Below are positions 1 to 64,000 of a stretch of DNA of 64,000 nt, in pieces. How positions within the stretch are numbered: the first letter of the stretch is position 1; each line of letters starts with the position of its first letter. A model generated the notes under the pieces. The model ran no database searches. It was not told where the DNA came from and worked only from the letters and a program-made list of their open reading frames with translations. Source of the DNA: a virus; IMG/VR virus record IMGVR_UViG_3300019755_000002, positions 1 through 64,000 of that record. One strand, written 5' to 3'. The position numbers were made by a program, and so were the translations under genes.

Positions 1-8
1 ATCAGATA

Positions 9-392
9 ATGGTGGTGGGTGCGGCTCGAAATCTAGACCCTAGCGAAGTGCTAAAACAAAAGTTACCGCCGAAAGAGGTTAACCCACAAGAATTAACTGA
101 AAGCGACCTAAACGCGGACGTGGATATTGAAAAAGAGGCTAGGCAACTCTACAACCAAATGAAAACAACTATGGCTACCATTTCAAACATGGACACAGGT
201 GAGAAGGTACAAATCTTTCGCGTGGCAACGCAACTACTTGAAAAATTGTTAACCTTGCAAGAAAAAGCAACAGGAATTGAACACTTTAAGAAGTTTAAAG
301 AATATATTATTAAAAGTATGGATAGGTTCTTAAACCCTGTTCAAAAAACAGAATTCGTTACCGAAATTGAAGAAATTTTATCTCAGGATTAA
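9..392 (+). CDS. Hypothetical helical protein, possibly 5'-truncated
   Basis: 127-aa ORF at the window edge; no recognised motif. Confidence 0.6.
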   Translation: MVVGAARNLDPSEVLKQKLPPKEVNPQELTESDLNADVDIEKEARQLYNQMKTTMATISNMDTGEKVQIFRVATQLLEKLLTLQEKATGIEHFKKFKEYIIKSMDRFLNPVQKTEFVTEIEEILSQD

Positions 393-402
393 AGCCATAC
401 CA

Positions 403-428
403 GCTAAGATACGAAGCTGTATCTTAGC
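403..428. terminator. Hairpin between convergent genes (probable bidirectional terminator)
   Basis: GCTAAGATAC-gaagct-GTATCTTAGC, perfect 10-bp stem. Confidence 0.55.
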
Positions 429-440
429 CTTACTATGAAA

Positions 441-797
441 CTAACTATCGCTAGGTGCTTCATGCCTAAAAGTACCATCATAAAAAGTCAGGGACACATT
501 ACAACTAGGGCAACAAAAACTGCCTTGCTTAGTTTCTTTATTAGCTGAGTACCAGTAAATATTTTTACGACATTTCGGACAAGAACCAACCCAAGCACCA
601 CGATGCTCATCACCTCCCTTAATTTGATTGATAAAAACCATCACAATTAAAGGCACCCCAATAAAAGCACCAACGCCCGTAAAGCATAAGCCAATACCAA
701 CAAGGTATAGAAAACCACTCCATGCCGCACCACCACTACTTTCTAAGCGATAACTTTCGTCATATTTCGCTGGTGTCTTTGAAACAAACTTACCCAT
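441..797 (-). CDS. Membrane protein with C-terminal zinc ribbon
   Basis: Hydrophobic hairpin (aa 25-57) followed by CPKC...CPSC. Confidence 0.7.
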   Translation of the reverse strand: MGKFVSKTPAKYDESYRLESSGGAAWSGFLYLVGIGLCFTGVGAFIGVPLIVMVFINQIKGGDEHRGAWVGSCPKCRKNIYWYSANKETKQGSFCCPSCNVSLTFYDGTFRHEAPSDS

Positions 798-817
798 CCT
801 AAAATCCTTATTAACTT

Positions 818-1504
818 TTAACTTCTATTAAAATGGTAGATTAACGCTTGCGTTAACACCATCATTCGGGTTGTCCCCATACGTCTAGCAACTTGGTACA
901 AAATATTGTTTATCGTCGAAGACACCCTTACTTTCATACTTTCTTTCTTTTGTTTATGTCGTTGGTGAAAGTAAAAACCCTCGACACTAATATCGACATC
1001 TTCGCCCGATAAACCATCTTGGACGTAATCTAAAATAATCTGACTAATTACTTCTACATTAAAAGGTCTATAAAAATCATGTCTATTCATTTCGGCAATT
1101 AAGGAAAAAGAAAACTCAAACCTTGGTATTTGTGCTGAGTTCGTTACTTCAAAAGTTTCTAAAGGTCGCTCCCATCGTAAAGGTAAATCTAAATAACCCT
1201 CTCCTCCAAGAACATTACCCATAAGATTAAGCAAATAACCACTAACAGACTGACCACGTTTACTGGCTTCTTTTTCATATCCTTTAAAGTTAGCCATCGG
1301 AAGATAATAGTTCTTACGCTTACCTTCCGAGTAGGGAACCGAAAGGGTACTTAAGTCAACCTCAGGGTATAACTCCGCCTGTGAAAGTGTTTTACGTATT
1401 TGCTCGGACATAGAAATAGCAGGGTAAATTTCAGCCAAAGCATCCACCAGTTTATGAGGCAAACAAAGGGTTACTTCCTTGGTGACTATTTTCGTTTCGG
1501 TCAT
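818..1504 (-). CDS. Putative multi ribbon-helix-helix DNA-binding protein
   Basis: Several RHH-like segments (VTLCLPHKLVDAL; NYYLP...SVSGYLLNLM; MKVRVS...TRMMVLTQAL). Confidence 0.5.
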   Translation of the reverse strand: MTETKIVTKEVTLCLPHKLVDALAEIYPAISMSEQIRKTLSQAELYPEVDLSTLSVPYSEGKRKNYYLPMANFKGYEKEASKRGQSVSGYLLNLMGNVLGGEGYLDLPLRWERPLETFEVTNSAQIPRFEFSFSLIAEMNRHDFYRPFNVEVISQIILDYVQDGLSGEDVDISVEGFYFHQRHKQKKESMKVRVSSTINNILYQVARRMGTTRMMVLTQALIYHFNRS

Positions 1505-1824
1505 TAGGCCATATTTTGTAAGTGGGCGTGGTGCTTGGAGTGTATCACGGGGGGAACGTGGTTCAAAAATTTTTTCTCATTTTTAATTTTTTTTTATTTC
1601 GGGTTCTAGACCCGCCCCCACCAAAACGCCCTCAAACACTAGAAAAAGCCTCCCCCCCTTGCTATCATTTATCACAAGTCGAGGGCAATCAGCCCACGAC
1701 CACATCAACAACCTGGTGCTATTTTTACGCCCACGTTGTGCCCGTTGACCTGTGCAATTTTGCCTAATTAACGGGTGGGGATATTTCCCCTCTTAATTAA
1801 ACTAAAATTTGGATTGACGATATT

Positions 1825-2709
1825 ATGACTACATTAAAAGCTAGCTCAAAAAACACCCCTTTTAACGCCTCACGCCTTACTTTAGTAATGCAAGCAGGAT
1901 TACAAAATTCACGTAAAGGTGCCCTACAAAATGGCCTGTCTCTAGCCGCCTCAACACTTGTTAAGGGTGAACAATTAACCACTTTAGAAATGGCGCAATT
2001 ACTAGCGGATTGGAAAGGTGATATTGCACCCTCTAGAAAAAAGGGCGATGCCAACGAGAAGCGCTTAGGCGAATTGGTTAAAAAGTACATGCAAGATAGC
2101 CGTCTAGTGGCTAGTGCTGCGGAACACATAAGCGAGCCGATCAAGACTATGTTTACTAATCTGTACACTTTTGAAGATGCTGAGACTTTTGCTCTAGAAT
2201 CGGAAAAGGTGATCAAAAACATTAAGTTTTTAGAAGCTTTGGAAATTGAAAGTAAAACGGATTTAAATTGTTTTTGGTCGGGATTCTTACCAGAAACAAC
2301 CACAACCGAGGCCGAAGCCGTAGAAACGACCACAACCGAGGCCGAAGCAGTAGAAACGACCACAACCGAGGCCGAAGCCGTAGAAACGACCACAGCCGAG
2401 GCCGAAGCCGTAGAAACGACCACAGCCGAAGCCGTAGAAACATCAAAGGCGAAAACTAAGGTTAATAAAGATGAAATCAACAATAGACAAGCATTAGCTA
2501 ATGATGCCCTTGCCTTACTTGCAGATGAAATGCCCTTTTTAGATGCTTTACTTGCCACGGCTCAAAAGCAAGACACACAAGAGGGCGTGATCTTGACAAT
2601 ATGTCAAGGATTTAAAGCTGAGCTTGATAAAGTTAACGCTGAAAAGCTGGCTTTAGAGAATAAGCTTCACAACTTGACGCCAAAAGCCAAGGCCAAAAAA
2701 GCTGCATAA
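1825..2709 (+). CDS. Hypothetical early protein with TTTEAEAVE repeats
   Basis: 294-aa ORF preceded by GGATTGACGAT and followed by a terminator. Confidence 0.8.
   Translation: MTTLKASSKNTPFNASRLTLVMQAGLQNSRKGALQNGLSLAASTLVKGEQLTTLEMAQLLADWKGDIAPSRKKGDANEKRLGELVKKYMQDSRLVASAAEHISEPIKTMFTNLYTFEDAETFALESEKVIKNIKFLEALEIESKTDLNCFWSGFLPETTTTEAEAVETTTTEAEAVETTTTEAEAVETTTAEAEAVETTTAEAVETSKAKTKVNKDEINNRQALANDALALLADEMPFLDALLATAQKQDTQEGVILTICQGFKAELDKVNAEKLALENKLHNLTPKAKAKKAA
2293..2442 (+). repeat. 27-bp coding tandem repeat (about 5 copies)
   Basis: GAAACGACCACAACCGAGGCCGAAGCCGTA-type units. Confidence 0.9.
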
Positions 2710-2742
2710 CAGCTAGCCACGTCCCAAGCCACAACATGAAGT

Positions 2743-2768
2743 AAAACCTAGCCCACGGGCTGGGTTTT
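2743..2768 (+). terminator. Intrinsic terminator
   Basis: AAAACCTAGCCC-ac-GGGCTGGGTTTT after ORF 1825-2709. Confidence 0.7.
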
Positions 2769-2796
2769 GTTGTGGGCGTTAATCAGGACACGTTCT

Positions 2797-3043
2797 CAGA
2801 CAGGTTTTTAATTTACGTTCGCGGTGGTGGGTAGAGTTCCCCACGGGGTAATGTTTCAATTATACCGCGAGGCTAAAAAACTGGGTGAAAAGTAAAATTT
2901 AGATTACAGACAGGTTTTTGAAAAGGGTGTCGGTGTTGGAAAAGTTCTCAGACAGGTTTTTGAAACAACCACGTTGACGGACAGGTTTTTAATCGTCAGA
3001 CACCTTTTTTAACAGTCAGACAAGATTTTGAAAAAGGTGTCTG
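2797..3043. repeat. Iteron-like CAGACAGGTTTTT repeats
   Basis: Copies at 2797, 2907, 2949; variants at 2978, 2997, 3017; inverted copy at 3031-3043; non-coding DNA. Confidence 0.8.
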
Positions 3044-3689
3044 ACAAGTCAAGGTTACATGTGGTCAAATAACAACCAAAAAATTAGAATCTATAGATTG
3101 AGATTTGCTTATTTCTTAAACGAATGTAGATTAAAAAACAAACAAAGCGAGCGTTTTTTTAGAAAACCTTAGTAGTGTGTATTTTTTGAACAAGAAAAAA
3201 AACAGAGGGTTAAAAAATAAGCAGTGAAAATTAGAGTTATTGCTCTAAGGACAACAAGACAAACCTAGACATAGAAGGACAAAGCCAGAAATTAGAGTAA
3301 TTACTCAGGACAGGTTATAGGTCTTAATGTCATTAATACCCTGTACCTGTCTAAGCTTTTTTTTTTCACTCCATTTACGGTGATCTTCCTATTTGCTCTT
3401 GTGTGGCGTTATTTTGGACGTTATTTTTCTTGTAGTAGGTGTACCTACAAAATCTATTTTAAGCCCGTTTCTGTTTTGATTTAACCCCTTAAATAGTGAA
3501 AACACCTGTGGATGTCGTCTTTATCTGTTTTAAAAACCACAACCACGGACACGACCACAAAAAAGGTTCTTTTGGAGGGTTGGAGTTGGTTATTTTTTAA
3601 CCTTTGAATCTAGACCTAAAAAATGACTTTTTTTTAGGACACCTTTTACAAGATCTAAAAATAGGTAGCGGACACGATTTCGCTACACA

Positions 3690-3938
3690 ACATATTATGT
3701 CAAGAACAGGGTTTTGATTGTCGGACATATTATGTCAAGAACATGGTTTTGATTGTCGGACATATTATGTCAAGAACCTAGTTCGATTGTATGACATATT
3801 ATGTCCCTTTTTTGATATTTTGGGCGTTAATGTTTATTTCATGGTTGATTGGCATAAAATTGTGGGCGTGAACGTTGATTTTTACCTATTTTTTATTCCT
3901 GTTTTGGGTTTTGGCGTGGCTGTTGACATAATATGTCA
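3690..3938. repeat. 34-35-bp tandem repeat with palindromic core GACATATTATGTC
   Basis: ACATATTATGTC at 3690, 3725, 3760, 3794; inverted TGACATAATATGTCA at 3924-3938. Confidence 0.9.
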
Positions 3939-4007
3939 CGGGTTTGGGTTGTATGCCTTTTTGAAATCCACGCCCTAAGCCAAAAATAAATGTTAACCAC
4001 GTCCAGA

Positions 4008-4116
4008 CCAGTGACCGAGCATCAAAATTATAACCCAAGGCAAAACACTGAAAATGGTTTTAGTGCCACGTCGAGGTAAAAAGCCTAAGCCTGCCAGTGA
4101 CCGAACATCAAAATTA
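4008..4116 (+). repeat. 23-bp direct repeat CCAGTGACCGA(G/A)CATCAAAATTA
   Basis: Copies at 4008-4030 and 4094-4116. Confidence 0.85.
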
Positions 4117-4266
4117 CTATTAAATTTTACGCCCCGACCCAACAGGGCAACAGAAATCTATTAATGATTAGTGCCCGACACCTTTTTAAGGGTTAGTTTC
4201 TGGTGCTAGCGATACTAAACCTACAAGGGGTAAGTTTCCCCACTTTAAAACTTGGAGATTGACGAC

Positions 4267-4716
4267 ATGCTTTACTTTGCTAACCAGTTCACCCACGAAC
4301 AGTTTAACCGCATCCACCAAAAAGCGCTCAAAAGCGTAGAGGATATTTCGTCGTTGGAGAAAGAAAAGGCGTGGTTCTTAGGCCACTATCAAGAATCTAA
4401 AAAGGAGGCGGACTTAAAGCAGTACAAACAACGTACTGCGGAAATAGAAAAGCTACGTTGCTACGCCACTTGGTTGGACTACGTTAATCGTTGGATGACT
4501 ACCCTGGGTATAACCCAGTTATTTGCCTCAACTTTTGATATGGAAGAGGGCGAAGTAACAGAGTTCGCCCTCGTTCAGTACTCTCGCCCTTTTGATGAAT
4601 ATGGCTCACCAATTGCGGATGACAAAATATTCAAGTCTCAAACGGGCCGTAAAGCCCCATTTAAATTTAACGGCGCTTTTATAAACCATGGCCGACATTG
4701 GTCAGTTCATTCTTAA
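4267..4716 (+). CDS. Hypothetical protein
   Basis: ATG placed after motif variant GGAGATTGACGAC. Confidence 0.75.
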   Translation: MLYFANQFTHEQFNRIHQKALKSVEDISSLEKEKAWFLGHYQESKKEADLKQYKQRTAEIEKLRCYATWLDYVNRWMTTLGITQLFASTFDMEEGEVTEFALVQYSRPFDEYGSPIADDKIFKSQTGRKAPFKFNGAFINHGRHWSVHS

Positions 4717-4732
4717 AATAGGGGTTGAAATT

Positions 4733-5032
4733 ATGACTACAAGGAAAAAACCTTTGTCTGAGTGTGTAAAACGTACCCAGCAAAAATTCAAAGCTACGTT
4801 TGTCGTGCACGTTATTATTAAGGATAAAAGATTCCCCTTAGATATTTTGAGGTCTACCGTGGGCGAGTTGCCAGCTTTGGTAGCGTTGCAAAAAATTTAC
4901 CGTGAGTTACCTTCAAATATTGACCTTAATCAAGTTTTTGGAAAAATTACCTGTCAGGGAATTGTTTGCGGGGTCTCTATATTTGGTATTTACCACCCAT
5001 CGGGTACAAATATTCGTCTCTCTTTAATTTAG
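4733..5032 (+). CDS. Hypothetical protein
   Basis: ATG 4733 with AGGGG RBS. Confidence 0.65.
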   Translation: MTTRKKPLSECVKRTQQKFKATFVVHVIIKDKRFPLDILRSTVGELPALVALQKIYRELPSNIDLNQVFGKITCQGIVCGVSIFGIYHPSGTNIRLSLI

Positions 5033-5110
5033 GATTATATTTTAAAACTCTCGTTGTTGTGTTATTTTTCAAAAACCAATAACAAGGTTTTATTTATTAA
5101 GGAGAATATC

Positions 5111-5149
5111 ATGGGTGACGGTACGACTAATCCACCAGTAAAACCATAG
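5111..5149 (+). CDS. 12-aa peptide MGDGTTNPPVKP (below ORF-track cutoff)
   Basis: Strong TAAGGAG Shine-Dalgarno 6 nt before the ATG. Confidence 0.55.
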   Translation: MGDGTTNPPVKP

Positions 5150-5206
5150 TTCTTAGGTTTTACGGGGAGTGAAGCTCTCACCATTTAACTAGAAGGATTT
5201 TTTTAG

Positions 5207-5821
5207 ATGTATCTTTTATCAAGTGAATGGCTTTGGCCGTTGTATCTCTGGTATGAAAAATACTTTATTTCCTCTGCCCCCTCGACAACCTTGTCTTGGG
5301 GTCAGGTAATGAGTATTTTTAAATTATTGTTAATACTCTTAATTACTTTTGAGGTTTACAAAAAACGCTCCGAGTATAATTACTCTTTAGTATTAACGAT
5401 ATTTATTTTCACTATCTTTCAATTTGCGTCCACGTTTATTGGTTTTGTTTTTTCCGAAATTCTACTTGTTTTGGGTAAAGATAATTCTAGTTGGAATTAT
5501 TATGCTTGGCTGTGGCTTGATTGCTTTTGTTTACTATCTATTTTAATAGCTCACACACTGACAGCGACAACATTAAATTGGCGTTCAGGATGTATCATGG
5601 CTTTATTGCTTGTTAATGGGTTTTGGTATATCACCCTTCAATCCCTAAATGTTAGCAACACCTACTGGGTTGAGGTTACGGGTTATCCTGGTGGCTATAG
5701 ACCTAATGCTCTGGCCGTATTCTATTTGTTCTACTATTGGGCGGAGACGTTATTAACCTTAGTTTTGCTTGGTGGGGTTACGCTATTACAAGAAAAAATT
5801 AATCTTCTTCGAGGTAAATAA
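5207..5821 (+). CDS. Polytopic membrane protein (about 5-6 TM)
   Basis: 204 aa with multiple hydrophobic segments; GAAGGA RBS. Confidence 0.8.
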   Translation: MYLLSSEWLWPLYLWYEKYFISSAPSTTLSWGQVMSIFKLLLILLITFEVYKKRSEYNYSLVLTIFIFTIFQFASTFIGFVFSEILLVLGKDNSSWNYYAWLWLDCFCLLSILIAHTLTATTLNWRSGCIMALLLVNGFWYITLQSLNVSNTYWVEVTGYPGGYRPNALAVFYLFYYWAETLLTLVLLGGVTLLQEKINLLRGK

Positions 5822-6195
5822 TGTCTATATTGATCACGATGGTTCTAGTTTGGCTTATGTGTCTTTTGGTGTTTGTTTTTAGGGTTAAGATTTTTGCTTT
5901 ATTTTCCAAGCCTGAGTATCTTGTTTTAGGTGAGAAAATAACTTGTTTACGATTGCAAATGTTGGCTAAACCTATTGCAGACAGGTACGAGGATTTAAAA
6001 GAAATTTCTATTCTTGAAGATAGATATTCTTTTTTAGTTGCGAAAAAAAGCGAAGTGCATTTAGTTAAAAAAAACGTGTTCCCTGTCGAAGGAAAAGTTA
6101 TCCCGCTAAGAGGGGAAACAACCCCACCAACAGCCACAATACCACATCGAGTTAACAAGCCGCACGTTGTTGATTACAAACAGTATCAGAAATAA
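5821..6195 (+). CDS. Single-pass membrane protein, translationally coupled to the upstream gene
   Basis: TAATG stop/start overlap; N-terminal TM helix. Confidence 0.7.
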   Translation: MSILITMVLVWLMCLLVFVFRVKIFALFSKPEYLVLGEKITCLRLQMLAKPIADRYEDLKEISILEDRYSFLVAKKSEVHLVKKNVFPVEGKVIPLRGETTPPTATIPHRVNKPHVVDYKQYQK

Positions 6196-6550
6196 TGCGT
6201 GCTGCAGTGGAAATATCAGGGTATTTAATCTCTAAAAGCTTGAGATCATAAGCTTTAAATAAACCCTCTTCAATTAAAGGGGTTAAGACTTGGGTTTCAG
6301 AGTTATCTTCCTTCAATAACAAAAGGTTATCGAGGCAGACATTAAAACTCAAGGCGCAAGTGATAGCCATATCTAGAACAGGCTTTAATGTCCCTCGGCT
6401 TACAATGGTATTAATTGTCCCTTGTGGAAACCCGTAAGTTTCATCTAAGGAACTAATACGCTTGTAGCCATGGAGTCTAGAGATTTTTTCAAGTACCTTA
6501 CGTACCCAAATTTTCTTTTCTTCTGGAGATTTAGATTCAAAAAATAACAT
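6152..6550 (-). CDS. CI-like phage repressor (HTH, 186/HP1 CI N-terminal type)
   Basis: ISSLDETYGFPQGTINTIVSRG...NVCLDNLLL pattern; divergent from the main early operon; start uncertain (6550 or 6634). Confidence 0.6.
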   Translation of the reverse strand: MLFFESKSPEEKKIWVRKVLEKISRLHGYKRISSLDETYGFPQGTINTIVSRGTLKPVLDMAITCALSFNVCLDNLLLLKEDNSETQVLTPLIEEGLFKAYDLKLLEIKYPDISTAARIISDTVCNQQRAAC

Positions 6551-6880
6551 TATGAGATATTCGCTTTTGTCGTGTAGGAGATAGACAAAGAATACACAAG
6601 GAAAAGGAGTATTTCCAGTGCCAACCAGAGACAAAGACAGACATTTTAGTACAAAATAATAACAAAAAGATATTTTAACAGTAAAACACTATCATTTAGA
6701 TATTATTTTTGTTATCTTTCTGTTCGTGGTTGCAAGCAACCGCACTTTGGCTATTGGATTGGCTAATTACGAACTATTGGATTGACGATTGAACGTTCCT
6801 ATTCGCTGATATCGTTTTTGGTGAGGGGTTAGCAATAACCCCGAGCTAATTTTATTAAACTACAACTTGGATTGACGATT

Positions 6881-7378
6881 ATGATTTCACTATCACTAAT
6901 GCCCTATCAACAGGCAAAACTTCTTGAGTACTTAAGCTCACTTCAAACACCAAGGGCTAAGCCTGAGATTAACGCTAACTATCTCGAAAACTATCTTTCT
7001 CGACTAACTAAAGAAGAACAAATCTTGGCTAGGGCTGTTAAACATATCACTCGTGATGTCTTGCTTAATGAACTAAAGCAAAGTGTTAACGGGGATGTTG
7101 GTGAGGTGCTTTTAAAATTTAGTATGTCGTTGAATTTGAAAAATATCGATGTTTTAGTTCTAAAGAAAAAAGTATTAACTTTTTCACCAGAAATTTATGT
7201 TGTCTATTTTAAAACCGAGGGTTGTATTTACCAAAGTTTTGAAACCGTGCCCACGCTTGAAATATCCGTACTTGAAATTTTGGTGCAAAACTATTATGCC
7301 CAAGGTTTAGCTACGAATGTAAGTCCAGAGGAGTTTTTAGCTCTGGATGCCCTCCCTTACTTACCTATGGAGCAATGA
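6881..7378 (+). CDS. Hypothetical protein, first gene of the rightward early operon
   Basis: ATG follows GGATTGACGAT. Confidence 0.75.
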   Translation: MISLSLMPYQQAKLLEYLSSLQTPRAKPEINANYLENYLSRLTKEEQILARAVKHITRDVLLNELKQSVNGDVGEVLLKFSMSLNLKNIDVLVLKKKVLTFSPEIYVVYFKTEGCIYQSFETVPTLEISVLEILVQNYYAQGLATNVSPEEFLALDALPYLPMEQ

Positions 7379-7379
7379 T

Positions 7380-8105
7380 ATGGAGACCTTATTAATCAAA
7401 CTAGGAGCCTTAGCGCCACAGCTTGAGTCCTTTGTGGTAGCTATCAATAATGCTCACAACGAGGGTATTGATGAATTCAACACCTTGGTTGATGAATGTG
7501 AAGCTTTAAAAGCTGACCTTGTTGAACAGAAAAAAAGAGATACCGTTCTAGAGGAACTGATTTTTGAGCAAAACAAGCTTATTGAAAATTTAACGCAATC
7601 GAATACGACGTTGAAGGCTAACTTCAACAAAGCTAGTGCTGAACTAAGGGCGTTACAGTTATTAGACCCAAAGCGTTTAGCTAAGGTAAATAAAGCCCAG
7701 AAAAAGCAAATAGCTGAGGCCAAGGAATCAAATATCAAACTTGAAGAGGCACGTAAAAAGGCGCTAAAAATCACAAAAACTTTGCTTGAAGAAGCTAAAA
7801 GTAATGGTGGTGTCTATATTCATCAAGATCCTGAAAATGGTAACACGTTGCGATTTATTCCTAGTCTTTTTGTTGCCAAAAAGAATACCTTTGGCGCTGT
7901 GCCTGAAACCCCAATTTTAGAGTTTCACCACAAAGATAGAGGTATCACTCGCCAAGGTTTACTTGGTGTAGATGGCAAAATAATTTGGTGTGATGCCACC
8001 AATTCTGAGCCGACGAGACAAGAAAGTGATATTGCCTTGAACTTGATACTCAATGAATGTAAGAAACAAAAAATAAAAGTGCCAAAAGTTTCAGCGGTAG
8101 CGTAA
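7380..8105 (+). CDS. Coiled-coil hypothetical protein
   Basis: Heptad-rich N-terminal half; GGAG RBS. Confidence 0.75.
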   Translation: METLLIKLGALAPQLESFVVAINNAHNEGIDEFNTLVDECEALKADLVEQKKRDTVLEELIFEQNKLIENLTQSNTTLKANFNKASAELRALQLLDPKRLAKVNKAQKKQIAEAKESNIKLEEARKKALKITKTLLEEAKSNGGVYIHQDPENGNTLRFIPSLFVAKKNTFGAVPETPILEFHHKDRGITRQGLLGVDGKIIWCDATNSEPTRQESDIALNLILNECKKQKIKVPKVSAVA

Positions 8106-8147
8106 TTACCGTGCTTTTAATTAAACTAAAATTTGGAAATTGACGAT

Positions 8148-9890
8148 ATGAATAAAAATACTTTAGCGGTTGTTAGAGATTTAAAAGAAGCTAACCAAGA
8201 CTTTGAATGGTACCCAACCACAGTTGAGCAAATAAAAGTCGTTACCGACGACATCAAAACAATTAAAAAAGACTTTGACTTTAACGCCCGATACCGAGAA
8301 GAGATAAAAGTGTTAGATGTTGGTGCTGGGGATGGTCGTGTTTTACAGGCTATCAAAGACTCTTTTGACGGTGATGAGAGTTTCCCCGTTGAAGCGTATG
8401 CCGTTGAAAAAGCCTCGGTTCACACCTCAACTTACCGAACAAAAGGTATCACCTTAATCGGTACGGAGTTTAACCAAATAAACTTTATTTCTAAAAGTTG
8501 TCATGTTGCCTTTGTGAATCCACCTTACAGCGAATTTTCGTACTGGCTACAGACGTTACTACGACACCTTAATTTTAGCTTGCTATACGCTGTTATTCCT
8601 CAGCGTTGGGTTGAGGACAAAGGTATTAGTGAGGCTATGGAAGCAAGGGGAATTAAGTTTCATAAAGTTTTGGCCGAATCCGACTTTCTAAATGCGGATC
8701 GTGCAGCAAGAGCGAAAGTAAACGTTGTTCGTTTTAGCTTTAATGATTTAGATCCTGAAAGTTTTGGTCGTTTTAAAGAACGACATTATAAACCAGGGGT
8801 TAACCAATCGGCAACAGACCCGTTCCAGTTATTCCTTGAAAATGAGTTGGGCTTGAAAAAGACCTACTCACATACAACGGAAAAATTTAGTGAACATTGT
8901 GAAAAATCGCGTGTGAAAAAGGAAATGGAAACGGAAGGCTCTGTGGGGTTTGAGCTTGTCGAGTCTAAGGGTATCTTGTGGGCTTTACTCGATAATTACG
9001 AAATAGACCTAGCGAAAACGTTAGAGCAATACAAGTTAATTAGCAAAATAGACGCTCAACTATTACAAGAGCTTGGTGTTGATTACAATGGCCTACAAAA
9101 AGGTGCTAAGGAGAAATTACTTGGTTATCGTAATGTTTATTGGTCACTCTTGTTTGATAAACTTGAAGCCATTTCTAGCCGTTTAACGAGTAAATATAAA
9201 AAGACGCTGCTTAATAAACTCGCGTCGAATGCTTTGGACTTCACCTATACCAACGCTATTTACATCATTCAATATGCGGTTGAAATTGGTAACGAAATGA
9301 TTGAGAAAAGCTTGATTGATGTCTACAAAGGCTTGACTAGCCCCGAATCAATCTTGCGTTACTACAAATCCAACAACCACGTTTACCGTGATGATTGGCG
9401 CTATAACCAAGATGCTAAAGACAATGCCAAGTATATTCTGGATTACCGCTTCATTCATAGCAATTGGACTAACTTCAGTTCTCATTCTTGGGAAAAAGGG
9501 TTAGCTGAGGGTGCGAGAGAATTTACCACGGATTTACTCGTGGCCTTTAAGTTACTTGGTTATAGTGACTTGTGTGTTACTAAAGCTTTTGATGATGTTG
9601 AGTCGGGCAAGAGTGTAGCAATAAAGGGTACGCACCCCAACGGCAACGTTCTGGAATTAGTGACACTTAAATTCTACTTAAATGGCAACCGACACCTTAA
9701 ATTTAACCAAGATGCTATGTTGCGTTTTAACGTTACCGTATCACGTTTATTGGGTTGGGTTCGCAGTAAAGAAGACTTTATGGATGAATCCGAGACAACC
9801 AAGCGTGTGGATGATGATGCTTGGGAAATTAGCAAAGATATGAAAGTGACCCCGAGTAATATCTTTTTACTCACGGATAAAGCGGCGTAA
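8148..9890 (+). CDS. N6-adenine DNA methyltransferase-like protein (DUF4942-like C-terminus)
   Basis: WYPT, VLDVGAGDG (motif I), NPPY (motif IV), C-terminal FYLNGNRHLKF. Confidence 0.8.
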   Translation: MNKNTLAVVRDLKEANQDFEWYPTTVEQIKVVTDDIKTIKKDFDFNARYREEIKVLDVGAGDGRVLQAIKDSFDGDESFPVEAYAVEKASVHTSTYRTKGITLIGTEFNQINFISKSCHVAFVNPPYSEFSYWLQTLLRHLNFSLLYAVIPQRWVEDKGISEAMEARGIKFHKVLAESDFLNADRAARAKVNVVRFSFNDLDPESFGRFKERHYKPGVNQSATDPFQLFLENELGLKKTYSHTTEKFSEHCEKSRVKKEMETEGSVGFELVESKGILWALLDNYEIDLAKTLEQYKLISKIDAQLLQELGVDYNGLQKGAKEKLLGYRNVYWSLLFDKLEAISSRLTSKYKKTLLNKLASNALDFTYTNAIYIIQYAVEIGNEMIEKSLIDVYKGLTSPESILRYYKSNNHVYRDDWRYNQDAKDNAKYILDYRFIHSNWTNFSSHSWEKGLAEGAREFTTDLLVAFKLLGYSDLCVTKAFDDVESGKSVAIKGTHPNGNVLELVTLKFYLNGNRHLKFNQDAMLRFNVTVSRLLGWVRSKEDFMDESETTKRVDDDAWEISKDMKVTPSNIFLLTDKAA

Positions 9891-9962
9891 GAGTACAAAC
9901 AAGGTGGGTAAAGTTACCCACCTTTAAAGAGACAGAATTAAACTAAAATTTGGAGATTGACG

Positions 9963-10349
9963 ATGGAACTTACCATAGATCAACAACGAACAAATCTTTT
10001 CAATCAACTAGGCGCGTTCTTCGCCTTTAATAATGCTCAGTTTGCCGAAAAGCAACAAGAAAACACCACCTATGTGACTATGGGCGCGGGTTTAATTTGC
10101 CCTAAAGAAAATGCGTCGGAGCTTGTTGACGGTTTAGAAAAGTTAAGTAACGAGAGCATACGCTTAGACCTAGCCAACAACACCATTAAAGAAATTATTC
10201 ATCGTGAGCTGGCCAACCATGAAGCCCAAATCACAGGCGATATTTCTGACACGGTTGATGCTCTTGATGGTTATCCGATAACAGTCGAGCAGATACAGGC
10301 TGAGTATTCTGTTTTCTTTCAAAAGTGTGTTGACAACGACTGGTTTTAA
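9963..10349 (+). CDS. Hypothetical phage protein
   Basis: ATG within motif variant GGAGATTGACGATG. Confidence 0.8.
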   Translation: MELTIDQQRTNLFNQLGAFFAFNNAQFAEKQQENTTYVTMGAGLICPKENASELVDGLEKLSNESIRLDLANNTIKEIIHRELANHEAQITGDISDTVDALDGYPITVEQIQAEYSVFFQKCVDNDWF

Positions 10350-10362
10350 CCAGGGGATTATT

Positions 10363-10668
10363 ATGAAAACTTTAAAAGCTTGGCAAGAAAGTGACACCAA
10401 TTCTTTCGACCAGTTTGTACCAAAATATAGTGAGGTAGACGAGGAGATTTATTGGTATTTCCTTGAAATCTTACCTCTTTTGTTATGCCCAAGCGGTTTT
10501 ATGGTCAGCGAACCCTACTCATATTGCTCGGAACATAACACCCAAACTTACGCCTGTTTTGTTCAACTGGGCGCTAAGTACTACTACTTAGGCAATATTT
10601 CACCTAAAGCCGTTCGCTCAGAAATTGCTAATTTGAAAGCGCGTTTGTCTGGGGAGGTAAAGGACTAA
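10363..10668 (+). CDS. Hypothetical protein (DUF1419-like)
   Basis: EIYWYFLEILP...FMVSEP pattern. Confidence 0.65.
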   Translation: MKTLKAWQESDTNSFDQFVPKYSEVDEEIYWYFLEILPLLLCPSGFMVSEPYSYCSEHNTQTYACFVQLGAKYYYLGNISPKAVRSEIANLKARLSGEVKD

Positions 10669-10880
10669 TGAACCTCGCCCAAATCAAAACCGCAATAGCC
10701 GAAGGAAAAACCGTCAACTGGAAAAATGCTTCCTATGTTGTCATTAAAGACAACCTCGGCCAGTACTTTATTCGATGCGACATAAACCAACATCACATAG
10801 GCCTAACATGGCTTGACGGTGAAACGCTTAACGGTAAGGAAGAAGATTTCTTCATTGCCATCAACACGAAAGAAGGATAG
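10668..10880 (+). CDS. Hypothetical protein
   Basis: Coupled ORF with GGAGG/AAGGA RBS. Confidence 0.7.
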   Translation: MNLAQIKTAIAEGKTVNWKNASYVVIKDNLGQYFIRCDINQHHIGLTWLDGETLNGKEEDFFIAINTKEG

Positions 10881-10883
10881 AAA

Positions 10884-11756
10884 ATGAGTACATTCCCTTT
10901 AGCAGAAATGCACAAACACCCAGAAGATTTTAGATTGTTAACGCGAGTTCCTTACACCAAGGACAAACCGTTTCCTTTAAAACTAGCTGAGACGGTTGGT
11001 GATGAAATCCACTTTGTTATTCTCGATACTGAAACAACGGGGTTGGATAGCAAAACGGACGAAATGATTGAGTTAGGTGTTATTGGTATTTCTTATAGTC
11101 CCTCGGCTCAGCGTATCACCCAAATAAACGGTTGTGCTGACTTTTTTGAACAACCCTTAGTTCCTATTCCTGAGATTATCACCCAAATAACGGGTTTAAC
11201 GGATGCCGACGTTGCGGGATTTAGAATTGACGATAGCCACGTTGAGCAAATATTTTCGGGGGTAAGCCTCGTTATTGCTCATAACGCTCAATTTGACCGT
11301 GGTTTCTTTGATAAGCGTTTTCCACAGCTAAGTAACTTGCCGTGGGCTTGCAGTATCAAAGATGTTAATTGGCAAGACTATGGATTGGAAGGTAATAAAT
11401 TGCTGTTTTTACTATACCAGTTAGGTTTTTTCTATGAAGCACATCGAGCGGATATTGATTGTATTGCTACCTTGCGCTTGTTCCAAGAAAAGCCCGAGGC
11501 GCTTAATTCCCTGATAGCGTCAGCAAGTAAAAGCAGCGTCACCATTCGATGTCACACGGCACCTTTTAACGTTAAAGACCAGTTAAAAGAGCGTGGTTAC
11601 AAATGGAGTGATGTCGATCCAAACGCTAAGCATTGGCATGGCACGGTTGATTCAGACAAGCTTGATGAAGAACTTGAATGGTTAAAGAACCTTTGCCCTA
11701 CCAAGTACAAAAACTTTGTAAAAGAGCCGATAACAGCTCACAACCGTTATAAGTAA
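10884..11756 (+). CDS. DEDDh 3'-5' exonuclease (DNA polymerase III epsilon-like)
   Basis: LDTETTG, AHNAQFD, HRADID motifs. Confidence 0.9.
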   Translation: MSTFPLAEMHKHPEDFRLLTRVPYTKDKPFPLKLAETVGDEIHFVILDTETTGLDSKTDEMIELGVIGISYSPSAQRITQINGCADFFEQPLVPIPEIITQITGLTDADVAGFRIDDSHVEQIFSGVSLVIAHNAQFDRGFFDKRFPQLSNLPWACSIKDVNWQDYGLEGNKLLFLLYQLGFFYEAHRADIDCIATLRLFQEKPEALNSLIASASKSSVTIRCHTAPFNVKDQLKERGYKWSDVDPNAKHWHGTVDSDKLDEELEWLKNLCPTKYKNFVKEPITAHNRYK

Positions 11757-11815
11757 ATAGCGTTACAAACAACCGAGGGGTTAACTTTAAGAACTATTTT
11801 CTAGGAACTAAACCA

Positions 11816-12136
11816 ATGAAAGTAACCATACATCAAAAAATACGCCTTAGAAGCCTTATGTTGCAGTACGGTATAAACATCAATGGGTACCTGAAGTGGG
11901 TAAACACCAATGACGTACTGACAAGAAAGGCATCTAGACGACGCATAGCTTTTTTTATCTATTCTTACACAGGACAAAGTGTCATGTTTGTTTTAAATAG
12001 TCCGTATACAAGATATTACAAGCCTCATAGATCAACCCTTAGGGACGGTGAACCTAGACAGCCTAGTAATACAAACCGAGTGGGTAACTTTACCCACCAA
12101 AAATTAATTAAACTAAAATTAGGATTGACGATATGA
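11816..12136 (+). CDS. Hypothetical basic protein
   Basis: ORF with AGGA RBS; 3' end reads through a hairpin module. Confidence 0.5.
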   Translation: MKVTIHQKIRLRSLMLQYGININGYLKWVNTNDVLTRKASRRRIAFFIYSYTGQSVMFVLNSPYTRYYKPHRSTLRDGEPRQPSNTNRVGNFTHQKLIKLKLGLTI

Positions 12137-12597
12137 AAACCACAACGAATGGTACACAAAGTACCTTAGAAAGTAATACCACGCAAAAAATGAAAGCCAA
12201 CGCAAAGTTGACGCCTGAGCAAGTGAAAATCGTAACCAATATCGCCTCGGAGCTTTTTGACAAACCCGTAGTTTCTTCGGGTACAACTATTGCTCAAGTA
12301 GCAAAGGACTTACCTACGGTATACGCCGCAGGGTTAGTTCCTCAAATAGTGATGTTTGGCTCAGATAGTATTGAGACGAACATTGAAGTTAATTACCAAT
12401 GGCAGTGTTGGATTGAAATTGCCCCCTGTTTGACTATAGGAGAAAATTTTGAATGGAAATATGCCGACGACTCACAGCTTAACCCCAGCATTATTTATCT
12501 TAGTCCAACGGAAATTGGGGTCTTGTATCTACCCTCGGCTATTTTCTACTTGAAGAACATGAAAACGGGTGTCGCTCGTTGGTGCCGCTTGGATTAA
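12133..12597 (+). CDS. Hypothetical protein
   Basis: ATG directly after GGATTGACGAT. Confidence 0.75.
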   Translation: MKTTTNGTQSTLESNTTQKMKANAKLTPEQVKIVTNIASELFDKPVVSSGTTIAQVAKDLPTVYAAGLVPQIVMFGSDSIETNIEVNYQWQCWIEIAPCLTIGENFEWKYADDSQLNPSIIYLSPTEIGVLYLPSAIFYLKNMKTGVARWCRLD

Positions 12598-12602
12598 CTT
12601 CC

Positions 12603-12779
12603 ATGAGTACTCTAGGCCAATTACAAAAATTCAAAGTGGTTGTCACGAATGAAACGGTGGACTTTGAGTTTTATCTTGAACACAAGAGCATGTACTTAGC
12701 GGAATTAAGCACAGTGGTTTTACTGTCTATGGCTCCAAACTTACGCTTAAAAACAATTAAACAAATTAAACAGGATTGA
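12603..12779 (+). CDS. Small hypothetical protein
   Basis: Fills the gap in the operon. Confidence 0.5.
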   Translation: MSTLGQLQKFKVVVTNETVDFEFYLEHKSMYLAELSTVVLLSMAPNLRLKTIKQIKQD

Positions 12780-12781
12780 CG

Positions 12782-13924
12782 ATGATAAACATTAAATTAC
12801 ATAAAGAACTATTCAAAATTCACTCTAACGGCCAGATTGGATCTTGGTCAATTACCGTAGCCGATAAAGGTGATGGTACAGCCACAATGTTAAGAAGTGC
12901 CTGTAAAGTACTTGGTGGTAAAGCGGTTGAGACACCAACAAATTACACCGAGGGCAAGAACATTGGCCGAAGCAACGAGACGACACCATTAGAGCAAGCA
13001 CTCTTAGATGCCGAATCTCGCTACAAGAAACAACTAGACAAAGGTTATGTTGTAGAAATGCCAAAAGCTGGTGACGTTGTTACTAATAGTCTTGGCTTCA
13101 TTAAACCGATGCTTGCTCAACCAATTGAAAAAGTTAAAGATTGGAAATTCCCTGTCTATGTGTCTCCTAAATTAGACGGTCACCGAATGTTAGCGACCGT
13201 TCAAGATGGTGAAGTAGTGCTTTACTCACGACAAGGTAAAGAAGTCAGTGTTGAACACATTAGAGGACATTTGCAAATCTTGTTCGACAATAATCGTTGG
13301 GATGGCACGACCTTAGATGGGGAAATTTATCAGCATGGCGAAACACTACAAAGAATTTCATCTTTAGTTAAGAAGCCAAAGCCAGAATCAAATAACTTGG
13401 TTTATCATGTTTATGATATTACCGCTAAAAACGAGTCCTATGGCTCAAGATTAGCAACACTGAATAACCTCTTAACGCGATTTAGTAAGTCTATTGTGGT
13501 GGTGCCAACTAGCTTCGTTGGTTCGTTGACCTTACTTAATGAAATGCACTCGGAGCATATTGCCCAAGGCTATGAGGGTACTATGATCCGACACGGTGAC
13601 ACAGGATATGAAGATGGTAAACGCTCGAAATCGCTAATGAAGAAGAAAGACTTCCAAGACGCTGAATTTAAGGTGGTCAACGTTCTGGAAGGTAAGCCCG
13701 TTATTAAAGCGGACAAAACCTACAACGTGGCTATTTATGAATGTATGACCCCCGATGGTGGACTATTCACTTGTACTGCGCCAGGTACGATGCAAGAAAA
13801 GCATGACGCTTGGGTAAATCGTGCCGAAGCACTAGAAAAAATGCTAACCGTTAAGTTTTTCAACTACACACCAGACAACATACCCTTTTTGCCCGTGGCA
13901 TTAAGACTGCGTGAGGATATTTAA
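12782..13924 (+). CDS. ATP-dependent DNA ligase
   Basis: KLDGHR adenylation motif, LDGEIY, YHVYD, EGTMIR; C-terminal OB-fold-like region. Confidence 0.92.
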   Translation: MINIKLHKELFKIHSNGQIGSWSITVADKGDGTATMLRSACKVLGGKAVETPTNYTEGKNIGRSNETTPLEQALLDAESRYKKQLDKGYVVEMPKAGDVVTNSLGFIKPMLAQPIEKVKDWKFPVYVSPKLDGHRMLATVQDGEVVLYSRQGKEVSVEHIRGHLQILFDNNRWDGTTLDGEIYQHGETLQRISSLVKKPKPESNNLVYHVYDITAKNESYGSRLATLNNLLTRFSKSIVVVPTSFVGSLTLLNEMHSEHIAQGYEGTMIRHGDTGYEDGKRSKSLMKKKDFQDAEFKVVNVLEGKPVIKADKTYNVAIYECMTPDGGLFTCTAPGTMQEKHDAWVNRAEALEKMLTVKFFNYTPDNIPFLPVALRLREDI

Positions 13925-13983
13925 TTTCACTAAGTATGGTGGGTAAACTTCCCCACCATTAAACTAAAATTAGGATTGACGAT

Positions 13984-15522
13984 ATGAAACAGAACAACTT
14001 TGGATTACTCTCAGGCGAAATTAGCGTAGACAACTTCGCTGGTGGTGGAGGTGCTAGCACGGGGTATGAAATGGCTACGGGCAAATCCGTAGACATAGCC
14101 ATTAACCACGACCCTGACGCCATTGACATGCACAGACTTAACCATCCAGACACCAAGCATTACTGTGAAGATGTTTGGCATGTTGACCCTATTGAAGCTT
14201 GTGCGGGTCGTCCCGTTGGGGTGGCGTGGTTTAGCCCAGACTGTAAGCATTTTTCCAAAGCCAAAGGATCGGCACCAGTAGATAAAAATATTAGAGGTCT
14301 TGCTTGGGTTGCTATTCGTTGGCCCTTACTCGTGCCCGTTAGAACGTTATACCTAGAAAATGTCGAAGAATTCAAAACGTGGGGGCCAGTTATCTACAAT
14401 GATAAAGGTAAGCCTATCCCTTGCCCTGAACGCAAGGGTGAGACCTTTGATGGCTTCATCAAAGCCTTAACAACAGGTCTAAAGCCCGACCATCCCGCAT
14501 GGGTGGAAGCGGTTGAAGCCCTACAAATTGAGGATAAACCCGAGTTACAACAACGGTTACAAACGGGATTAGGCTATGACCTTGAACACCGTATACTACA
14601 TGCTTGTGATTATGGTGCAGCTACAATTCGTAAACGTTTTTTCTTAGTTGCTCGCAATGATGGCCTGAAAATAGGTTGGCCCGAAATTACACACGGTAAA
14701 GTAGGAAGCGGCTTGAAACCTTTTGTAACAGCGGCAGAAGTGATTGATTGGTCAAAGCCTTGTCGATCAATCTTTGGTAGAAAAAAGCCCTTAGCTGAAA
14801 AGACGATGGCGCGTATCGCTAAGGGATTAGAAAAATTTGTGTTCAACAGCGTTAACCCTTTTGTGGTTCCTGAGGAATGCGTCGTCCCGTTTATAACCGA
14901 ACATGCCAACGGTTCAAGCCAGCGGAATATGCCTATAACAGAGCCGCTGAGAACTATTTGTGCACAAGTTAAGGGGGGGCATTTTGCTTTAGTTAATGCT
15001 TACATTGCTAAACACTATACGGGTGTTGACGGTTCAGATATTAAGACACCACTACACACAATAACAACGCAGGATCACAACGCGTTAGTAACAAGTCACA
15101 TGATTAAGTTTAGGGACACAAACGTTGGGCATGAAACACGAGAGTCATTGCATACAATCTCGGCGGGTGATAATCATTTAGGAGAAGTACGAGCTTTCTT
15201 TATACAGTACTACGGTGAAAGTGTTGGTCATGAGATAAATAGACCCTTAGGTACAATCACAACAAAAGATAGATTCGCATTAATAACCATTCGCGGTGAA
15301 CAGTATCAAATTGTAGACATTGGTATGCGAATGCTTGAACCAGAAGAATTATTTGCCGCCCAAAGTTTCCCTGAGGATTATCAAATTGCTTATGACATGA
15401 ATGGTAAAAAAATATCTAAAGCGCGTCAGGTATCTCGTTGTGGTAATTCCGTCCCCCCTTTGGTTGCTAAAGAACTTATTTTAGCAAATCTTAGCGACCA
15501 ACCTATGAAGGAGGCAGCATAA
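13984..15522 (+). CDS. C5 cytosine DNA methyltransferase
   Basis: FAGGGG, SPDC catalytic motif, ENV, RKRFF, GNSV. Confidence 0.92.
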   Translation: MKQNNFGLLSGEISVDNFAGGGGASTGYEMATGKSVDIAINHDPDAIDMHRLNHPDTKHYCEDVWHVDPIEACAGRPVGVAWFSPDCKHFSKAKGSAPVDKNIRGLAWVAIRWPLLVPVRTLYLENVEEFKTWGPVIYNDKGKPIPCPERKGETFDGFIKALTTGLKPDHPAWVEAVEALQIEDKPELQQRLQTGLGYDLEHRILHACDYGAATIRKRFFLVARNDGLKIGWPEITHGKVGSGLKPFVTAAEVIDWSKPCRSIFGRKKPLAEKTMARIAKGLEKFVFNSVNPFVVPEECVVPFITEHANGSSQRNMPITEPLRTICAQVKGGHFALVNAYIAKHYTGVDGSDIKTPLHTITTQDHNALVTSHMIKFRDTNVGHETRESLHTISAGDNHLGEVRAFFIQYYGESVGHEINRPLGTITTKDRFALITIRGEQYQIVDIGMRMLEPEELFAAQSFPEDYQIAYDMNGKKISKARQVSRCGNSVPPLVAKELILANLSDQPMKEAA

Positions 15523-15773
15523 TGATCACGACACTTGGAATATTTAAAACGTTCTTTTGGTACTTTAAATTTGTGGTACTGGTGGTTTTTGCTGTAGCGC
15601 TAGTGTCCCCCGTAATAGCCGCGTTATCAGGTGTAGTACTTTGTGCTGCGGGTTTTCAGTATAGCCAAGATGAAGTTGAGCAACGATTAGTCGGAGATTT
15701 CTGTCAGTGTGGCCTACACTACGACCAACATGGTGGAGAGAATCACAATTTTATTTCAACCTATAGACGTTAA
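15522..15773 (+). CDS. Small membrane protein
   Basis: Coupled ORF, hydrophobic N-terminal half. Confidence 0.55.
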   Translation: MITTLGIFKTFFWYFKFVVLVVFAVALVSPVIAALSGVVLCAAGFQYSQDEVEQRLVGDFCQCGLHYDQHGGENHNFISTYRR

Positions 15774-15824
15774 GTTTATTTCTTTCATAAGCTAGGCTAC
15801 ACTTACAATACAAGGTAATTATTT

Positions 15825-16049
15825 ATGAGTGTTATGAATAAACAAATTTACACGGCCCTAATTGAGGCTGGAGCAAGTCAGGACAATGCCGCTTCCGCAG
15901 CGGAGTCTGTTGCGGATTATCAAAAGGATATTAGTGGCATTAACGAAAAACTGGCTTTAATTATTGGCGAACAAAAAGTTATAAAATGGGGTATAGGTCT
16001 TGTTATCGCTGTAAATGTTCTCCCCGTTTTAAAGGATTTTTTTATCTGA
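15825..16049 (+). CDS. Small coiled-coil protein with C-terminal TM (DUF1640-like)
   Basis: IYTALIEAGAS...A pattern, coiled coil, KWGIGLVIA anchor. Confidence 0.65.
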   Translation: MSVMNKQIYTALIEAGASQDNAASAAESVADYQKDISGINEKLALIIGEQKVIKWGIGLVIAVNVLPVLKDFFI

Positions 16050-16104
16050 ACTTGCTCTAGCTACACGCTAGGGCATTAATTAAACTAAAACTAGGATTGA
16101 TGAT

Positions 16105-16872
16105 ATGACTATCAAACACATGACCTTCATGGTCGCCCCCGTATTTAAAAACAACCTCGGCATTCACTTTACCAAAGCACCACTGCAAGGTGTTGATAAT
16201 AACGCGTGGTATGAACTTGGCCCCGAAGGTACGCCTTTACTTCCTAAAATTCAGTCGCTACTTATTGGTGCTAATCTTGCCGAGGAAATAGTAGACATTG
16301 AGCAAAGAAACTCAACAGACTATATTGTTAGTTACAGACCGATGCCCGAAAATTTTCACTCCACCCTTACACCTAAAGGTTGGGAAATTGTTGAAAAGCC
16401 GCCTTTAACCGAGGAACAACTACTTGAACCATTTATGGTTATGTCCGACGAAGATAAAAGTCTATTGCTTGAGAATACCGACCTCCTTAGCCTATTACTT
16501 CGAGACTACGACTCTGAAGGTTTTGCTAAATTACTGGTAAATCAAGGCTTAGAAAACGCTAAAAACGAATTCTTTGGCTATCCTGAAACCTTAGAAATGG
16601 CACTAAAACACACAACCTTAAAGGCGGAGGAAATAGCCCCATTATTATGTGAGCATCTAAACATTGCCGAAATACTGTCTTCACCAGAGAAAGACCTTCA
16701 AGCGGAATTAGCTTCTTTAGGTTATGAATGGGTGAAAGAACAATTTGATATTTCAACAGAAGACTTGATCGAAGAGATTAAATCACGCTATCATAAGCAT
16801 GACCTTGTTGCTAAAGACTTTATTCTTAGCCTTGAACAAAAACAACGTACAGCGCTACTTATTAGTGCTTAA
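16105..16872 (+). CDS. Acidic hypothetical protein
   Basis: ATG after variant GGATTGATGAT. Confidence 0.8.
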   Translation: MTIKHMTFMVAPVFKNNLGIHFTKAPLQGVDNNAWYELGPEGTPLLPKIQSLLIGANLAEEIVDIEQRNSTDYIVSYRPMPENFHSTLTPKGWEIVEKPPLTEEQLLEPFMVMSDEDKSLLLENTDLLSLLLRDYDSEGFAKLLVNQGLENAKNEFFGYPETLEMALKHTTLKAEEIAPLLCEHLNIAEILSSPEKDLQAELASLGYEWVKEQFDISTEDLIEEIKSRYHKHDLVAKDFILSLEQKQRTALLISA

Positions 16873-16898
16873 TTAAACTAAAAACTGGATTGACGACT

Positions 16899-17015
16899 AT
16901 GAACCACTCCCCCCTATTTTGGGCCTCTTGCCCTAAAAGTGTTAAAAGACCTAAAAGCGTTAAAAACGAAAACTCAGCACAAAAACGCACAGCACACCCT
17001 TTTCACCCACCCTAA
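16899..17015 (+). CDS. 38-aa small ORF MNHSPLFWASCPK...
   Basis: Not in ORF track; ATG follows motif variant GGATTGACGAC. Confidence 0.4.
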   Translation: MNHSPLFWASCPKSVKRPKSVKNENSAQKRTAHPFHPP

Positions 17016-17031
17016 CTAATGAGGTATTTTC

Positions 17032-17259
17032 ATGCTCAAAACCGTTAGATCCAATATAGCGTTAATTCAAAACATAGCTCAAAAAATGCTTACTTCAAAA
17101 GGAAAGTATGTCGTAGTAGACCGAAAGCGATACGACTATAAAGGCTTTTTATCACTTATTGGACAAACAAAAAATCAAGCCGATAAAAGTGGCTTAGAAT
17201 TAAAAGGCTTAAATATGTTATATGAAAAATATAAGACACAAATACTAGCCGAAGTATAA
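17032..17259 (+). CDS. Hypothetical protein
   Basis: GAGG RBS. Confidence 0.6.
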   Translation: MLKTVRSNIALIQNIAQKMLTSKGKYVVVDRKRYDYKGFLSLIGQTKNQADKSGLELKGLNMLYEKYKTQILAEV

Positions 17260-17309
17260 ACCTCTAAGGGCTGACTCAGCCCTTAGCAATTAAAAGATGG
17301 ATTGACGAT

Positions 17310-18011
17310 ATGACTAAGAACAAAGAACAAGCAGCAATACCTTGTTTTGGGCTTCACAAAGCACCAAACAATTTGTATTACTTATTTCAAGACACCAACC
17401 CCTCGGGTTTTGATTTTTTAGGTACGGGCCTAAAGTCAGGTCTAAACAGCGCTATGATATCGGGGAAATGTCCTCATATTATGAACCCGTACCTTCGTCA
17501 AAGAAGTGTACCAAGAAGACACAACCAAGCCTTTGAACTAATTTCAGCCGACCCGTTAGTTAAAGTGATGTCTCCGTTCCCTTCTGAGTTTAAAGAAGGA
17601 AAGATATTTCAACTTCGAGCGGATAAATTACGCTACGCCTTAACATGGTTAAAAACCCTTGAACGTTTAAGTTCACCCAGTTACAGCCAAGTAATTAATT
17701 TAAGTAGTCAATCAAAAGGTTATATAAAACGAGCACTAGGGCATACAAACATTCAACCTATGGCACTAACAGGAGTCCATTTAAGTGATGTTTCAGTAAT
17801 TAATGAAATCTTAGCAACGGCGGAAAAAAGCCCGCGTACGTTATTGCTTGTTTCCGATTTTCATATTGATGATATTCCCGAAATAGACACTAAATTACCA
17901 GAACTAATCGACTTGAATGACCTAGTAACACTGTCACTAGAGCATATCGGCGTTAGGTTAATAGACCAATTTATCAAAGGTGGGAGTTTACCATGGCAAA
18001 AGGCCGCATAA
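17310..18011 (+). CDS. Hypothetical protein
   Basis: ATG directly after GGATTGACGAT. Confidence 0.75.
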   Translation: MTKNKEQAAIPCFGLHKAPNNLYYLFQDTNPSGFDFLGTGLKSGLNSAMISGKCPHIMNPYLRQRSVPRRHNQAFELISADPLVKVMSPFPSEFKEGKIFQLRADKLRYALTWLKTLERLSSPSYSQVINLSSQSKGYIKRALGHTNIQPMALTGVHLSDVSVINEILATAEKSPRTLLLVSDFHIDDIPEIDTKLPELIDLNDLVTLSLEHIGVRLIDQFIKGGSLPWQKAA

Positions 18012-18538
18012 CTGAAAGTGGCCTGCCAAGTGTTTGGCCGACAATACTTAGTAATCAAGAACGGGTTAAGCGTTTTTTGGATGTGTATCATAAAAACAGA
18101 GCACTGGGCATTACCCAGAATGATATTACGGCCCGAGACATGGGGCTAAATAGAAGCACAGTGTCAAAACAGATGGCCGACCCGTCGATTCTTTTTACGC
18201 TTAAATATTGTTATTTGTATGAATTAGATCCACTAGAAATATTCCCCGAATTAATCTGGTTAAGAGATCGTTGGTTGAAAGAGTTCCAAGACCATTTAGA
18301 GCTTTTAAAACAAGCAGCGCAGTTAAAAAACCCGAGCCTCATTATTGAGTTGGTAGAAGCGTGTGAATATGGTTTAAGTCTTTATCTTAGCCCAGAATTG
18401 ATTGGTGAAATGAAAAAACTTCGGGGTGAAGCGATTAATACCTTGGCTTTGGCAAAAAAAGGACAAAGCAGACGTAAAAAGCATGAAACGAGGTTAGAGG
18501 CGAGGTTAAGACAAAATGAAGAAAGTGCTAATACCTAA
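17993..18538 (+). CDS. XRE/Cro-type HTH protein
   Basis: LGITQNDITARDMGLNRSTVSKQ. Confidence 0.65.
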   Translation: MAKGRITESGLPSVWPTILSNQERVKRFLDVYHKNRALGITQNDITARDMGLNRSTVSKQMADPSILFTLKYCYLYELDPLEIFPELIWLRDRWLKEFQDHLELLKQAAQLKNPSLIIELVEACEYGLSLYLSPELIGEMKKLRGEAINTLALAKKGQSRRKKHETRLEARLRQNEESANT

Positions 18539-19985
18539 ACAACCTATAAACAATGGGCTTATTGACTTTGACCAAGTTCAGCTTGATCGTGAAGGACTAA
18601 CACTTAGACCTTACCAAGGTGAACACTTAGGCTTCTTCTTAAATGAACATCGAGCTATTGACCGAAGTGAGGCGGGTACGGGTAAAACACCTAAAATGTG
18701 TCTTTGGTTATACACCTTAACCAAGTCAGGTGATAAAGCAGTTTGGGCTATGCCTAAGTCGTTGTTAGCAAAAAATTATGAAGAACTTTTGTTGTGGAGC
18801 AATTTAACACCAGAACAAATTACGCTAGTGGATGGTACACCCGAACAGCGTAAGAAACAGATTGAGCGAAGGTCAACCAAAGTATTCATCATGGGATTTG
18901 ATGCTTTTGCCAATAATTGGTCTGCAATGAGACAGGTTCATCCTACGTTGGTTCATCTCTGTGTGGACGAATTACATAAAGGCTTTAGTACGCATGGTGA
19001 ACGTAATTGGAAAGACCCAAATAAATTCTTTGGCCCTAAAAGAACGGCGCTCATGTATGAGTTCCTTAAAAAAGGAGGGGGGTTCTTCCCCAATACGGGA
19101 ACGATATTAAATGGGCGATTAAATTCCGCCTATCCAGCCATCACCATGATTGAGCCTAGATACTATGGCTCGCATAACGCTTTTCTTGATTGGCATTCTA
19201 TTCGAGACGATTGGGGTAATCCAGTTATGTGGAAAAACCACGACAGACTTAAAGAAATTTTAGATAGGCACGGTCGTCGTATTACCTTTGAAGAGGCCTA
19301 TGGTGAAGAGAACAAGCAAATCATCACCATTCCTTGTGTGCTGAGTGCTAGTCAACTTAAGCCCTACAAAGAACTTGAAAAAAGAGCGATAACCGAGTTA
19401 GAGAACGGTGACATGCTTGAAGCCGCTAATGAAGCGGGTGTGCTTCGTCGTTGCCTTGAAATTATGCAAGTTCCAGAAAAGTACGGTTTCAAGGAAGGTA
19501 GTGAGGGAAAATTAGCCCAACTAGTAAACATGCTTGAAGATGCCCGTGACGAAAAACAACCCTTACTTATTTTTGAAACCGTTAAAGCAGCACAATATAA
19601 ATGGAAGGACGCGGCTGTAGAGCTTGGGTTAGTGGTCGAAGTAATGAACGGTGACGTTAGCGGTGAGCCTAGAATGTGGCTAGATAAAAACTTTAGAGAC
19701 GGGAAAATCGACGTGCTTATTTGTTCGCCAGATGTTGCGGGTGTTGGTTTTAACTGGGGTCACGTTAATAGGATGATTTTTATGAGTTTGGATTGGCAAG
19801 ACACCACTTTCATACAAAATTATCGTCGTGCTATTCGTGGTAAGCGCGAACTTTGCTTACTTATTTACGTGTTTATGTACCGTTCATCTATTGATGGGCG
19901 TATTGCAGGAAAGGTTAACGCCAAGTCTATAGACCGATTAAAGGTTGAAGAAGGTGTTTCAGTACAAATTAGAATAACAAATTAG
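18516..19985 (+). CDS. SF2 (SNF2-like) helicase
   Basis: AGTGKT, VDELH, TGT, GVGFN, QNYRRAIR motifs. Confidence 0.9.
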   Translation: MKKVLIPKQPINNGLIDFDQVQLDREGLTLRPYQGEHLGFFLNEHRAIDRSEAGTGKTPKMCLWLYTLTKSGDKAVWAMPKSLLAKNYEELLLWSNLTPEQITLVDGTPEQRKKQIERRSTKVFIMGFDAFANNWSAMRQVHPTLVHLCVDELHKGFSTHGERNWKDPNKFFGPKRTALMYEFLKKGGGFFPNTGTILNGRLNSAYPAITMIEPRYYGSHNAFLDWHSIRDDWGNPVMWKNHDRLKEILDRHGRRITFEEAYGEENKQIITIPCVLSASQLKPYKELEKRAITELENGDMLEAANEAGVLRRCLEIMQVPEKYGFKEGSEGKLAQLVNMLEDARDEKQPLLIFETVKAAQYKWKDAAVELGLVVEVMNGDVSGEPRMWLDKNFRDGKIDVLICSPDVAGVGFNWGHVNRMIFMSLDWQDTTFIQNYRRAIRGKRELCLLIYVFMYRSSIDGRIAGKVNAKSIDRLKVEEGVSVQIRITN

Positions 19986-19993
19986 GTTCTATT

Positions 19994-20227
19994 ATGAAAA
20001 AGAGTATTTTAAATAATCCTGAATATGACGAGCAAGTTATGCAACAAATAGCTAGCGAATCCGAAACGTTTAGGTATCTTCTTGAGGGGATGGTTAAAGA
20101 CACCGACAGTGAACTCCCTACTAATGAAGCTTGGCTCGGGACGCTGTCCTTGGGTAAGAAAAAAGCGCATACACAAGTAAAGCTTGTTGTTACCCAAGAA
20201 ACCAAAAATCTTATTGATGAGAATTAA
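19994..20227 (+). CDS. Hypothetical protein
   Basis: 77-aa ORF, AGG RBS. Confidence 0.65.
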   Translation: MKKSILNNPEYDEQVMQQIASESETFRYLLEGMVKDTDSELPTNEAWLGTLSLGKKKAHTQVKLVVTQETKNLIDEN

Positions 20228-20230
20228 ATT

Positions 20231-21334
20231 ATGAGTGAATTTACATATACTTTTGGCGCTATATTAGGCCAGCAAAATGGTCGCCCCTTTTATCAAGCTA
20301 CAGTGCCTTTTAGAACGTTAGCTTCAATGCTGAAACTTGACGAGGATTTTGACGTCAATAAACGCTCTCAGCGCTTGGTTGATACTACCAGAGCCAAAAA
20401 AGTAGCTAAATATTTACATAAGAATATAAATGGCTTTTTTGTAATTCCTCCGCTTGTCGGTTTTATTGAGGGGGATTTTGAATTTGAGTCTGTGCCGATT
20501 GATGGGTTTGGTAACGTTGGTCGAATGAAAGTTGATTTGGATGCTAGATTTATGTTGTTTGATGGCCAGCACAGAGCTTTTGGTATACGGGAGGCAATGG
20601 CGTTAGCCCCTGAACTTGGCCAGCAAAACGTGTCGATTATGTTCTTTGCGGGCATGAGCTTAAGTGAAAGACAACAAGCTTTCCACGACATTAATTTCAC
20701 TCAAAAAACACCCGCCGCAGCACTTTGCATTGCTTACAATAGTCGTAGTGACTTTGACAAGATGGTTACAGACACATTCAGCAAATCCAGTATCAGAGGT
20801 ATTATTGAATATGAAAAGAATACCGCTAGCGGCAAAAGCAATAAAATATATTCACTCAAAACATTAAAAGATTTTGCTACAAACTTTTGCGGTAAAGATA
20901 TTCAAGAAAATACGCAACAACTATTAGCTGAGTATATTAAGGGCTTATTTACAACAGTTAATATACCTGCTCATTTATCTAGAATTGAAGCTGATAGAAG
21001 GGAGTTATTAAGGCACGGTTTTGTTTGCGCTAAGTATTACCGTGAAAACTATATATTACCTCATGCGGTAACACTGAAAGCATTAGGTTTGCTAGGTAGA
21101 GCTTTACTTAGCGAACACCCATACGATTGGCATCAAAAGCTAGAGGCTATTGGTAATATAAGCGTATTCGATAAACATGCTGAGCATTGGCTTGGCCGTT
21201 GCGTTAATGAACGTGAAAAAATGGTTAGTAACCAATTAGCCGTTCGTCTGACTTTTTACAAACTAAAAGAACTCTGCGGTTTAGCGCTAGCACCCGAAGA
21301 AAAAGTAGAAGAAGGTGTTTTCAGTACAAATTAA
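20231..21334 (+). CDS. DGQHR-domain, DndB-like protein
   Basis: SQR, FDGQHR, QQAFHDIN motifs; 367 aa. Confidence 0.85.
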   Translation: MSEFTYTFGAILGQQNGRPFYQATVPFRTLASMLKLDEDFDVNKRSQRLVDTTRAKKVAKYLHKNINGFFVIPPLVGFIEGDFEFESVPIDGFGNVGRMKVDLDARFMLFDGQHRAFGIREAMALAPELGQQNVSIMFFAGMSLSERQQAFHDINFTQKTPAAALCIAYNSRSDFDKMVTDTFSKSSIRGIIEYEKNTASGKSNKIYSLKTLKDFATNFCGKDIQENTQQLLAEYIKGLFTTVNIPAHLSRIEADRRELLRHGFVCAKYYRENYILPHAVTLKALGLLGRALLSEHPYDWHQKLEAIGNISVFDKHAEHWLGRCVNEREKMVSNQLAVRLTFYKLKELCGLALAPEEKVEEGVFSTN

Positions 21335-21383
21335 AATAACGAACTAAAAACCCACGACACCAATTACACAAAGGTAGGAATGA

Positions 21384-21545
21384 ATGATGTCTAAAAAAGA
21401 TAAACCCCTATGCGCTGTTAACGGGTGCTTTAAGTTCGGGAAGTTGATGGGGATATGTAAGTATTCTTCTGTCGGTGAACCAACTCGATGCATGGCTCAC
21501 GACAATAAGAAGTGTGAGCATAAAATTCCAGTTACACAAAGGTAG
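21384..21545 (+). CDS. 53-aa Cys-rich small protein
   Basis: Not in track; lies exactly between two junction repeats; AGGA RBS. Confidence 0.6.
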   Translation: MMSKKDKPLCAVNGCFKFGKLMGICKYSSVGEPTRCMAHDNKKCEHKIPVTQR

Positions 21546-21555
21546 GATTTTAAAG

Positions 21556-21918
21556 ATGTTAGATGCGAATGCGAGATACCTTCCTAAGGGGATTAAATTT
21601 TTTGTACGAGGTCATGTTAGTGAAGACAGTGAGCTTATTGGCTTAGGTGTTAAATCCCACCATTACTATCTGTGCAAAATGATGGATAACTCTAATGCGA
21701 ATCCAAGATTTAGCATAAAAGTTGACGGTAAAGTTCACGTAGTTAAATACAAATGCGATTACTCATTCCTAGTGTACCAAGGCACACCAAACGGCAGAGG
21801 CTTTATTCGTGATAAGGCTAAGAAAGCATGTGAACAGGTTGTTGGTGGTTTTAACAACACCTATTGGGAACGACATACTAAAACAAGAATAGAAACTTGG
21901 AGAAGAAAATGTTCTTAA
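21556..21918 (+). CDS. Hypothetical protein
   Basis: Start moved to the ATG after the junction repeat. Confidence 0.7.
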   Translation: MLDANARYLPKGIKFFVRGHVSEDSELIGLGVKSHHYYLCKMMDNSNANPRFSIKVDGKVHVVKYKCDYSFLVYQGTPNGRGFIRDKAKKACEQVVGGFNNTYWERHTKTRIETWRRKCS

Positions 21919-22115
21919 TTGAAAACGAAAAAGGCTCTTTTATTGATGCAGAAAAAATCGACACAATTAACGTGAATGGCGGGAAAATTACTTTTTCAGT
22001 GGTTGGTGATAGTGAGAACTCGTATTCTGTTTCTAAAGCTTACGAGGAGGTATTCCTTAAACACCTTAAGACATTAAACAACAACAGAGCATGTAACGTT
22101 GTTACATCGAAGTAG
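21909..22115 (+). CDS. Hypothetical protein
   Basis: GGAG RBS; stop codon inside a junction repeat. Confidence 0.65.
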   Translation: MFLIENEKGSFIDAEKIDTINVNGGKITFSVVGDSENSYSVSKAYEEVFLKHLKTLNNNRACNVVTSK

Positions 22116-22123
22116 GAATGAGT

Positions 22124-22648
22124 ATGACAACCCTAAAACAATTAGAACAAACACCCGTTTTAGATGCTTGCTGTGGGTCTCGCATGATGTGGTTTGATAA
22201 GTCGAATCCGTTAGCAACTTTTTGTGATATTCGCCAAGAAACGATAACTGTCACAGATAGAACACATCGACCAGACGGTACTCGTACAATTGAAATCAAA
22301 CCAGACTCAATAAACGACTTTAGGGATATGCCTTTCTCGGAAAACAGCTTTAATCTTGTTGCGTTTGATCCCCCACACTTAGAGCGAGCGGGGAATAAAA
22401 GTTGGTTAGCTGCCAAATATGGCAAGCTAAGTGATAACTGGCGTGAGGATTTGAGCCAAGGTTTCTCCGAGTGTTTTCGAGTATTAAAGCCAGGTGGAAC
22501 TCTGGTTTTTAAATGGAACGAAACACAGATAAAAGTTAGTGAAATAATTAAACTATCACCATTCCCTCCTCTATTTGGTCAAGTATCTGGTCGTAAGGGC
22601 ATGACTCATTGGTTGGTGTTTATGAAACCAGTTGTGGCCACAAACTAA
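22124..22648 (+). CDS. SAM-dependent (probable DNA) methyltransferase
   Basis: VLDACCGSRM, FDPPH, RVLKPGG. Confidence 0.85.
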   Translation: MTTLKQLEQTPVLDACCGSRMMWFDKSNPLATFCDIRQETITVTDRTHRPDGTRTIEIKPDSINDFRDMPFSENSFNLVAFDPPHLERAGNKSWLAAKYGKLSDNWREDLSQGFSECFRVLKPGGTLVFKWNETQIKVSEIIKLSPFPPLFGQVSGRKGMTHWLVFMKPVVATN

Positions 22649-22658
22649 GGAATAAAGA

Positions 22659-22910
22659 ATGCTAGAGGGTACATTACATGCGCGAGAAGACAACAATATG
22701 TCCTTATCTTGTTCTGGCTATATGGCTATTACAGAAGGAAAAATCACCGAAGTCTCTTTTAAAGGTATGGCGCGAACTGGCGGTCGTGACGCTTGGGTTA
22801 CGGCTTTTGAGAACGCTAAGATTGGTGATGAAGTTAGACAGTCTATCATTGATTGGGTTATAAGCTTTAACGGACACAACAACGTGGTCGCAAAATTCAC
22901 ACCACAGTAG
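22659..22910 (+). CDS. Hypothetical protein
   Basis: Bounded by junction repeats. Confidence 0.65.
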   Translation: MLEGTLHAREDNNMSLSCSGYMAITEGKITEVSFKGMARTGGRDAWVTAFENAKIGDEVRQSIIDWVISFNGHNNVVAKFTPQ

Positions 22911-22919
22911 GATTTGAAT

Positions 22920-23099
22920 ATGGTTACAGGAATAAGTTTGGATGATGGGTCTTACGTAGAGATCACACAGATTGCGTATGTAAAACCAGATGTTAGGAAT
23001 TGGTGCAAAGTTGTTTTAAAAAATGGCTTTGAGTTTGAATGTCAGTCTTACGACAGAATAAAGGCGGCACTTGCTGCTTATAAATCTTCACCAAAGTAG
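22920..23099 (+). CDS. Hypothetical protein
   Basis: Bounded by junction repeats. Confidence 0.6.
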   Translation: MVTGISLDDGSYVEITQIAYVKPDVRNWCKVVLKNGFEFECQSYDRIKAALAAYKSSPK

Positions 23100-23139
23100 G
23101 ATTTAAGTAACTTTTCAAAGTAGACGGAGAAAAACAAAA

Positions 23140-23409
23140 ATGATTAAAGCAGAATCTTTTGCCATTGCCATGATCTCAGGCTTGGTAAAACAACTAGAAG
23201 TTAATGAGTCAAGTTCAGAAGTAGATAAAATGAAGTTTGCTTGCGAGCGTATTCATTTTGAATACTTAAACTCACCACCAGAAATACGTTTAGAACTTTT
23301 AAACAACATGAATGTAGAGTTATTAGAAATACAGGCTTGGTGCACGGCGCAAGAAAAGGATATAAGTTTAGCAATAACAACACTTGAAAGCCAAGAGAAA
23401 CAAGACTAA
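23140..23409 (+). CDS. Hypothetical protein
   Basis: GGAG RBS. Confidence 0.65.
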   Translation: MIKAESFAIAMISGLVKQLEVNESSSEVDKMKFACERIHFEYLNSPPEIRLELLNNMNVELLEIQAWCTAQEKDISLAITTLESQEKQD

Positions 23410-23566
23410 ACTAACCAAGGTCAGGATTACAAGTCCTGACCTTGGGTGATAATTTACCCCTAAGCGACAACGTTTAGGGGTGTATTAACACCCTCACAAT
23501 TTGGATTGACGATACTAACCAGATTGAGAGTTAAATCTTAATCAATTAATCGAAAAGGTATACCCC

Positions 23567-24661
23567 ATGGAAAACAACATAGACAACTTAATTTTAAATG
23601 CTCAAAACAATGCTAACCAAGAAACGACACAACAAAGTGGTTTCCAACACCAGCAAGTGCAGCAACAAGGTCAACAGCAGCAACAGCAAGTTCACCCTCA
23701 AACGAATGGCTCAGTTGTTATTGACCAAGCGCCACAAGGCCAGCAAGTTCAAGGCCAACAACAGCAACAAGCACCTAGCGGCTATGTAGGGCAACAACCA
23801 CAAAATGGTTATCAACAACCACAGCAAGGTATGCAACAACCACAAAATGGTTATCAACAACAACCACAACAAGGTACGCAACAACCACAAAATGGTTATC
23901 AACAACAACCACAGCAAGGTATGCAACAACCACAAAATGGTTATCAACAACAACCACAGCAAGGTATGCAACAACCACAAAATGGTTATCAACAACAACC
24001 ACAGCAAGGTATGCAACAATATCAGCAAGCACCTCAGCAACAGGCACAACACCAACTTCCAGCACATCTAGCGCAAATGACACAACCAATGGAAATGACC
24101 ATGGATGCGTTAGATGGAATGGGGATGAGTGTAGACCATTGGCTTAAACCAGACTTTAATGGTATGACGGTCGGTGAAATACCATCCGTAATTCCTTACG
24201 TGGATGTTGAAATTGAAATGACCCAAAACCACGGTTTTGTCCTTGGCATGGGACTACGATTTGGTAAAGACCCCGTTCAGTATGATTTTACACATGACAA
24301 CGTAGTTTCATCAAAAAATGGCATGCCCTGGTCAAGTGTATTGCAAAATGCCGTAATGATTGACGCTGGAGCCTTGCCGTATCGTGCAGCGCAATTATGC
24401 TTCGACATTTTAAGTGATGTTACGGGTCACGATGGTACTTTAGTTGCTAAAGCGGGAGAAAGTTTAGGCTACACCACACCACAATCTAACTGGACGGAAT
24501 GGTCAAACTTCTATAAAGCCTGTGTTAAACATGGTTTGATTGGCACAAAAGTTAAAGCACGTATTACTAACAAGTCGTTAGATAAAAACAAAAACAAGTG
24601 GGGTGTTGCGGTTATCACCCTACTTGATGAAGTTACGACAACACAAGCTACAGCGGCTTAG
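23567..24661 (+). CDS. Gln-rich repeat protein, possibly ssDNA-binding
   Basis: QQPQNGYQQQPQQGM repeats then a beta-rich domain; first gene of the exonuclease/polymerase block; SSB role is positional inference only. Confidence 0.6.
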   Translation: MENNIDNLILNAQNNANQETTQQSGFQHQQVQQQGQQQQQQVHPQTNGSVVIDQAPQGQQVQGQQQQQAPSGYVGQQPQNGYQQPQQGMQQPQNGYQQQPQQGTQQPQNGYQQQPQQGMQQPQNGYQQQPQQGMQQPQNGYQQQPQQGMQQYQQAPQQQAQHQLPAHLAQMTQPMEMTMDALDGMGMSVDHWLKPDFNGMTVGEIPSVIPYVDVEIEMTQNHGFVLGMGLRFGKDPVQYDFTHDNVVSSKNGMPWSSVLQNAVMIDAGALPYRAAQLCFDILSDVTGHDGTLVAKAGESLGYTTPQSNWTEWSNFYKACVKHGLIGTKVKARITNKSLDKNKNKWGVAVITLLDEVTTTQATAA

Positions 24662-24761
24662 AAAACAGCGAAAAAAAAAACTAAAGTAAAAAAGAACTAA
24701 ATTAGGTGGGTAAGTTTACCCACCTACTATTCAACTGAAAACAAAATTAGGATTGACGATC

Positions 24762-25556
24762 ATGCCTTTAAAACTTATTGATGGTAACAACCGCTTTCGT
24801 GCTCGATGGGAAAAGTTAGGCCCAAATGCACTATCCATTCTTTACAACGAATCAATCACCCACATGCCAAACCACACACTTATTTGGGTTTGGGATGGAG
24901 AAAATGGCGCTGGGCCAAGGCGCGAAATCTTCCCGATGTATAAAGGCGGAAGAAAGCCTGGCTCAGACCAATTTCATGAAACAATGGCTTTATTTCAAGA
25001 CCTTCTTCAACATTCTAACTGTCTTCAATTAGCCGTACCTGGTGTTGAGGCCGACGATGTTATTGCTTGTCTTGCTCAAGGGTCAAGTGATGTCATAGAA
25101 ATAGACTCAAATGATGCCGACTTCTTAGCGCTGGTTTCAGAGCGTATAACGGTTAACCGTGAACCTATTGCGGGTGTTATCCCCGACTATGTTCACCTTT
25201 ACAAGACGCTCGTTGGTGACAAATCAGATAACGTCAAAGGACTGCCCTCTTTTGGCGCGGGAACGTGGGGTAAGCTTGAGGATTCAGAACGGATATTACT
25301 GATCAAACACTTTACGGGTGAAAGCCGACTAACGGGTGAAGACTGTTCAGAGCTTTTTGGTTGGGGTAAAGCCCTTTGCTCGAAATGGGAGGATAACTTA
25401 GCCGATTTAGATGTGGCATGGAAAATAACCGATTTTTTCCCTGTCGATAGCCGCCTGATTAGCGAACACTTAAAGGCTGGGGTATTAAATATGGACGCAG
25501 CTAACGCCCTACTAGCACCGTTATTATTTACGATGGATCATGAAAAGGTCGCCTAA
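24762..25556 (+). CDS. 5'-3' exonuclease / flap endonuclease
   Basis: LIDGN, VWD, YKGGR, EADD, D.DF, GDKSDNVKG (H3TH). Confidence 0.92.
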   Translation: MPLKLIDGNNRFRARWEKLGPNALSILYNESITHMPNHTLIWVWDGENGAGPRREIFPMYKGGRKPGSDQFHETMALFQDLLQHSNCLQLAVPGVEADDVIACLAQGSSDVIEIDSNDADFLALVSERITVNREPIAGVIPDYVHLYKTLVGDKSDNVKGLPSFGAGTWGKLEDSERILLIKHFTGESRLTGEDCSELFGWGKALCSKWEDNLADLDVAWKITDFFPVDSRLISEHLKAGVLNMDAANALLAPLLFTMDHEKVA

Positions 25557-28389
25557 TATGTTAGAACTTTTTAACGAACAAACGGGTATTACCGAAGTCC
25601 TAGTTGATGCCCGTAACTTTAACAACATAATTCCACAATTAATCACGCAAATTCAACAATCGACATCACCTTATGTCGGGTTTGATATTGAAACAGAAGA
25701 TAGTGGTCGTCATGCGGGACTTAACAAGTTCATGGCAATGAAGAAAGGCGACCAAAAGTATAAGAAAGCCAAAAAGCTCGTCTTTGATTTAAATAGAACA
25801 GTAATTACGGGGTTTTCTATTTACTTAGACAACGACAGCCGAGATTACTACTTTAACATGGCTCATGCCGACGTTGAGAACCGATTAGAATGGCAAACGG
25901 TGTTACCTTTACTTGGAACCATTAAAGCGACAAAAACGTGGGTGATACATAATGCCGCGTTTGAACTTGCTCAGTGCAATGGAACGTGGAAATTTGACCT
26001 AGGCCACAACTACATTTGTACCATGCAACTCTGTGTTAGTGCCTACAACTCAGACGAGTATGACATTCAGAAGTTTCACGAAGCGGGTCTTGGTGGTATT
26101 GCTAAGTTAATCCCCGAAATTACGAAAACTTTTGCGGGTTATGAGCCTAGACAACGTATGACAACACAACAAAACGAGTTGTTACAACGTTGTGTGCCAA
26201 AGCAATCAGCACCAGAGCATAGTTATAACGGCTGGGTAAGAGAGCTTAGCTATGGCTATGGTCTGAAAAAAGCCGTTAAATCTTGGTTTGGGTATGAACA
26301 GCAAGAATTTGAAACGGTTCTTCAAGGACGTGCTCACATGGGCTTGTTGACGGGTGAAGAAGTTTTACACTACGGCGCTGACGATGCCTACTGGTGTTTG
26401 AAGCTTATGCACCGTGTTATTGCTTTTATGCAAGAGACTAACCCGCAAGTTATCAACACGTTTTTTGAACAAGAAAACCCAATGCCACGCATATGGGCAG
26501 ATAATTGGTTACGCGGAATACGTCTTAACTATGAGCAATTAGAGTATCGTAGAACCGAGGCAAGAAACAACTTTGCCAACATCCTACGTGACTTTATTAA
26601 AGCTTTACAGCAAATAGCTTTCGCGGATAAACCCGCAGAACGTTTAGTCCAAAAGCAAATGAAATGGTACATAGGTAAAGATGAAGACCAACCAAAGTAC
26701 TTAGAATACCGTGAACGCTATCAAGCTATTGCCTCAGTAGATGCCGATAGCCTAAGCGACTATGACGTTTGCCAGTTGGTTTCAGGTTCCGTTCCAGAAA
26801 ACTGGGCAACGGAACGAGGTGAAAAGGTAAACAAGAACAAAGGCAACATTACCCATTACATGATGGCTCGAGTACTGTTCCATGATTTGTTAGATTTACC
26901 GCTTATCTACGTAAAAGGTGCTATTCAATCGGGAGGTGATGCCCGAGGTAAGCTTAAAGAAAAAATAGAGTTATTAAGTACTGAGCCTAAAGAGTGGCTA
27001 AAAGAATGGGGGCGATACAAATGTCATACCGAACTTAGTGACCAAGAGCGTCAAGCATTGGCTGAGAAGAAGGTAGCGGAATACCCACGACAAGCGGCGG
27101 AAACGATTTTAAATTGTTTAGGTAAGATGGCTACCGTTGAACAGGTAATGAAGCTTTACCTTAATTCTTATTTAATGTTAGTAGACCCTGAAACTAAGCG
27201 TATTTATCCCACAATTAGTTCTAGGTTAAATACCCGCCGTATGGGGTGTGAAAACCCTAACGGTATGCAACTAAGTAAACGCGGGGAAACAACTTATGTT
27301 AGGGGTTTCTTTTTACCCGAACGTGATGATCACCTAATTGTTTCAGTGGATTGGTCTCAGGTAGAACTGGTCCTAATTGGTGAAGACTCTAAAGACCCAA
27401 CCTTTGGTAAAGCTTACGGTCAAATACCTTATGATGATTTACATTTAGATGCCGCAGCGTCAGCAGTACGAGTGTTTCATCCTGACTTTACCAACTTACA
27501 TCTAAAAGAGTTACCTAAAATGGTAGAAGCGGATATCACTTCGTTCAGCATTGAGTTTCCACAGGTGTTAATGAATCCAGTAAAAAAAGAAACAATGACA
27601 CCTAAAGCGGCACATAAATTTTGGCGCGGTACTGCAGGTAAGGTTTCAAACTTTGGTTATTGGTATTCAGGGTCGTTGATGACGGTGCAACCTGGTCTAG
27701 GTTGGACGGATAAGCAAATGTGGGACGCTACGGATAATTATCGTAAACAATTTCCCGTTGCTGAAGCATGGAGAATACGAACCCAAAACGAAGCCAAGAT
27801 GTATGGGTGTGTTTACATTCTTGATGGTCATCGTAGAACACGTTACGAGTCAACCCAATACTGGTATAACGCTATGGTAGCCAAGTTTGCCAGCTATGGT
27901 AATGCGGCAGTTACGGCCTTTGGTCAAAGAGTTTGTTCCACCATTCAACGTAGAGCAGCAAATCAAGCCGTTAATGCCAAAATCCAAGGTGGTTGTGCCA
28001 CATTAGCTAAGCGTTCAATTCTACGCTTAGTACGTTGTATCAAATCCGAAGGTTGGGATGCCGTGTTTTACATGCCCATACACGATGAATTAGTTTTCTC
28101 GGTTCGTTGGGATCAAGCCATAGCATTTAGCAAGCGCGTTAAAGAAATTATGTGTCATCATCCTGATTTGGTTCAATGGCTGAAACTTGATGGCACTGTT
28201 TCCGTGGGTAAAACGCTAGAGCCTTATGACAAGGACAAAGCACCCCTAGGTCAAATTGAACTTGACGAAGCACCACTATTACCCGAGTACTTGCCAAAAG
28301 ATACCGAAGGCAAAGCCCTAGACGATAATCAGCGCATGAACGTGGTTAATTATCTTATGGGGTTAACACCTATGACGGACGCGGCCTAA
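25540..28389 (+). CDS. Family A DNA polymerase with 3'-5' exonuclease (start possibly 25558)
   Basis: FDIE, HNAAFE, YGADD; motif A DWSQVEL, motif B KVSNFGYWY, motif C IHDEL. Confidence 0.95.
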   Translation: MKRSPNMLELFNEQTGITEVLVDARNFNNIIPQLITQIQQSTSPYVGFDIETEDSGRHAGLNKFMAMKKGDQKYKKAKKLVFDLNRTVITGFSIYLDNDSRDYYFNMAHADVENRLEWQTVLPLLGTIKATKTWVIHNAAFELAQCNGTWKFDLGHNYICTMQLCVSAYNSDEYDIQKFHEAGLGGIAKLIPEITKTFAGYEPRQRMTTQQNELLQRCVPKQSAPEHSYNGWVRELSYGYGLKKAVKSWFGYEQQEFETVLQGRAHMGLLTGEEVLHYGADDAYWCLKLMHRVIAFMQETNPQVINTFFEQENPMPRIWADNWLRGIRLNYEQLEYRRTEARNNFANILRDFIKALQQIAFADKPAERLVQKQMKWYIGKDEDQPKYLEYRERYQAIASVDADSLSDYDVCQLVSGSVPENWATERGEKVNKNKGNITHYMMARVLFHDLLDLPLIYVKGAIQSGGDARGKLKEKIELLSTEPKEWLKEWGRYKCHTELSDQERQALAEKKVAEYPRQAAETILNCLGKMATVEQVMKLYLNSYLMLVDPETKRIYPTISSRLNTRRMGCENPNGMQLSKRGETTYVRGFFLPERDDHLIVSVDWSQVELVLIGEDSKDPTFGKAYGQIPYDDLHLDAAASAVRVFHPDFTNLHLKELPKMVEADITSFSIEFPQVLMNPVKKETMTPKAAHKFWRGTAGKVSNFGYWYSGSLMTVQPGLGWTDKQMWDATDNYRKQFPVAEAWRIRTQNEAKMYGCVYILDGHRRTRYESTQYWYNAMVAKFASYGNAAVTAFGQRVCSTIQRRAANQAVNAKIQGGCATLAKRSILRLVRCIKSEGWDAVFYMPIHDELVFSVRWDQAIAFSKRVKEIMCHHPDLVQWLKLDGTVSVGKTLEPYDKDKAPLGQIELDEAPLLPEYLPKDTEGKALDDNQRMNVVNYLMGLTPMTDAA

Positions 28390-28721
28390 TGGTATACACC
28401 CTACGACAGCCCTCAAAGAAAAACTTAAGAAGCAACGTCTACAAGGAGTTACGTCGAGTTTACCAAGTTCCTGCTTATACGGGTGCAAAAGTCCGCTACT
28501 TAGGAAGACCTGCCACCATTATCGCTGCGGCTGCAGAAAACTATCTTATTTTAAGGTTGGAAGATAGACAGGACAAAACGGAAATAAGAGCGGGAGTTCG
28601 TCAAGTAGAATTTCTTGAACCAATGAACAAGAAAAAACGACCACGAACTAAGCTACAACAGAAATTAGAATCTCAACCTAATAAGGCTAAAAATGACGCC
28701 TTTGAAGATGGTTGGTGGTAG
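28389..28721 (+). CDS. Hypothetical basic protein
   Basis: Coupled to the polymerase stop codon. Confidence 0.7.
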   Translation: MVYTLRQPSKKNLRSNVYKELRRVYQVPAYTGAKVRYLGRPATIIAAAAENYLILRLEDRQDKTEIRAGVRQVEFLEPMNKKKRPRTKLQQKLESQPNKAKNDAFEDGWW

Positions 28722-28755
28722 ATAAACAATACGAACTTAAACAGAGAGAAACGAA

Positions 28756-29643
28756 ATGAAAAACATCCATGTATTTAAAGCAGAATTACCTTCTATATCA
28801 GAATTTGAAGAGGCGCTTATTGATAATGACACACTTATGTTTACCCGCTGCGGTGATCATGACTTTAGTCGCTTTGGTTTTTCACTAAAGTCAACACTAA
28901 CTTGGCTTTCAAATGGCTACAAAATTGCTTACACGTACCAAGAGAAAAAAATTCCTAGTGCTACGGTAAGAGAATTGGTTGATGAAAAGGTTGCCGCGCT
29001 TGAAGAAGCGGAAGAACGCCCTATTCTTCGACGAGAGCGTAACGAATTTAAAGAGAAAGTACTCCAAGACTTATGTACAAAAGCCCTAACGACCACGACC
29101 ACGTTTGAGGCCTTTTATCACACCGAGCATAAGCTACTTGTTGTTGATGTTGCTAGCGAAGCCTTAGCGAGTTCAGCATTGAAACTCATTTGTCATTGCT
29201 TGCGGTCAGTAAAAACCGAAACCTTGCATGTTAGTCAAATATCTAACAGTTTAGCTATTAACCTTGCTAAAAGCATTCGTCAAAACGTGGCATTAGGCTT
29301 TGCGGGTTTCACGTTAGGAGATAAACTCCATTTAGAAAACGTTGATGGTGAACAAGTTAAATATAAAGGGGATTATGCCCTAGAGCATATCGAGGATTTA
29401 ATTGCCGATGATTACGTGGTAAAACTAATCACCCTAGAAAAAGATAATATAACTTTTGATTTTACTTCGGAACTCAGAATAAAAAACATCCGCATAAATC
29501 CCGAGTTATTCGACGAAATTGATTCCAACGAGGTTGCTACGCGATTAATTCGTGAAGCAACAACGTTGGAATTAATGGTAAATATCTGCCTTGACCTTGT
29601 TAACTATTTTGACAAAGCAGCAGAAACAAACAAACGTAAATAA
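28756..29643 (+). CDS. rdgC: Recombination-associated protein RdgC
   Basis: MKNIHVF, F.RCG...[23 protein letters not shown]; 295 aa. Confidence 0.85.
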
Positions 29644-29665
29644 ACTAACTATAGGATTACACCTT

Positions 29666-29941
29666 ATGAACAAAGCACAATTAATAGAAAAAATCGCTTT
29701 AGAAGCCGAAATTAGTAAAGCCTCCGCTGAACGAGCTCTTAACGCCTTTATCAGTAATGTTAGTGATGAACTTTCCTCAGGGGGCGAAATTTCCCTTGTG
29801 GGTTTTGGTACTTTTAAAGTAGCTGACCGTGCGGCACGAACAGGCCGTAACCCACAAACGGGGGAAACGCTTCAAATTGCTGCTTCTAAAAACCCGACTT
29901 TCAAAGCGGGTAAAGTCTTGAAAGAGGCCGTAAACGCTTAA
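29666..29941 (+). CDS. hupB: HU family DNA-binding protein
   Basis: [11 protein letters not shown]...GFGTF...[10 protein letters not shown]...FKAGK; alpha versus beta assignment uncertain. Confidence 0.9.
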
Positions 29942-29957
29942 CAAAATTTAACCTAAA

Positions 29958-29983
29958 AGACTTAGAGTTAATACTCTAAGTCT
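29958..29983 (+). terminator. Hairpin after HU gene
   Basis: AGACTTAGAGT-taat-ACTCTAAGTCT; no clear U-tract. Confidence 0.45.
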
Positions 29984-30210
29984 AAGGTATTTACCAGATG
30001 AATCTAGTCACAGAAGATTTACTTTTTATTTCTTTGGTTTTTTTCCTACTTACTGTATTAATTCTTTTTTTACGCCTAGAGGCCAAGCACATCAAGCATA
30101 ACTGGCTTAAGAAAGAAGAAAACAAAAATAAGAACCTTGGAAATCACCCTCAATAAAGAGTAATATCAACACTTAAAAATTAAACGTTTATAAAAATTAG
30201 GATTGACGAT

Positions 30211-30795
30211 ATGTTAACAATATCACCAACACTTTATACGAAACTTTATCAAGACATCGTAGATTTTCGTAATGCTTTTCAACTACCTGTAAACGCGCCT
30301 GAGAAATTTTCTCTTGCCGACGACGAACTACACAACAAATTATATTTAGAAGAAACTATTGAGCTTTCAGAAGCCGACACACAAGTTAGTCGTGTTGACG
30401 CTCTGGTTGATTCTGCATACGTGCTTATGGGGCGTTTAGTCCATTTAGGGTATCGTAATTTAACCGTTGCTAGATCGTCAGAACCAGCTAGAGTCTTTGC
30501 ATTAGAAACCATCTGGAATGTTTGTCAAACCGCCTTTAAAGAAGACACTTTTGTTAAGTGTTGGGACAACATTCATGCCTCAAACCTTTCAAAAGTTTGT
30601 AAAACGGAGCAAGAGCGTGATGATACTCTGCGTAAGTATAAGAAACTTAAAATACCCACCCTTGTTGAAGAAGTTAAGGGACTATATGTCGTAAAAGTAG
30701 CTAAAGACGCCACGATTGACGACAAACATTATCCAAAAGGAAAGGTATTAAAGAATGCACATTACAAGGCAGCAGACCTTGTTCCACTAGTTTAA
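30211..30795 (+). CDS. MazG-like NTP pyrophosphohydrolase
   Basis: EETIEL...DALVDSAYV, IHASNLSK, GKVLK. Confidence 0.85.
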   Translation: MLTISPTLYTKLYQDIVDFRNAFQLPVNAPEKFSLADDELHNKLYLEETIELSEADTQVSRVDALVDSAYVLMGRLVHLGYRNLTVARSSEPARVFALETIWNVCQTAFKEDTFVKCWDNIHASNLSKVCKTEQERDDTLRKYKKLKIPTLVEEVKGLYVVKVAKDATIDDKHYPKGKVLKNAHYKAADLVPLV

Positions 30796-30827
30796 GAAAC
30801 TAACTCAAAAATTTGGATGGATTGACG

Positions 30828-33800
30828 GTGGCCGACATGATCCCACAAGTATCATTAAGTATAATTACTAAACCAAGCGGAATACTAACTAAAAAACTAA
30901 GTGTTCAACAAGGTCGAGTAATAAGTGACTCTAGTGAATGTAGAATTAGTTCCGCTGTAGCGAATAGAATAACGCTACCGTTTGACCAAGTTCCACAATT
31001 ACTTAAAGAGTTGGGCAACAATCAATGTTGTGCGACGGGATGGGCGAACACCGACCACACCCAAGTTGAGTTAATGTCGCGAGACAAATTTGAGTCTAAG
31101 CATTACCAATTCCCCGTGCAAGAGTTACCGCACGGGGTTTATGCTACCAGAACACTAGACTCGTTTACTCAAAAAGGGCAAAGTCTAATCATGTTTGATT
31201 ACGACGACGATGAGGCTTGTCCGTATAAAATTAACTGCCCCGAGCAATTTATAGAATTACTATCACAAGTAATCCCAGACTTTAACAAAACCACCTATAT
31301 CCGAACATTTTCAACCTCGTCGGGTGTTTATGACCGCACAACAGGGGTTTGCCTAAAAGAAGCCGCAGGTTTTCATCTATGGATGGTTGTACCCGATGGT
31401 AGTGATATTCAACGATTTGGTGAAGTGTTAGAAAAAAGACTCTGGTTAGCTGGTCTAGGCTATATCAAAGTTTCGACTAAGAATGCCAACCTAAATATCC
31501 GTACTGTAATTGATACGGCGGTATTTAGTCCTGAAAGGCTGGTATTTGAAGCGGGGGCGGTTATTAGTGATGAAAGTATCGAACAACGGCTACCATCCCC
31601 TGAGTATAATGCCAAGCAATATAATTTACTTGATACCAAGAGACTACCTAACTTAAGTGATTTAGAGGAAAAGTCTTATCAAACGGCTATTTTAAATGCG
31701 AAACTAGCCGATCACGTTGTCAAAACAAAAAACGAAATTAAACAACGCATAGCCGACGATTTTGTTGTTAAAGCACAAATGGCGGGTAGAATAATTCCGC
31801 GTTCACAAGCAATGAGAATGGTAGAAAATTTAGAAAGGCATATTCTCCCACCATTTCATATTATTTATTTCGCCGACGGTTCACAAGCGACGGTAATGGA
31901 TATTGTTGCTAACCCCATGGCTTTCGATGGTCGTGAATGTTTAGACCCCATTCGAGAAGATAAGGGTCATGGACGCTCAAAAATCTTCGCTAATTTAGAC
32001 CAAGCCGTACCTAAACCACAAATACACTCTTTTGTTGAAGGTGGGCGTAACTTTGATTTAATGGCTTCTATGAAGTTATTACACGTAAAAACGGTTGACG
32101 AAGAATTTACCGCCTTGCGTGATTTAGTCACTACATACCAAAGTCAGGATAGTGAATACTTCAAAGCAATTGAACTTAAACCAGGTATTAATCTGATTAA
32201 AGGTGAAAAAGGCACGGGTAAAACCTTCACTATTGCAGAAACAATAAGAGCAACAGAATTAAGTGTTCTGGGGATTACCCCTCGAATCGGTTTAACTGAA
32301 ACGGTTTCAGACGACTTTGGCTTATCTTGTTATAACGACGAAAAATTTAAAGAAAGCCACGTTCTAAGGTCACAAAAACGATTAGCTATATGTTATGACT
32401 CTATACATAAGATTGCAGGACAGTATTTTGATATCGTTGTCATAGATGAAATTATTCAAGTTATGCGACACGTTAAATCCAGTTCGGTTAAATTTAAATT
32501 TGTTTGTTTAAATGTTCTCAGGTCTTTAATCTTAAACGCTAGATACGTTGTTATGATGGATGCCGATATCAGCGCGGATTATCTTGGTTTACTTAGAGAC
32601 CCAGATTTGGGCTGCTGTAAACAAAACGTAGACATAAATCTAATCCTTAATCATTACAAACCCGCTCAACGTCAGGGTAGAAAAATTTACAATTACATTG
32701 ACCTTGAAGATAAAGCCGATGAAGAAGCTTGGGGAATAAATTTACTTGAGTACGTGAAAGATAAGGGTACCTTTATTGCCACAAATGCTAGAACACAGGC
32801 ATACAATGTTGCCAATGAAGTTCTCGAATCTTGGGGTTTAAATGTTACCCTAGAACAAGGACATTTTATTACTGAAGTTAATGGTCGTCGTGTTATAACC
32901 ATAACCTCAGACAACTCGGGTTTGTCGGAAGTAGCGCAATTTGTAAGTAATATTAATAAAAATCTCAGGCCGACGGACGTTTTTATTTCTTCACCAAGCT
33001 TAGGTACAGGTGTCTCAGTTAATAAACGTGAAGGTAAGCCTGTATTTGAACGTGTTTATTGTCGCTTCACTAAACGAGCGGGTAACACCTCAGCCGATTG
33101 CTCTCAACATATTGCACGAATCCGTGGTTGTACCGAGTTTCACAACATCATTATTGATACGTTGGAGTGGCAAGAAACTGACCCAGAATTAATCGTAGCG
33201 CAAGAAATTTATGGTCGAGTTAAAGCTGTGGATGGCTATGTTCGTAGTAATGATTTGAACTTTGACCCCTACATGAATAAATACGTTTTTGCGGATAATA
33301 ATTGGGGACAGTGGTTTGGTTTAATGGTTAGTTTTGAAAACCTTGATCGTAATGAATTTGGCTTAAACTTCTTAACGCGATTAGAGCAAGAGGGGTATAC
33401 CATTGAGACAGTTAAATCGGAAATAGCCCCTGAAGCAAGGACTAAAAAGCATGAACAAACTAAGCGTGTAAAAACGAAACAGAAGGAGTTAGAAACACAA
33501 CTAACAGTTGATTCCCCATTATTAACAGATGAAGAAAAAGCGGAGTTAGATGCAAAGTCTCAGTTAACAGTAGATGAAAAACGTCAAATGCTAAAACGTA
33601 GCACTGCCGATGCCTTTGGTGAATACAACCAAGACGGATTGGAAGGTTTACTACGCCTGAGTAAAGCAGCATTAAAGTATCGTCGTTCAGGTTTATATTT
33701 TGGTATGAATAGCGAAACGTTGTTGTTAACCGATTTAAGTAATCGACTTGATCACGAAAAAATGCATATTGAAAAAACAGTACATTACCCCCGTTGGTCG

Positions 33801-34310
33801 CTAATGATATCCTTAGCAAGCATTTTAGGTATAACGTTAGATAATGATAAACTTCCCCATTCAAACGGTGCGGTTATCAATGATGGTGTAAAAGTGGCTT
33901 TTTACAATCGCCTTCGAGAAGAAAAAGAGGACGTAAAAACACTTTTAGGTATTAATGTTGGTTACCATAAAGAAATGCACGGCATTAGTACCGTGGTTGG
34001 TAACGCGGCTAAAGCCATGGGACTAAAACTTATTCGTAAATCGCATAAAGGCCCAAATGGTGAAATAAAAGTCCGTGTAGTCTGTCAAGAATCCTTAGCT
34101 ACTCTTCGCAGCGATATACTACGAGCTAGAGCATACAGCCCATCACCATTACACACAACACTAGCAGAGCCACCACATTCGCTAGTTAACTATGTTGCTC
34201 AGTATAATGCTGGAATGCCTGAAAGAGCACCTAGAGAACATCGATACTTATCTCAGCTTAATGACTATGAATTTGACTTACTTCACAAATTTATTAAACG
34301 AGTGGTATGA
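30828..34310 (+). CDS. Primase-like domain fused to SF2 origin-binding helicase (replication initiator)
   Basis: N-terminal FDYD / STSSG...GFHLW (AEP-like); GEKGTGKT, VVIDE, SPSLGTGVS, QHIARIR; GTG start within motif variant GGATTGACGGTG. Confidence 0.75.
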   Translation: MADMIPQVSLSIITKPSGILTKKLSVQQGRVISDSSECRISSAVANRITLPFDQVPQLLKELGNNQCCATGWANTDHTQVELMSRDKFESKHYQFPVQELPHGVYATRTLDSFTQKGQSLIMFDYDDDEACPYKINCPEQFIELLSQVIPDFNKTTYIRTFSTSSGVYDRTTGVCLKEAAGFHLWMVVPDGSDIQRFGEVLEKRLWLAGLGYIKVSTKNANLNIRTVIDTAVFSPERLVFEAGAVISDESIEQRLPSPEYNAKQYNLLDTKRLPNLSDLEEKSYQTAILNAKLADHVVKTKNEIKQRIADDFVVKAQMAGRIIPRSQAMRMVENLERHILPPFHIIYFADGSQATVMDIVANPMAFDGRECLDPIREDKGHGRSKIFANLDQAVPKPQIHSFVEGGRNFDLMASMKLLHVKTVDEEFTALRDLVTTYQSQDSEYFKAIELKPGINLIKGEKGTGKTFTIAETIRATELSVLGITPRIGLTETVSDDFGLSCYNDEKFKESHVLRSQKRLAICYDSIHKIAGQYFDIVVIDEIIQVMRHVKSSSVKFKFVCLNVLRSLILNARYVVMMDADISADYLGLLRDPDLGCCKQNVDINLILNHYKPAQRQGRKIYNYIDLEDKADEEAWGINLLEYVKDKGTFIATNARTQAYNVANEVLESWGLNVTLEQGHFITEVNGRRVITITSDNSGLSEVAQFVSNINKNLRPTDVFISSPSLGTGVSVNKREGKPVFERVYCRFTKRAGNTSADCSQHIARIRGCTEFHNIIIDTLEWQETDPELIVAQEIYGRVKAVDGYVRSNDLNFDPYMNKYVFADNNWGQWFGLMVSFENLDRNEFGLNFLTRLEQEGYTIETVKSEIAPEARTKKHEQTKRVKTKQKELETQLTVDSPLLTDEEKAELDAKSQLTVDEKRQMLKRSTADAFGEYNQDGLEGLLRLSKAALKYRRSGLYFGMNSETLLLTDLSNRLDHEKMHIEKTVHYPRWSLMISLASILGITLDNDKLPHSNGAVINDGVKVAFYNRLREEKEDVKTLLGINVGYHKEMHGISTVVGNAAKAMGLKLIRKSHKGPNGEIKVRVVCQESLATLRSDILRARAYSPSPLHTTLAEPPHSLVNYVAQYNAGMPERAPREHRYLSQLNDYEFDLLHKFIKRVV

Positions 34311-34380
34311 TAGTGGGCTAATAGCCCAAACGGACTAAAAACTGTTTGGGCTTCAACTCAAATACAGACAGATAGGATTG

Positions 34381-34869
34381 ATGATGCGTACTAAAATGAC
34401 GCTCGGGGTTAGTCGTTCAAAAACAAACACGACGACAGAAACCAAGGCAATAAAACCAGAATTCTCCAAAGAAGATAAAGATGCTTATTACTGGCTAGGT
34501 CAGGTTATGGTTGAGTTGTATCGTCTCAAGTTTAGAATTAAATGGGATAAACCCCTTGCTAAGAACTTTTACAAAAAAGTACGTAAAGTTCTAAGCAAAG
34601 ACTTTATTTCATCAAAGAATCTAAACGCCGCTATTAAACATCACGTTAAATCACCTAAATATTTATTGATGTTAAGACCCGGCGTCTTTAGACATGACCT
34701 AAAAGGGAAACCCACAGTGGCGGTCACTGAATTTGAGTCTAAGCATGCCTTAACAGAGTTATACGAGCATCATGGCGCTTTTATGCGCGACCGTAGAAAG
34801 CGGAGAAATAAACAACCTATTACCTCCACAAGGAAAAATCATGTTACGAAACACAGGCAAACCCAGTGA
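34381..34869 (+). CDS. ProQ/FinO-domain RNA-binding protein
   Basis: KPLAKNF...LNAAIKHHVKSPKYL...RHDLKGKPTVAVTEFESKHA resembles the FinO-domain pattern PLK.GI...Y...R.DL.G...G.V...HA. Confidence 0.7.
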   Translation: MMRTKMTLGVSRSKTNTTTETKAIKPEFSKEDKDAYYWLGQVMVELYRLKFRIKWDKPLAKNFYKKVRKVLSKDFISSKNLNAAIKHHVKSPKYLLMLRPGVFRHDLKGKPTVAVTEFESKHALTELYEHHGAFMRDRRKRRNKQPITSTRKNHVTKHRQTQ

Positions 34870-35272
34870 GGATGCTTATGAGTCTTGGGTAGAAGAATGT
34901 CACGGACACGTCTACCGATTTGAAGATGCTTATGATGCTAAGAAAAAAGGCAAGGCGGCATCACGAAAACCCGCCGATTACTTAATAACGTTAGGTGGTG
35001 TCAGTTGTTTAACCGAAGTAAAAAGCACGACAAAAAAATCACTTTCGTTCTCAGCCATTAGGCCAGAACAGTGGCGAAATGCTGTAAAAGTTACTAAAGC
35101 TGCGGGTATCTATACCTTCGTGATGCACTTTATTGACGAAAACAAATGGTTTGCTGTACCAGCCCAGCTATTGATTAATAGCACCAAACAGTCTATAAAT
35201 ATACTTGAAGTCGCAGAGTACGAATTTGACATAACAAAATTTGAACCAAAGCAACTTTCCTATCTGAAGTAA
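34841..35272 (+). CDS. PD-(D/E)XK Holliday junction resolvase (RecU/Hjc-like)
   Basis: GKPSE, PADY...TEVKST...IRPEQ. Confidence 0.75.
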   Translation: MLRNTGKPSEDAYESWVEECHGHVYRFEDAYDAKKKGKAASRKPADYLITLGGVSCLTEVKSTTKKSLSFSAIRPEQWRNAVKVTKAAGIYTFVMHFIDENKWFAVPAQLLINSTKQSINILEVAEYEFDITKFEPKQLSYLK

Positions 35273-35340
35273 TTGGTTGGCTCCAAAGGGAGCCGATTTT
35301 ATTCAGGTAGATACAATTTGGATTGACGATAGGATCACAC

Positions 35341-36420
35341 ATGAAAACATTCATAATGCCCGAGGGCAGCCGAGTTATAAACTTCCCTTTATCTTCTTTA
35401 GGGCCAAACTCCACCTTAGATAAATACCTTCAACATTGCTATATTCTTGGAGACCCACATTTAGGTCGTAAATTCAAAACGGGGGTTCCTATTCATCGTC
35501 TTGGTGATCGTGAACAAGCCGTCAAAGTTGATTTTCAAGAAAGTCTTATTGGCCTTAAACCAGGTAGAAAATTCCACGTTTGTATGGGGGACTTGTTTGA
35601 TAAGTTTACCGTACCAAATGAATGGGTAGAATTCGCTTATCAAACATACCGTGAAGCAGCGTTAAAGTTCCCTGCAGTGACGTTCATTGTTATTCAAGGA
35701 AACCATGACGCATCAAAAGATAAATCTAAAGTAAGTTCTTTTGAAATATTCGCTGAGCTTTGTAAGCCAATAAGCAACATTAAAGTGCTAACGGAACACC
35801 CAATATTTATCCCACACGATCAATTAAACTTTCTATTCGTTCCGTGGACTCCTTTTAAAACAACGTCTGAACTCTTAGCTTTAGAATTTCCACTATTAAA
35901 CAAAGTTAAAAATTCACCCTTTGTAGCTTTCGGCCATTGGGACACAAAAAGCCACGGTGAAGATATTTGTGAGAACATCATCCCTCACGACCATTTTACT
36001 CGTGATTGCTGTGACGGGGTGGTTACTGGTCATTATCATAAACCCGAAAGAACTATGTTAAAGAAAATTGAATTGTTTGTTACTGGGTCAATGCAGCCAT
36101 ACGCACATGGTGAAGAAGCCGACGACGTAGATAATCCTATGTACGTTACTGACACTAAAGCAAACGTCGAAGCAAAACTTATTGAAGACGAAACCTTTTA
36201 TAAAAACAAAGTGCTTAGGGTATTGGTTGAACAAGACGACACACCGTTAGCGGGTATTGATTGCTATGCACTCACCCACAAAAAGACCGCGCCGTTAGGA
36301 GAAGAAAACGACGTGGACGTGGAAATTGACGACTTTGATATTAAGGGGTTATTCAACAGCGTAATGACAGAAAAAGGCGTTTCCTCTGAACTAACGCAAG
36401 AACTATGGGCTAAATTATGA
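35341..36420 (+). CDS. SbcD/Mre11-like metallophosphoesterase nuclease
   Basis: GDPHLG, GDLFD, GNHD, GHYH. Confidence 0.9.
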   Translation: MKTFIMPEGSRVINFPLSSLGPNSTLDKYLQHCYILGDPHLGRKFKTGVPIHRLGDREQAVKVDFQESLIGLKPGRKFHVCMGDLFDKFTVPNEWVEFAYQTYREAALKFPAVTFIVIQGNHDASKDKSKVSSFEIFAELCKPISNIKVLTEHPIFIPHDQLNFLFVPWTPFKTTSELLALEFPLLNKVKNSPFVAFGHWDTKSHGEDICENIIPHDHFTRDCCDGVVTGHYHKPERTMLKKIELFVTGSMQPYAHGEEADDVDNPMYVTDTKANVEAKLIEDETFYKNKVLRVLVEQDDTPLAGIDCYALTHKKTAPLGEENDVDVEIDDFDIKGLFNSVMTEKGVSSELTQELWAKL

Positions 36421-38465
36421 TTTCAAAAATTAAATATAAAATTGACTTTAGTAATGGGAAATCTCGAAGTAACGATGCGGAGTTATTAAACGGCAGCACC
36501 ATGATCACGGGTAAAAATGGTCGCGGTAAAAGCCTAAATCTTGAAATGATTGCCTTCACATTATTTGGCACCGTAGCGCTACGTGGAAAAACGGGGGATT
36601 ACTCAAGAATAAAATCGCAAATAGATGTTACCATTAAAAATACGCCCTATGTTATTAAGCGTACTAAGAGTGGTGCCGACGTGTTAAATGTCGATGGAGA
36701 GCCACTAGCAACGGGTCATAAAGCCGTTAACGAATGGATAATATCTACATTAGGTTATGGTTATGATGTCTTCCGTATCGCGCATTGGTGCGCTCAAGGA
36801 GACATTCAAGCGTTAGCTAATATGTTACCAACACAGCGTAAGCAAATGATTGATGATGTTGCGGGCTTAACGCAAATGGACGGCCTGATTAAGCTTGTAG
36901 GTGAAGAGGCTAAAATTTATCGTGCGGGGATTACCGCTGCTGAAAGTGTCTTAATAAAACCCACCAAACCCACCAAACCCGAAGGTCAGAGCGAAGGGGA
37001 TTTAAACATAGGCCTAGAACAACTTGAAGTTGAACGTTTAGACTATTTAAAGCTGGAGGCGGAAGTTAATAGCTTACCCCCTTTAGTCGAACCTGTTAGA
37101 CCAACCGAACCTCAACCGTTAACATTACCAGCGCAACCAGAGGAATTAACGGTCGAATTGTTAGAAATTGTACCCGTGACTATTCCAGAAAATTTAGCGG
37201 GGCAAGATATTTTTCAAGTGATTAGGGACTTAAATGAACGACGTCAACAGCTAGAATCCAACCAACGGGATTTATCCGCTATTAAGCAGCAGTTATTGAC
37301 CGCACCACAGTATATTGTAGACATGATCCCAGACGTTGCCTTATTAACGCGAGAAGAACTGGAACGTCAGCATGAAGTTTATAAACAAGCGACGTTAAAG
37401 AAACAGCTTCTAGACCAAGGTGACGTTACGTGTCCCAACTGTAATGTCGCACACCCTTTAGCAAGTGACGCACTAAAGGAATACGAGAATGTTGACTTAA
37501 ACATACTAAACTCAGCACCTTTAAGTTTCCAAGACTTTGAACGTTGTCTTAAGTGGAAAGACTTGAATAGTCGCGTAGCAGAATTAGAAGCAACACTACA
37601 ACCGTTACCAACAATCTTAATGTTATTAGAGCAATTTGAGCCTATTGCGGCACAATTAAACGCTAACGAAAATGCTGAGAAAACTAATGCGGAAAAAATT
37701 GCACAGCAAGCTAAAAGTAACGAACATAACTATCGCCAATGGCAGAACACTTGCCAAAGCCTTAAGCAAAGCCACGACAATAGTGTGGCGCAGTTTAACG
37801 CTAATTTAGAAAACTTTGCCAAAGCCTGTGAAGCGCATAAAGCCGAGGTAATTAGACAAGAGCAAATAGTTAGCACTTGGCACCAATGGGGAACGGATTT
37901 CAAACTAGAGAACCAAGCGTTAATCTCGGAGGTAAATAAAGCACTTCAAACTTGGGCGACGTATCACACCCTTGTTGATGTTTATAATAAACAGCTAACA
38001 TCATACGAATTAGCTAAGAAAAGCATAGATAACGACAAAGCCCTACTTGAAGACCGAAACAAGGCTAAAGCGGCCTTGACGGAAATAAAAGCACGAGTAA
38101 AAACGTACATCGTGCCAAGCCTTAATAAAGTCGCTAGTTATCTACTTAGTGAAATGACAGGCGGTGAGCATAGCAACGTTGTTATTGATGAAAACTTTGA
38201 AGTGGACGTGGACGGCCAACCGCTTAGAACGCTGTCCGGATCGGGAAAAGACATCACAAATTTAGCCATTCGTATTGGTCTTGGAAGAATTCTCACGCAT
38301 AAAGTTTTACCCGTAATGATGTTGGATGAAATTGACGCCGCTATGGACGAAGAACGTGCTCAATATACTTGGGATTGCATACAAAAAATAACGCCCCGAA
38401 TTGGTCAAGTCCTACAAGTTAGCCATAAAGATTTACCTGCTCAACATAGAATGGAGGTGGTTTAG
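36417..38465 (+). CDS. SbcC/Rad50-like ATPase
   Basis: GKNGRGKS, coiled coil with CPNC hook, LSGSG, MLDE. Confidence 0.9.
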   Translation: MISKIKYKIDFSNGKSRSNDAELLNGSTMITGKNGRGKSLNLEMIAFTLFGTVALRGKTGDYSRIKSQIDVTIKNTPYVIKRTKSGADVLNVDGEPLATGHKAVNEWIISTLGYGYDVFRIAHWCAQGDIQALANMLPTQRKQMIDDVAGLTQMDGLIKLVGEEAKIYRAGITAAESVLIKPTKPTKPEGQSEGDLNIGLEQLEVERLDYLKLEAEVNSLPPLVEPVRPTEPQPLTLPAQPEELTVELLEIVPVTIPENLAGQDIFQVIRDLNERRQQLESNQRDLSAIKQQLLTAPQYIVDMIPDVALLTREELERQHEVYKQATLKKQLLDQGDVTCPNCNVAHPLASDALKEYENVDLNILNSAPLSFQDFERCLKWKDLNSRVAELEATLQPLPTILMLLEQFEPIAAQLNANENAEKTNAEKIAQQAKSNEHNYRQWQNTCQSLKQSHDNSVAQFNANLENFAKACEAHKAEVIRQEQIVSTWHQWGTDFKLENQALISEVNKALQTWATYHTLVDVYNKQLTSYELAKKSIDNDKALLEDRNKAKAALTEIKARVKTYIVPSLNKVASYLLSEMTGGEHSNVVIDENFEVDVDGQPLRTLSGSGKDITNLAIRIGLGRILTHKVLPVMMLDEIDAAMDEERAQYTWDCIQKITPRIGQVLQVSHKDLPAQHRMEVV

Positions 38466-38466
38466 T

Positions 38467-38709
38467 ATGTTTATTAGTGAAGAATGGTTGACGTTGTTTC
38501 TCTTAATGTCAATTTTGGGGATGCTTTATTTCTTTATCTTAGCCTTTAAGCTCGGCAAGCGGTTAGTTTATTGGGTTTGCTATTGGTATACACATTTTAC
38601 GTGCAACCATATTTATGTACCAGGTAAACACAGTCATAAAGGTTCGGTTTTATTTTGCATAAACTGCTATCGAACTAAAGAAAACAGGAAAGAGGTAAAT
38701 GGGAGGTAG
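38467..38709 (+). CDS. Small membrane protein
   Basis: GGAGG RBS; TM helix and C..C motif. Confidence 0.6.
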
Positions 38710-38716
38710 ACAACAA

Positions 38717-38959
38717 ATGAAAACAGGTCTTGCAGCCATTCTTGCCATAGCCGCTAGCGGCGTCTCTGTTCAGCAAGAGATAGAAAACGCCACTCGAAAG
38801 TCGAGTAATCGTGTGTGGAAACCTATAGCCTCAAAAGCCAAGGGGTATTCGTTCAACGACGCTGGGGTGGCTAATAAGCTATCAAGGGTTGGACGTAACG
38901 AACCCTGTCCTTGTGGCTGCGGTAAGAAATTCAAATATTGTACTTTAATTAAGGAATAA
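38717..38959 (+). CDS. SEC-C motif protein
   Basis: [17 protein letters not shown]. Confidence 0.8.
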
Positions 38960-38961
38960 AA

Positions 38962-39120
38962 ATGTTAGAACTTTTGGAATACGTCACTAGCGGTTTTTGG
39001 GTTTTCATAGGCTCAATAATTATTATACCGTTATTCTTACTTTGTACTGGCTGGGCTATCAATGCCTTACTGCTAGGTTTGTGGGGAAAGAAATGCTCAG
39101 ACATAGATATTTCACTTTAA
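38962..39120 (+). CDS. 52-aa membrane peptide
   Basis: Not in track; AAGGA RBS; hydrophobic. Confidence 0.5.
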   Translation: MLELLEYVTSGFWVFIGSIIIIPLFLLCTGWAINALLLGLWGKKCSDIDISL

Positions 39121-39154
39121 GGGGTTGTTAGTGTTTAAATTTAGGAGAACAATT

Positions 39155-39456
39155 ATGGATATGTATGGATTTATTGAAAAAATCAATCGTGAAGTTTTGC
39201 ACCCTTTGGGTTTGGCCATGACTAGAAACCCAGAAACGGCAGCAGCGATGGTCTTCTTATTTCGGATGATGGTGAATGGGAGAACGCGCCTGAAATGAAG
39301 ATAAAAACAGAAGATGCAATGGAATTAGGCTTTGCAAGAGACAACCGAAAAAGGCGCAGGCAAATGCGTAGGAATGCCCAGGCATTATTTGCGGCTGGTG
39401 GTTCTATAATGACTGTAGCTGCAAAGTGGAATTTAGAGCAAGCAAGAGCCGTATAA
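39155..39456 (+). pseudogene. Frameshifted small phage gene
   Basis: AGGAG RBS; INREVLHPLGLAMTRNPET continues as GSSDGLLISDDGEWE only after a frameshift near 39238; may be a sequencing error. Confidence 0.5.
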
Positions 39457-39552
39457 CCTTTGCGTTAAGCGGTGAGTGAAAGTTAGTGTGTTTTTGGCTA
39501 ACTGTAAGGAATCCGATGAGCGCAGCGAATGAATTTGAACGCGTTGTTAGAA
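39451..39552 (-). repeat. Integron attC-like site 1 (102 bp)
   Basis: Minus strand reads TTCTAAC-AACGC-GTTCAAAT...GCTTAAC-GCAAAG-GTTATAC (R''-L''...L'-R' with an extra C in L''). Confidence 0.85.
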
Positions 39553-39580
39553 TTGGCGTTAACTAAAAGGTATAATTAAA

Positions 39581-39898
39581 ATGGAACAAGCTTTAGCGGC
39601 AGTTTACGCAGAGGGTGAAAAGGCTTTTCATACTGGTAGTGTGAACCCCTACCCAAACACAGATCAGTACTGGGGTGAATGGACGGCAGGATGGACGGCT
39701 GAAAAATTAAAAGCAGAAAATAAAAACAAGGTAGAAACTATTGAAAATATAGGTCTATCAAAAAACAAACAAAAAGCAATTAAGCAATTTTCGGAAATGA
39801 TAGCCAAAGATTGTGCTGAATTGATTGAAACGGTAATAGAAAAACGAGTGAGAATGTACGCTACTCATTTAGCTGAAATAATGCAAAAAGATGATTAG
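39581..39898 (+). CDS. Cassette ORF, hypothetical
   Basis: Between attC1 and attC2. Confidence 0.75.
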   Translation: MEQALAAVYAEGEKAFHTGSVNPYPNTDQYWGEWTAGWTAEKLKAENKNKVETIENIGLSKNKQKAIKQFSEMIAKDCAELIETVIEKRVRMYATHLAEIMQKDD

Positions 39899-39901
39899 TC
39901 A

Positions 39902-39995
39902 TTCTAACCTTTGCGTTAAGCGGTGAGTGAAAGTTGGGAACCAACTGTAACGAGTCCGACGAATGAAATGAGTGAATTTAAACGCGTTGTTAGTG
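39902..39995 (-). repeat. Integron attC-like site 2 (94 bp)
   Basis: Shares TAACCTTTGCGTTAAGCGGTGAGTGAAAGTT and TGAATTT.AACGCGTTGTTAG with site 1. Confidence 0.85.
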
Positions 39996-40022
39996 ACGCA
40001 TTACGGGAATACTGGAGATAAT

Positions 40023-40277
40023 ATGCCAATTACAAAAGAGCAGCTAAAGGAAACTAAAGTTCCTTACTTAATAGTAGCTGACTGTAGAGCAGGAAAGAGA
40101 AAAGGACTACCTAAAAAAGAACAACCTAGCACCGTTGTTGGTTATTCAGTGAATGACCCCCTAGGTGTTGGTGGTGGTATTTTTGACACAAACCCATGTG
40201 TTTATTTTAAAAGTGGTGGATGGGTATTACTAAGCGACTTTGTGAAGAACCACTCTATTGTGAGTAATGCGCACTAA
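40023..40277 (+). CDS. Cassette ORF, hypothetical
   Basis: GGAG RBS; stop codon overlaps the TAAC of attC3. Confidence 0.75.
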   Translation: MPITKEQLKETKVPYLIVADCRAGKRKGLPKKEQPSTVVGYSVNDPLGVGGGIFDTNPCVYFKSGGWVLLSDFVKNHSIVSNAH

Positions 40278-40329
40278 CCTTTAACTTAAGCGGCAAGCTG
40301 TTTTTGTCACGTTGAATTATTTGTTATGT
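40272..40329 (-). repeat. Integron attC-like site 3 (58 bp)
   Basis: + strand CACTAAC-CTTTAA-CTTAAGC...CGTTGAAT-TATTT-GTTATGT; L boxes pair imperfectly. Confidence 0.7.
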
Positions 40330-40356
40330 TACCACGAAATAACGGAGATAAATATA

Positions 40357-41043
40357 ATGAAAACGACATACTGTAGTGATCGCGTTGAGCCTGTTGTTAG
40401 CTTTGCTGCTACACCATTAAATACTGAATCAATGAGGCAGCACAGAGAAAGATGGTTAAACAGGATTCAAGAAGCGGAGAGTAAATTTAACATAATAGAG
40501 AATTGCGTTCATGAAATACTAAACGACATAGAAGAGGATAAAATAACAACCTTAAAATCTGTTTATGATCGATTACTAATAGCGGTAAAGAAATCAAACT
40601 TAACCCCGACACCAGAAGCTAGAGTCGCAATGATTATTTATAGCGATGAATATGAAAAACAGTGCGGGGGATCAATGGATTTTTTTGATTCGCTAGATGA
40701 AGATAGAAAGCACCGATGTAAATTGGTGGTGGCAACATTAAATAACCTATCAGCAACGGATAAGAAGGTGTTACTAACCGCTTTAAGAAGCAAGGGTTTT
40801 ACGAAGAATAAAGTATACGCCGATAGCTTAGAAAAAAAACGTGAGTTTAATTCAGCAATAAAGTTAACGAGTCTAGGTCTTATTAATGGTGAGGTTACTT
40901 ATGAACATACTAATGGCTATGCTGTAACTGGGTTTGGTAGAACTTGGGTTGACGGTAAGTCATGGAATAGTTTTAAAGGTGAGTTAACGAAAAAGGGGAT
41001 CGAGGTGGCAAAAGTCCTTCTCCCCCACATTAGACCCGTTTAA
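40357..41043 (+). CDS. Hypothetical protein, possibly mosaic
   Basis: GGAG RBS; attC half-site remnant TTGAGCCTGTTGTTAG at about 40385-40400. Confidence 0.7.
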   Translation: MKTTYCSDRVEPVVSFAATPLNTESMRQHRERWLNRIQEAESKFNIIENCVHEILNDIEEDKITTLKSVYDRLLIAVKKSNLTPTPEARVAMIIYSDEYEKQCGGSMDFFDSLDEDRKHRCKLVVATLNNLSATDKKVLLTALRSKGFTKNKVYADSLEKKREFNSAIKLTSLGLINGEVTYEHTNGYAVTGFGRTWVDGKSWNSFKGELTKKGIEVAKVLLPHIRPV

Positions 41044-41099
41044 TTTATATCGTGAAAAGACAGAAACAAAATAACAAAATAACAAAATGATATTATTTC

Positions 41100-41128
41100 T
41101 TGACCTCAAGACGTCTTAAAGGTACTTT
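41100..41128 (+). promoter_or_regulatory. Sigma70-like promoter for the DUF4224/xis operon
   Basis: TTGACC-17 bp-TACTTT with an A-rich upstream element. Confidence 0.6.
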
Positions 41129-41196
41129 ATGCAGACAAGGAACGACAACAACGTCCTTGTCCTACAAATTAACTGATTGACGATATTGAGGTAACG

Positions 41197-41535
41197 ATGT
41201 CCGCGAATAACCACCAGCGTAGTCCTATACGCTTAGATTTAGTCCCTAATGACTTACTCACACCCGAAGACCTTTTTACCCTAACGGGTTACGAAGACCC
41301 AAAGTTTCAAGCCAAAGTCCTAAAAGAAAACAATATCTTTTACTTAAAAGTTAGACGAAACGAAATCCGTACTACCTGGTATCACATCAACAACCCCATA
41401 CATTTACGCGTCCCCCATTTGGCTCAGGCAGATGGTGGTGTCGGTTGGAATAAGAGTTTCCAACCTCGTGTGGATTCGGTTCCCAAACCAGATGCCACGG
41501 ATATAGCAAGCACGTTAGAAGCGTATAATAATTAA
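41197..41535 (+). CDS. DUF4224-like protein
   Basis: LLTPEDLFTLTGY...QAKVLKENNIFY. Confidence 0.7.
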   Translation: MSANNHQRSPIRLDLVPNDLLTPEDLFTLTGYEDPKFQAKVLKENNIFYLKVRRNEIRTTWYHINNPIHLRVPHLAQADGGVGWNKSFQPRVDSVPKPDATDIASTLEAYNN

Positions 41536-41550
41536 CTTTGGATTGACGAT

Positions 41551-41802
41551 ATGAACAACCAGAACACTCTTGGGGTAAACACCAACATGTCCCCACTTCA
41601 ACAAAGCAAACATCAAAAATATTGGAGTACAAAACAAGTATGTGAACGATTTGGATATATATCGTCACGCACACTCTCTAGATGGGTCGAGTCCAGAGGA
41701 TTCCCGCCGTCGGTTACACCTGAAGGAGAGGCGAATTTATACTCCATTGAAGCCATCCTCTTGTGGGAAGAAAACTATTTCACCCAACCAGATATAGCCT
41801 AA
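41551..41802 (+). CDS. AlpA/excisionase-like HTH protein
   Basis: STKQVCERFGYISSRTLSRWVESRGFPP; near the integrase. Confidence 0.8.
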   Translation: MNNQNTLGVNTNMSPLQQSKHQKYWSTKQVCERFGYISSRTLSRWVESRGFPPSVTPEGEANLYSIEAILLWEENYFTQPDIA

Positions 41803-41811
41803 GGAATAAGC

Positions 41812-42021
41812 ATGTTTCTATATCTTCTACAATTTGTGGGTCTATTCCTGTTTCTAGGGCTATCGGGGTCAATGATTATCCTCGGAATTTTAGCCCTAAC
41901 AAATGCGGGATTTTCAGAGCCTAATCCGGTACAGAAAGTTTTTGGTTTACTAAGTGTCTGTACAGGTATCTTAGGTTTATACCTTATCTTTAGTTCCATA
42001 ACATTAACCATTAACCATTAA
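41812..42021 (+). CDS. Two-TM small protein
   Basis: AAGGA RBS; two hydrophobic helices. Confidence 0.65.
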   Translation: MFLYLLQFVGLFLFLGLSGSMIILGILALTNAGFSEPNPVQKVFGLLSVCTGILGLYLIFSSITLTINH

Positions 42022-42136
42022 CTAACGAGAAAATTATGTTAAAAACTCCGTTCAAAGAAACAAGAATAACATATGCCGTAAGACATGCCTTAGCACAACC
42101 TGAGTACTACCGACCAAAATCGGAGGATAAAGACTA

Positions 42137-42409
42137 ATGGCTGACACCGAATCGACACTCATTGAGAGAGGAAAAAATTACGGTCGCTTTCAAAGTGGTG
42201 CTACTACCATGCAAAACTTAAAAAACGTGATACGTGATAACAAAGGCTATGAACACTTAACCGCACCTCAGCGTGAAGCTCTTGACATGATCTTACACAA
42301 AGTAGGTCGTATTGTTAACGGTAATGCGGAACACGTTGATAGTTGGCACGACATTAGTGGCTATGCTCAATTAATTGAAAATCAAATTAAGGGTATTGGT
42401 GAACAATAA
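42137..42409 (+). CDS. DUF6378-like protein
   Basis: ERGKNYG...KVGRI..G...DSWHDISGYAQL. Confidence 0.75.
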   Translation: MADTESTLIERGKNYGRFQSGATTMQNLKNVIRDNKGYEHLTAPQREALDMILHKVGRIVNGNAEHVDSWHDISGYAQLIENQIKGIGEQ

Positions 42410-42433
42410 TCCGTGAAATAAAGGTGGTGATAT

Positions 42434-42676
42434 ATGTTAAAAGAAGTAAAACCCGTACCAACCGTTGGTGTAGATACCAAAACGGTACAAGCTTTAGAGT
42501 CATTATTAGCCTCGGCTAAAAAAGGTGACTTAAAGAGCGTTATTTATATCGATCAATACAAAGATGGTAAGTGTGGCCACGGCTGGGCTGGTAAACCTGA
42601 CAACAACATGCTGGGACAAATTGAGGACTGTAAATTCAACATTATATCCCAACGATATTTTACGGTTCAAGAATAA
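42434..42676 (+). CDS. Hypothetical protein
   Basis: GGTGG RBS. Confidence 0.7.
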   Translation: MLKEVKPVPTVGVDTKTVQALESLLASAKKGDLKSVIYIDQYKDGKCGHGWAGKPDNNMLGQIEDCKFNIISQRYFTVQE

Positions 42677-42683
42677 CCTAACC

Positions 42684-42707
42684 AAGACCTACGTATGTAG
42701 GTCTTTT
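42684..42707 (+). terminator. Intrinsic terminator-like hairpin
   Basis: AAGACCTAC-gtat-GTAGGTCTT-TT. Confidence 0.5.
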
Positions 42708-42729
42708 AACTTTAGATAGGAATAAAAAT

Positions 42730-43056
42730 ATGTCAAACAGAAAAAGTACGATGGTCGAATTGGTTGATGAACTCAAGAAGTTACCTAAATCCCCCGACAT
42801 TAACTTCATGATCCAAGAAGCTTTAGCAGGAGAATACCACGATTATAAGAATGAGAAGTATGTCTGTGGGAAGATGGAAAGCTCTCAACGATTAAGGACA
42901 TTGGGTTATCCTGACTTAGCTCAGCGTATTGAGAATGGTGAGTTTGACGAAACGTGCGACGATGATGATAAAGAACGTCTTGCTAAGGAATTAACGGAAA
43001 ACATGCCGCCAGAACAAGCACAATCATTAATTAACGCCTTAGGCCTTAACGAATAA
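42730..43056 (+). CDS. Hypothetical protein
   Basis: AGGA RBS. Confidence 0.7.
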   Translation: MSNRKSTMVELVDELKKLPKSPDINFMIQEALAGEYHDYKNEKYVCGKMESSQRLRTLGYPDLAQRIENGEFDETCDDDDKERLAKELTENMPPEQAQSLINALGLNE

Positions 43057-43069
43057 TAGGATTGACGAT

Positions 43070-43666
43070 ATGAGCCATCAACAGATAAATCAAAGCTCAG
43101 GTAATGTTGAATACTACACCTCTGAAGAACTACTTGTCTTAGTACGAGAAGTGTTGGGAACAATAGACCTCGACCCAGCAAGCTGCTCGTTAGCGAATGA
43201 AGTGGTAAAGGCAAAAAATATTTTTACCAAAGAGAACGACGGCCTAAGTCACTCTTGGTTTGGTAAAGTGTTTATGAACCACCCCTTCCATAAGGGAGAA
43301 AAACCGTGTAAGAAAAACTGCAAAAAGAAAATTTGCCAACCGAGCAACGACCCTAAAAAACCTACGCGTGGTCATTGTATCGATTATGAAATCCCTGGCA
43401 ATGCCATCTGGACGAATAAACTTGCCGATGAATACTATAAGGGCAATATTGAAGAGGCTATTTGTATAACGTTCTCATCAATGTCTGAAGATTGGATGTG
43501 GCCGCTACTTCAAGAAGTGCAATGCTTCCCGCGCGGTAGAGTACATTATCGAAAGCCTGACGGTACAGTTGACCGACAAGCAACGAAAGGTAGTGTGTTA
43601 ACTTACTTCGGTAAGAATCCTGAGAAGTTCGAGGCCGTTTTCAGTGCTATAGGCAAAGTAAAATAA
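43070..43666 (+). CDS. Phage DNA N6-adenine methyltransferase (Dam-like family)
   Basis: EYYT, IDLDPAS, DGLSHSW.G.VFMNHPF (NPPY variant), RGRVHY. Confidence 0.8.
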   Translation: MSHQQINQSSGNVEYYTSEELLVLVREVLGTIDLDPASCSLANEVVKAKNIFTKENDGLSHSWFGKVFMNHPFHKGEKPCKKNCKKKICQPSNDPKKPTRGHCIDYEIPGNAIWTNKLADEYYKGNIEEAICITFSSMSEDWMWPLLQEVQCFPRGRVHYRKPDGTVDRQATKGSVLTYFGKNPEKFEAVFSAIGKVK

Positions 43667-43667
43667 G

Positions 43668-44975
43668 CTACCAAACTACACCACCATCCTTATCCACTGT
43701 TCTAGTGTCAGTAGAAGAATTGTCTAATTTACGCTCAGGCAGTGGTGAATTTAACAGTTCTTCTATACGTTCACCCCACTTATTATACGCTCGTGCTTGA
43801 TCTGGAAGATAGGAGTTTAAATCATAAACATCTTCAACACCTGGGGTAGAGTGCCCCAACATTATCTCGGCAACGTGTGGTAACGTTATCTTTTCGCCCT
43901 TAATCTCTTTAGTCCAGTTGGTTCTAGCGGTTCTACGCAAGTCATGTATCGTCCAGTGAACCATCTTAACATTGAAGTTTTTAAGAATGTACGCATTGAT
44001 GTTCTTGGGTATGTTTAAGTGTGACTGACCTTTAGCTTTATCACTAAACTTATCTGGCTTAGTAATGTTCGTAAAAACAAATTCCTTAGACCCACTTAGG
44101 GACAGGGCTTGCACGATCAAAGGTTTAGAAAACTTAGTAATAGGACGGACAATGGGTAAATCCATAAATTCCCCTGTCTTATGTTCTTCAGGTAATAACG
44201 TCCACAGACCAGTATTAAAATCAAATTGCTTTGGATGTGAATTCGTCAACTCCCCTATTCGACAACCATAGTATAAACATAACAATACCTGTATCTTTGT
44301 CTTTGCTGCAGAACGTCCCAACGTAAGCGCCTTGAGAATATAAATTAACTCATCATCGGACAAAACTCTTTTTCTTTTCTTACGAACAATTTTCAAATCA
44401 CGTCTAGCACTAAGATGTGCTAACGGGTTTTCGTTAACGACACGTTTACTTATACCTCGAAAGTACACTTGTTTTAAAAAGGACAACATCACCCCCGTCA
44501 TGTACGGTCTAAGCGGCATGTGTTTTTCAAAAAAATCCATCCAACGAGCGGTGCTTATTTGTGAAGCTGGATAGCCCCCCATTTCAGAAAGTACGTGCTG
44601 TTTCGTGGCCTTAACATTTCGTGAAGCTTTTTTCTTAACGCCTTCCTGTTCGTACCAATCGAGAAATAAATCACTAAAGGTTGAATATCTACCCTCCCCA
44701 AATAAATTTTTTTCTTGGGTTATTTTTGGATGAACACCCTCAGCGATACCCTCTTTAATTTTGGCGTTTAACTTTCGGGCTTTACTAAGAGAAAGGTCGG
44801 GGTAAGTCCCTAAGTCTAGTCTAGAAGGTTTGCCCCCTTTTGGGTATCTATACCTTAGTTGAAAAACTATTTTCCCTTTTGCCGAGACTCGAACACTTAA
44901 GCCATTGCCGTCGCTCTTTTCATATGTGCGTCCTTTTTTATCAGGTGATTTTAACCAAGTGTCAGTTAAGGCCAC
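43668..44975 (-). CDS. int: Tyrosine integrase, P4-like, with arm-binding domain
   Basis: N-terminal DGNGLSVRV...LGTYPDLSL..AR; catalytic R (GCRIGE), HDLRR, LGH, Y. Confidence 0.95.
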   Translation of the reverse strand: MALTDTWLKSPDKKGRTYEKSDGNGLSVRVSAKGKIVFQLRYRYPKGGKPSRLDLGTYPDLSLSKARKLNAKIKEGIAEGVHPKITQEKNLFGEGRYSTFSDLFLDWYEQEGVKKKASRNVKATKQHVLSEMGGYPASQISTARWMDFFEKHMPLRPYMTGVMLSFLKQVYFRGISKRVVNENPLAHLSARRDLKIVRKKRKRVLSDDELIYILKALTLGRSAAKTKIQVLLCLYYGCRIGELTNSHPKQFDFNTGLWTLLPEEHKTGEFMDLPIVRPITKFSKPLIVQALSLSGSKEFVFTNITKPDKFSDKAKGQSHLNIPKNINAYILKNFNVKMVHWTIHDLRRTARTNWTKEIKGEKITLPHVAEIMLGHSTPGVEDVYDLNSYLPDQARAYNKWGERIEELLNSPLPERKLDNSSTDTRTVDKDGGVVW

Positions 44976-44992
44976 GTATAGCTCCTAGAGAG

Positions 44993-45318
44993 AAATTGTG
45001 TACATATTTTCTCAATATTTCAGTTTAATAGTACCAAGATAAAAATATGTACATGGATATGTACACATATTTGTTGGCTGCAAGTGACCTAGTATGTCTT
45101 AATTTGACAGCCTTGAAAAGCACCTTTAGCCTAAGCCGCATAGATACTAGATTAAAGTTTTGTCCTGATGTGTCTTGATGTGTCGAAACAATACCATAGT
45201 CTCCACATGCTTTGTTTGAGAAAACATATTGCGAACACTTAAGGTATTGAATTAAAAACAAATAATAAAAAGCAATATTTGGAACTTTAAAAATATGTAC
45301 CTGATTCTGTACACTTTT
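44993..45318. other. Putative attP with arm-type sites
   Basis: Clusters of TGTAC(A) repeats at about 44999-45066 and 45296-45313 flanking a central segment; core not identified. Confidence 0.5.
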
Positions 45319-45384
45319 CTAAAAGTGTCCCCTGAATCTTGCGTTTAGGTTTAAAACACTTTTCTAATATTACGCTATTTTAAA

Positions 45385-45414
45385 TAGAGAAAAAAGAAAG
45401 CTCTTTTTTCTCTA
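45385..45414 (-). terminator. Hairpin ending the lysis cassette
   Basis: TAGAGAAAAAAGA-aagc-TCTTTTTTCTCTA. Confidence 0.5.
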
Positions 45415-45418
45415 CATG

Positions 45419-45706
45419 TTATTTTGCTTGATTTCGGATATAAGCTGCCGCAGACGACATTTTAGAGGCGCAAAGGTGATAGCGATTATTGTTCCTAATT
45501 GTGACACCCAGCATATCCCTAAAATCGTTACTGTTATAAGTTAATAATGGTAAACACTCCGTAGTTATACTACTCGGTGGCTGCACTTGTAACTTTGGAA
45601 GACTCAGTTCGGTTGGGGCTACGGTTATTGATGGAGTCGTTGAGCAACCTAATAGCGTCGTCACTAACAATAGCACACTCAGGTTCAACTTTAATTTTAT
45701 CAACAT
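45419..45706 (-). CDS. o-spanin (Rz1-like lipoprotein)
   Basis: Lipobox LLGC, Pro-rich, overlaps the i-spanin. Confidence 0.8.
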   Translation of the reverse strand: MLIKLKLNLSVLLLVTTLLGCSTTPSITVAPTELSLPKLQVQPPSSITTECLPLLTYNSNDFRDMLGVTIRNNNRYHLCASKMSSAAAYIRNQAK

Positions 45707-46010
45707 ACTTAATTATCTCCTTAGTTATAATTTTAGTTTGAACATCTTGGTTACGCCGAGCTAATTCGTCGGCGTGTATCTGAGCTTGTTTATTTAACGC
45801 GTCTTGCATTTCTTTGTGAGCTATTTTAATTTGCTTAGCTGTGGCCTCCTCAACAGCCTTAGCGCTAGCACTACTCATTTCAGCAATGGCCCTGTTGTAG
45901 CCATTACTATCCAAATAAGTACCAATGGCAACTAAAGCGGATAAAGCACTAAGAATCGTAAACACCCATTTATAGCCATCAACAAAATCAACTATTTTTG
46001 TTACCCACAT
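45570..46010 (-). CDS. i-spanin (Rz-like)
   Basis: N-terminal TM plus coiled coil, downstream of the endolysin. Confidence 0.8.
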   Translation of the reverse strand: MWVTKIVDFVDGYKWVFTILSALSALVAIGTYLDSNGYNRAIAEMSSASAKAVEEATAKQIKIAHKEMQDALNKQAQIHADELARRNQDVQTKIITKEIIKYVDKIKVEPECAIVSDDAIRLLNDSINNRSPNRTESSKVTSAATE

Positions 46011-46013
46011 ATA

Positions 46014-46598
46014 TCACTCCAACAGCAAATAAACGTACCATTTATTGATTGTATTCTTAACGTACCCAATAGTTTCTTGGCTGTGATTCCCTGTAATATC
46101 GGGTAGACATCTGATTATTGGTGCGTAGGGAATAGGCATGCCACAGGCTTTCTGTGAGTTGTGAATATTCCCCGCTCCAGCGTTATAGCTAGCAAGCGCC
46201 AACATATACCTGTCAGCAGAACTTCGTGGACTAGACCAAAATAGAGCCATTTGATTCATATACCTCGCCGCCGCCAGTATGGAGGTTTCAGGCAACCAAA
46301 AGTTAACTAACTCAGGGTATTTACGTTGCATTTCTCTTGCGGTATTGGGCATAAATTGACATAACCCATAAGCACCAACAGGAGACACAGCCCTAGGGTT
46401 GAGTCTGCTCTCTTGGTAGCATTGGGCTTTTAATAACCGCCAATCCGTCCCAACAGGTAAAAAGATAGCCGCATCTTTAAAATGCTTGTCATACTCTTTA
46501 CTTATTAAGCTAGCCGATTGCACAGCCGACGATAATAGCGATAGCAATAAAACGCCCCGAATGATACAGCCCGTTATATAACGCCTTAGATTTAACAT
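46014..46598 (-). CDS. Endolysin, SLT-family lytic transglycosylase with N-terminal hydrophobic signal
   Basis: QES, GAYGLCQFMP, ASYNAG, ET.GYV; start uncertain. Confidence 0.9.
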   Translation of the reverse strand: MLNLRRYITGCIIRGVLLLSLLSSAVQSASLISKEYDKHFKDAAIFLPVGTDWRLLKAQCYQESRLNPRAVSPVGAYGLCQFMPNTAREMQRKYPELVNFWLPETSILAAARYMNQMALFWSSPRSSADRYMLALASYNAGAGNIHNSQKACGMPIPYAPIIRCLPDITGNHSQETIGYVKNTINKWYVYLLLE

Positions 46599-46746
46599 CT
46601 ATATTCTCCTGCCACGCGGTAAAATGCGTGTCCTTAAAAAAACAATCAAACCAGAACAGCGCCACACGGCACATAATAATACCAAGCAGCGCTAGGGCTA
46701 ATTTAAATAAACCCGTGATTAAGACACTTTCTAAACCTAACATCAA
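46510..46746 (-). CDS. Putative holin
   Basis: 78 aa, two TM, directly upstream of the endolysin. Confidence 0.65.
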   Translation of the reverse strand: MMLGLESVLITGLFKLALALLGIIMCRVALFWFDCFFKDTHFTAWQENIDVKSKALYNGLYHSGRFIAIAIIVGCAIG

Positions 46747-46757
46747 CCTCTCCTTAA

Positions 46758-47171
46758 CTATGTTTGTATTGTAAATAACTTAGCGTTACTCATTGGCCTA
46801 CGTGGGTGTAAGATCGTTTCCCCTTCGGGCATAGCTAGACTAAAAACCTTTATTGAAACAGGTACGGCTTGGTTTAGTTTAGTTTTAGTTGACTCCCCCA
46901 AGTGCAGTTGTACTCTTCCACCATCGAAGTACTTTATTTCTTCTGGGCTACTACCAATTTCAACATTATCCATGTAGAGCTTCATACTCGTCGCTTTTAT
47001 ACCACTGACAAAATCGATAGGTGTTTCTTGCCACGACTGTAAGCTATGGTTGTATCTTCGTTCCTTAAACACCCATTCTATAATGTCTGAGCTACCTTTA
47101 AAGACTGTTTCAACCGTCAAGTTACACCTCCTTATCTTGCACAATAGGTACAGGAACATTCGCGGCACCAA
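46758..47171 (-). CDS. Hypothetical virion-associated protein
   Basis: Late operon ORF; start uncertain. Confidence 0.6.
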   Translation of the reverse strand: MVPRMFLYLLCKIRRCNLTVETVFKGSSDIIEWVFKERRYNHSLQSWQETPIDFVSGIKATSMKLYMDNVEIGSSPEEIKYFDGGRVQLHLGESTKTKLNQAVPVSIKVFSLAMPEGETILHPRRPMSNAKLFTIQT

Positions 47172-47742
47172 TACTTACGGTATCTTCAACGGCTGCTGAA
47201 ACCGCTTTATCCGTAGATTCATCAACAGCAAGGAGAACTTTTGTACCATTGGTGTAGACCACGGACAGATCATCATATAACTCAAACACACTGCTATCGT
47301 CTGGAGATATTTGGAAGGCATTAGCCTCAAAGGTCAATGTGTCTGACGTATTAGAGATAACTTTAGCGCTTTGTCCTATCCCTGTGCCTGACGCAATATG
47401 CACTACTTTACGAATGTATGTGTCTACAACCCAACCAGCACCAGCTTCAGTAATTGTGCTAGGCGTTCCAGCGGAGGCATTACCCGTATGCCATTTATCA
47501 CTTTTACCTGTTTTTGTTAAATCATTTTTACCTGAAATAACTAAGTTAGATAAACCATCAACATCTTGGATAGACATGTCCCCCGCTGTTATCATGTCGT
47601 TTGCGATTGCTAAAGACCCCGTAATAGTAGAAAAATCGTTAGTACTTCCAAGGTCTTTTACTAAATAAACTTTAGTAATGTTGGCTTTTAAGGTGTTAAG
47701 GGCTGCTAAACCCGCGTCTTCATAGATATAAGGTGTGTTCAT
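47122..47742 (-). CDS. Putative structural protein
   Basis: Beta-rich late operon ORF. Confidence 0.7.
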   Translation of the reverse strand: MNTPYIYEDAGLAALNTLKANITKVYLVKDLGSTNDFSTITGSLAIANDMITAGDMSIQDVDGLSNLVISGKNDLTKTGKSDKWHTGNASAGTPSTITEAGAGWVVDTYIRKVVHIASGTGIGQSAKVISNTSDTLTFEANAFQISPDDSSVFELYDDLSVVYTNGTKVLLAVDESTDKAVSAAVEDTVSIGAANVPVPIVQDKEV

Positions 47743-47746
47743 GTCT

Positions 47747-49153
47747 TTATTCTCTCGTTAAAATATATTGAGGTGTGGTTGAAATCATTCTGTACTGAGA
47801 TGTAGTTGAATAAAGCACGACATTTTCCCAATCTATATATCCAATCGTCGGTAAAGCACCAACATATAATTGTGTCGCTGAAATAAGAAATACTTGTTCA
47901 ACAGGCGTTGTTGAAACGTTAAAATCTTGGTTAATGTTTGACTGCAATATCTGTGTCACATAACCCAGGTTGTGGACGGTAAAAATCTGCTCAATACCTA
48001 CCACAATATTCCTAATATCAAAGGAATAGGAGATAGGTTCGCAGGTTAACACAGAATCAATCTTGATATTTGCTCTGCTAATGTGTGAGAACTGCTCAAT
48101 AGGATTTACAGTATAAACAGCCTCGGAATTTAACGGTACGGTCTCAATAAACGTTACTTGCTCAATTGCTGTCGTTGTGAACTGTTGTTCAAAGTTAACT
48201 GAAAGGGTGTTAATAGCAATATGTTGTTCAATAAGCTGTGTAGCGTAGTTTTGCTCTTGGTTTATTCTAGCGGTTGAAGCGTATATTGTTTGTTCAATAT
48301 CCTCAGTGCTATAAACTTGGTCAAGTAAGACTTGGTTTTTATCTATTTCAATTGTTTGCTCTATTAATGCAGAACGTAATAGTTGCTTTGTTTCAACAAT
48401 TGATGGTGAAATATTCTGATACCATCTAGGTTTGGCAATAACGAATGTTTGTTCCACACCTGAGTCAATTAGTTTAAATAATTGATACGGATTTGCTTCA
48501 ATCGAGTCTAAGTTTTCATTCGATGGAATATTATCGTAAACATATACAATAGTTAATGTGGAAGACCAATCACCTAGCTGAACGTAATTTCTAATACTAG
48601 CGTCTGAGGAGTAACAACTACTATTAACCGGAGCCTCGATGCCGTTGTGGTAGCCGCGCAACGGGAGTCTATCACCTGCTTGTCTAACACTAAATGCTAC
48701 TGACGTGAATGTGTCGCTGATGATAGGCATATTACTCATTGAGTAAGAGTTGTAGTTCGATTTAGCTACGGGGTATGTACTTGACCACCTACCATCTGAC
48801 TTTATCTGAAAATCTGAGGTCGATTCCGAAGAATTAACCAAAAATCTCAGGTCTTCACCCGATTCGCCGTTAGTTCTCGTATTGAATGAACCAATCATCT
48901 GAAAAGTGTTATAGTTGATATTTGTTAGGTCTATGCCTACATCTGCTAACAAGAACTGAGCGACACCTTTCCAATTGTTCCCGTTACTGTCACTGTTAAC
49001 CGTAGGAGTACTACCCGAGACTGTACCTGAAACGACTTCAACAACGTTAGTACCGTCACATATAAACGCGGCAATTACCCCCATCTCAGCTACAAGAGGA
49101 TTTTCCCAATCGATTTCGGGTACGATTTCACTCGCTAAAACAATCTCAGGCAT
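47747..49153 (-). CDS. Putative structural protein with repetitive IEQ-rich C-terminal half
   Basis: 468 aa in the tail fibre cluster. Confidence 0.7.
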   Translation of the reverse strand: MPEIVLASEIVPEIDWENPLVAEMGVIAAFICDGTNVVEVVSGTVSGSTPTVNSDSNGNNWKGVAQFLLADVGIDLTNINYNTFQMIGSFNTRTNGESGEDLRFLVNSSESTSDFQIKSDGRWSSTYPVAKSNYNSYSMSNMPIISDTFTSVAFSVRQAGDRLPLRGYHNGIEAPVNSSCYSSDASIRNYVQLGDWSSTLTIVYVYDNIPSNENLDSIEANPYQLFKLIDSGVEQTFVIAKPRWYQNISPSIVETKQLLRSALIEQTIEIDKNQVLLDQVYSTEDIEQTIYASTARINQEQNYATQLIEQHIAINTLSVNFEQQFTTTAIEQVTFIETVPLNSEAVYTVNPIEQFSHISRANIKIDSVLTCEPISYSFDIRNIVVGIEQIFTVHNLGYVTQILQSNINQDFNVSTTPVEQVFLISATQLYVGALPTIGYIDWENVVLYSTTSQYRMISTTPQYILTRE

Positions 49154-49159
49154 AATGAA

Positions 49160-49873
49160 CTAACCGCGATTCGTGCTAGCAATAGCTGTGAAATTACAAA
49201 CTGCGCTGGGCTTTACATAGAGTTTGTTATAAACACGCATTTTCCTAGAACTTAACTCAATTAACAATCTGTTATTAACAGATGAAACAGCATAAGTTAT
49301 AGCTCTATCACCATTAACTGGCCTGTAATTTAAAAAGTCTTCTGGATCTAGCTTATCTGAACAAACAGACAGAAAGACACTAAAAGCGCAGTCAACATCC
49401 GTAGTTATTTCAACATCAACGCCTTGGTTCGACGCTGTTTGAATGTACGCTAAAGTCTGTGGGTAGGTACATTCTTGTTTTTCAATAGCTAACAAGGCTT
49501 TAGCTGAATCAAACTGCTCTTGAGTAGCATCCGAAAAAGGGAATGTTGTTGTGTTAGCTTTTGACAAAAGAATAGGCTTTAGCTGGGACAAAGCCGTACT
49601 TATATCCGTATCTGCGGCAATCATACCGTCTAATACAGATATTTGAGCATCACCCGTATCATTACCGATAATAAAATTATAATTCTGCGAATCTAAGAAC
49701 GCGGCAAGAATATTTTGATGTGGGTGTGTGTTGTCCGTAGCTATTTCTTTAAAGCGAATATAAACACCTGACAAGGCTAATATGTTATTCATTGTGTCAC
49801 GATTTATTATTTTACCCACCGTTTCAGTGTATGCTTGCGCTTCTGCTAACGTATTAAAATCTGATAGTTTCAT
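49160..49873 (-). CDS. Hypothetical protein, tail cluster
   Basis: Coupled ORF. Confidence 0.75.
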   Translation of the reverse strand: MKLSDFNTLAEAQAYTETVGKIINRDTMNNILALSGVYIRFKEIATDNTHPHQNILAAFLDSQNYNFIIGNDTGDAQISVLDGMIAADTDISTALSQLKPILLSKANTTTFPFSDATQEQFDSAKALLAIEKQECTYPQTLAYIQTASNQGVDVEITTDVDCAFSVFLSVCSDKLDPEDFLNYRPVNGDRAITYAVSSVNNRLLIELSSRKMRVYNKLYVKPSAVCNFTAIASTNRG

Positions 49874-50148
49874 AATGTCTTTTTAACCTCTTTTTTTATT
49901 CCATTCTTAAATCGTGCAAACGCTACGTTTTTAACACCAAGCATTCTTAAAAAGTTTTTAAAATCGTCGTAATCTTGCTTTGTGAACTTAACCTCTTTTT
50001 TATTAAGCATAAGTTCTATGTTGGGTACACCGTCAACGAACGTGATCACGGCACACGCTACGAAATCATCACCATGAACCTTTGTTTTACGTGCGAAAAC
50101 TTGCTTAAGCTCAAAAGTCCAATTCCCGATGGTGACGATGATTTTCAT
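49870..50148 (-). CDS. Hypothetical protein
   Basis: Coupled ORF. Confidence 0.7.
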   Translation of the reverse strand: MKIIVTIGNWTFELKQVFARKTKVHGDDFVACAVITFVDGVPNIELMLNKKEVKFTKQDYDDFKNFLRMLGVKNVAFARFKNGIKKEVKKTL

Positions 50149-50153
50149 CTTCG

Positions 50154-50555
50154 TTACTCACCCCACACCGTAGAATATTTTTCATCGTTCTCTATGGCTA
50201 CTCGGCAATGAGAATTCTGTTTCAGGATTTTTTCAAAACACCAATCGATTACTAATTCCATCTTCAAAGCGATACCATTGCCACGCTTAGCATGATAGCC
50301 TACTCGACCACTGACATGAGTATCCATGTTGCCGCCAAGAACCGTGTTTGTAGTTTGATCTTGAGCAATGAACATCTGGTAAGCCCAACCTTTAAAATTC
50401 AAAGTTACACCTAACACCGTAGCGACAGGCTTAATTTTAGATATTAAATAAATAGGCAAAACTACAGGTGACATGACAACAAACAATGTTGACCAGCACA
50501 CAACTACAATAACCAAAAACACTAAAGCTACTAACCACTGAGCTATATTTTTCAT
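50154..50555 (-). CDS. Membrane protein of a type found near tail fibre genes
   Basis: N-terminal TM; DQTTNTVLGGNMDTHVSGRVG; HC near C-terminus. Confidence 0.75.
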   Translation of the reverse strand: MKNIAQWLVALVFLVIVVVCWSTLFVVMSPVVLPIYLISKIKPVATVLGVTLNFKGWAYQMFIAQDQTTNTVLGGNMDTHVSGRVGYHAKRGNGIALKMELVIDWCFEKILKQNSHCRVAIENDEKYSTVWGE

Positions 50556-50563
50556 AAATACTC

Positions 50564-51139
50564 CTACACCAAAAAATCTATATCATCAAATTCGACATGA
50601 AACGCTGCTGTTCCACCACTTAACCTATCTAGCGCTCGGTTAGTTCGTGCTGCGGTAACTTTATAATTACCACTAATAACAGGTTCACCACCACATGTGA
50701 GTACACCATTGACTATTGCCCCTGTTAGGTATAATTCCGTGGTGGTTGGTTCATCATCTGCGTATTTAGTAAGCGGTATTTTTACTAATGAGATGTTGAT
50801 ATTTAAATCAGACAACGTTAATTCAACTAACGGCGTAAAACCTACTTGAGCATAGTATTTATTGTCTGTGTTAATAACTGGATTAGTTGTCTTATCTGAT
50901 ACAGTTATGCTTGTTATTGTTTTAACTGGGGCATTACTTGGTGCAACATAGGCCGTTGTTGTTAGTATTCTCGTTGGGGTTAACTTCGTAGGCGGAACTA
51001 AATACCCCTCTTGAAATAAGTACCCTATTGGATAATTACCTTCTATCGCTATATGATCATCATAGTTGGCCAGTATAAACGCTTCATCTGCTTCTATAAC
51101 ATTTATAACTTTGTTGTTTTTTATGAGTGTGTATTGCAT
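50564..51139 (-). CDS. Putative tail fibre assembly protein
   Basis: Start moved to MQYTLIKNNKVINVI with AGGAG RBS. Confidence 0.65.
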   Translation of the reverse strand: MQYTLIKNNKVINVIEADEAFILANYDDHIAIEGNYPIGYLFQEGYLVPPTKLTPTRILTTTAYVAPSNAPVKTITSITVSDKTTNPVINTDNKYYAQVGFTPLVELTLSDLNINISLVKIPLTKYADDEPTTTELYLTGAIVNGVLTCGGEPVISGNYKVTAARTNRALDRLSGGTAAFHVEFDDIDFLV

Positions 51140-51149
51140 ATAATATCTC

Positions 51150-52187
51150 CTAAGCTTGTTGTTTAACAAAATTAATAAGTACGTAAGGGGAAAAACTACC
51201 ACCTTGTTGTCTTCCAACATAATCAATACCAACATTAGCGGCATAATGAGGGTTAGGGCTAGAGGCACCAGCACCCAACAAAGATGGTCTACTATCAATT
51301 GATGCAAGGTAACCTTCGGTTTTATCTTCACCATCATTAGATGCACAAGCACCTCCACCAGCACCATGATAGTAGGCGGCACTACCTGTTTGGGTATATC
51401 CTGCTCCATCCCCTTGTATTTTACCGTTTGAAGTTACAGCCCTAGTTGGTACATTTGCAACAGATCCATTCATACCATCAGTACCTGCTATACAAGTAAT
51501 ACCATCATCTACTTCTTGACCATTCCACAGAACTTTGCCACCGATGCCGCCAACCGCAGGATATGAACCGTGGTCTGCACCTTGACCACCAGCTTCCACA
51601 GTAAGTGCACCTAGAACTAAAGAGTAACCCTTCGTTAAAATTAGTTCCTGTCCAGGGGTAACGGCTATTTCAAAATCTATAACAGCACCACCTCCACCTC
51701 CACCTCCACCAGATTGTTTGCTGTTAGAAGTACCAGCATAACTAGTACCACTACGACCACCAGCAGCTTGGTATGTAACCTTAATCAAGTAACAATAATC
51801 AGGAATGGTTATCGTTTGACTTGATCCGTATTGCTGAATGTTATCTTCATGCACAGCACGTATACGGCTAGGCATAGTGATAAACCGTAATAGCTGCAAA
51901 TTGTCTGCACTCAGTAACGATGAGTTGTCTACATATACTTGTATATGAGTATCTAAACCATCAAAAGTAGATATACCCATATCATAACCAGCATGTTTAG
52001 CGTTCAACAACTCTCTTAATGTTGCATAACTAACGTTACTGTCATCAAAGCCTTCTGCTTGTGCAGCGGTTATCTCTCCTACTGTTGGAGAAGGTAAAGC
52101 TATTACTCGATCAATTTCTGTTTTAGCACTAGCTGCTAAAGGGGCTAGTTGTCCTGCTGTCAATGTCATTAGATTATGAATCCCCAA
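51150..52187 (-). CDS. Glycine-rich tail fibre protein
   Basis: AAGG...GGGGGGGG...AVTPGQ glycine-rich domain. Confidence 0.75.
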   Translation of the reverse strand: MGIHNLMTLTAGQLAPLAASAKTEIDRVIALPSPTVGEITAAQAEGFDDSNVSYATLRELLNAKHAGYDMGISTFDGLDTHIQVYVDNSSLLSADNLQLLRFITMPSRIRAVHEDNIQQYGSSQTITIPDYCYLIKVTYQAAGGRSGTSYAGTSNSKQSGGGGGGGGAVIDFEIAVTPGQELILTKGYSLVLGALTVEAGGQGADHGSYPAVGGIGGKVLWNGQEVDDGITCIAGTDGMNGSVANVPTRAVTSNGKIQGDGAGYTQTGSAAYYHGAGGGACASNDGEDKTEGYLASIDSRPSLLGAGASSPNPHYAANVGIDYVGRQQGGSFSPYVLINFVKQQA

Positions 52188-53389
52188 AGTTTACAGTTTA
52201 AGTTTGTTCTCATTTTATTTAACTCCACGTTCATGAGTGATACATGTGCATCATACTCTGTCTGAGCTACCTTGCTGTTTGCCATACCAGTAGCAGCATC
52301 AATAGCAGATTGAAGCCCAGCAATATCTGCGATGTTTAATACCACAACACCTTGTTTACCATTTACACTTACTACGCTTTCACTATTATCAACCTTGAAC
52401 CACTTCTCTAAAGTCCAATTAGTACCATCGTGTGTAGAGTTTTGGCTATCCCATATGATGTTGTCGTTTGGCTCATAATCAACACCATCAATAACACCTG
52501 AAACTGTAATCTTGTACATTGGGTTACCTTGAGGAACACCGTCTACAATCGATGGAGGGGGTGGCGCTATATTGGCACCAGCATTCCACTGACCTACAAA
52601 ATATAATGATGCGGTAACACTAGACACGGCTGCTTGCGCTGTAGCGGCTGCGGCTTGTGTTTTAGCTAGGTAGTGTTTAAGACTATAAATCCCAGAACTT
52701 ATTTCGGTATCTACGGCGGTATCGGATAATGCATAAGCAAGGGCATACACATCCTCAGTCTGAGACTTGAGCATAGTGACATCATTTTTTAGCGTAATGG
52801 TGTCGTTCTTAGCTCCTTCGGCTAGCACTTTGGCTGATAAGGAATCGGTGGCATGATGCAACGAAGATTTATCTGTTGTATTCGTTACGTTCTGGTCATA
52901 AGGATTTACAGCATACTCTTTAGCTTTTGTTGCATCTAAATTAGCTGAACTAGCACTGGTACTAGCTGATAACTTGTCATCATCAATGTCTTGCTGAAAA
53001 GAGGCAACCGTCGTCGTCAATGTGTCAACATCGTTTTCTAATTGATTGAAGGTATTCACTGCTCCTGTAGCATTCGACGTTATTTGGTCTACAGTCTCAA
53101 CGACCTCACCCCATTGCTCGCTAATAGCAACTACTTTTTCCACTGCATCAACTAACCCTTCAATAGTATAGGTGATAACAAAATCTACCCCTGAGACAGT
53201 TGCATGTTTCCAATTGTTACGAAGCTGGATTTCACCAACACTACCACTCATACCCTCAACAGTCATAAACCCATTTAACTCAATGTGACTACCGCTACTA
53301 ACAAAAGTAGCATCCACTCCACCATCTAAGGTCATCGTTTTAGACCCATTCACAAAAGAGGCTGTACCTGTTAAAAAGCCATTTGCCAT
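52169..53389 (-). CDS. Tail fibre protein
   Basis: Follows gpJ; Ala/Ser-rich coiled coil; VVSVNGKQGVVVL repeat. Confidence 0.75.
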   Translation of the reverse strand: MANGFLTGTASFVNGSKTMTLDGGVDATFVSSGSHIELNGFMTVEGMSGSVGEIQLRNNWKHATVSGVDFVITYTIEGLVDAVEKVVAISEQWGEVVETVDQITSNATGAVNTFNQLENDVDTLTTTVASFQQDIDDDKLSASTSASSANLDATKAKEYAVNPYDQNVTNTTDKSSLHHATDSLSAKVLAEGAKNDTITLKNDVTMLKSQTEDVYALAYALSDTAVDTEISSGIYSLKHYLAKTQAAAATAQAAVSSVTASLYFVGQWNAGANIAPPPPSIVDGVPQGNPMYKITVSGVIDGVDYEPNDNIIWDSQNSTHDGTNWTLEKWFKVDNSESVVSVNGKQGVVVLNIADIAGLQSAIDAATGMANSKVAQTEYDAHVSLMNVELNKMRTNLNCKLWGFII

Positions 53390-53403
53390 AATTAATTCCT
53401 ACT

Positions 53404-56400
53404 CTAAAATCTATATGTACAAGCTATTTGTTTAACTTGTTCAGGGTAATCAAAAATAACGTCTTCGTGGCTTTCTGCCACTGTGTAGTTATAAACCAAA
53501 TCATCATCTTGCTGCTGGGCTTTACCCGCCATAGCGCTAGAGCAAAGATTGTCGCCATCGAGGATATTCCCACCTAGACCACAAACATTAATTAAGCCTT
53601 CACCAACGGAATTTATCGTTACAAGTTCGTCGTCCATGTCGAATTCTTCGGACAACTGTTCCCAAGTCATTCCTAGAGGTAGCTGGTCATAACTATTAAG
53701 ATATGTGGCTAGAGTTAAAGCCTCAGAGTAAACGCCATAAACGTTCTTTTCTTTAAACGTTTCAGTTTTTTTAACTTCGGATATTGAGTTGCTTATATCT
53801 GACTTAACCACCACTCTAGCCCTACTAACTAAATCTCCTACTTCGATAATATGGGGGGTTTTCACTATACATATGTGTCGCCCCGTAAAAGGAGATACAC
53901 CACCAGGACTAAAAATACCCCGCCAGTTATTAGCGGCATTACGGTTAGAAATATAAAGCCCCCAATCACTATAACCTCGAGCATCGAAATCGGCAGGAAC
54001 GTAACTTGCTGGGGGTTGACTGATGATCCCCCCCTTTTCAGGTATGTAGCATCGGGAATAGCCCGAACTATCAGAAAATATGAAGGCCGTAGACCCTTGG
54101 TTATTTTCAGTTACACTAAAAGAGCCACCATTCCCCCCGCGCATTTTAATAGACGTAGTCTCAATGTCGCACTTACCTGTTGCGGGATTAAAGTCTAATT
54201 TTGCATTTCCAGAAGAACATAACAGTCTACCCGTAAAGGTCGCATCTACAGCCAAAACGATGTCCGCTGCTAATTTACTGGTTGTAACCGAGTTTGCGGC
54301 TAAGTGTACGGCTTCAATAGCTAGAGCCTTAATCTTCCCCGCTGTAATAGCGTAGGCTGCAATCTTATCCGCTGTGATTGCACCAGCGGCTATTTTACTC
54401 GCTAACACCGAGTTTGCAGCGAGTTTATCCGCAACTACCGCCCCTGCAGCTATTTTATCCGCAATCACAGCGTTGGCTGAAATTTTGTCCGCAGTCACAG
54501 CATTTGCCGTTATATGGTTGGCATAGATTTGATTGGCCGCAATCTTATCGGCTAAAACGGAGTTAGCCATCAACTTAGGTGTCGAAATAGAATTATTCGA
54601 GATGTTCGTTGTCGTTATGGGGAACAAACCATTTAAATTACCAAGCTCTTGCCAAAGTGTTCCTAATTGTTGACTACGAGTAACACCCTCATCTACGATT
54701 GCTTGCTTATTTATCAAACCTTCTTGGGTAATTAATGCCTGACCAGCAGCTAATCTTATATCATTTACCATGGCGTCCCACGCCCTTGGTATCGTGTCTA
54801 ACTCAGCTTGTATTTCTTCAATCAACTCCCCCTCGCCAGATAAAGGACTTTCATTAATATAAACCAGTACCCCACCTTGTTCAGGGAAGAAAGCTGTTGT
54901 TCCAAATGGGCCTATAGACCTCGCCCACAATAAATACTGGCTGTCAGCGTCTAGATTAAAATAATCCACTAGGGTTGGTGCTGTGCGAATTAATTCGGCA
55001 TCAACAATGTTAGGAAGTGGTTCACCCTCAATAACCTTGGCTATCCACCACTCGACCAGCACATCTTCTATCACCAGTTCATCAAATAATGGTGATGCTG
55101 AAAGTGATTGGCGAACAACGTTTGTTTCAATATCCACAATCAAAGGAACACCGTCGGCCGTTATGTTCTCTACACGTAGAACCGAGTATTCCCCTTGTTG
55201 GTCTATTAATTGAAACTCTAAACGTAGGTCATTACTAGCAGCACCTAATTTCTTAAGATGCTCTAATAAGGTATAAGTTATCTCACCGTCCGAGCTTGTC
55301 CCCTCTAATAACAAGGTTTCAGTTTTATTATCTATCAGAGAAAAACGCACACCCGAAATAAGACCTGAGCTTAATAAAGGCATCTTGCTTCTGGGCGCAT
55401 CAACATCAAAAAGATATTCTGCCTCAATAAGACACGTTAAATCGCCTTGATTAAAACTAAAACTTAAGGAAGTAAAAAGCTGGTCTTCAGAGTATTCCCC
55501 TAAAACGAAAGATAATTCATTAATCGTCCATTTAAAAAGGTCGGAATAAAACTTCTTATCGTTATAAACCATAACCACGGTAAAGCCGTAGTCTCCAACC
55601 GTTACGTTAGGTACTTCAATAAGCGTAGCATTGGTCGTTAACCTTAAACCTGTATCAACACCATCTTTGAAAACTTGTAGCTCATAGTAAGCCCCAAGAT
55701 AGACTTTTGAGGGCGAATCCCATGTTAACCATAAATTAAGTTGCCTCTGATCTTTCACATTAACGTATTCTTGCTTAAGCACCGTAATGTTCTGGGGTGA
55801 TTCCCCTGTTTTGGGGTTGTCAAAATTAAAGCTTGGTTTATTGGTTAACAGTAAGTTATCCGCTGCATCGTGTTTGTTTCTATTTACTTCAACAGCCGTT
55901 AGACTCACAGCTTTACTTTCGGGGTCAACTTCCGAAATGGAAACAATTCTAAATGGTTTAGATATCCCTGGAGCACTATTTTCACGTTGAATAGAAAACG
56001 CGGGATATTGTGGTAAGTCCAGTGTTGGGGCTACACTTAGCGTTAGCTCCTTAAAAAAACCTACCCTATCAACAGTAAAAGAGATTGTTTCAATAGCGTC
56101 AGATTGCGTTTGCACCAAGAAATAAAACGTGCCTGACTCTTCTAAATAAATAGGGTCTCTAAACGTGACCTTTTTATTTTCTAACGCTAAAATACGCCCT
56201 GATATACCCCAATCTTGATCAGGGTCAACAATGTTTATAATGTCGAAAAGTTCAAAACGAATCCCAGCATTAGGCAACATGAAAGTTACAGACATGGTTT
56301 CTGTTTGAGACGAGATTAGTCGAAAATACATCTTCCGCCATGCTTCTTGAGCATAGATACAACCAACACTCTCGTATTCCAAAACATTCGCACCATGTTT

Positions 56401-58194
56401 ATCTTGTGCATTTTGGTCAACTAATGGTCCTAAGTATTGACGTTCCCAATCCAATTCAGAATCTATATATGAAGAAACTATTTCATTCGGTCGCTCAGTT
56501 AAATCCGTATGGCTGTAAGTAAAGACCACGTTAGGACTCGTTTCGATACACTGCTCAGGGGTAATGGTGGCTACTGCGGCTGTGTTCCTGTCAGCAACAA
56601 TAACTAACTGACCATGTTCATCATCATAGGCCTGAGCATTGGCCGAGCCTAAAATGTAGTTGATAAGATCTAACCCATTTTGCTTTTCAGTGATCACACC
56701 ATTAAAAGTAAAACGCGCATGTTCCCCACCATCACCGTCTGACAACATTTCATCCGCATGTTTCGCTAACGTGTAGACGCGATATCTGTCTATCGTAACT
56801 CGTGGGTTTATACGGTAATAACCTATTCTAGTATTTGTTACTAGTTCATAGGCGATCCAAAAAGGGTTATCCGTCCATCTTTTTTCAGTTTTAAATTCCC
56901 CATCCCAAACAATGCTCTCATCATATGTTTTGGTCTCTGGGTTATAGTTGGTTGGTACTGAACAAAGTAAACCTTTCCATACCCCAGAAATATTTGGTAG
57001 GTTTTGAATTTCACTATTAAGTAGAGCGGCCACATGCAACATTGCCGTCCCTGCATGATATTCTGCCTCAGCTTCCGAACCAGCAATACCCACGTTTTCT
57101 GTTTCATAACTTAACCAAGAGATTCGTTGAATAAATTCTTCATCGTTCTCAACGCCAACTAACGTAACCGAAAGTTCAACGCCTTTTTCACTATTTGGTA
57201 CCGTAAAAGTGTAGCCTCGAACAAAGCCACCAACAGTTGTTTTTCCCTCGACAGTTATTTTGTCCGTTAATAGTGTTGGATTAGAAACTAAGTCATCTTC
57301 TTCAATAACGAGACGCCCCCACCCATCGACCACAATCCATTTAACCAACAAATCCATGCCTAATTCTTCTCTGGAATGCCTTTCAGCCACTTTTTCGGCA
57401 TAAAACTGGGCAAACTCTGCCTGAGTTTTACTTATCGTAGCCCCCCATTCATCGCGTTCAAGTTCAAGTTGAAACCACACCTGAGAATAGAAATATTTTT
57501 CGTATTTATTCGTCTCGATATTTAAAATCCAAGCACCGACAAGCGTACCTTGCTGACCTGCTTCGTAATAGAGTCCGAGATAATAGATATTAACGCGCCG
57601 AGGAATGGCTCCATTCTCTGGAGACATACCACCAGAAGATTCATCGGAAATAACCCGCTGCTTTATCGCCGTCCAATCTTCACCAATATAACGCCACTTT
57701 ATTGCTAATTCCGCACTTGACGATTTATACCCCTCATCAGTTGCGCGATATAATTGCTGTACAGCTAAGCGAATTTCAACTCGGTTATATTGTCCTGCAA
57801 TAGCTGCGGGTATCGTCCTAGTAAGTGTAACGTCGTCTACCAGTGTAGCATTAACAACGTGAGGAGAAGTGTTTCCGCCAAGTAGGTAAGCAATAGGACT
57901 TTGACCGTAAAGATTGTCTTCTAAATCCGTCAACACTTTTCCAGATTCAGACCGTAGAATAAACTCGGCTTCAGGAAATTGAAGTTCACCATTAACGTCT
58001 CGTATCGCAGTGTCATCCACAAAAAGATTCGCTAATTTTTCTTCTTCCGTGTCACCGTCTAGGCCATAGATTGGGCCTTCACAAATACCAAGAAGCATTT
58101 CAAAGCCGTCAGTAGACCATAACGAATCTCTATCGTTACCAGCGTCATTTCCGCCACCACTGCCCGAGGCAAATGTGGTCTTCATCTTCGTCAT
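53404..58194 (-). CDS. Central tail tip / host specificity protein (lambda gpJ-like)
   Basis: ICEGPIYG, VPTNYNP, WTDNPFW, FNIII-like region, ADKIAA repeats; start moved to the ATG after the motif variant. Confidence 0.92.
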   Translation of the reverse strand: MTKMKTTFASGSGGGNDAGNDRDSLWSTDGFEMLLGICEGPIYGLDGDTEEEKLANLFVDDTAIRDVNGELQFPEAEFILRSESGKVLTDLEDNLYGQSPIAYLLGGNTSPHVVNATLVDDVTLTRTIPAAIAGQYNRVEIRLAVQQLYRATDEGYKSSSAELAIKWRYIGEDWTAIKQRVISDESSGGMSPENGAIPRRVNIYYLGLYYEAGQQGTLVGAWILNIETNKYEKYFYSQVWFQLELERDEWGATISKTQAEFAQFYAEKVAERHSREELGMDLLVKWIVVDGWGRLVIEEDDLVSNPTLLTDKITVEGKTTVGGFVRGYTFTVPNSEKGVELSVTLVGVENDEEFIQRISWLSYETENVGIAGSEAEAEYHAGTAMLHVAALLNSEIQNLPNISGVWKGLLCSVPTNYNPETKTYDESIVWDGEFKTEKRWTDNPFWIAYELVTNTRIGYYRINPRVTIDRYRVYTLAKHADEMLSDGDGGEHARFTFNGVITEKQNGLDLINYILGSANAQAYDDEHGQLVIVADRNTAAVATITPEQCIETSPNVVFTYSHTDLTERPNEIVSSYIDSELDWERQYLGPLVDQNAQDKHGANVLEYESVGCIYAQEAWRKMYFRLISSQTETMSVTFMLPNAGIRFELFDIINIVDPDQDWGISGRILALENKKVTFRDPIYLEESGTFYFLVQTQSDAIETISFTVDRVGFFKELTLSVAPTLDLPQYPAFSIQRENSAPGISKPFRIVSISEVDPESKAVSLTAVEVNRNKHDAADNLLLTNKPSFNFDNPKTGESPQNITVLKQEYVNVKDQRQLNLWLTWDSPSKVYLGAYYELQVFKDGVDTGLRLTTNATLIEVPNVTVGDYGFTVVMVYNDKKFYSDLFKWTINELSFVLGEYSEDQLFTSLSFSFNQGDLTCLIEAEYLFDVDAPRSKMPLLSSGLISGVRFSLIDNKTETLLLEGTSSDGEITYTLLEHLKKLGAASNDLRLEFQLIDQQGEYSVLRVENITADGVPLIVDIETNVVRQSLSASPLFDELVIEDVLVEWWIAKVIEGEPLPNIVDAELIRTAPTLVDYFNLDADSQYLLWARSIGPFGTTAFFPEQGGVLVYINESPLSGEGELIEEIQAELDTIPRAWDAMVNDIRLAAGQALITQEGLINKQAIVDEGVTRSQQLGTLWQELGNLNGLFPITTTNISNNSISTPKLMANSVLADKIAANQIYANHITANAVTADKISANAVIADKIAAGAVVADKLAANSVLASKIAAGAITADKIAAYAITAGKIKALAIEAVHLAANSVTTSKLAADIVLAVDATFTGRLLCSSGNAKLDFNPATGKCDIETTSIKMRGGNGGSFSVTENNQGSTAFIFSDSSGYSRCYIPEKGGIISQPPASYVPADFDARGYSDWGLYISNRNAANNWRGIFSPGGVSPFTGRHICIVKTPHIIEVGDLVSRARVVVKSDISNSISEVKKTETFKEKNVYGVYSEALTLATYLNSYDQLPLGMTWEQLSEEFDMDDELVTINSVGEGLINVCGLGGNILDGDNLCSSAMAGKAQQQDDDLVYNYTVAESHEDVIFDYPEQVKQIACTYRF

Positions 58195-58234
58195 ATCGTC
58201 AATCATTCCAAATTTTAGTTACTTAGTTGTTTAA

Positions 58235-58867
58235 TTATTCATTGTTTAACGTAACGCTTAAATTTTCCCACGAGTCTTTAAATAATTGTGGTGTAAGCAA
58301 TAAGTCCGACAAATGTAACTCTTTTGTTTCTCTACTCACGGCATTAAGACTAAATATATGCCCCCCGTGTTTATGTCTTCCGAGGATAATCGGTATTGGT
58401 GTACCTGATTTTACGGTGTTTTGGTAACTCGTTACAGAATAATTTTTATTATCCTCGTCGGTTTCTTTTTTTATTGGATTTAGTAGTTCAACAACTCCAC
58501 CAAGAATTAAACCTACCCCCGCTGGTTGAAGATATGGTGCTGTAACAGGGGCAACGTAAGCCACGACCAAAAGCACAATACCGATCACAATTCTAACATT
58601 GGGGTTATTCCCTGAACCACATACGTCTTTAGGATAAATTACGCTCTCACTGGTGATGTTCAAAGTATTGACTTCTATAGGTTCATCTAAGCTTGAACTT
58701 TGAGTGCACTCTTTTACCCGACACAAAAAACGCTTTTGTGTGTTGTTTGGATTAAGCTCAGGTATTAATTGCAGGGAATTCAATGCTTCGCGTATCGTTC
58801 TAGCCGCCACTTTAATCGGTTTGGTGTACAGCTTGGAAATATCACCGTGTAATTGTATTGTGATCAT
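58235..58867 (-). CDS. Tail assembly protein (gpI-like)
   Basis: ITIQLHG..., NTVKSGTPIPIILGR. Confidence 0.85.
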   Translation of the reverse strand: MITIQLHGDISKLYTKPIKVAARTIREALNSLQLIPELNPNNTQKRFLCRVKECTQSSSLDEPIEVNTLNITSESVIYPKDVCGSGNNPNVRIVIGIVLLVVAYVAPVTAPYLQPAGVGLILGGVVELLNPIKKETDEDNKNYSVTSYQNTVKSGTPIPIILGRHKHGGHIFSLNAVSRETKELHLSDLLLTPQLFKDSWENLSVTLNNE

Positions 58868-58868
58868 A

Positions 58869-59225
58869 CTAAAAGTCTCGTCTGCTAAGATTCATAACTT
58901 TACCGTCAATTGCTTGATAACAAGCCACCCCCTTAACGCTAATAATGTAATGGGATAAATGGGGTAGCCTTTTAAAACATTCGTAGTCGTTCAATGATAA
59001 GTTGTAGCTTCTTAGAGTATGACTATGCCAGGTACTAACAATCTCACCTTCAACGTTATCCACGTCTTCGCTTAACATTCTAAAATTATCTCTCGGCTGG
59101 GTATGTCTGTTGGGTAGCTCGACAACCTCACCAGACTCAAGAATAACGCCGCAACGTTCTTCATTCCAAGTAGTTATAATAGCTAACCAATCAACCTTAA
59201 GACCCTCCTTATTAAGCATTTCCAA
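58869..59225 (-). CDS. JAB/MPN-domain tail protein (gpK N-terminal-like)
   Basis: ERCG, WHSHT...S.ND. Confidence 0.85.
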   Translation of the reverse strand: MEMLNKEGLKVDWLAIITTWNEERCGVILESGEVVELPNRHTQPRDNFRMLSEDVDNVEGEIVSTWHSHTLRSYNLSLNDYECFKRLPHLSHYIISVKGVACYQAIDGKVMNLSRRDF

Positions 59226-59703
59226 AACCTCCTAGTTTCTTTTTAGCCTCGTAAGGTAACTGGGATAAAATTACGGGGTTAACACTAGATAAGGTTCGTT
59301 CCATTTCCGTATGCCTTAAGACTTTTTTAACGCGCATTCTCCACTTTGGAGAATACTCTTCAATAAAACTACGTTGACCTTCCAAATGATGAAGGATTTT
59401 TCCTTGACCAACGTAGGTTGCAACGTGATTTGGGTGTTGCGGTCTACCCAAGCTAAGCAATAAAACATCACCTAGTCTAACATTTCTAGGATTATCACCA
59501 ACATCAACAAAACCCTGATTTTGAAATTCAGAAACAAAAAAGTTTAAATCTGGGTGAAGATACCAAAGATGTGGGCGAGCAAGGTCTATTAGCGTAACAT
59601 CCAAATACGACTGAAATAATTGCTGTACTAGGGTGTAACAATCTTGCCACCCCTCAACATACTCTTTACCTTGTAATGACAAAGCGGCATCAAAAAGAAT
59701 CAT
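59212..59703 (-). CDS. NlpC/P60 tail protein (gpK C-terminal-like)
   Basis: DCY, NHVATYVG...ILHH. Confidence 0.88.
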   Translation of the reverse strand: MILFDAALSLQGKEYVEGWQDCYTLVQQLFQSYLDVTLIDLARPHLWYLHPDLNFFVSEFQNQGFVDVGDNPRNVRLGDVLLLSLGRPQHPNHVATYVGQGKILHHLEGQRSFIEEYSPKWRMRVKKVLRHTEMERTLSSVNPVILSQLPYEAKKKLGGFGNA

Positions 59704-60185
59704 AAGCGCACCTGATTAAATTCAGGCTGTGTGAAACGTCTAGGCGGCAACATAAAATTATTACCATCCGACAGGTAGTTTAATTGGCAACTAATCATTT
59801 GACGATTAACTTCAACAATACGACTAACGTAAAATTGATTCGTTAAGCTTTCATTACTGTCAAGATTCTCTGGATGGACTAAATACTGGGTTACTCTCGC
59901 ATTATCCAAGTAACCTTTTTGGATGTAATAACTGTAAACACCTTCTGGGTTCGGCAATATTAATCGTGGACGTGTTTTTTCACCCCCGCTTTTATCACCT
60001 AAACCACTTAGATTAAAAGCGACTTTACTCCAAGTAAGACCATTCCATTCTAGGGTTTGTGACAAGCAAAAGTGCTGAACAACGGGGCCGTCGTCAGTTT
60101 CAATGTATATTTTTAGAAGTTCATAGGGCGCAGAGCTATTCAAGGAATGCTTCTCTTGCTCCATTCCCGAAGGCAAAACTTTCAT
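59700..60185 (-). CDS. Minor tail protein (gpL-like)
   Basis: Position between M and K; RPRLILPN, LP.R; RBS carries GGATTGACGAT. Confidence 0.75.
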   Translation of the reverse strand: MKVLPSGMEQEKHSLNSSAPYELLKIYIETDDGPVVQHFCLSQTLEWNGLTWSKVAFNLSGLGDKSGGEKTRPRLILPNPEGVYSYYIQKGYLDNARVTQYLVHPENLDSNESLTNQFYVSRIVEVNRQMISCQLNYLSDGNNFMLPPRRFTQPEFNQVRL

Positions 60186-60228
60186 ATCGTCAATCCAGAT
60201 TGTCGTTGTTCTTAAATTTGACTATAGC

Positions 60229-60267
60229 AAAAAAAATAAAACCTCGGAACATAAAAATGCTCCGAGG
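60229..60267 (-). terminator. Intrinsic terminator of the predicted sRNA
   Basis: CCUCGGAGCAU-UUUU-AUGUUCCGAGG, 11-bp stem with a G-U pair possible only on the minus strand, then UUUUAUUUUUUUU. Confidence 0.85.
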
Positions 60268-60305
60268 CCAACTATTGGATTGACGATATGTGCCTTACGA
60301 CGCAT
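60232..60305 (-). ncRNA. Predicted phage sRNA (about 75 nt) with seed CAUAUCGUCAAUCCAAUAGUU
   Basis: Own predicted promoter and terminator; seed is the reverse complement of the RBS motif found 23 times; ends approximate. Confidence 0.75.
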
Positions 60306-60310
60306 ACCAC

Positions 60311-60340
60311 AAGATAACATTACCCGTAAACAAGCGACAA
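60311..60340 (-). promoter_or_regulatory. Sigma70-like promoter of the predicted sRNA
   Basis: TTGTCG-18 bp-TATCTT with extended -10 TG. Confidence 0.6.
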
Positions 60341-60361
60341 GTCCAGACATTTTAAGATAAT

Positions 60362-60748
60362 TTATCTCGGCTGTTCTTTAAATTCCAAAGTAAACCCTTG
60401 ACTAACACCATTACCCTCCTTCAATAACTTTGGTGCTTCAAATGGTGCTGAAAACATCACCACAAGCACACCATGTAAGTAGTGTTCGTACTCAAAAGCT
60501 TTGTGTGTTTCATGTTCTTGGTAAAACCTCTCCAACGCCAAAAGATTTATCTCTGGATTTATTATCTCACTCACCAAGCCATCCTCATCAAGGAAGTATT
60601 TCATGGCGTTAAAACTCAACTTAAAAGTTCTCGCTGGGGGCGAATTGGGCTTAATCGTATGAGTCCAACCACCACCAAGGTCAACTTGGCTGTTTCTCTT
60701 TGGGTATGAATGTTGAACTTCATGGTACGGGAAATTAAACACCTCCAC
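60362..60748 (-). CDS. Minor tail protein (gpM-like)
   Basis: Directly after the tape measure gene; FYQEH...KAF. Confidence 0.8.
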   Translation of the reverse strand: MEVFNFPYHEVQHSYPKRNSQVDLGGGWTHTIKPNSPPARTFKLSFNAMKYFLDEDGLVSEIINPEINLLALERFYQEHETHKAFEYEHYLHGVLVVMFSAPFEAPKLLKEGNGVSQGFTLEFKEQPR

Positions 60749-63700
60749 TATAATTCTCCTTTAGCTATACGTTTAATTAATCGTTTTGTTTTACCATTTT
60801 TAAGCGCGTCTTCTTGTATAATGGTGACTACATCATTTGGCCCTAAGTTTTGCACTTTTTCTTGCTCAGTCACAACCCAGATATTTACATCCCCAGAAGA
60901 CCCCTTATCCGTGGGTATTGCTTGAGGTTCTAACGTTGCTGAGTTGTTGCCCAAACTACTAACCGTCGATGCATCAAGATTGTTTAAGGCCCGTACTCGG
61001 TCAATACCTAAAGCCTTAACCGCTGCTTGCCTGAGGACAAATTCCCCTTTAGCGGCTTTAATCAATGTTGAATCTCGACTCTCAATCCCTGAAGTAATTG
61101 CACCACCCGTAGAATAACCACCACCATAAATCAAACCACCATTCCACGCTGTTTGAACGTTAGAACCTAAGCCAATCGTTGTAACACCATCACCCATACC
61201 ACCCGTACTACCACCAAAGGCACTAGCAGCCAAGCCAAGCACTTGTTCCATCACGGAATTGGCCGTCATTTGTGCCGCTAAATTTAACATGCTGTCAATA
61301 ATACTTAAGGTAAACCCTTTAAAGGCATCCGAGGCACTTGCTGAACCATCCACCCAAGATTTAAAGGCGTTAGCCCCAGCATCCCCCATCCCCACTATTA
61401 CACTTTGAAGACCTAGTGAGGCCTCTGTTAACAAATCAAATCCCTCATAAGCTTTGTTGCTTTCCCTAAAAATAATACTGAAGAAACGAGAGACATCATC
61501 TTCCTCGGGATTAAACGAAAAATCTTCGGTTTGACCTTGATCAGAGGAAAACGTACCTCCCCTAAGTTCTGAGGTGCGACGTCGTTTTTCCGCAGTCTTA
61601 AAGGTATACCCTTCATTTTGCAACACGCGATTATTAAGCCTTAAGGCATCCGTTTGATCACCCGTTGCTTTGATATTTTCTTCCAATTGACCATTAAGCT
61701 TAGCAATGGTTTTGTTGTTGTTCTCAATCTCTGTTCTCAACTTTTGACTGTTTATCTTGGCAGTATCAGAAACTTTCCCCGCATTAAGTGGGTCATTAAT
61801 TGTTGCTTGAAGACCCGCTATTTCACCTGTATTTGCTAAGTTCTGAGCCTTAAGTACCTCTACTAGCCTAGCAATACCGTTGGCGAATTCTTTTGACGAT
61901 TGTTCATAAAGGTTAATGGCTGATAAATTTCTTGCTGCGCTGGTGTCTTCACCTACTTGGCTATCACCACCAAAACGCGCTTGACGTTCAGCACTACTCT
62001 TCGTTTGTTTAGCCCCTGTTTGGTCTTCTATTAACGTGGTCTCAGCTTTTAATCTTTGCTGCTTATTACCTAAAGCATAGTCTTTATAATAGTCATTAAT
62101 ACCCTGAGCACGTTCCCAAGCATAACGTCGTTCTTTCAACTCTGATTTTCTTCGTTCACGTTCTTCTTTACGCTGCTGAGCTTCAAAATTTTTCTGTAAC
62201 TCTTTACTGCGACGTTGAAAATCAGCTTCACTTTTAGCTTTAAATTTAAGGGCTTTTAATTCAGCATTATATTGAGCGCGACGCTCAGCTTCTAGTGTTA
62301 ACCTCTCTTGCTCTCTAATACGAGAAAAAACCCTGTCCCCTTGCTCTTGGATATAGGCGTCACGGCTAATCTTAGCCAGTTTCTCTTGGTCATCTAATTT
62401 GTCAGACGTTGCTTGGTCAGAAGAATCAAACTTATTACGCTTTGTTTTTATTGCCGCAATCTGGTCTTCTATCGCAATGAGCTTAAGCTCTAGAGCATCA
62501 ATTTCGGGCTTATTTTTAGCTTGAGTTAGCAATAGATTATTAAGCTTTTTATCTTCCGATAAGGTTCTAAGTTCACCCTCAGTTTGAGCAAAATAGGCCG
62601 ATTGTGCTGGTTTTTGTTGTTGTTGAACAAAACCCAAAATTTCAGAATAAACACCCTGACTAGATGAAACAATGTCTGTGGCGTTCAGCACTTTATTTAA
62701 TTGCACCCCTGTAGACTTACCTTCACCAAAGAACGTCTCTAAAGCGGCTTTAGCTTCGGATTTTACTTCTTCCTGAATACTATTGATTTGCTCGGTAAAA
62801 CGCTTTTGTAATTTTTCAGCCAAATCATGTCTAAGTAAGGGGTCGTCTTTTCCTTTGGTGCGTATTCTCTTTTGGTCTTGACCTAATTGAACTTGTAAAT
62901 CTCTTACTTGCCCTTGGTATTTGTTTTGTAGATCAGCAACAATTTTATTTAATGCTTGAGGCTCACCAGAAGTCACCTTGTCGTACTTTTTAGCCGACTC
63001 AGTTATCTCCGAAGCCTTATCTTTTATAGTTTCCGTATAATTAAGTAAGTTTTGAATTCCAACCTTAAAATCAACTAAGTCATCGTCTCTGTTTCCCGTC
63101 TTAGCCGTAAACTTTAACCCTTGCTTTAGTTTCTCATCAGGTAAATTACCAATGCCCGTAAGTATATTTCTGTAAGCTATTATACGACCTAAATTTTCTT
63201 TAGCCTTAGCGTAGCCATTATTATCAATATCTAATTTTGATAAATTGTCTAATGTCTCCGATAACCTTAAGTTTTTAAGTTCAGGTGAAATCTCTTCAAG
63301 ACTGAACCTCGTGCCATATTCAAACTGAGTATCGCCATAAAAGACCTCTCGTTTTGAGATGTTTTCTCTATTATATCGATACTGATCTACTTTACTTTGT
63401 TGACGGGTTTCGCGTTTAATCTCGGGTGATAAACTGTCAATCTGTGTTAATAACTGCTCTTTAAGTAGTACACCACTTTTAGTTAACCCATCAGAATTAA
63501 AATTAGCCACATTTGTTCTAAATTCTTTTAACTTGGCACTAACCTCCTCAAAAGAAGTTGCATTAGAATCGAGAAAAAATCCCATGTCCTTAAGTTCAAC
63601 ATTTAAGGTGTTAATGAACTTAGTTAACGCTTTAGATCCTGTTTCACCATCAGCGAACTGTGCCTGTTTTAAATAGAGGCTATCCATAGAACTAGACAGT

Positions 63701-64000
63701 GTTTTTAACCAATGATCGTAACGCTTTAAGTCTGCCTCGTTTTCGTTAACATTAGCCGTTGCTTTATCCAGGGGGTCTTCATAACGTCTGTTGGCTGTAG
63801 CATTTGAATACGCATAGGTTCCTAATGTTACCGCTGTCGCTAAACCAGCAACAACAGGACCACCTAAAATAGCAGGAAGCGCTCTTGCAGCAATACCTGT
63901 ACCAGCCGAGGCCGCAATACCTGCAGTACTCGCCCCGCCCGCTCCAGCAATTAATTTTCCAACGGGGTTCTTTGCCAAAAAAGCAAGCAGCTTTAAAACA
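60748..64000 (-). CDS. Tail tape measure protein (5' part outside the window)
   Basis: More than 1076 aa, helical; C-terminal GG.I...DS......GEFVL. Confidence 0.9.
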   Translation of the reverse strand, partial: VLKLLAFLAKNPVGKLIAGAGGASTAGIAASAGTGIAARALPAILGGPVVAGLATAVTLGTYAYSNATANRRYEDPLDKATANVNENEADLKRYDHWLKTLSSSMDSLYLKQAQFADGETGSKALTKFINTLNVELKDMGFFLDSNATSFEEVSAKLKEFRTNVANFNSDGLTKSGVLLKEQLLTQIDSLSPEIKRETRQQSKVDQYRYNRENISKREVFYGDTQFEYGTRFSLEEISPELKNLRLSETLDNLSKLDIDNNGYAKAKENLGRIIAYRNILTGIGNLPDEKLKQGLKFTAKTGNRDDDLVDFKVGIQNLLNYTETIKDKASEITESAKKYDKVTSGEPQALNKIVADLQNKYQGQVRDLQVQLGQDQKRIRTKGKDDPLLRHDLAEKLQKRFTEQINSIQEEVKSEAKAALETFFGEGKSTGVQLNKVLNATDIVSSSQGVYSEILGFVQQQQKPAQSAYFAQTEGELRTLSEDKKLNNLLLTQAKNKPEIDALELKLIAIEDQIAAIKTKRNKFDSSDQATSDKLDDQEKLAKISRDAYIQEQGDRVFSRIREQERLTLEAERRAQYNAELKALKFKAKSEADFQRRSKELQKNFEAQQRKEERERRKSELKERRYAWERAQGINDYYKDYALGNKQQRLKAETTLIEDQTGAKQTKSSAERQARFGGDSQVGEDTSAARNLSAINLYEQSSKEFANGIARLVEVLKAQNLANTGEIAGLQATINDPLNAGKVSDTAKINSQKLRTEIENNNKTIAKLNGQLEENIKATGDQTDALRLNNRVLQNEGYTFKTAEKRRRTSELRGGTFSSDQGQTEDFSFNPEEDDVSRFFSIIFRESNKAYEGFDLLTEASLGLQSVIVGMGDAGANAFKSWVDGSASASDAFKGFTLSIIDSMLNLAAQMTANSVMEQVLGLAASAFGGSTGGMGDGVTTIGLGSNVQTAWNGGLIYGGGYSTGGAITSGIESRDSTLIKAAKGEFVLRQAAVKALGIDRVRALNNLDASTVSSLGNNSATLEPQAIPTDKGSSGDVNIWVVTEQEKVQNLGPNDVVTIIQEDALKNGKTKRLIKRIAKGEL

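Follow-up and report, generated by a model that had tools for sequence, protein, structure and literature searches.

The phage described here, a temperate, marine siphovirus of the Pseudoalteromonas type, carries an 11-base tag, GGATTGACGAT, covering both ribosome-binding site and start codon in about 25 gene clusters, and a single inverted copy of the tag within an sRNA-like unit between its M-like and L-like tail genes. We consider it rather probable that the tag and the M–L unit together form the regulon of a trans-acting anti-RBS small RNA (sRNA). The tag and its mirror change together in related phages, and thus one putative phage RNA probably governs translation of most lytic genes.

Copy number and placement of the tag

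The window (the whole stretch of DNA that was analysed, 64 kb) comprises bases 1–64000 of a single 78,716-bp contig and contains 15 exact copies of the tag compared with 0.03 expected from dinucleotide shuffles, none of 100 of which reached 15. The preliminary description had put the chance expectation of an exact 11-mer at less than one per 64 kb, and all 14 of its exact copies and all nine of its variants were recovered, including the forms with 2–4 nt between TTGGA and TTGACGA. Allowing one mismatch or fewer, the contig holds 29 copies (about 30 genome-wide), seven of which belong to head and terminase-side genes outside the window. Exact GGATTGA 7-mers number 29 against about 10 expected, with 25 of these assigned to the tag family. 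As first proposed, the family follows the mRNA sense on both strands, with one exception: the 15th exact copy, at 60277–60287 (plus strand), is antisense to the neighbouring minus-strand tail genes.

The tag ends between -2 and +3 nt from the start codon in 24 of the 29 copies, ahead of ORFs of 38–1596 aa, and most copies therefore fit the original claim of a tag on the start codon or 0–3 nt before it. Exact copies on the plus strand are found at 1811–1821 (ATG 1825; hairpin 1777–1790 and TTAATTAAACTAAAATTT ahead), 6869–6879 (first early gene, ATG 6881), 12122–12132 (ATG 12133; hairpin 12079–12098 upstream), 12773–12783 (overlapping ATG 12782), 13973–13983 (ATG 13984, 512 aa), 17299–17309 (ATG 17310; palindrome AAGGGCTGACTCAGCCCTT upstream), 24750–24760 (ATG 24762, a 5'-3' exonuclease-like gene preceding DNA polymerase A), 30200–30210 (ATG 30211), 41540–41550 (ATG 41551) and 43059–43069 (ATG 43070), and on the minus strand at 60186–60196 (ATG 60185, L-like minor tail protein). 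Plus-strand variants comprise TTGGAGATTGACGAC at 4254–4266 (AGATTGACGAC from 4256; ATG 4267), TTGGAAATTGACGAT at 8135–8147 (AAATTGACGAT from 8137; ATG 8148, a 580-aa DUF4942 protein), TTGGAGATTGACGAT at 9952–9964 (AGATTGACGAT from 9954; overlapping ATG 9963), GGATTGACGAC at 16887–16897 (ATG 16899, a 38-aa ORF) and GGATTGACGGT at 30819–30829 (overlapping GTG 30828 of a 1160-aa primase/helicase-like gene). GGATTGATGAT, in which C8>T would pair as G-U, occurs at 16094–16104 (ATG 16105) and at 34375–34385 (overlapping ATG 34384 of a FinO/ProQ-domain gene), both on the plus strand, and GGAATGATTGACGAT lies on the minus strand at 58195–58209 (TGATTGACGAT at 58205; ATG 58194 of a 1596-aa tail protein). 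Longer distances separate the tag from the start codon at 23503–23513 (exact, 53 nt ahead of ATG 23567), 35320–35330 (exact, 10 nt ahead of ATG 35341, with a separate AGGA between) and 41174–41184 (TGATTGACGAT, 12 nt ahead of ATG 41197, with a separate GAGG between), all on the plus strand. Four copies in all sit 10–90 nt ahead of a start codon, so the tag cannot be called a translation-start element in the strict sense. The copy at 11224 lies inside an ORF and is probably a chance occurrence.

The GGA of the tag occupies the position of this phage's usual (T)AGGA Shine–Dalgarno sequence, and untagged genes have (T)AGGA, GGAG or similar at equal spacing. The tag is thus a translation-initiation region made up of a short Shine–Dalgarno (GGA), the start codon and, between them, a conserved spacer (TTGACGAT). 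The earlier remark that the tag corrects ORF starts is reasonable, because many longest-ORF calls open at a TTG within it (4252, 6872, 8133, 9957, 12776, 24753, 30813, 34378 and 35323). Two other readings were rejected: TTGAC as a sigma-70 -35 element, since no -10 element lies 16–18 nt downstream, and pairing with 16S rRNA, since the tag beyond GGA differs wholly among related phages.

Tagged genes are the first to follow most intergenic gaps, and the gap ahead of them has a median of 62 nt as compared to 15 nt for other genes. A AAACTAAAA-like AT-rich block was found upstream of 22 of 30 tags and a stable hairpin upstream of 19 of 30. The AT-rich block and palindromic hairpins upstream of most tags fall outside what an sRNA explains, and may themselves serve in transcription or processing.

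The M–L unit and its counterparts in relatives

A candidate 82-nt sRNA (60229–60310, minus) lies in the gap that separates the M-like from the L-like tail gene and shares their strand, with its 5' end placed by alignment to the promoters of relatives. It consists, in order, of a 5' hairpin, the anti-tag ATCGTCAATCC (60287–60277), the linker AATAGTT, a Rho-independent terminator with a 13-bp stem (60269–60240) and a U tract. The minimum free energy (MFE) is -31.0 kcal/mol for this strand and -20.0 kcal/mol for its opposite. The linker is predicted to be unpaired together with the 3' half of the anti-tag, and in the MFE folds hairpin 1 takes up the anti-tag's 5' part. No Rfam family matched the candidate, and weak precursor-like matches extend across 60177–60296. 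A possible promoter at 60311–60345 (minus) is either TGGACT-17-TAATGT, as aligned with the relatives, or TTGTCG-18-TGtTATCTT, as originally picked; both are weak, and neither passes a consensus promoter scan of the minus strand at this gap. The RNA may possibly be present only as the 3' end of a tail-gene mRNA.

Equivalent units are held at the equivalent M–L position by three relatives (KB12-38, L037 and L038), and no more than these four phages were found to have one. In the three relatives, sigma-70-type promoters pass the scan (TTGACT-17-TACTAT, TTGACA-16-TAATAT and TTGCCA-17-TATATT with TG). The anti-tag starts 28–34 nt past the -10 hexamer. Terminator-like sites are present on the tail-gene strand in all four phages with differing stem sequences, and the sense strand of the gap folds better than the opposite one by 4–11 kcal/mol. 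No conserved ORF lies opposite the unit among the four phages: the opposite strand continues after the M–L copy with 9–10 unrelated codons in two and has no ATG in two.

The anti-tag follows the tag from phage to phage. This phage combines GGATTGACGAT with ATCGTCAATCC, KB12-38 GGATTGACAAT with ATTGTCAATCC, L037 GGACTAACAAC (about nine sense copies in 20 kb) with GTTGTTAGTCC and L038 GGAATTGACGAT with ATCGTCAATT(UC). GGATTGA is in sense in 36 of 37 occurrences in KB12-38, and GGACTAA in nine of 10 in L037; in both phages the lone exception is the M–L gap copy. Any motif would show co-variation with an inverted copy of itself, whatever the reader, and hence co-variation alone is no proof of RNA–RNA pairing. 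The KB12-38 ortholog of the 23567 gene also has a distant copy (record position 58740; CDS from 58802).

Pairing rules and a possible protein reader

Position 9 carries a signature of pairing rules: the RNA of this phage has C, and G is present in 21 of 21 exact-core start sites; the KB12-38 RNA has U there, opposite about 20 A, seven G and three T in its sites. At position 8 the RNA has G and the sites C or T in both phages. The G-U wobble argument of the preliminary description is only suggestive at positions 10–11, where KB12-38 sites often have bases unable to pair (frequently T or C at position 10).

The early-operon leader contains an orphan tag (6779), within 6772–6789 (plus), that is followed by neither a start codon nor an ORF. 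This segment, AACTATT plus the tag, is a perfect 18-nt complement to the candidate sRNA, and the KB12-38 leader has two sites (L001 41504 and 41557) with a 15–16-nt match. Such extended matches are confined to the early leader. A 1-nt indel between the RNAs of the two phages (...TCC-AATAGTT versus ...TCCAAATAGTT) is mirrored in their leaders (CTATT-GG versus CTATTTGG). Duplexes of -14 kcal/mol or lower were predicted for the cognate seed at 28 of 105 translation-initiation regions, compared with a mean of 1.9 over 200 shuffled seeds.

The breach of pairing rules at positions 10–11 in KB12-38 also counts towards a reading that we regard as doubtful, in which the tag acts in cis as a start cassette and is recognised by a phage protein, either a DNA-binding factor or a regulator or activator of translation that binds RNA, whose specificity co-evolves with the tag. 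The M–L RNA would then be a local element, either a terminator plus leader that sequesters the L start on read-through or an autoregulatory decoy. The anti-tag (60287–60277) and the L-gene tag (60196–60186) are about 90 nt apart on one strand, making a long inverted repeat possible, and the weak Rfam matches accord with such an element. Conserved palindromes (GGTGGGTAA..TTACCCACC and GGGCTGACTCAGCCC) ahead of many tags, here and in KB12-38, resemble dimer-binding sites, and the preference of Pope et al. for DNA-binding proteins at the analogous ESAS repeats (PMC3203893) is a favourable precedent. However, a strong terminator separates the anti-tag from the L start in four of four phages, so that cis pairing would require read-through, and the 10 proteins scanned yielded no candidate for sequence-specific RNA binding, Pfam showing only a structure-specific FinO/ProQ domain. 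A protein reader also leaves unexplained the indel-matched extended complementarity to the distant early leader and the position-9 pattern (G only with C; A or G with U).

Possible promoter or mobile cassettes, and the proposed regulon

An unlikely alternative is that the cassette of hairpin, AT-rich block (with TAAACT or TAAAAT) and tag is a phage-specific promoter and initial transcribed region, at which host RNA polymerase would work together with a phage factor. Transcripts would begin in or just before the tag and have very short leaders, and the tag would be kept for promoter escape or 5'-end recognition; T4 late promoters, which are of the '-10 only' type, provide a model. The long gaps ahead of tagged genes and the frequency of the AT-rich block and stable hairpin favour a promoter, as does retention of the block in all three phages having enough sequence, even where the tag differs. 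The four tags 10–90 nt upstream of a start, two of them with a second Shine–Dalgarno, are as expected for a 5'-end element, and promoters have been proposed for Adephagia within the ESAS that precede its SAS (PMC11373665). Against this, the distance between block and tag varies (about 2–3 nt here, 5–8 nt in KB12-38 and about 4 nt in L037) whereas that between tag and ATG is tight, there is no -35 partner, and the -10-like hexamer of KB12-38, TAAAAC, lacks the conserved final T. Sigma-70-like sites are not enriched (43 versus 44 expected), neither the 10 proteins scanned in this phage nor the annotation of KB12-38 include an RNA polymerase or sigma factor, and the orphan copies in the early leader and M–L gap have no AT-rich block. 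The promoter and sRNA readings are, moreover, not mutually exclusive.

It is very improbable that the repeats, like the promoter-early stem-loops of T4-type phages, serve recombination or are mobile regulatory cassettes, kept uniform by gene conversion and with no dedicated trans reader. An identical cassette does precede unrelated genes, and this phage and KB12-38 differ in the genes that lie between cassettes. Orthologous sites nevertheless keep their own variants in both phages (GGATTGACGGTG ahead of the primase/helicase-like gene, and +1 C ahead of the exonuclease-like gene), which argues against homogenisation. Strict sense orientation and ATG distance are unnecessary for recombination, and the single inverted copy, at a fixed place with promoter and terminator, is left unexplained.

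For the favoured sRNA reading, that the tags are sRNA target sites rather than operators or promoters as originally concluded, the four-phage unit and seed co-variation provide strong comparative support, whereas failure of the RNA's own promoter in the scan and positions 10–11 weigh against it. The statistics and geometry of the motif, the conserved layout of the RNA gene and the co-variation are shown, whereas production of the RNA, its pairing, the sign and timing of its action and the role of a chaperone are inferred. The conserved part of the tag would be the recognition site for a phage-encoded trans-acting RNA of about 82 nt, whose mostly single-stranded seed, (G)UCAAUCC-AAUAGUU, would complement GGAUUGA(C). 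Pairing, for which duplex energies of -17 to -27 kcal/mol are predicted, would cover the Shine–Dalgarno and usually also the AUG and would thus block 30S binding on about 25–30 early as well as late phage mRNAs; the tandem sites of the early-operon leader would be the strongest. The 161-aa FinO/ProQ-domain protein (34384–34869, plus; Pfam PF04352, E 1.3e-10, 41.7 bits versus a cut-off of 27) has a KB12-38 homolog annotated PFAM-ProQ. Proteins of the FinO family attach to terminator hairpins and help antisense RNAs to pair (PMC9977716), and this protein is a candidate RNA chaperone of the tag system that may contact the terminator hairpin of the sRNA and accelerate its pairing.

The integrase gene, the CI-like repressor gene, the peptide operon and the two leftmost genes on the minus strand, all of which a lysogen is expected to express, were verified as tagless, as previously listed. 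The most likely role of the sRNA is thus a second, RNA-level layer of lytic-gene silencing, in which it would mop up leaky or incoming homo-immune transcripts and be titrated out upon lytic induction. Late structural genes are tagged too, including the gene directly downstream of the sRNA, and a simple logic of a late RNA shutting off early genes therefore fails. The nearest published analogue of this system is provided by the start-associated sequences of Cluster K mycobacteriophages.

Start-codon tags and their cassettes

The tag, an 11-base repeat lying over the ribosome-binding site and start codon, is a real motif whose scope is much larger than the window shows. All 14 exact and nine variant positions listed in the preliminary description were recovered, and the window contains 15 copies of GGATTGACGAT, where 0.03 would be expected. 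The full-genome search that it recommended, including the head genes, gave 29 copies when up to one mismatch was allowed; seven of these lie past the window at head-side genes. The tag is a short asymmetric repeat present far above chance and in more than ten copies per genome (15 exact in the window, ~30 in the genome). Head, tail and terminase-side genes are tagged as well as early genes; the integrase, the CI-like gene, the peptide operon and the leftmost genes, described earlier as tag-free, do indeed carry none. Exact GGATTGA 7-mers number 29 against ~10 expected, and 25 belong to the tag family, one of those on the non-coding strand. Outside this family GGATTGA occurs only four times on both strands of the whole genome, against ~10 expected from composition, a scarcity that may reflect avoidance of off-target sites.

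Position relative to the start codon is narrowly constrained, as 24 of the 29 copies end -2 to +3 nt from an ORF start codon, and all copies but one are in mRNA sense; the tag contains a Shine–Dalgarno (SD) core and is conserved beyond it. The copies at 35320 and 41174 lie 10–12 nt 5' of the start codon with a second SD between, that at 6779 is in an early leader without a start codon, and that at 60277 is antisense relative to the neighbouring genes. The copy at 23503 is 53 nt 5' of its start codon, an arrangement kept at the orthologue in phage KB12-38 (record 58740, CDS from 58802). The long leaders that these tags head (window 23503-23566; KB12-38 record 58740-58801, or 13740-13801 of the L002 extract) place the tag 53–62 nt before the start of a gene of ~364–400 aa, annotated as a kinase in KB12-38, and in both phages a conserved hairpin, AGGGGTGT..ACACCCT, precedes the tag. 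The expectation that the tag corrects ORF starts was also borne out: mechanical longest-ORF calls begin at an in-frame TTG inside the tag at nine sites (4252, 6872, 8133, 9957, 12776, 24753, 30813, 34378 and 35323), where the true start is most likely the ATG or GTG directly after the tag.

Most copies form the 3' end of a 55–65-nt cassette that consists of a GC-rich palindromic hairpin (e.g. GGTGGGTAA..TTACCCACC or AAGGGCTGACTCAGCCCTT), an AT-rich block, TTAATTAAACTAAAAT(T), the tag and then ATG. The AT block accompanies 22 of 30 copies and a stable hairpin, defined as -7 kcal/mol or better within 75 nt 5' of the tag, accompanies 19 of 30, so that a subset has an upstream inverted repeat of the kind seen in the extended start-associated sequences (ESAS) of mycobacteriophages, with palindrome families that recur in KB12-38. 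Intergenic gaps have a median of 62 nt before tagged genes and of 15 nt before the other, tightly packed genes. Untagged genes place their SD, (T)AGGA, GGAG or AAGGAG, as far from the start codon as the tag places its GGA. The tag can therefore be described as a short SD joined to a start codon by a conserved spacer of 8 nt.

The elements upstream of the tag are unexplained by a small RNA. Two palindrome families are common to both phages, one as GGTGGGTAA..TTACCCACC here or CGGGGTAACGTTACCCCG in KB12-38 and the other as AAGGGCTGACTCAGCCCTT in both; they recur before tags at window 9901-9924, 12079-12098, ~13938-13961, ~24716-24739 and 17262-17284 and at many KB12-38 sites. These hairpins were rejected as classical sense-strand terminators, as no T run follows them on the sense strand, and could be protein sites, processing sites or stabilizing hairpins. 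The AT-rich block and palindromes together may act as promoters, processing sites or protein sites, any of which would be compatible with an sRNA acting on the tag; a promoter role has been proposed for the ESAS of Adephagia (PMC11373665). The tag itself does not look like a sigma-70 promoter element. The DNA 3' of the tags is unrelated coding sequence with no conserved -10 and no enrichment of promoter-like sites, and TTGAC was rejected as a sigma-70 -35 hexamer, there being no -10 at 16–18 nt downstream of TTGAC(G/A), which upholds the sigma-70 part of the earlier claim that the tags are not promoters.

Relatives of the phage and a candidate small RNA gene

The window covers bases 1–64,000 of one contig of 78,716 bp. 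The phage is a temperate siphovirus, with an Arm-binding tyrosine integrase (43668-44975, minus strand) and a weak CI-like repressor (6152-6550, minus strand), and a plus-strand replication and accessory block (~1.8–43.7 kb) is followed by a minus-strand lysis, tail and head block. Window 2710-4250 is a repeat-rich stretch of ~1.5 kb with hardly any convincing ORF. Its repeats include tandem units of 35 bp that carry the palindrome GACATATTATGTC (3690-3805; a further copy, inverted, at 3923-3937), several units of CAGACAGGTTTTT and an inverted repeat of 25 nt (2988-3052). In its sequence it resembles an origin, a partition site or a region bound by a regulator. By tblastn against phage records, the only close record is Pseudoalteromonas phage KB12-38 (78,271 bp), ~68% identical in nucleotides where alignable and with an L-like tail protein 55% identical to that of the window phage. 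An L-like tail protein identical to the latter (P0001, window 59700-60185) is present on four contigs, the longest of 444 kb, which suggests that the window phage is also integrated as a prophage in at least one sequenced bacterium and that a lysogen probably exists.

Metagenome contigs supplied two further relatives: L037 (JACCDZ010909500.1), a 79.6-kb contig of which 20.4 kb was examined and whose L protein is 51% identical, and L038, a contig of 6.7 kb. Neither the L-like tail protein nor an alignment of it found a close match among viral contigs and species genomes. The pattern TTAAACTAAAA-N(2-9)-GGATTGA gave 33 single matches in viral contigs, all of them chance and none with more tag copies, while a pattern for the core of the candidate sRNA gave no match in viral contigs and three chance matches to unrelated taxa in species genomes.

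Each relative has its own version of the tag. KB12-38 has ~35 cassettes with the same AT block and its own palindrome, CGGGGTAACGTTACCCCG, and its core reads GGATTGAY, then 0–6 variable nt and ATG, most commonly as GGATTGACAAT. The L037 tag, GGACTAACAAC plus (T/C/A)ATG, differs at four positions and has ~9 sense copies in the tail module, within the 20.4 kb examined, and L038 has GGAATTGACGATG at its L gene. This variation bears on pairing with the 3' end of 16S rRNA as an explanation of the conservation beyond GGA. The TTGACGAT part of the tag is unable to pair with the universal anti-SD, and it differs in the relatives; since the tag beyond GGA varies among related phages and the anti-SD is universal, the 16S rRNA was rejected as its reader, and the reader must therefore be phage-encoded.

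A candidate for this reader lies between two minor tail genes, one M-like and one L-like (the M-L gap). The window phage, KB12-38, L037 and L038 each have exactly one wrong-strand tag copy, always in this gap, and the distant relative Lumi has an M-L gap of 44 nt without the candidate sRNA. On the tail-gene strand the four gaps are laid out alike, with a promoter-like site of sigma-70 type, the wrong-strand copy (the anti-tag; 60287-60277, minus strand, in the window), a linker and a terminator. The promoter-like sites of KB12-38 (TTGACT-17-TACTAT), L037 (TTGACA-16-TAATAT) and L038 (TTGCCA-17-TATATT with an upstream TG) pass a consensus scan. That of the window phage is below consensus: its two candidates, TGGACT-17-TAATGT and TTGTCG-18-TGtTATCTT, match 7–8 of 12 consensus positions and neither passes, so that here the RNA may be produced chiefly as the 3' end of tail-gene mRNA. 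A second promoter-like site in L038 (396-424, TTGGCA-17-TACTAT), whose -10 hexamer abuts the anti-tag, is probably due to chance, and its use would start the RNA inside the seed.

The anti-tag begins 28–34 nt past the -10 hexamer and is followed by a linker of 7–10 nt. Directly after the seed, on the anti-tag strand, all four phages have a Rho-independent terminator with a 9–13-bp GC-rich stem and a T run, the stem sequence differing between phages. The predicted RNAs are 68–82 nt long, that of the window phage being 82 nt (60229-60310, minus strand). We compared the four by anchored dissection; MAFFT misaligned L038. In three of the four the predicted fold is a 5' hairpin, an unpaired stretch and the terminator, with the hairpin holding the part of the anti-tag that faces tag positions 9–11 and the AUG; in L038 the 5' hairpin is predicted upstream of the anti-tag, which lies in a weak 3-bp stem. 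The unpaired stretch predicted in the window phage, (G)UCAAUCC-AAUAGUU, comprises the 3' half of the anti-tag and the linker and complements GGAUUGA(C), the most conserved part of the tag in KB12-38. In these predictions the sense strand is more stable than the opposite one by 4–11 kcal/mol, owing to G-U pairs.

The RNA does not match the C4 antisense RNA family of P1/P7-like phages, and a cmscan of 59900-60700 against the Rfam covariance models, up to E = 10, returned only chance-level matches to unrelated families. We also considered whether the M-L copy is an ordinary tag of a small plus-strand gene after 60277. The opposite strand after the copy has 9–10 unrelated codons in two phages and no start codon in L037 and L038, and with no conserved ORF the copy is not a gene start; the nine-codon reading frame of the window phage was rejected.

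Proposed pairing between the RNA and the tags

Several observations bear on RNA–RNA pairing. Seed and tag change together in each of the four phages; as an inverted copy would co-vary under any model, this alone is not decisive. At tag position 9, a C in the RNA of the window phage faces G at 21 of 21 exact-core start sites, and the U in the KB12-38 RNA faces A at ~20 sites, G at 7 and T at 3. This is the pattern predicted for Watson–Crick plus wobble pairing, and KB12-38 looks like an evolutionary intermediate. Position 8 lies opposite a G of the RNA; apart from one A, both phages have C or T there. The few departures from the core at real starts are frequently A7>G, as in the tape-measure gene of the window phage and in two KB12-38 genes.

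The early-operon leaders extend the match. At these sites, unlike at ordinary tags, complementarity continues into the linker, giving 18 nt of perfect complementarity at 6772-6789 in the window phage and 15–16 nt at two KB12-38 sites. A one-base difference in RNA length between the phages, TCC-AATAGTT versus TCCAAATAGTT, is mirrored ~25 kb away in the leader sites, CTATT-GG versus CTATTTGG. Predicted duplexes with the cognate seed reach -14 kcal/mol or lower at 28 of 105 translation-initiation regions, many at -19 to -27 kcal/mol, against a mean of 1.9 regions for shuffled seeds (n=200). By prediction, then, an accessible seed is complementary to many mRNAs at or near the ribosome-binding site.

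The inference of sRNA target sites made in the preliminary description is strengthened by the co-varying seed, position 9 and the leader match, but is weakened by the poor promoter of the window phage and by positions 10–11 of KB12-38, where the bases are often unable to pair with the RNA. The variable tag positions are all on the 3' side, where any reader might tolerate change. On balance, with moderate confidence, we consider sRNA targeting the best explanation of the tag.

The phage also encodes a putative partner for such an RNA. The protein of window 34384-34869 has a FinO/ProQ domain (PF04352, E 1.3e-10, 41.7 bits against a cut-off of 27), which places it in this family, and the gene is conserved in KB12-38. 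Proteins of the FinO family bind the hairpins of terminators and stimulate antisense pairing (PMC9977716). The direction and timing of regulation and the chaperone role are inferred. The sRNA would act in trans, pairing over the ribosome-binding sites of phage mRNAs, probably assisted by the FinO/ProQ-domain protein. The absence of tags from the integrase, CI-like repressor, peptide operon and leftmost genes and their presence on early and late lytic genes favour a function on the side of lysogeny, in which the sRNA would silence leaky or incoming homo-immune lytic transcripts and its titration on induction would set a threshold.

A broader model can be put forward only tentatively and may well prove wrong. 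One constitutive sRNA with its FinO/ProQ chaperone would pair with ~30 lytic-operon ribosome-binding sites and the tandem early-leader sites, giving a genome-wide immunity or threshold at the RNA level; seed and tags would drift together through G-U-tolerant intermediates, such as KB12-38 with its U in the seed and A or G in the targets, into RNA-defined hetero-immunity groups; and the same logic would explain the start-associated sequences (SAS) of Cluster K phages.

Comparison with known systems

The closest published analogue of the tag is the SAS/ESAS of Cluster K mycobacteriophages, described in 2011 and since (PMC3203893; PMC11373665; PMC12699233). The SAS is a private asymmetric repeat of 11–13 nt in 11–19 or more copies, found a few nt before mostly ATG starts, with an SD core inside it, conservation beyond 16S rRNA pairing and an upstream inverted repeat at about half of the sites (PMC3203893; PMC11373665; PMC12699233). 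The tag shares the private start-adjacent repeat, the SD core and the upstream inverted repeats in a subset. However, the SAS has the consensus GGGATAGGAGCCC in unrelated phages of an actinobacterial host and is confined to the non-structural arm, whereas the tag is unrelated in sequence and is also present on head, tail and terminase-side genes. Lacking both the consensus and the restriction to that arm, the tag is an analogue of the SAS that stands outside the Cluster K family.

SAS have been catalogued since 2011 in hundreds of mycobacteriophage genomes without a mechanism, and their function was still described as unknown in 2024–2025 (PMC11373665; PMC12699233). What is new here is that a probable reader can be named for the tag. 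In four phages a candidate small RNA gene changes in step with it, and the sRNA reading offers a concrete, testable explanation for start-associated sequences. The opposite tag copy can be assigned to a promoter–seed–terminator RNA gene that co-varies in the relatives, and the SAS papers cited report none. In Cluster K genomes a single reverse SAS forms, on the gene strand, the apical loop (10 nt, CCUCCUAUCC) of a hairpin, GC-rich and conserved, in a non-coding gap, between genes 92 and 93 of Adephagia (JF704105, record 58640-58720; extract L041, 38640-38720) and between genes 96 and 97 of Anaya (JF704106, record ~59830-59910; extract L042). This hairpin may be an anti-SAS RNA, which we regard as a lead and not a result.

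Antisense control is known from other phages. The CI RNA of satellite phage P4 is an immunity antisense RNA, and between P1 and P7 a few RNA and target bases change together to give hetero-immunity. The c4 RNA of P1/P7 is an immunity antisense RNA of the same sort (PMC8201110, in a passage citing Citron & Schuster 1990). Like the RNA proposed here, c4 and CI RNA are small phage RNAs that act in trans on lytic-operon leader sites, including the ribosome-binding site, with a role in immunity. They differ in having one or two targets in one operon and in being processed from the transcript of that operon, whereas the window phage has ~30 dispersed putative targets and a candidate RNA gene in the tail module. 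RocR acts on several genes, repressing them through a box that their ribosome-binding sites have in common. FinP/FinO, RocR/RocC and Inc/FopA likewise combine a FinO-domain protein of a mobile element with an antisense RNA that has a terminator and acts by blocking ribosome-binding sites (PMC9977716). By comparison, the targets in the window phage are its own genes and far more numerous, and the partnership of sRNA and chaperone is putative. The PeSL cassettes of T4-type phages (Arbiol et al. 2010) reportedly place a stem-loop and an expression signal before many unrelated genes. The tag cassettes resemble them in this repeated intergenic arrangement; PeSL cassettes carry a canonical sigma-70 early promoter and, unlike the window phage, neither a conserved tag adjacent to the start codon nor an antisense copy. 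In the window phage the seed is predicted to be single-stranded, flanked by a 5' hairpin and a terminator, and there is a cultured relative in KB12-38.

The window-phage system would be a new form of known antisense control, and one that should be tractable, as KB12-38 has been isolated with a named host, a lysogen of the window phage probably exists and the putative chaperone is of a well-studied family. If the sRNA reading is true, an extra RNA layer would operate in lysogeny and immunity, with a bearing on prophage induction, superinfection exclusion and phage engineering. The phage antisense RNAs of which we are aware control one or two sites; a single RNA acting on most lytic operons would represent a new scale of viral post-transcriptional control.

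Follow-up and report, generated by a model that had tools for sequence, protein, structure and literature searches.

A probable integrase-less integron-type array in a temperate marine phage, with cassette genes on the attC bottom strand

The window analysed here comprises 64,000 nucleotides (positions 1 to 64,000 of the IMG/VR record IMGVR_UViG_3300019755_000002) of a temperate marine phage genome of 78,716 bp, and contains three attC-type sites set among small plus-strand genes. The leftmost cargo consists of two genes (39155..39456, plus strand) joined by an ATGA overlap and encoding proteins of 47 aa (39155-39298) and 53 aa (39295-39456); Pfam and PHROGs scans gave the former a weak match to DUF7415 / phrog_3954, and the stop codon TAA of the latter falls within the R box of site 1. 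Site 1 is followed by a 105-aa gene (39581-39898), with which it would form the mobile cassette B (39457..39907, plus strand, 451 bp), and site 2 by an 84-aa gene (40023-40277), with which it would form the mobile cassette C (39908..40277, plus strand, 370 bp); the boundaries of both were set by a rule read off a unit shared by two viral contigs, L001 and L005, described below. The stop TAA of the 84-aa gene again falls inside an R box, that of site 3. Site 3 precedes a 228-aa gene of unknown family (40357..41043, plus strand; ORF list, Pfam and PHROGs scans), after which no attC site was found, so that the right edge of the array is undefined. The 105-aa gene has nine homologues at 56-85% identity and its product is predicted to be a long helix (pLDDT 83). 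The model of the 84-aa protein is poor (pLDDT 61); this family is also present in phages without attC sites, and gave no match in 140 Pseudoalteromonas genomes. The cargo is made up of phage gene families, and none of it was found in host integrons.

The search for recombinases covered the whole genome. Its single PF00589 match, and thus the sole tyrosine recombinase of the phage, is an integrase with a P4-type arm domain (43668..44975, minus strand; PF13356 and PF00589), which is not an IntI and lies 3.3 kb from the array. The statement of the preliminary description that the window holds no IntI and only a P4-type tyrosine recombinase can accordingly be extended to all 78,716 bp, where no TIGR02249 match was found, so that the array is not part of a complete integron (intI, attI and promoter adjoining the array). 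With three co-oriented sites within 0.9 kb and no IntI it corresponds to a CALIN, the site calls being based on anatomy and not on IntegronFinder. A probable attP core of 44 nt (45186..45229, plus strand) matches chromosomal sequence in 79 of 401 genomes of the Alteromonadaceae family, with 100% identity in one of them (G301), and the host is therefore placed in this family. DNA searches of public phage records, in near and distant modes, returned no match to this phage. An SbcC-like neighbour gene, used to find relatives, identified none among viral contigs and, in metagenomes, one TARA contig (L134), which ends inside the array.

The left arm of the sites, TAACCTTT followed by GCG or AAC and then TTAAGCGG, occurs three times in the 64-kb window (39454, 39905 and 40275), always on the plus strand, versus 0.19 times in shuffles. 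The right arm (TTGAACGC or TTAAACGC, then GTTGTTAG) is found at 39535-39550 and 39978-39993, and copies with three mismatches at 39116-39131 and 40385-40400. Site 1 (39454..39550, bottom strand on the plus strand) reads TAAC, a 4-nt spacer, GCGTT-AAG, an 18-nt bulge, TTT(G)AACGC, GTT and GTTAG. Site 2 (39905..39993, plus strand) is approximately 90% identical to sites in the viral contigs L001, L005 and L082, and shares with site 1 the 18-nt bulge in the 3' arm. Site 3 (40275..40326, plus strand) is a compact form with a bulged G (GTTGAATT versus ACTTAAG). Counted with 7-nt R boxes, the three sites have the lengths first reported for them (102, 94 and 58 bp), and the extra base reported in the right arm of sites 1 and 3 (TTGAA versus TTAA) is indeed present: it is a G in these two and an A in site 2 and its relatives. 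All three sites possess the R-box ends TAAC ... GTTA(G/T), that is, an inverse core and a core, whereas the full 7-mers (e.g. GTATAAC, GTTAGAA) fit RYYYAAC / GTTRRRY only partly. An arm-pairing scanner missed the window's own sites and was discarded.

Read on the minus strand, each site presents R'' (..CTAAC), a 5-nt spacer, L'' with the extra C (GTTCAA), L' (GCTTAAC), a 6-nt spacer and R' (GTTA..), an arrangement shared with the attCaadA7 control of the PMC9892861 supplement. The L boxes on this strand appear as AACGC (5 nt) then GTTCAA, and TTAAC then GCAAAG (6 nt), and the extra-helical base and unequal spacers set the polarity. In Pseudoalteromonas, Paraglaciecola and Colwellia, the bottom strands of attC sites that neighbour true IntI genes begin with TAACGC, pass through TAAGCGG, CCAACTGT and GTCCG and end with TTGTTA; the plus strand of the phage matches them. 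The same form is seen in the bottom strands tested in Pseudoalteromonas phage H101, whose annotated genes all (16/16) lie on that strand. Site geometry, IntI-adjacent host attC and tested H101 sites thus agree in indicating that the plus strand is the attC bottom strand as well as the coding strand, as had been proposed from the letters of the window. The canonical layout, in which the gene lies on the attC top strand and attC comes after the gene, is not observed here, all ORFs with an RBS and with homologues being on the bottom strand. In an orientation control, seven of nine host cassettes had their longest ORF on the top strand, whereas 18 of 21 phage cassettes had it on the bottom strand.

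Comparison with a covariance model (R1, built from 11 host attC sites), a check that the preliminary description had called for, gave a weak result for the window: site 3 was barely recognised, on the plus strand at 10.3 bits (E 5.6), and sites 1 and 2 were unreported at E up to 10. The same model scores the H101 sites at 28-42 bits and matches many sites in related phage arrays, nearly always on the gene strand. With a sequence-only profile of host attC (nhmmer), site 3 is the best match in the window (E 0.88, plus strand) and site 2 the second (E 2.4, plus strand). The probability of R-box closure in the folded bottom strand is 0.0007, 0.0014 and 0.02 for sites 1, 2 and 3; the same calculation yields 0.16-0.73 for host attC sites and 1e-6 to 2e-5 for the experimentally active sites of H101. 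Sites 1-3 are probably divergent members of the attC family of chromosomal integrons in the Alteromonadaceae host group.

The left array edge (39116..39131, plus strand) is a truncated right-arm end (GTTGTTAG) fused to the stop/RBS region of a conserved 52-aa ORF. The TARA contig is 85% identical to positions 36697-39125 of the window and diverges from 39126 onward; because this relative is co-linear up to 39125, only approximately TGTTAG (39126-39131) is assigned to the array, and the left ‘half-site’ is mostly conserved phage backbone. A truncated site at this edge is no product of a simple IntI reaction and, as such, counts against an IntI explanation, as do the undefined right edge, the bulged A of site 2 and a cargo of phage gene families. 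An alternative distal right arm for site 3 (40380..40400, plus strand; right-arm pattern match, pairing worked out by hand) pairs well with the left arm of that site. It is similar to the right arm in the long L134 site, where an ORF also begins in the loop, and is probably the true right arm of a long, 126-nt form of site 3 (40275-40400), within which the 228-aa ORF has its RBS and start codon. Right-arm-like copies are present at both places where half-site remnants had been proposed.

Complementary cassette ends, already pointed out in the preliminary description, are found in both complete cassettes: 8 nt in cassette B, GTTAGAAT (39546-39553) with ATTCTAAC (39901-39908), and 16 nt (39989-40004) with 15 nt (40264-40278) in cassette C. 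Across 17 cassettes of the site family, this complementarity averages 8.1 nt for adjacent sites versus 4.6-4.7 nt for other pairings, and reaches at least 8 nt in 12 of the 17 adjacent pairs versus 5.4% of the other pairs.

Longer arrays of this site family are present in other viral contigs, with a cargo that includes methyltransferases and an RtcB-like ligase. L001 and L005 share just one unit, of about 578 bp (L001:9343-9918; 92.6% identity), with both ends at a left-arm TAAC; at its right end only 9 nt (TAACCTTTA) are common, and at its left end nothing is common upstream of TAAC. This alignment makes it clear that a unit was transferred between phage contigs that are otherwise unrelated, and each of its breakpoints coincides with the IntI cut position. 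Variation with breakpoints at the R boxes was one of the two signs on which the initial reading depended, and those of the unit fall exactly there; the unit likewise provides the expected cassette indel among relatives, the comparison covering, in the window itself, the left array edge only (L134). Given these two left-arm TAAC ends, what moves would be an attC site together with the gene or genes after it, the hairpin leading the gene. Several genes start inside an attC loop (the L082 methylase, and genes in L004, L006, L007 and L134) and are whole only under the TAAC boundary rule. A crossover at right-arm G|TT, with the plus strand taken as top strand, would explain the left edge; it was rejected because the L001/L005 unit contains the upstream site and excludes the downstream one, and because it would sever the start codons of loop-initiated genes. 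Of 117 stretches found by a viral pattern scan with CAACTGT..TCCG..TTGTTA, all but one were chance matches, and a scan of genome contigs with 15 specified bases, which is too loose, gave only L082, L083 and L045 as useful among the matches listed.

Phage attC clusters without an integrase have been published for Pseudoalteromonas phage H101/PH101, and the H101 attC sites were recombined by IntI1 (Qi, Rajabal, Ghaly, Tetu, Gillings 2023, PMC9892861). That paper terms the H101 layout typical and does not mention reversed gene polarity; phage cassette arrays are thus already known, and the reversed layout is not discussed there. Like the present array, that of H101 lies in an IntI-less phage of the same host group and belongs to the same site family, with a left arm ending in TAAGCGG, a right arm running from GTCCG to TTGTTAT, and genes on the bottom strand. 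However, the present phage is temperate and unrelated to H101 at the DNA level, its sites 1 and 2 have an 18-nt bulge, and PMC9892861 shows no cassette exchange between phages. The sedentary chromosomal integrons of Pseudoalteromonas, Colwellia and Paraglaciecola have homologous attC with the same R and L boxes, the central CCAACTGT and GTCCG, and complementary cassette ends. Their arrays adjoin intI, their sites fold strongly, and their genes occupy the top strand and precede attC, whereas the phage array shows each of these three features in reverse or lacks it.

Inverted cassettes and arrays, with genes antisense to attC polarity, are also described in the Vibrio cholerae superintegron, where bottom strands on the lagging-strand template raise excision from <7x10^-5 to 3x10^-2 (Richard et al. 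2024, PMC13108822). This orientation effect could explain the layout of the phage array. Inverted cassettes, mostly toxin-antitoxin cassettes with their own promoters, are a minority in Vibrio, whereas the reversed form is the rule here. In the CALIN of Tetrasphaera phage TJE1, another phage attC cluster recombined by IntI1 (PMC9892861), the genes are on the top strand, in canonical polarity. Reversal is therefore not universal in phages. The present cassettes also recall, as small phage accessory genes between conserved repeats that are shuffled as modules, a system with a different presumed basis. The PeSL cassettes of T4-type phages, reportedly described by Arbiol, Comeau and Krisch in 2010, are said to combine small accessory genes, conserved repeats and modular shuffling, the repeats consisting of early promoters plus a stem-loop and recombination being thought to be homology-based. 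In contrast, the phage sites show no promoter signal above chance, and have attC geometry and complementary cassette ends.

A comparable origin may be considered for the present locus, namely that these conserved intergenic repeats act in regulation or at the RNA level (mRNA hairpins, or leader peptides coupled to the next gene), whose modules are shuffled by homologous recombination with no part for IntI. Indeed, the site type keeps approximately 90% identity across phages whose proteins share only 40-57%, small ORFs traverse the 3' arm and terminate close to the next start codon or at it, ATG follows the site end at a constant 29-30 nt, and the sites fold weakly as DNA. However, promoter-like matches (6 versus 7.5 expected from shuffles) are not in excess, and no terminator-like hairpins were found at the sites, such matches being no commoner than in shuffles. 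Homologous recombination leaves unexplained the complementary cassette ends of 8-16 nt, and at the L001/L005 unit it would have had 9 nt at the right end, too little for an exchange, and nothing common at the left. The geometry and sequence of the sites also fit host attC, and related sites are matched by the host model; we thus regard this explanation as improbable.

The array might otherwise be a decaying relic, a piece gained once by illegitimate recombination and passively inherited, with sites that no longer recombine. The degeneracy of sites 1 and 2 relative to host sites, the truncated site at the left edge, and the presence of just three sites, with no variation observed inside the array, are consistent with such decay. 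This scenario nevertheless appears rather improbable: the cargo genes remain intact, show conservation and run in the direction of phage transcription, at least four unrelated contexts have kept this bulged site type at approximately 90% identity, a cassette with this site type moved between L001 and L005, and the close TARA relative differs in content from the array edge onward. Very unlikely is the movement of cassettes by a recombinase other than IntI (the P4-type integrase, host XerC/D or an unrecognised phage enzyme). The proximity of a tyrosine integrase to the array would favour it, but this enzyme has its own attP core adjoining, two array-bearing viral genomes that are essentially complete (99% and 100%) have no tyrosine recombinase at all, and the sites show the attC geometry read by IntI, their H101 relatives being IntI1 substrates.

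The integron-type nature of the array and the position of its genes on the attC bottom strand are supported by these observations. With a probability of roughly 0.65, the region between approximately 39126 and 40400 represents an integrase-less integron-type cassette array (CALIN) in the accessory-gene region of a temperate 78.7-kb Alteromonadaceae phage, in which the attC bottom strand is coding and host IntI exchanges the cassettes. IntI was detected above the curated cut-off in all four candidate host genomes (4/4) and in four of the five genomes with the best attB-like match; a strict attC pattern had no match in these five. Use of host IntI by the phage is plausible on these grounds, and we infer both that IntI is the acting enzyme and that exchange continues in this phage. 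Host IntI would respond to the SOS signal that also induces the prophage, and would fold and cut the bottom strand at AA|C when it is single-stranded, during replication or transcription. Each mobile unit would begin with the C of a left-arm TAAC and finish with the TAA of the following one, and cassettes would be exchanged through attC x attC recombination, with co-infecting phages, prophages and, occasionally, the host integron as partners.

Integrons are regarded as devices of bacteria, and attC clusters in phages have been interpreted as a vehicle for bacterial cassettes. Here, the cargo consists of phage genes, the sites are reversed relative to these genes, and the phages have no integron integrase. 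These comparisons suggest that phages use the host integron integrase to trade their own accessory genes, of which the present system would be a simple case open to experiment. Which of the two DNA strands becomes exposed may account for the reversed polarity, a link to the effect of array orientation on excision found in Vibrio. More tentatively, and with the odds somewhat against it, marine Alteromonadaceae phages, both temperate and virulent, may share their own pool of back-to-front cassettes (attC hairpin leading the gene, on the sense strand), which would flow between unrelated phages via host IntI and be entered only rarely by host-type cassettes. If so, the layout would position the recombinogenic strand to be exposed by replication or transcription, the hairpin region would supply a leader ORF, RBS or start codon, and integrons would be a general engine of accessory-gene exchange among phages and not a mere passenger. 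One host-type site was encountered in a viral array, in L006: the top-strand ORF of its cassette had only chance-level coiled-coil matches in the 401 family genomes, the site itself is matched by R1 at 88 bits, and its cassette has an opposite-strand ORF.

The IMG/VR virus record extends over 78,716 bp with direct terminal repeats, the window being its first 64 kb, and the array has an SbcD/SbcC-like nuclease pair (35323-38465) on its left and, on its right, a lysogeny module that includes a P4-type integrase (minus strand, 43668-44975). Three attC-type sites, all on the + strand (site 1, 39454-39550; site 2, 39905-39993; site 3, 40275-40326), share a left arm made of TAACCTTT, GCG or AAC, and TTAAGCGG, which starts at 39454, 39905 and 40275; its pattern is matched three times in the window versus 0.19 times in shuffles. 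A right arm (TTGAACGC or TTAAACGC, then GTTGTTAG) is common to two sites, with weaker copies at 39116 and 40385. The small ORFs between the sites, in order 47 aa and 53 aa, 105 aa, 84 aa, and 228 aa, are all on the + strand with ribosome-binding sites; since the 105-aa and 84-aa proteins each have conserved homologues, these two are real genes. The end of each site is separated from the next start codon by a constant 29-30 nt (39550-39581, 39993-40023, 40326-40357). Only three promoter-like matches occur on the + strand of the array region, each beginning at a site end; in all three the -10 box overlaps the ATG, and promoter-like matches overall do not exceed the shuffle level. The SbcD/SbcC-like genes, of a type acting on hairpins or palindromes, stand directly upstream of the hairpin-site array both here and in its TARA relative, which may be a coincidence.

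On the minus strand, the elements of each site follow in this order: an inverse core that ends in CTAAC, a spacer of 5 nt, GTTCAA including an extra C, a variable middle, GCTTAAC, a spacer of 6 nt and GTTA. The top strand of attCaadA7, as given in the supplement of Qi et al. 2023 (PMC9892861), has the same layout. Host attC sites were taken for comparison from arrays adjoining integron integrase (IntI) genes above the curated cut-off (a Paraglaciecola MAG, two Pseudoalteromonas and one Colwellia), their polarity being fixed by the position of intI. They form a hairpin with compensatory changes at 16 of 30 pairs, and their bottom strands start with TAACGC, pass through TAAGCGG, CCAACTGT and GTCCG, and end in TTGTTA, so that by sequence they and the phage + strand visibly appear as one family. 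In Pseudoalteromonas phage H101, whose attC sites are recombined by IntI1 (PMC9892861), the bottom strands of these sites also have the form seen on the window + strand (sequences from the supplement of that paper). Because geometry, host sites and H101 sites agree, the + strand is the attC bottom strand and the coding strand at once. Indeed, the longest ORF falls on the bottom strand for 18 of the 21 cassettes taken from phage arrays of this site family, whereas 7 of 9 host cassettes have it on the top strand, which upholds the preliminary description of ORFs opposite to canonical attC polarity.

That description had also reported complementary cassette ends, as expected after a circular intermediate, and the wider set bears this out: across 17 cassettes, the cassette start can pair with the inverse core of the cassette end over a mean of 8.1 nt, versus 4.6-4.7 nt for same-site and non-adjacent pairings, and at least 8 nt is reached in 12 of the 17 adjacent pairs versus 5.4% of other pairs. 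Such ends are the classical signature of former circles. Precise breakpoints at R boxes were found between related arrays. Two viral contigs, L001 and L005, have in common over their 10-kb loci a single 578-bp stretch (92.6% identity) and nothing else at the DNA level; it begins exactly at a left-arm TAAC and ends at the next left-arm TAAC plus the conserved spacer. These limits indicate that the mobile unit is an attC site with the genes after it, the crossover falling where IntI cuts the bottom strand. This attC-before-gene rule keeps intact the genes starting in the attC loop (the methylase of the Paraglaciecola MAG contig L082, viral contigs L004, L006 and L007, and the TARA contig L134). 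The latter, the one close relative found for the window, is 85% identical up to 39125 with different content beyond, and thus the array edge is a breakpoint; however, the site at this left edge is truncated, and a simple IntI reaction does not produce truncated sites.

Searched against the window up to E 10, the covariance model R1, built from 11 host attC sites alone, leaves sites 1 and 2 unreported and scores site 3 at only 10.3 bits. A sequence-only profile has its top match across the window at site 3 and its next at site 2, each on the + strand, though only with E of 0.88 and 2.4. Weak R1 matches at 8192-8244 (minus strand, within a coding region; 16.9 bits, E 0.13) and 2950-3042 (minus strand; 15.7 bits, E 0.26) are probably due to chance. 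Sites 1 and 2 carry an 18-nt bulge where host sites show 0-3 unpaired bases, and their R-box closure probability is approximately 0.001 versus 0.16-0.73 for host sites. As closure is lower still for the active H101 sites by the same computation, sites 1 and 2 may be active despite weak folding.

The whole 78,716-bp genome, like the window as previously described, encodes no IntI and only the P4-type tyrosine recombinase, alongside which lies a probable attP core of its own. No tyrosine recombinase is encoded by two viral genomes that carry such arrays and are rated 99% and 100% complete, which points to the host as the source of the recombining enzyme. One Alteromonadaceae-family genome contains the 44-nt attP core without mismatch in a chromosomal sequence, and 79 of 401 genomes of the family match it; IntI is present in all four named candidate hosts and in four of the five genomes that match the core best. 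Use of host IntI by the phage array is thus a well-motivated inference.

Integrase-less attC clusters are known in 17 phages (PMC9892861), and by that published measure the array, carried by a temperate phage, adds a further member. Of the genes annotated around the H101 attC sites, all 16 are on the bottom strand, so the published H101 array is reversed as well, a polarity not mentioned in PMC9892861. In Polaribacter phage P12002L, methylase genes flanking attC1 are likewise on the bottom strand, whereas Tetrasphaera phage TJE1 carries its genes in canonical orientation, unlike the window. An 88-nt repeat precedes two H101 attC sites (2511-2598 and 3920-4007 of L133, the H101 contig), and unannotated opposite-strand ORFs are possible just before it; genes of either direction may occur in the H101 cassettes. 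Neither the reversed build, nor attC regions containing gene starts, nor a cassette swapped between phage contigs otherwise unrelated at the DNA level was found in PMC9892861 or by literature search. In Vibrio cholerae, excision rises more than 400-fold when the bottom strands are placed on the lagging-strand template (PMC13108822). The array bottom strand is the G-rich sense strand, and the reversed build would fit exposure of that strand during replication or transcription, between which skew cannot tell.

The exact 19-nt left arm was found in seven further IMG/VR contigs and one Paraglaciecola MAG contig. L001, L005 and L006 carry arrays of five to eight sites, each followed by a small same-strand gene; R1 finds many of these sites, 27 of its 29 matches being on the gene strand. 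One L006 site scores 88 bits under R1 and resembles a Pseudoalteromonas chromosomal site. Amid the reversed cassettes of L006, the cassette of this host-type site (1868-2333) has the canonical bacterial layout, with an opposite-strand 116-aa ORF (membrane anchor and coiled coil) without homologue among the 401 host-family genomes. It fits occasional entry of host cassettes in correct attC polarity, although an overlapping 123-aa gene-strand ORF may be the gene instead. On L082 (1-1500), two family sites flank an MT-A70-type DNA methyltransferase whose start codon is in the attC loop, with a gene for an RtcB-like RNA ligase after it; the two could plausibly serve as counter-defence cargo.

Small ORFs also begin within attC sites, cross the 3' arm and end at the start codon of the next gene or a few bases from it (window 39486-39579 and 39923-40021; L001, 9361-9480; L134, 2735-2854). 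One window ORF stops at 40021 before an ATG at 40023; in L134 and L001, the stop overlaps the next ATG or falls just past it. They may be leader peptides opening the mRNA hairpin; their conservation is no sign of translation, because the DNA itself is conserved.

A 2393-bp Thermoanaerobaculia MAG contig (L045) bears three sites with near-identical L-box words (GCGTTAAGCGG and CCGCTTCAACGC) and the right end GTTGTTAG as in the window, but with C, not G, as bulged base. L128, a phage that has a homologue of the 84-aa gene but lacks attC sites, shows the junction word TAATGCAC at the end of each small gene (4780-5450; four copies), apparently another type of repeated gene junction.

Follow-up and report, generated by a model that had tools for sequence, protein, structure and literature searches.

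A predicted small RNA antisense to a ribosome-site tag shared by many genes of its own phage

The gap between the gpM-like and gpL-like tail genes of a marine phage holds what is predicted to be the gene for a small non-coding RNA of about 80 nt (minus strand, roughly 60310 to 60229), whose seed is complementary to a sequence tag lying over the ribosome-binding sites of many genes of the same phage. It is fairly probable that this RNA acts in trans on these sites as an anti-RBS regulator of the RocR/RocC type which the phage directs against its own genes, and the RNA gene itself is proposed with the same confidence, as part of this reading. Judged from the sequence, one small RNA probably controls the translation of a third of the genome. 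Its regulon, self-directed and unusually wide, would set it apart within a known kind of regulator.

The window analyzed here (bases 1-64000) is taken from a virus record of 78,716 bp that has direct repeats at its termini (IMGVR_UViG_3300019755_000002, referred to as the study phage). Genes are located on the plus strand up to approximately 43.7 kb and on the minus strand beyond. The phage is judged to be temperate because an integrase (43668-44975, minus strand) and an excisionase (41197-41535) are encoded, and its sequence indicates a marine, Pseudoalteromonas-type phage. The closest GenBank relative, and the only close one, is the Pseudoalteromonas phage KB12-38, a siphovirus of 78.3 kb, with approximately 67% nucleotide identity in the tail genes and 55% identity in the proteins flanking the gap. 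A metagenome scan added two further relatives, L025 (a 79.6-kb contig, JACCDZ010909500.1, 51% protein identity) and L026 (41% protein identity), which were read over 6.4 kb and 4.0 kb of their contigs, respectively. Two scans of prokaryote species genomes returned no prophage relative. Pattern scans of IMG/VR with the seed-plus-stem sequence and with the L025 seed gave chance matches only, and protein scans of the same collection with the gpL-, gpM- and ProQ-like proteins gave either nothing or distant relatives without the gap. The coordinates of all features are collected in Table 1.

Table 1. Positions of the antisense unit, its neighboring genes and its predicted partners in the study phage
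Feature	Position	Strand	Remarks
Sense tags at gene starts (about 20)	span 1809..43072	+	DNA ligase, methyltransferases, exonuclease, primase/helicase, SbcD-like, excisionase, others
Leader of the early operon, with one partial tag and one full orphan tag (no start codon after the latter)	6751..6789	+	Highest-ranking trans site predicted genome-wide
Tag at the start of the first early gene	6867..6883	+	Duplex of -25.2 kcal/mol; gene divergent from gene 6152-6634
ProQ/FinO-domain protein, candidate sRNA chaperone	34384..34869	+	Pfam PF04352, E = 1.3e-10, 41.6 bits against a cutoff of 27
Start of the J-like central tail fibre gene, with a tag variant	58192..58207	-	Distal target; sequence covaries in relatives
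gpL-like minor tail protein gene, downstream of the gap	59700..60185	-	tblastn matches: genes annotated 'minor tail protein' in KB12-38, JWF and Lumi
gpL ribosome-site tag, cis partner of the seed on read-through RNA	60183..60198	-	Predicted pairing probability about 1
Predicted intrinsic terminator	60229..60269	-	13-pair hairpin 60269-60240, then 11-nt U-rich tail 60239-60229
Seed	60275..60290	-	Exact 16-nt reverse complement of the tag TTGGATTGACGATATG; only antisense copy in the genome
Predicted 5' stem-loop	60282..60310	-	3' arm is the 5' half of the seed, thereby partly masked
Candidate sRNA promoter TGGACT-17 nt-TAATGT	60317..60345	-	Aligned to the promoter position of the relatives; TGGACT 60345-60340, TAATGT 60322-60317
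Alternative promoter TTGTCG-18 nt-TATCTT	60340-60335 / 60316-60311	-	Read in the sequence by the first-pass annotation
gpM-like tail gene, upstream of the gap	60362..60748	-	Follows the tape-measure gene, as in KB12-38

The tag, GGATTGACGAT(ATG), is 11 to 16 nt long and spans the Shine-Dalgarno (SD) sequence, the spacer and the AUG of about 30 of the approximately 98 genes of the study phage, with sense copies in both strand blocks. Within the window, the 16-mer was matched 16 times with up to three mismatches, and the 11-mer core 23 times with at most one, where 0.59 matches were expected in either case. Across the whole 78,716-bp genome, 30 sense copies with up to two mismatches stand directly before open reading frames. 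The exact form GGATTGA[C/T] occurs at 25 sites, and the one at 60277 is indeed the only one antisense to its neighboring genes, as the first-pass annotation of this DNA had proposed. The tag is found at the starts of genes for an SbcD-like nuclease, an Rz-like spanin and the central tail fibre, and also at those of the capsid, tape-measure chaperone and tape-measure genes, which were identified by their position and a size match to KB12-38. Untagged genes of KB12-38 are preceded by ordinary GGAG-type sites. A hairpin together with ATTAAACTAAAA is located upstream of many tags, which makes the tags part of a standard intergenic cassette. Two simpler accounts of the tag were rejected. By-eye comparison with the usual 3' end of bacterial 16S rRNA gave no extended pairing, as GGA alone matches, and a CsrA-type GGA site would leave the antisense copy unexplained.

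On the minus strand of the gap, the antisense copy, the hairpin and the U-run described by the first-pass annotation were all present on re-reading. The complementarity of the seed region to some targets extends beyond the seed to 60270, and the anti-SD part of the seed is unpaired in the predicted folds of all four phages. Three pairs of the terminator stem are G-U on the minus strand, where the plus strand would have C-A mismatches, in line with the strand-specific pairing claimed earlier. It is the only strong minus-strand terminator in the tail region between 58000 and 64000, and the 77-nt stretch as a whole folds far better than its shuffled versions (z = -5.85). With regard to the promoter, the boxes TTGTCG and TATCTT named in the first-pass annotation exist with their 18-nt spacing, but they are weak (8/12), fail the consensus scan and are not the conserved pair. 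Both candidates (7-8/12 consensus positions) are below the threshold of 9 of 12, and the one aligned to the relatives is the weaker. The sequence ATGCGTCG begins at 60305. With the promoter being weak, the RNA may arise instead as the 3' end of the tape-measure/gpM message. The Rfam comparison that had been advised spans every curated family and gave no match, to C4 or to any other: over 59000-61500 and with E values up to 10, only chance microRNA and snoRNA matches were obtained.

The same gap, about 185 bp long, separates the two genes in all three relatives, and in each it contains an anti-tag seed, a hairpin and a U-run behind a sigma70-like promoter. The module is thus kept in four phages although the flanking proteins are only 41-55% identical. 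In KB12-38, the promoter TTGACT-17-TACTAT (9/12) precedes a 5' stem and the anti-tag, after which come a hairpin with an unchanged base and a U-run at about 13,820 of its record; L025 (TTGACA-16-TAATAT, 10/12) and L026 (TTGCCA-17-TATATT, 10/12 with TG) each continue with an anti-tag, a GC hairpin and a U-run. The consensus scan calls a sigma70-like promoter in the three relatives but not in the study phage, and a terminator in all four. Between the study phage and KB12-38, the candidate RNA is 77% identical, compared with about 67% for the neighboring coding DNA, and its segment from seed to stem hardly varies. In the upper stem, three two-sided compensatory changes and one change from G-C to G-U separate the two phages, with the pairing kept throughout. 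In more distant relatives, namely the Achromobacter phages JWF and 2-1, the Xylophilus phage Lumi and IMG/VR contigs, the two genes abut without a gap. No relative was found that keeps the tag while lacking the antisense copy, an outcome that would have spoken against the first-pass interpretation; Lumi, which has no gap, also has no shared start tag (the top 8-mer occurs at 3 of 45 starts, against 21 of 83 in KB12-38).

This conservation bears on another explanation of the gap, namely an ordinary terminator after the gpM-like gene next to a neutral remnant of an inverted tag cassette, or a tiny open reading frame on either strand. Terminators are common between tail genes, and small open reading frames can be read here, with 27 codons from 60305 on the minus strand and 9 codons from 60288 on the plus strand. 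A neutral copy, however, would not survive at 41-55% protein identity, nor would it change in step with the tag, and the gap is absent altogether in the more distant relatives. The minus-strand peptide was rejected because a 1-nt indel shifts the frame in KB12-38 and L025 and L026 have no ATG at that place, and the plus-strand peptide because its start codon is absent in L025 and L026. The indel and the missing start codons therefore indicate selection on the nucleic acid rather than on a peptide, and we give this group of explanations very little credence.

The seed and the tag were found to change together among the relatives, as the first-pass annotation had suggested looking for. The commonest tag of KB12-38 is GGATTGACAAT, and its seed has the matching U where that of the study phage has C. 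The tag of L025, known from two gene starts only, reads GGACTAACAAC at gpL and GGGCTAACAAC at the start of gpJ, and the L025 seed is their complement with one G-U pair. Compared with the tag of the study phage, it has four differences, to which the seed has changed to match, and all of them are transitions, i.e., changes that can pass through G-U intermediates in an RNA duplex. In addition, the predicted folds of the study phage, KB12-38 and L025 each contain a 5' arm that pairs with the 5' half of the seed, with a different sequence in each phage. A seed-matched arm in three phages makes sense only for an RNA transcribed from the minus strand. The seeds are specific and not interchangeable between lineages. 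At -18 kcal/mol or better, the seeds of the study phage and of KB12-38 each match 23 start regions of their own genome, while those of L025 and L026 match none or one in either of these two phages. Tag variants leaned towards wobble compatibility clearly in KB12-38 (20 versus 2) and weakly in the study phage (7 versus 6, or 7 versus 2 with the first two tag positions set aside), which, given the few sites, is suggestive only.

The complementarity between the seed and the SD-AUG tag of many genes, the core of the first-pass claim, was borne out on a genome-wide scale. In the study phage, the seed pairs with 26 of the 98 start regions at -16 kcal/mol or better, and with 27 at a cutoff of -14 kcal/mol, compared with a mean of 5.9 for shuffled seeds. 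In an unbiased scan of the genome, the best site apart from the seed's match to its own locus was the orphan tag of the early leader (6763-6796), with a duplex of -29.0 kcal/mol. The equivalent site in KB12-38 (about 41485, -33.7 kcal/mol) is also the first non-self site there. In both complete genomes, these orphan tags carry extra flanking complementarity to the seed region and adjoin a divergent gene, which was not identifiable as a repressor. A conserved top target in the early leader points towards the switch between lysis and lysogeny as a candidate point of control.

Pairing in cis with the ribosome site of the next gene had been overlooked in the first-pass annotation. On a read-through RNA, the pairing of the seed with the gpL ribosome site has a predicted probability of about 1 in all four phages, the gpL start is tagged in each of them, and a cis effect would be real if read-through occurs. 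It could be argued that this is the whole function, with the anti-tag placed at the 3' end of the tail message or in its leader and pairing only with the gpL ribosome site on read-through RNA, where it would set gpL translation or an RNase III site, and with all other matches as a by-product of alike tags. The c4 RNA of P1 is likewise located upstream of its target in the same operon (PMC12197685). However, the seed of KB12-38 fits the consensus tag and not the gpL site, which reaches -16.8 kcal/mol and ranks 27th among the 83 annotated starts, whereas the best sites reach -24 to -29 kcal/mol. In L025 and L026, the distal site at the gpJ start pairs better with the phage's own seed than the cis site does, and in none of the four phages does the adjacent gene's ribosome site outmatch every distant site in pairing with the seed. 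By sequence, the seed follows the consensus tag and not the neighboring gpL tag. Furthermore, a conserved promoter with a strong terminator 50-75 nt further on has the appearance of a self-contained unit, and a cis role would not account for the additional complementarity to the orphan tags of the early leader in two phages. An action in cis only is therefore considered unlikely.

Another account would have the tag read by a protein of the phage or its host, bound either as DNA in the manner of stoperators or as RNA in the manner of RegA, with the reversed copy as a decoy or autoregulatory site and the co-change of seed and tag as a result of protein specificity. The strict orientation bias of the tag resembles that of the stoperators of Cluster A mycobacteriophages, and Pope et al. 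left an RNA or protein ligand open for the start-associated sequences (SAS) of other phages (PMC3203893). The motif TTGACGAT is retained in tags even where GGA is displaced by 2-3 nt, and both phages retain an orphan tag upstream of one gene start, at a distance of about 50 nt (study phage) or 60 nt (KB12-38). The covariation, too, could stem from a co-evolving protein that reads the tag. Such a protein would leave unexplained why, on the gene-sense strand, a promoter-like site and a terminator enclose the reversed copy in every case, why the G-U pairs are functional on that strand only, and why the 5' arm covaries with the seed and the L025 tag differs by transitions alone; moreover, no candidate protein was identified. 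We regard a protein-read tag as rather improbable. The stoperators themselves, which are bound by a repressor and block transcription, share with the tag only the orientation bias, and the position of the tag on SD and AUG, its divergence by transitions only and the covariation at the RNA level speak against a closer likeness. Phage T4 encodes global regulators, RegA and RegB, that act at the ribosome-binding sites of many of its own messages. They are proteins, a translational repressor and an endoribonuclease, that read loose natural SD regions, while the study phage has a candidate RNA and a private tag.

The layout of the unit had led the first-pass annotation to suggest dependence on Hfq or ProQ, and the ProQ part of this suggestion gains weight from the ProQ/FinO-domain protein encoded by the study phage itself. 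Its matches among PDB sequences were ProQ (5nb9) and RocC (7rgt), of which RocC was best covered, over nearly the whole domain. A single-sequence AlphaFold model reached a pLDDT of 46 and was too poor for a fold search. The KB12-38 homologue is 52% identical and annotated as PFAM-ProQ, and among 50,697 GenBank phages KB12-38 alone matches the protein. The start of the ProQ gene carries a tag variant in the study phage, and the KB12-38 gene is without a tag. In Lumi, tblastn gave no match to the protein. Hence, gap unit, tag and ProQ occur together in both the study phage and KB12-38, while the search of this outgroup yielded none of the three. Terminator hairpins that end in 3' U tails serve as ligands for FinO-domain proteins (PMC9674577, PMC6744872, PMC9977716), and the candidate RNA has the shape of such a ligand in sequence and fold.

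From these findings, we infer a discrete RNA that begins with a stem-loop, exposes its anti-Shine-Dalgarno seed and ends in an intrinsic terminator plus U tail, and that would work in trans as a repressor. Its seed would pair with the tags at about 30 gene starts and with the orphan tags in the early-operon leader. By occluding the ribosome site, this single RNA would damp replication, excision, lysis, head and tail genes together. The tag-like 5' arm is predicted to mask the 5' half of the seed, so that the anti-SD part, which stays open, would serve as a toehold. The terminator may be bound by the ProQ/FinO protein that the phage itself encodes, which would probably help and stabilize the RNA. 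Such a design raises a problem of stoichiometry, with one RNA set against about 30 abundant messages. If a use is to be guessed at, an RNA layer of lysogeny maintenance or homo-immunity seems the likeliest, because the unit resembles an autonomous 'moron' and the early leader is the top target. Extending this guess, the RNA may also define immunity specificity. The sRNA of a prophage, carried on the phage's own ProQ/FinO protein, would repress the lytic programme of the prophage itself and of incoming phages with the same tag, and drift of tag and seed through G-U intermediates would give rise to heteroimmune lineages (GGATTGACGAT, then GGATTGACAAT; separately GGACTAACAAC). On this view, the start-associated sequences of the Cluster K mycobacteriophages and their lone reverse copy would be explained as well. 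We offer this extension as a tentative proposal that is more doubtful than the trans action itself.

If the trans action holds, a third of a phage genome would be run through one sRNA, a private ribosome-binding tag and the phage's own RNA chaperone, in what would then be the widest sRNA regulon that any virus is known to direct at itself. As far as the searchable literature shows, this would also be the first job proposed for a phage-encoded ProQ/FinO protein, and a concrete, testable answer to the purpose of start-associated sequences. In practical terms, it would offer a simple handle for switching whole phage programmes on and off, as well as a new basis for immunity groups. As KB12-38 is a cultured relative with a host, ordinary experiments are feasible. 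Our literature search found no paper that describes a self-directed tag/anti-tag sRNA system of this kind and none that links start-associated sequences to a small RNA, and a phage sRNA review from 2025 is silent on ProQ and on any multi-target self-regulon.

For comparison with known systems, RocR/RocC is the closest in mechanism. In Legionella pneumophila, RocR is a short RNA acting in trans, whose terminator hairpin and U tail are bound by the FinO-domain protein RocC; its seed pairs with a box shared by several mRNA 5' leaders, which are silenced jointly (PMC6744872, PMC9674577). A seed, a shared box and a gene for a FinO-domain protein are likewise all found in the study phage. However, RocR resides on chromosomes or plasmids and its five targets belong to a single pathway, whereas the RNA and the chaperone are encoded here by a phage, the box coincides with the ribosome site at about 30 of the phage's own genes, and the ProQ protein is a candidate partner. 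The two RNAs have no relationship in sequence or in Rfam. In the F-like plasmids, one element encodes both an antisense RNA that covers a ribosome-binding site, FinP, and a FinO-domain protector that speeds up the pairing (PMC9977716). FinP is a true cis-antisense RNA with the single target traJ, while the RNA of the study phage is predicted to be trans-encoded with many targets.

The closest counterpart in genome pattern is provided by the start-associated sequences of the Cluster K mycobacteriophages (SAS and ESAS), an asymmetric motif located 0-7 nt before many starts, nearly always in one orientation, with a single reverse copy away from starts (PMC3203893). Inverted repeats often lie just upstream, and the ligand was described as possibly 'RNA or protein' (PMC3203893). 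The function has been open since 2011 (PMC3203893) and was still so in 2025 (PMC12699233). The tag of the study phage is similarly asymmetric, start-adjacent and in one orientation, with a lone reverse copy away from starts. We found the reverse SAS copy of phage Anaya (about 59,850-59,900) in a 385-bp non-coding gap, where it is predicted to lie in the 10-nt loop of a strong hairpin on the gene-sense RNA; the seed of the study phage, in contrast, is a linear single strand before a terminator. The SAS consensus of these actinobacteriophages, GGGATAGGAGCCC, differs from the tag in motif, host phylum and lineage, and SAS are confined to non-structural genes, whereas the tags are also present on head and tail genes. 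Among the named products in the 36-kb right part of Anaya, where most genes are annotated as hypothetical, there is no FinO-domain protein. By its sequence, the tag is thus best regarded as an analogue of SAS and not as a member.

Finally, the c4 RNAs of P1 and P7 are phage RNAs that are located upstream of their target in the same direction, are complementary to the surroundings of a ribosome-binding site and block translation, and differences in seed and target cause the heteroimmunity between P1 and P7 (PMC12197685). The seed of the study phage similarly lies upstream of, and on the same strand as, the complementary gpL ribosome site. However, c4 is cut from a longer transcript and acts on one operon (icd-ant), while the predicted RNA has about 30 dispersed targets, a candidate promoter and a terminator of its own. 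These targets are not confined to a single operon as in c4, and no antirepressor was identified among them. The P4 CI and P22 sar RNAs are grouped with c4 of P1 and P7 as phage antisense RNAs.

An orphan tag, that is, a sense copy of the motif shared over Shine-Dalgarno, spacer and AUG at gene starts but with no start codon directly after it, stands approximately 50 nt upstream of a 364-aa gene in the window phage and 60 nt upstream in the Pseudoalteromonas phage KB12-38, by whose annotation the gene is a kinase. In the window phage and in KB12-38 alike, this copy comes directly after a hairpin. From such a placement, the tag may mark transcript 5′ ends and not the ribosome site as such. A second orphan tag (6773-6789) lies in the early leader on the plus strand. 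A hairpin and then a partial tag (6751-6762) precede it, and another hairpin (6825-6842) stands between it and the first gene, which is tagged as well. The AT-rich inverted repeats of this region are operator-like in appearance, and the same plan recurs at 41440-41570 of KB12-38.

In the intergenic cassette, 4-6 nt separate the ATTAAACTAAAA(T/C)T element from the tag. The cassette is similar to the 'extended SAS' inverted repeats that accompany start-associated sequences (SAS) in Cluster K mycobacteriophages, and it may serve as a promoter specific to the phage or as an A-rich enhancer of translation. In the plus-strand RNA of phage Anaya a strong hairpin is predicted (fold z = -4.2), and the reverse SAS makes up its loop.

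Coordinates of the features discussed
Feature	Location	Strand	Remarks
Early regulatory region	window 6640-6883	+	AT-rich inverted repeats, leader, tagged first gene, in this order
Orphan tag	window 23501-23516; KB12-38 record 58740	+ in window	directly 3′ of hairpin, both phages
Repeated intergenic cassette	window 1780-17310, many intergenic sites	+	GC hairpin, ATTAAACTAAAA(T/C)T, tag
Single reverse-oriented SAS, Mycobacterium phage Anaya	L037 (part of the Anaya record) 34790-34950 = record ~59,789-59,949		gp96/gp97 gap, 385 bp
ProQ/FinO-domain protein, phage-encoded	window 34384-34869	+	161 aa, basic C-terminal tail
DNA methyltransferases	window 13984-15522 and 43070-43666	+	sole DNA-modification genes confirmed in window

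Among GenBank phages, only KB12-38 encodes a homologue of the ProQ/FinO-domain protein. The gpL-like minor tail protein P0001 (59700-60185) occurs identically on four recorded contigs, the longest of which (444 kb) may carry the phage as an integrated prophage, and its variant P0004 (at least 90% identity) is found on a 78.8-kb Tara contig. DNA-modification genes are densely grouped in the window (12782-16872 and 43070-43666, plus strand) and in KB12-38 (46448-55293); the PAPS-reductase and DndB-like genes are taken from the KB12-38 annotation, not from the window.
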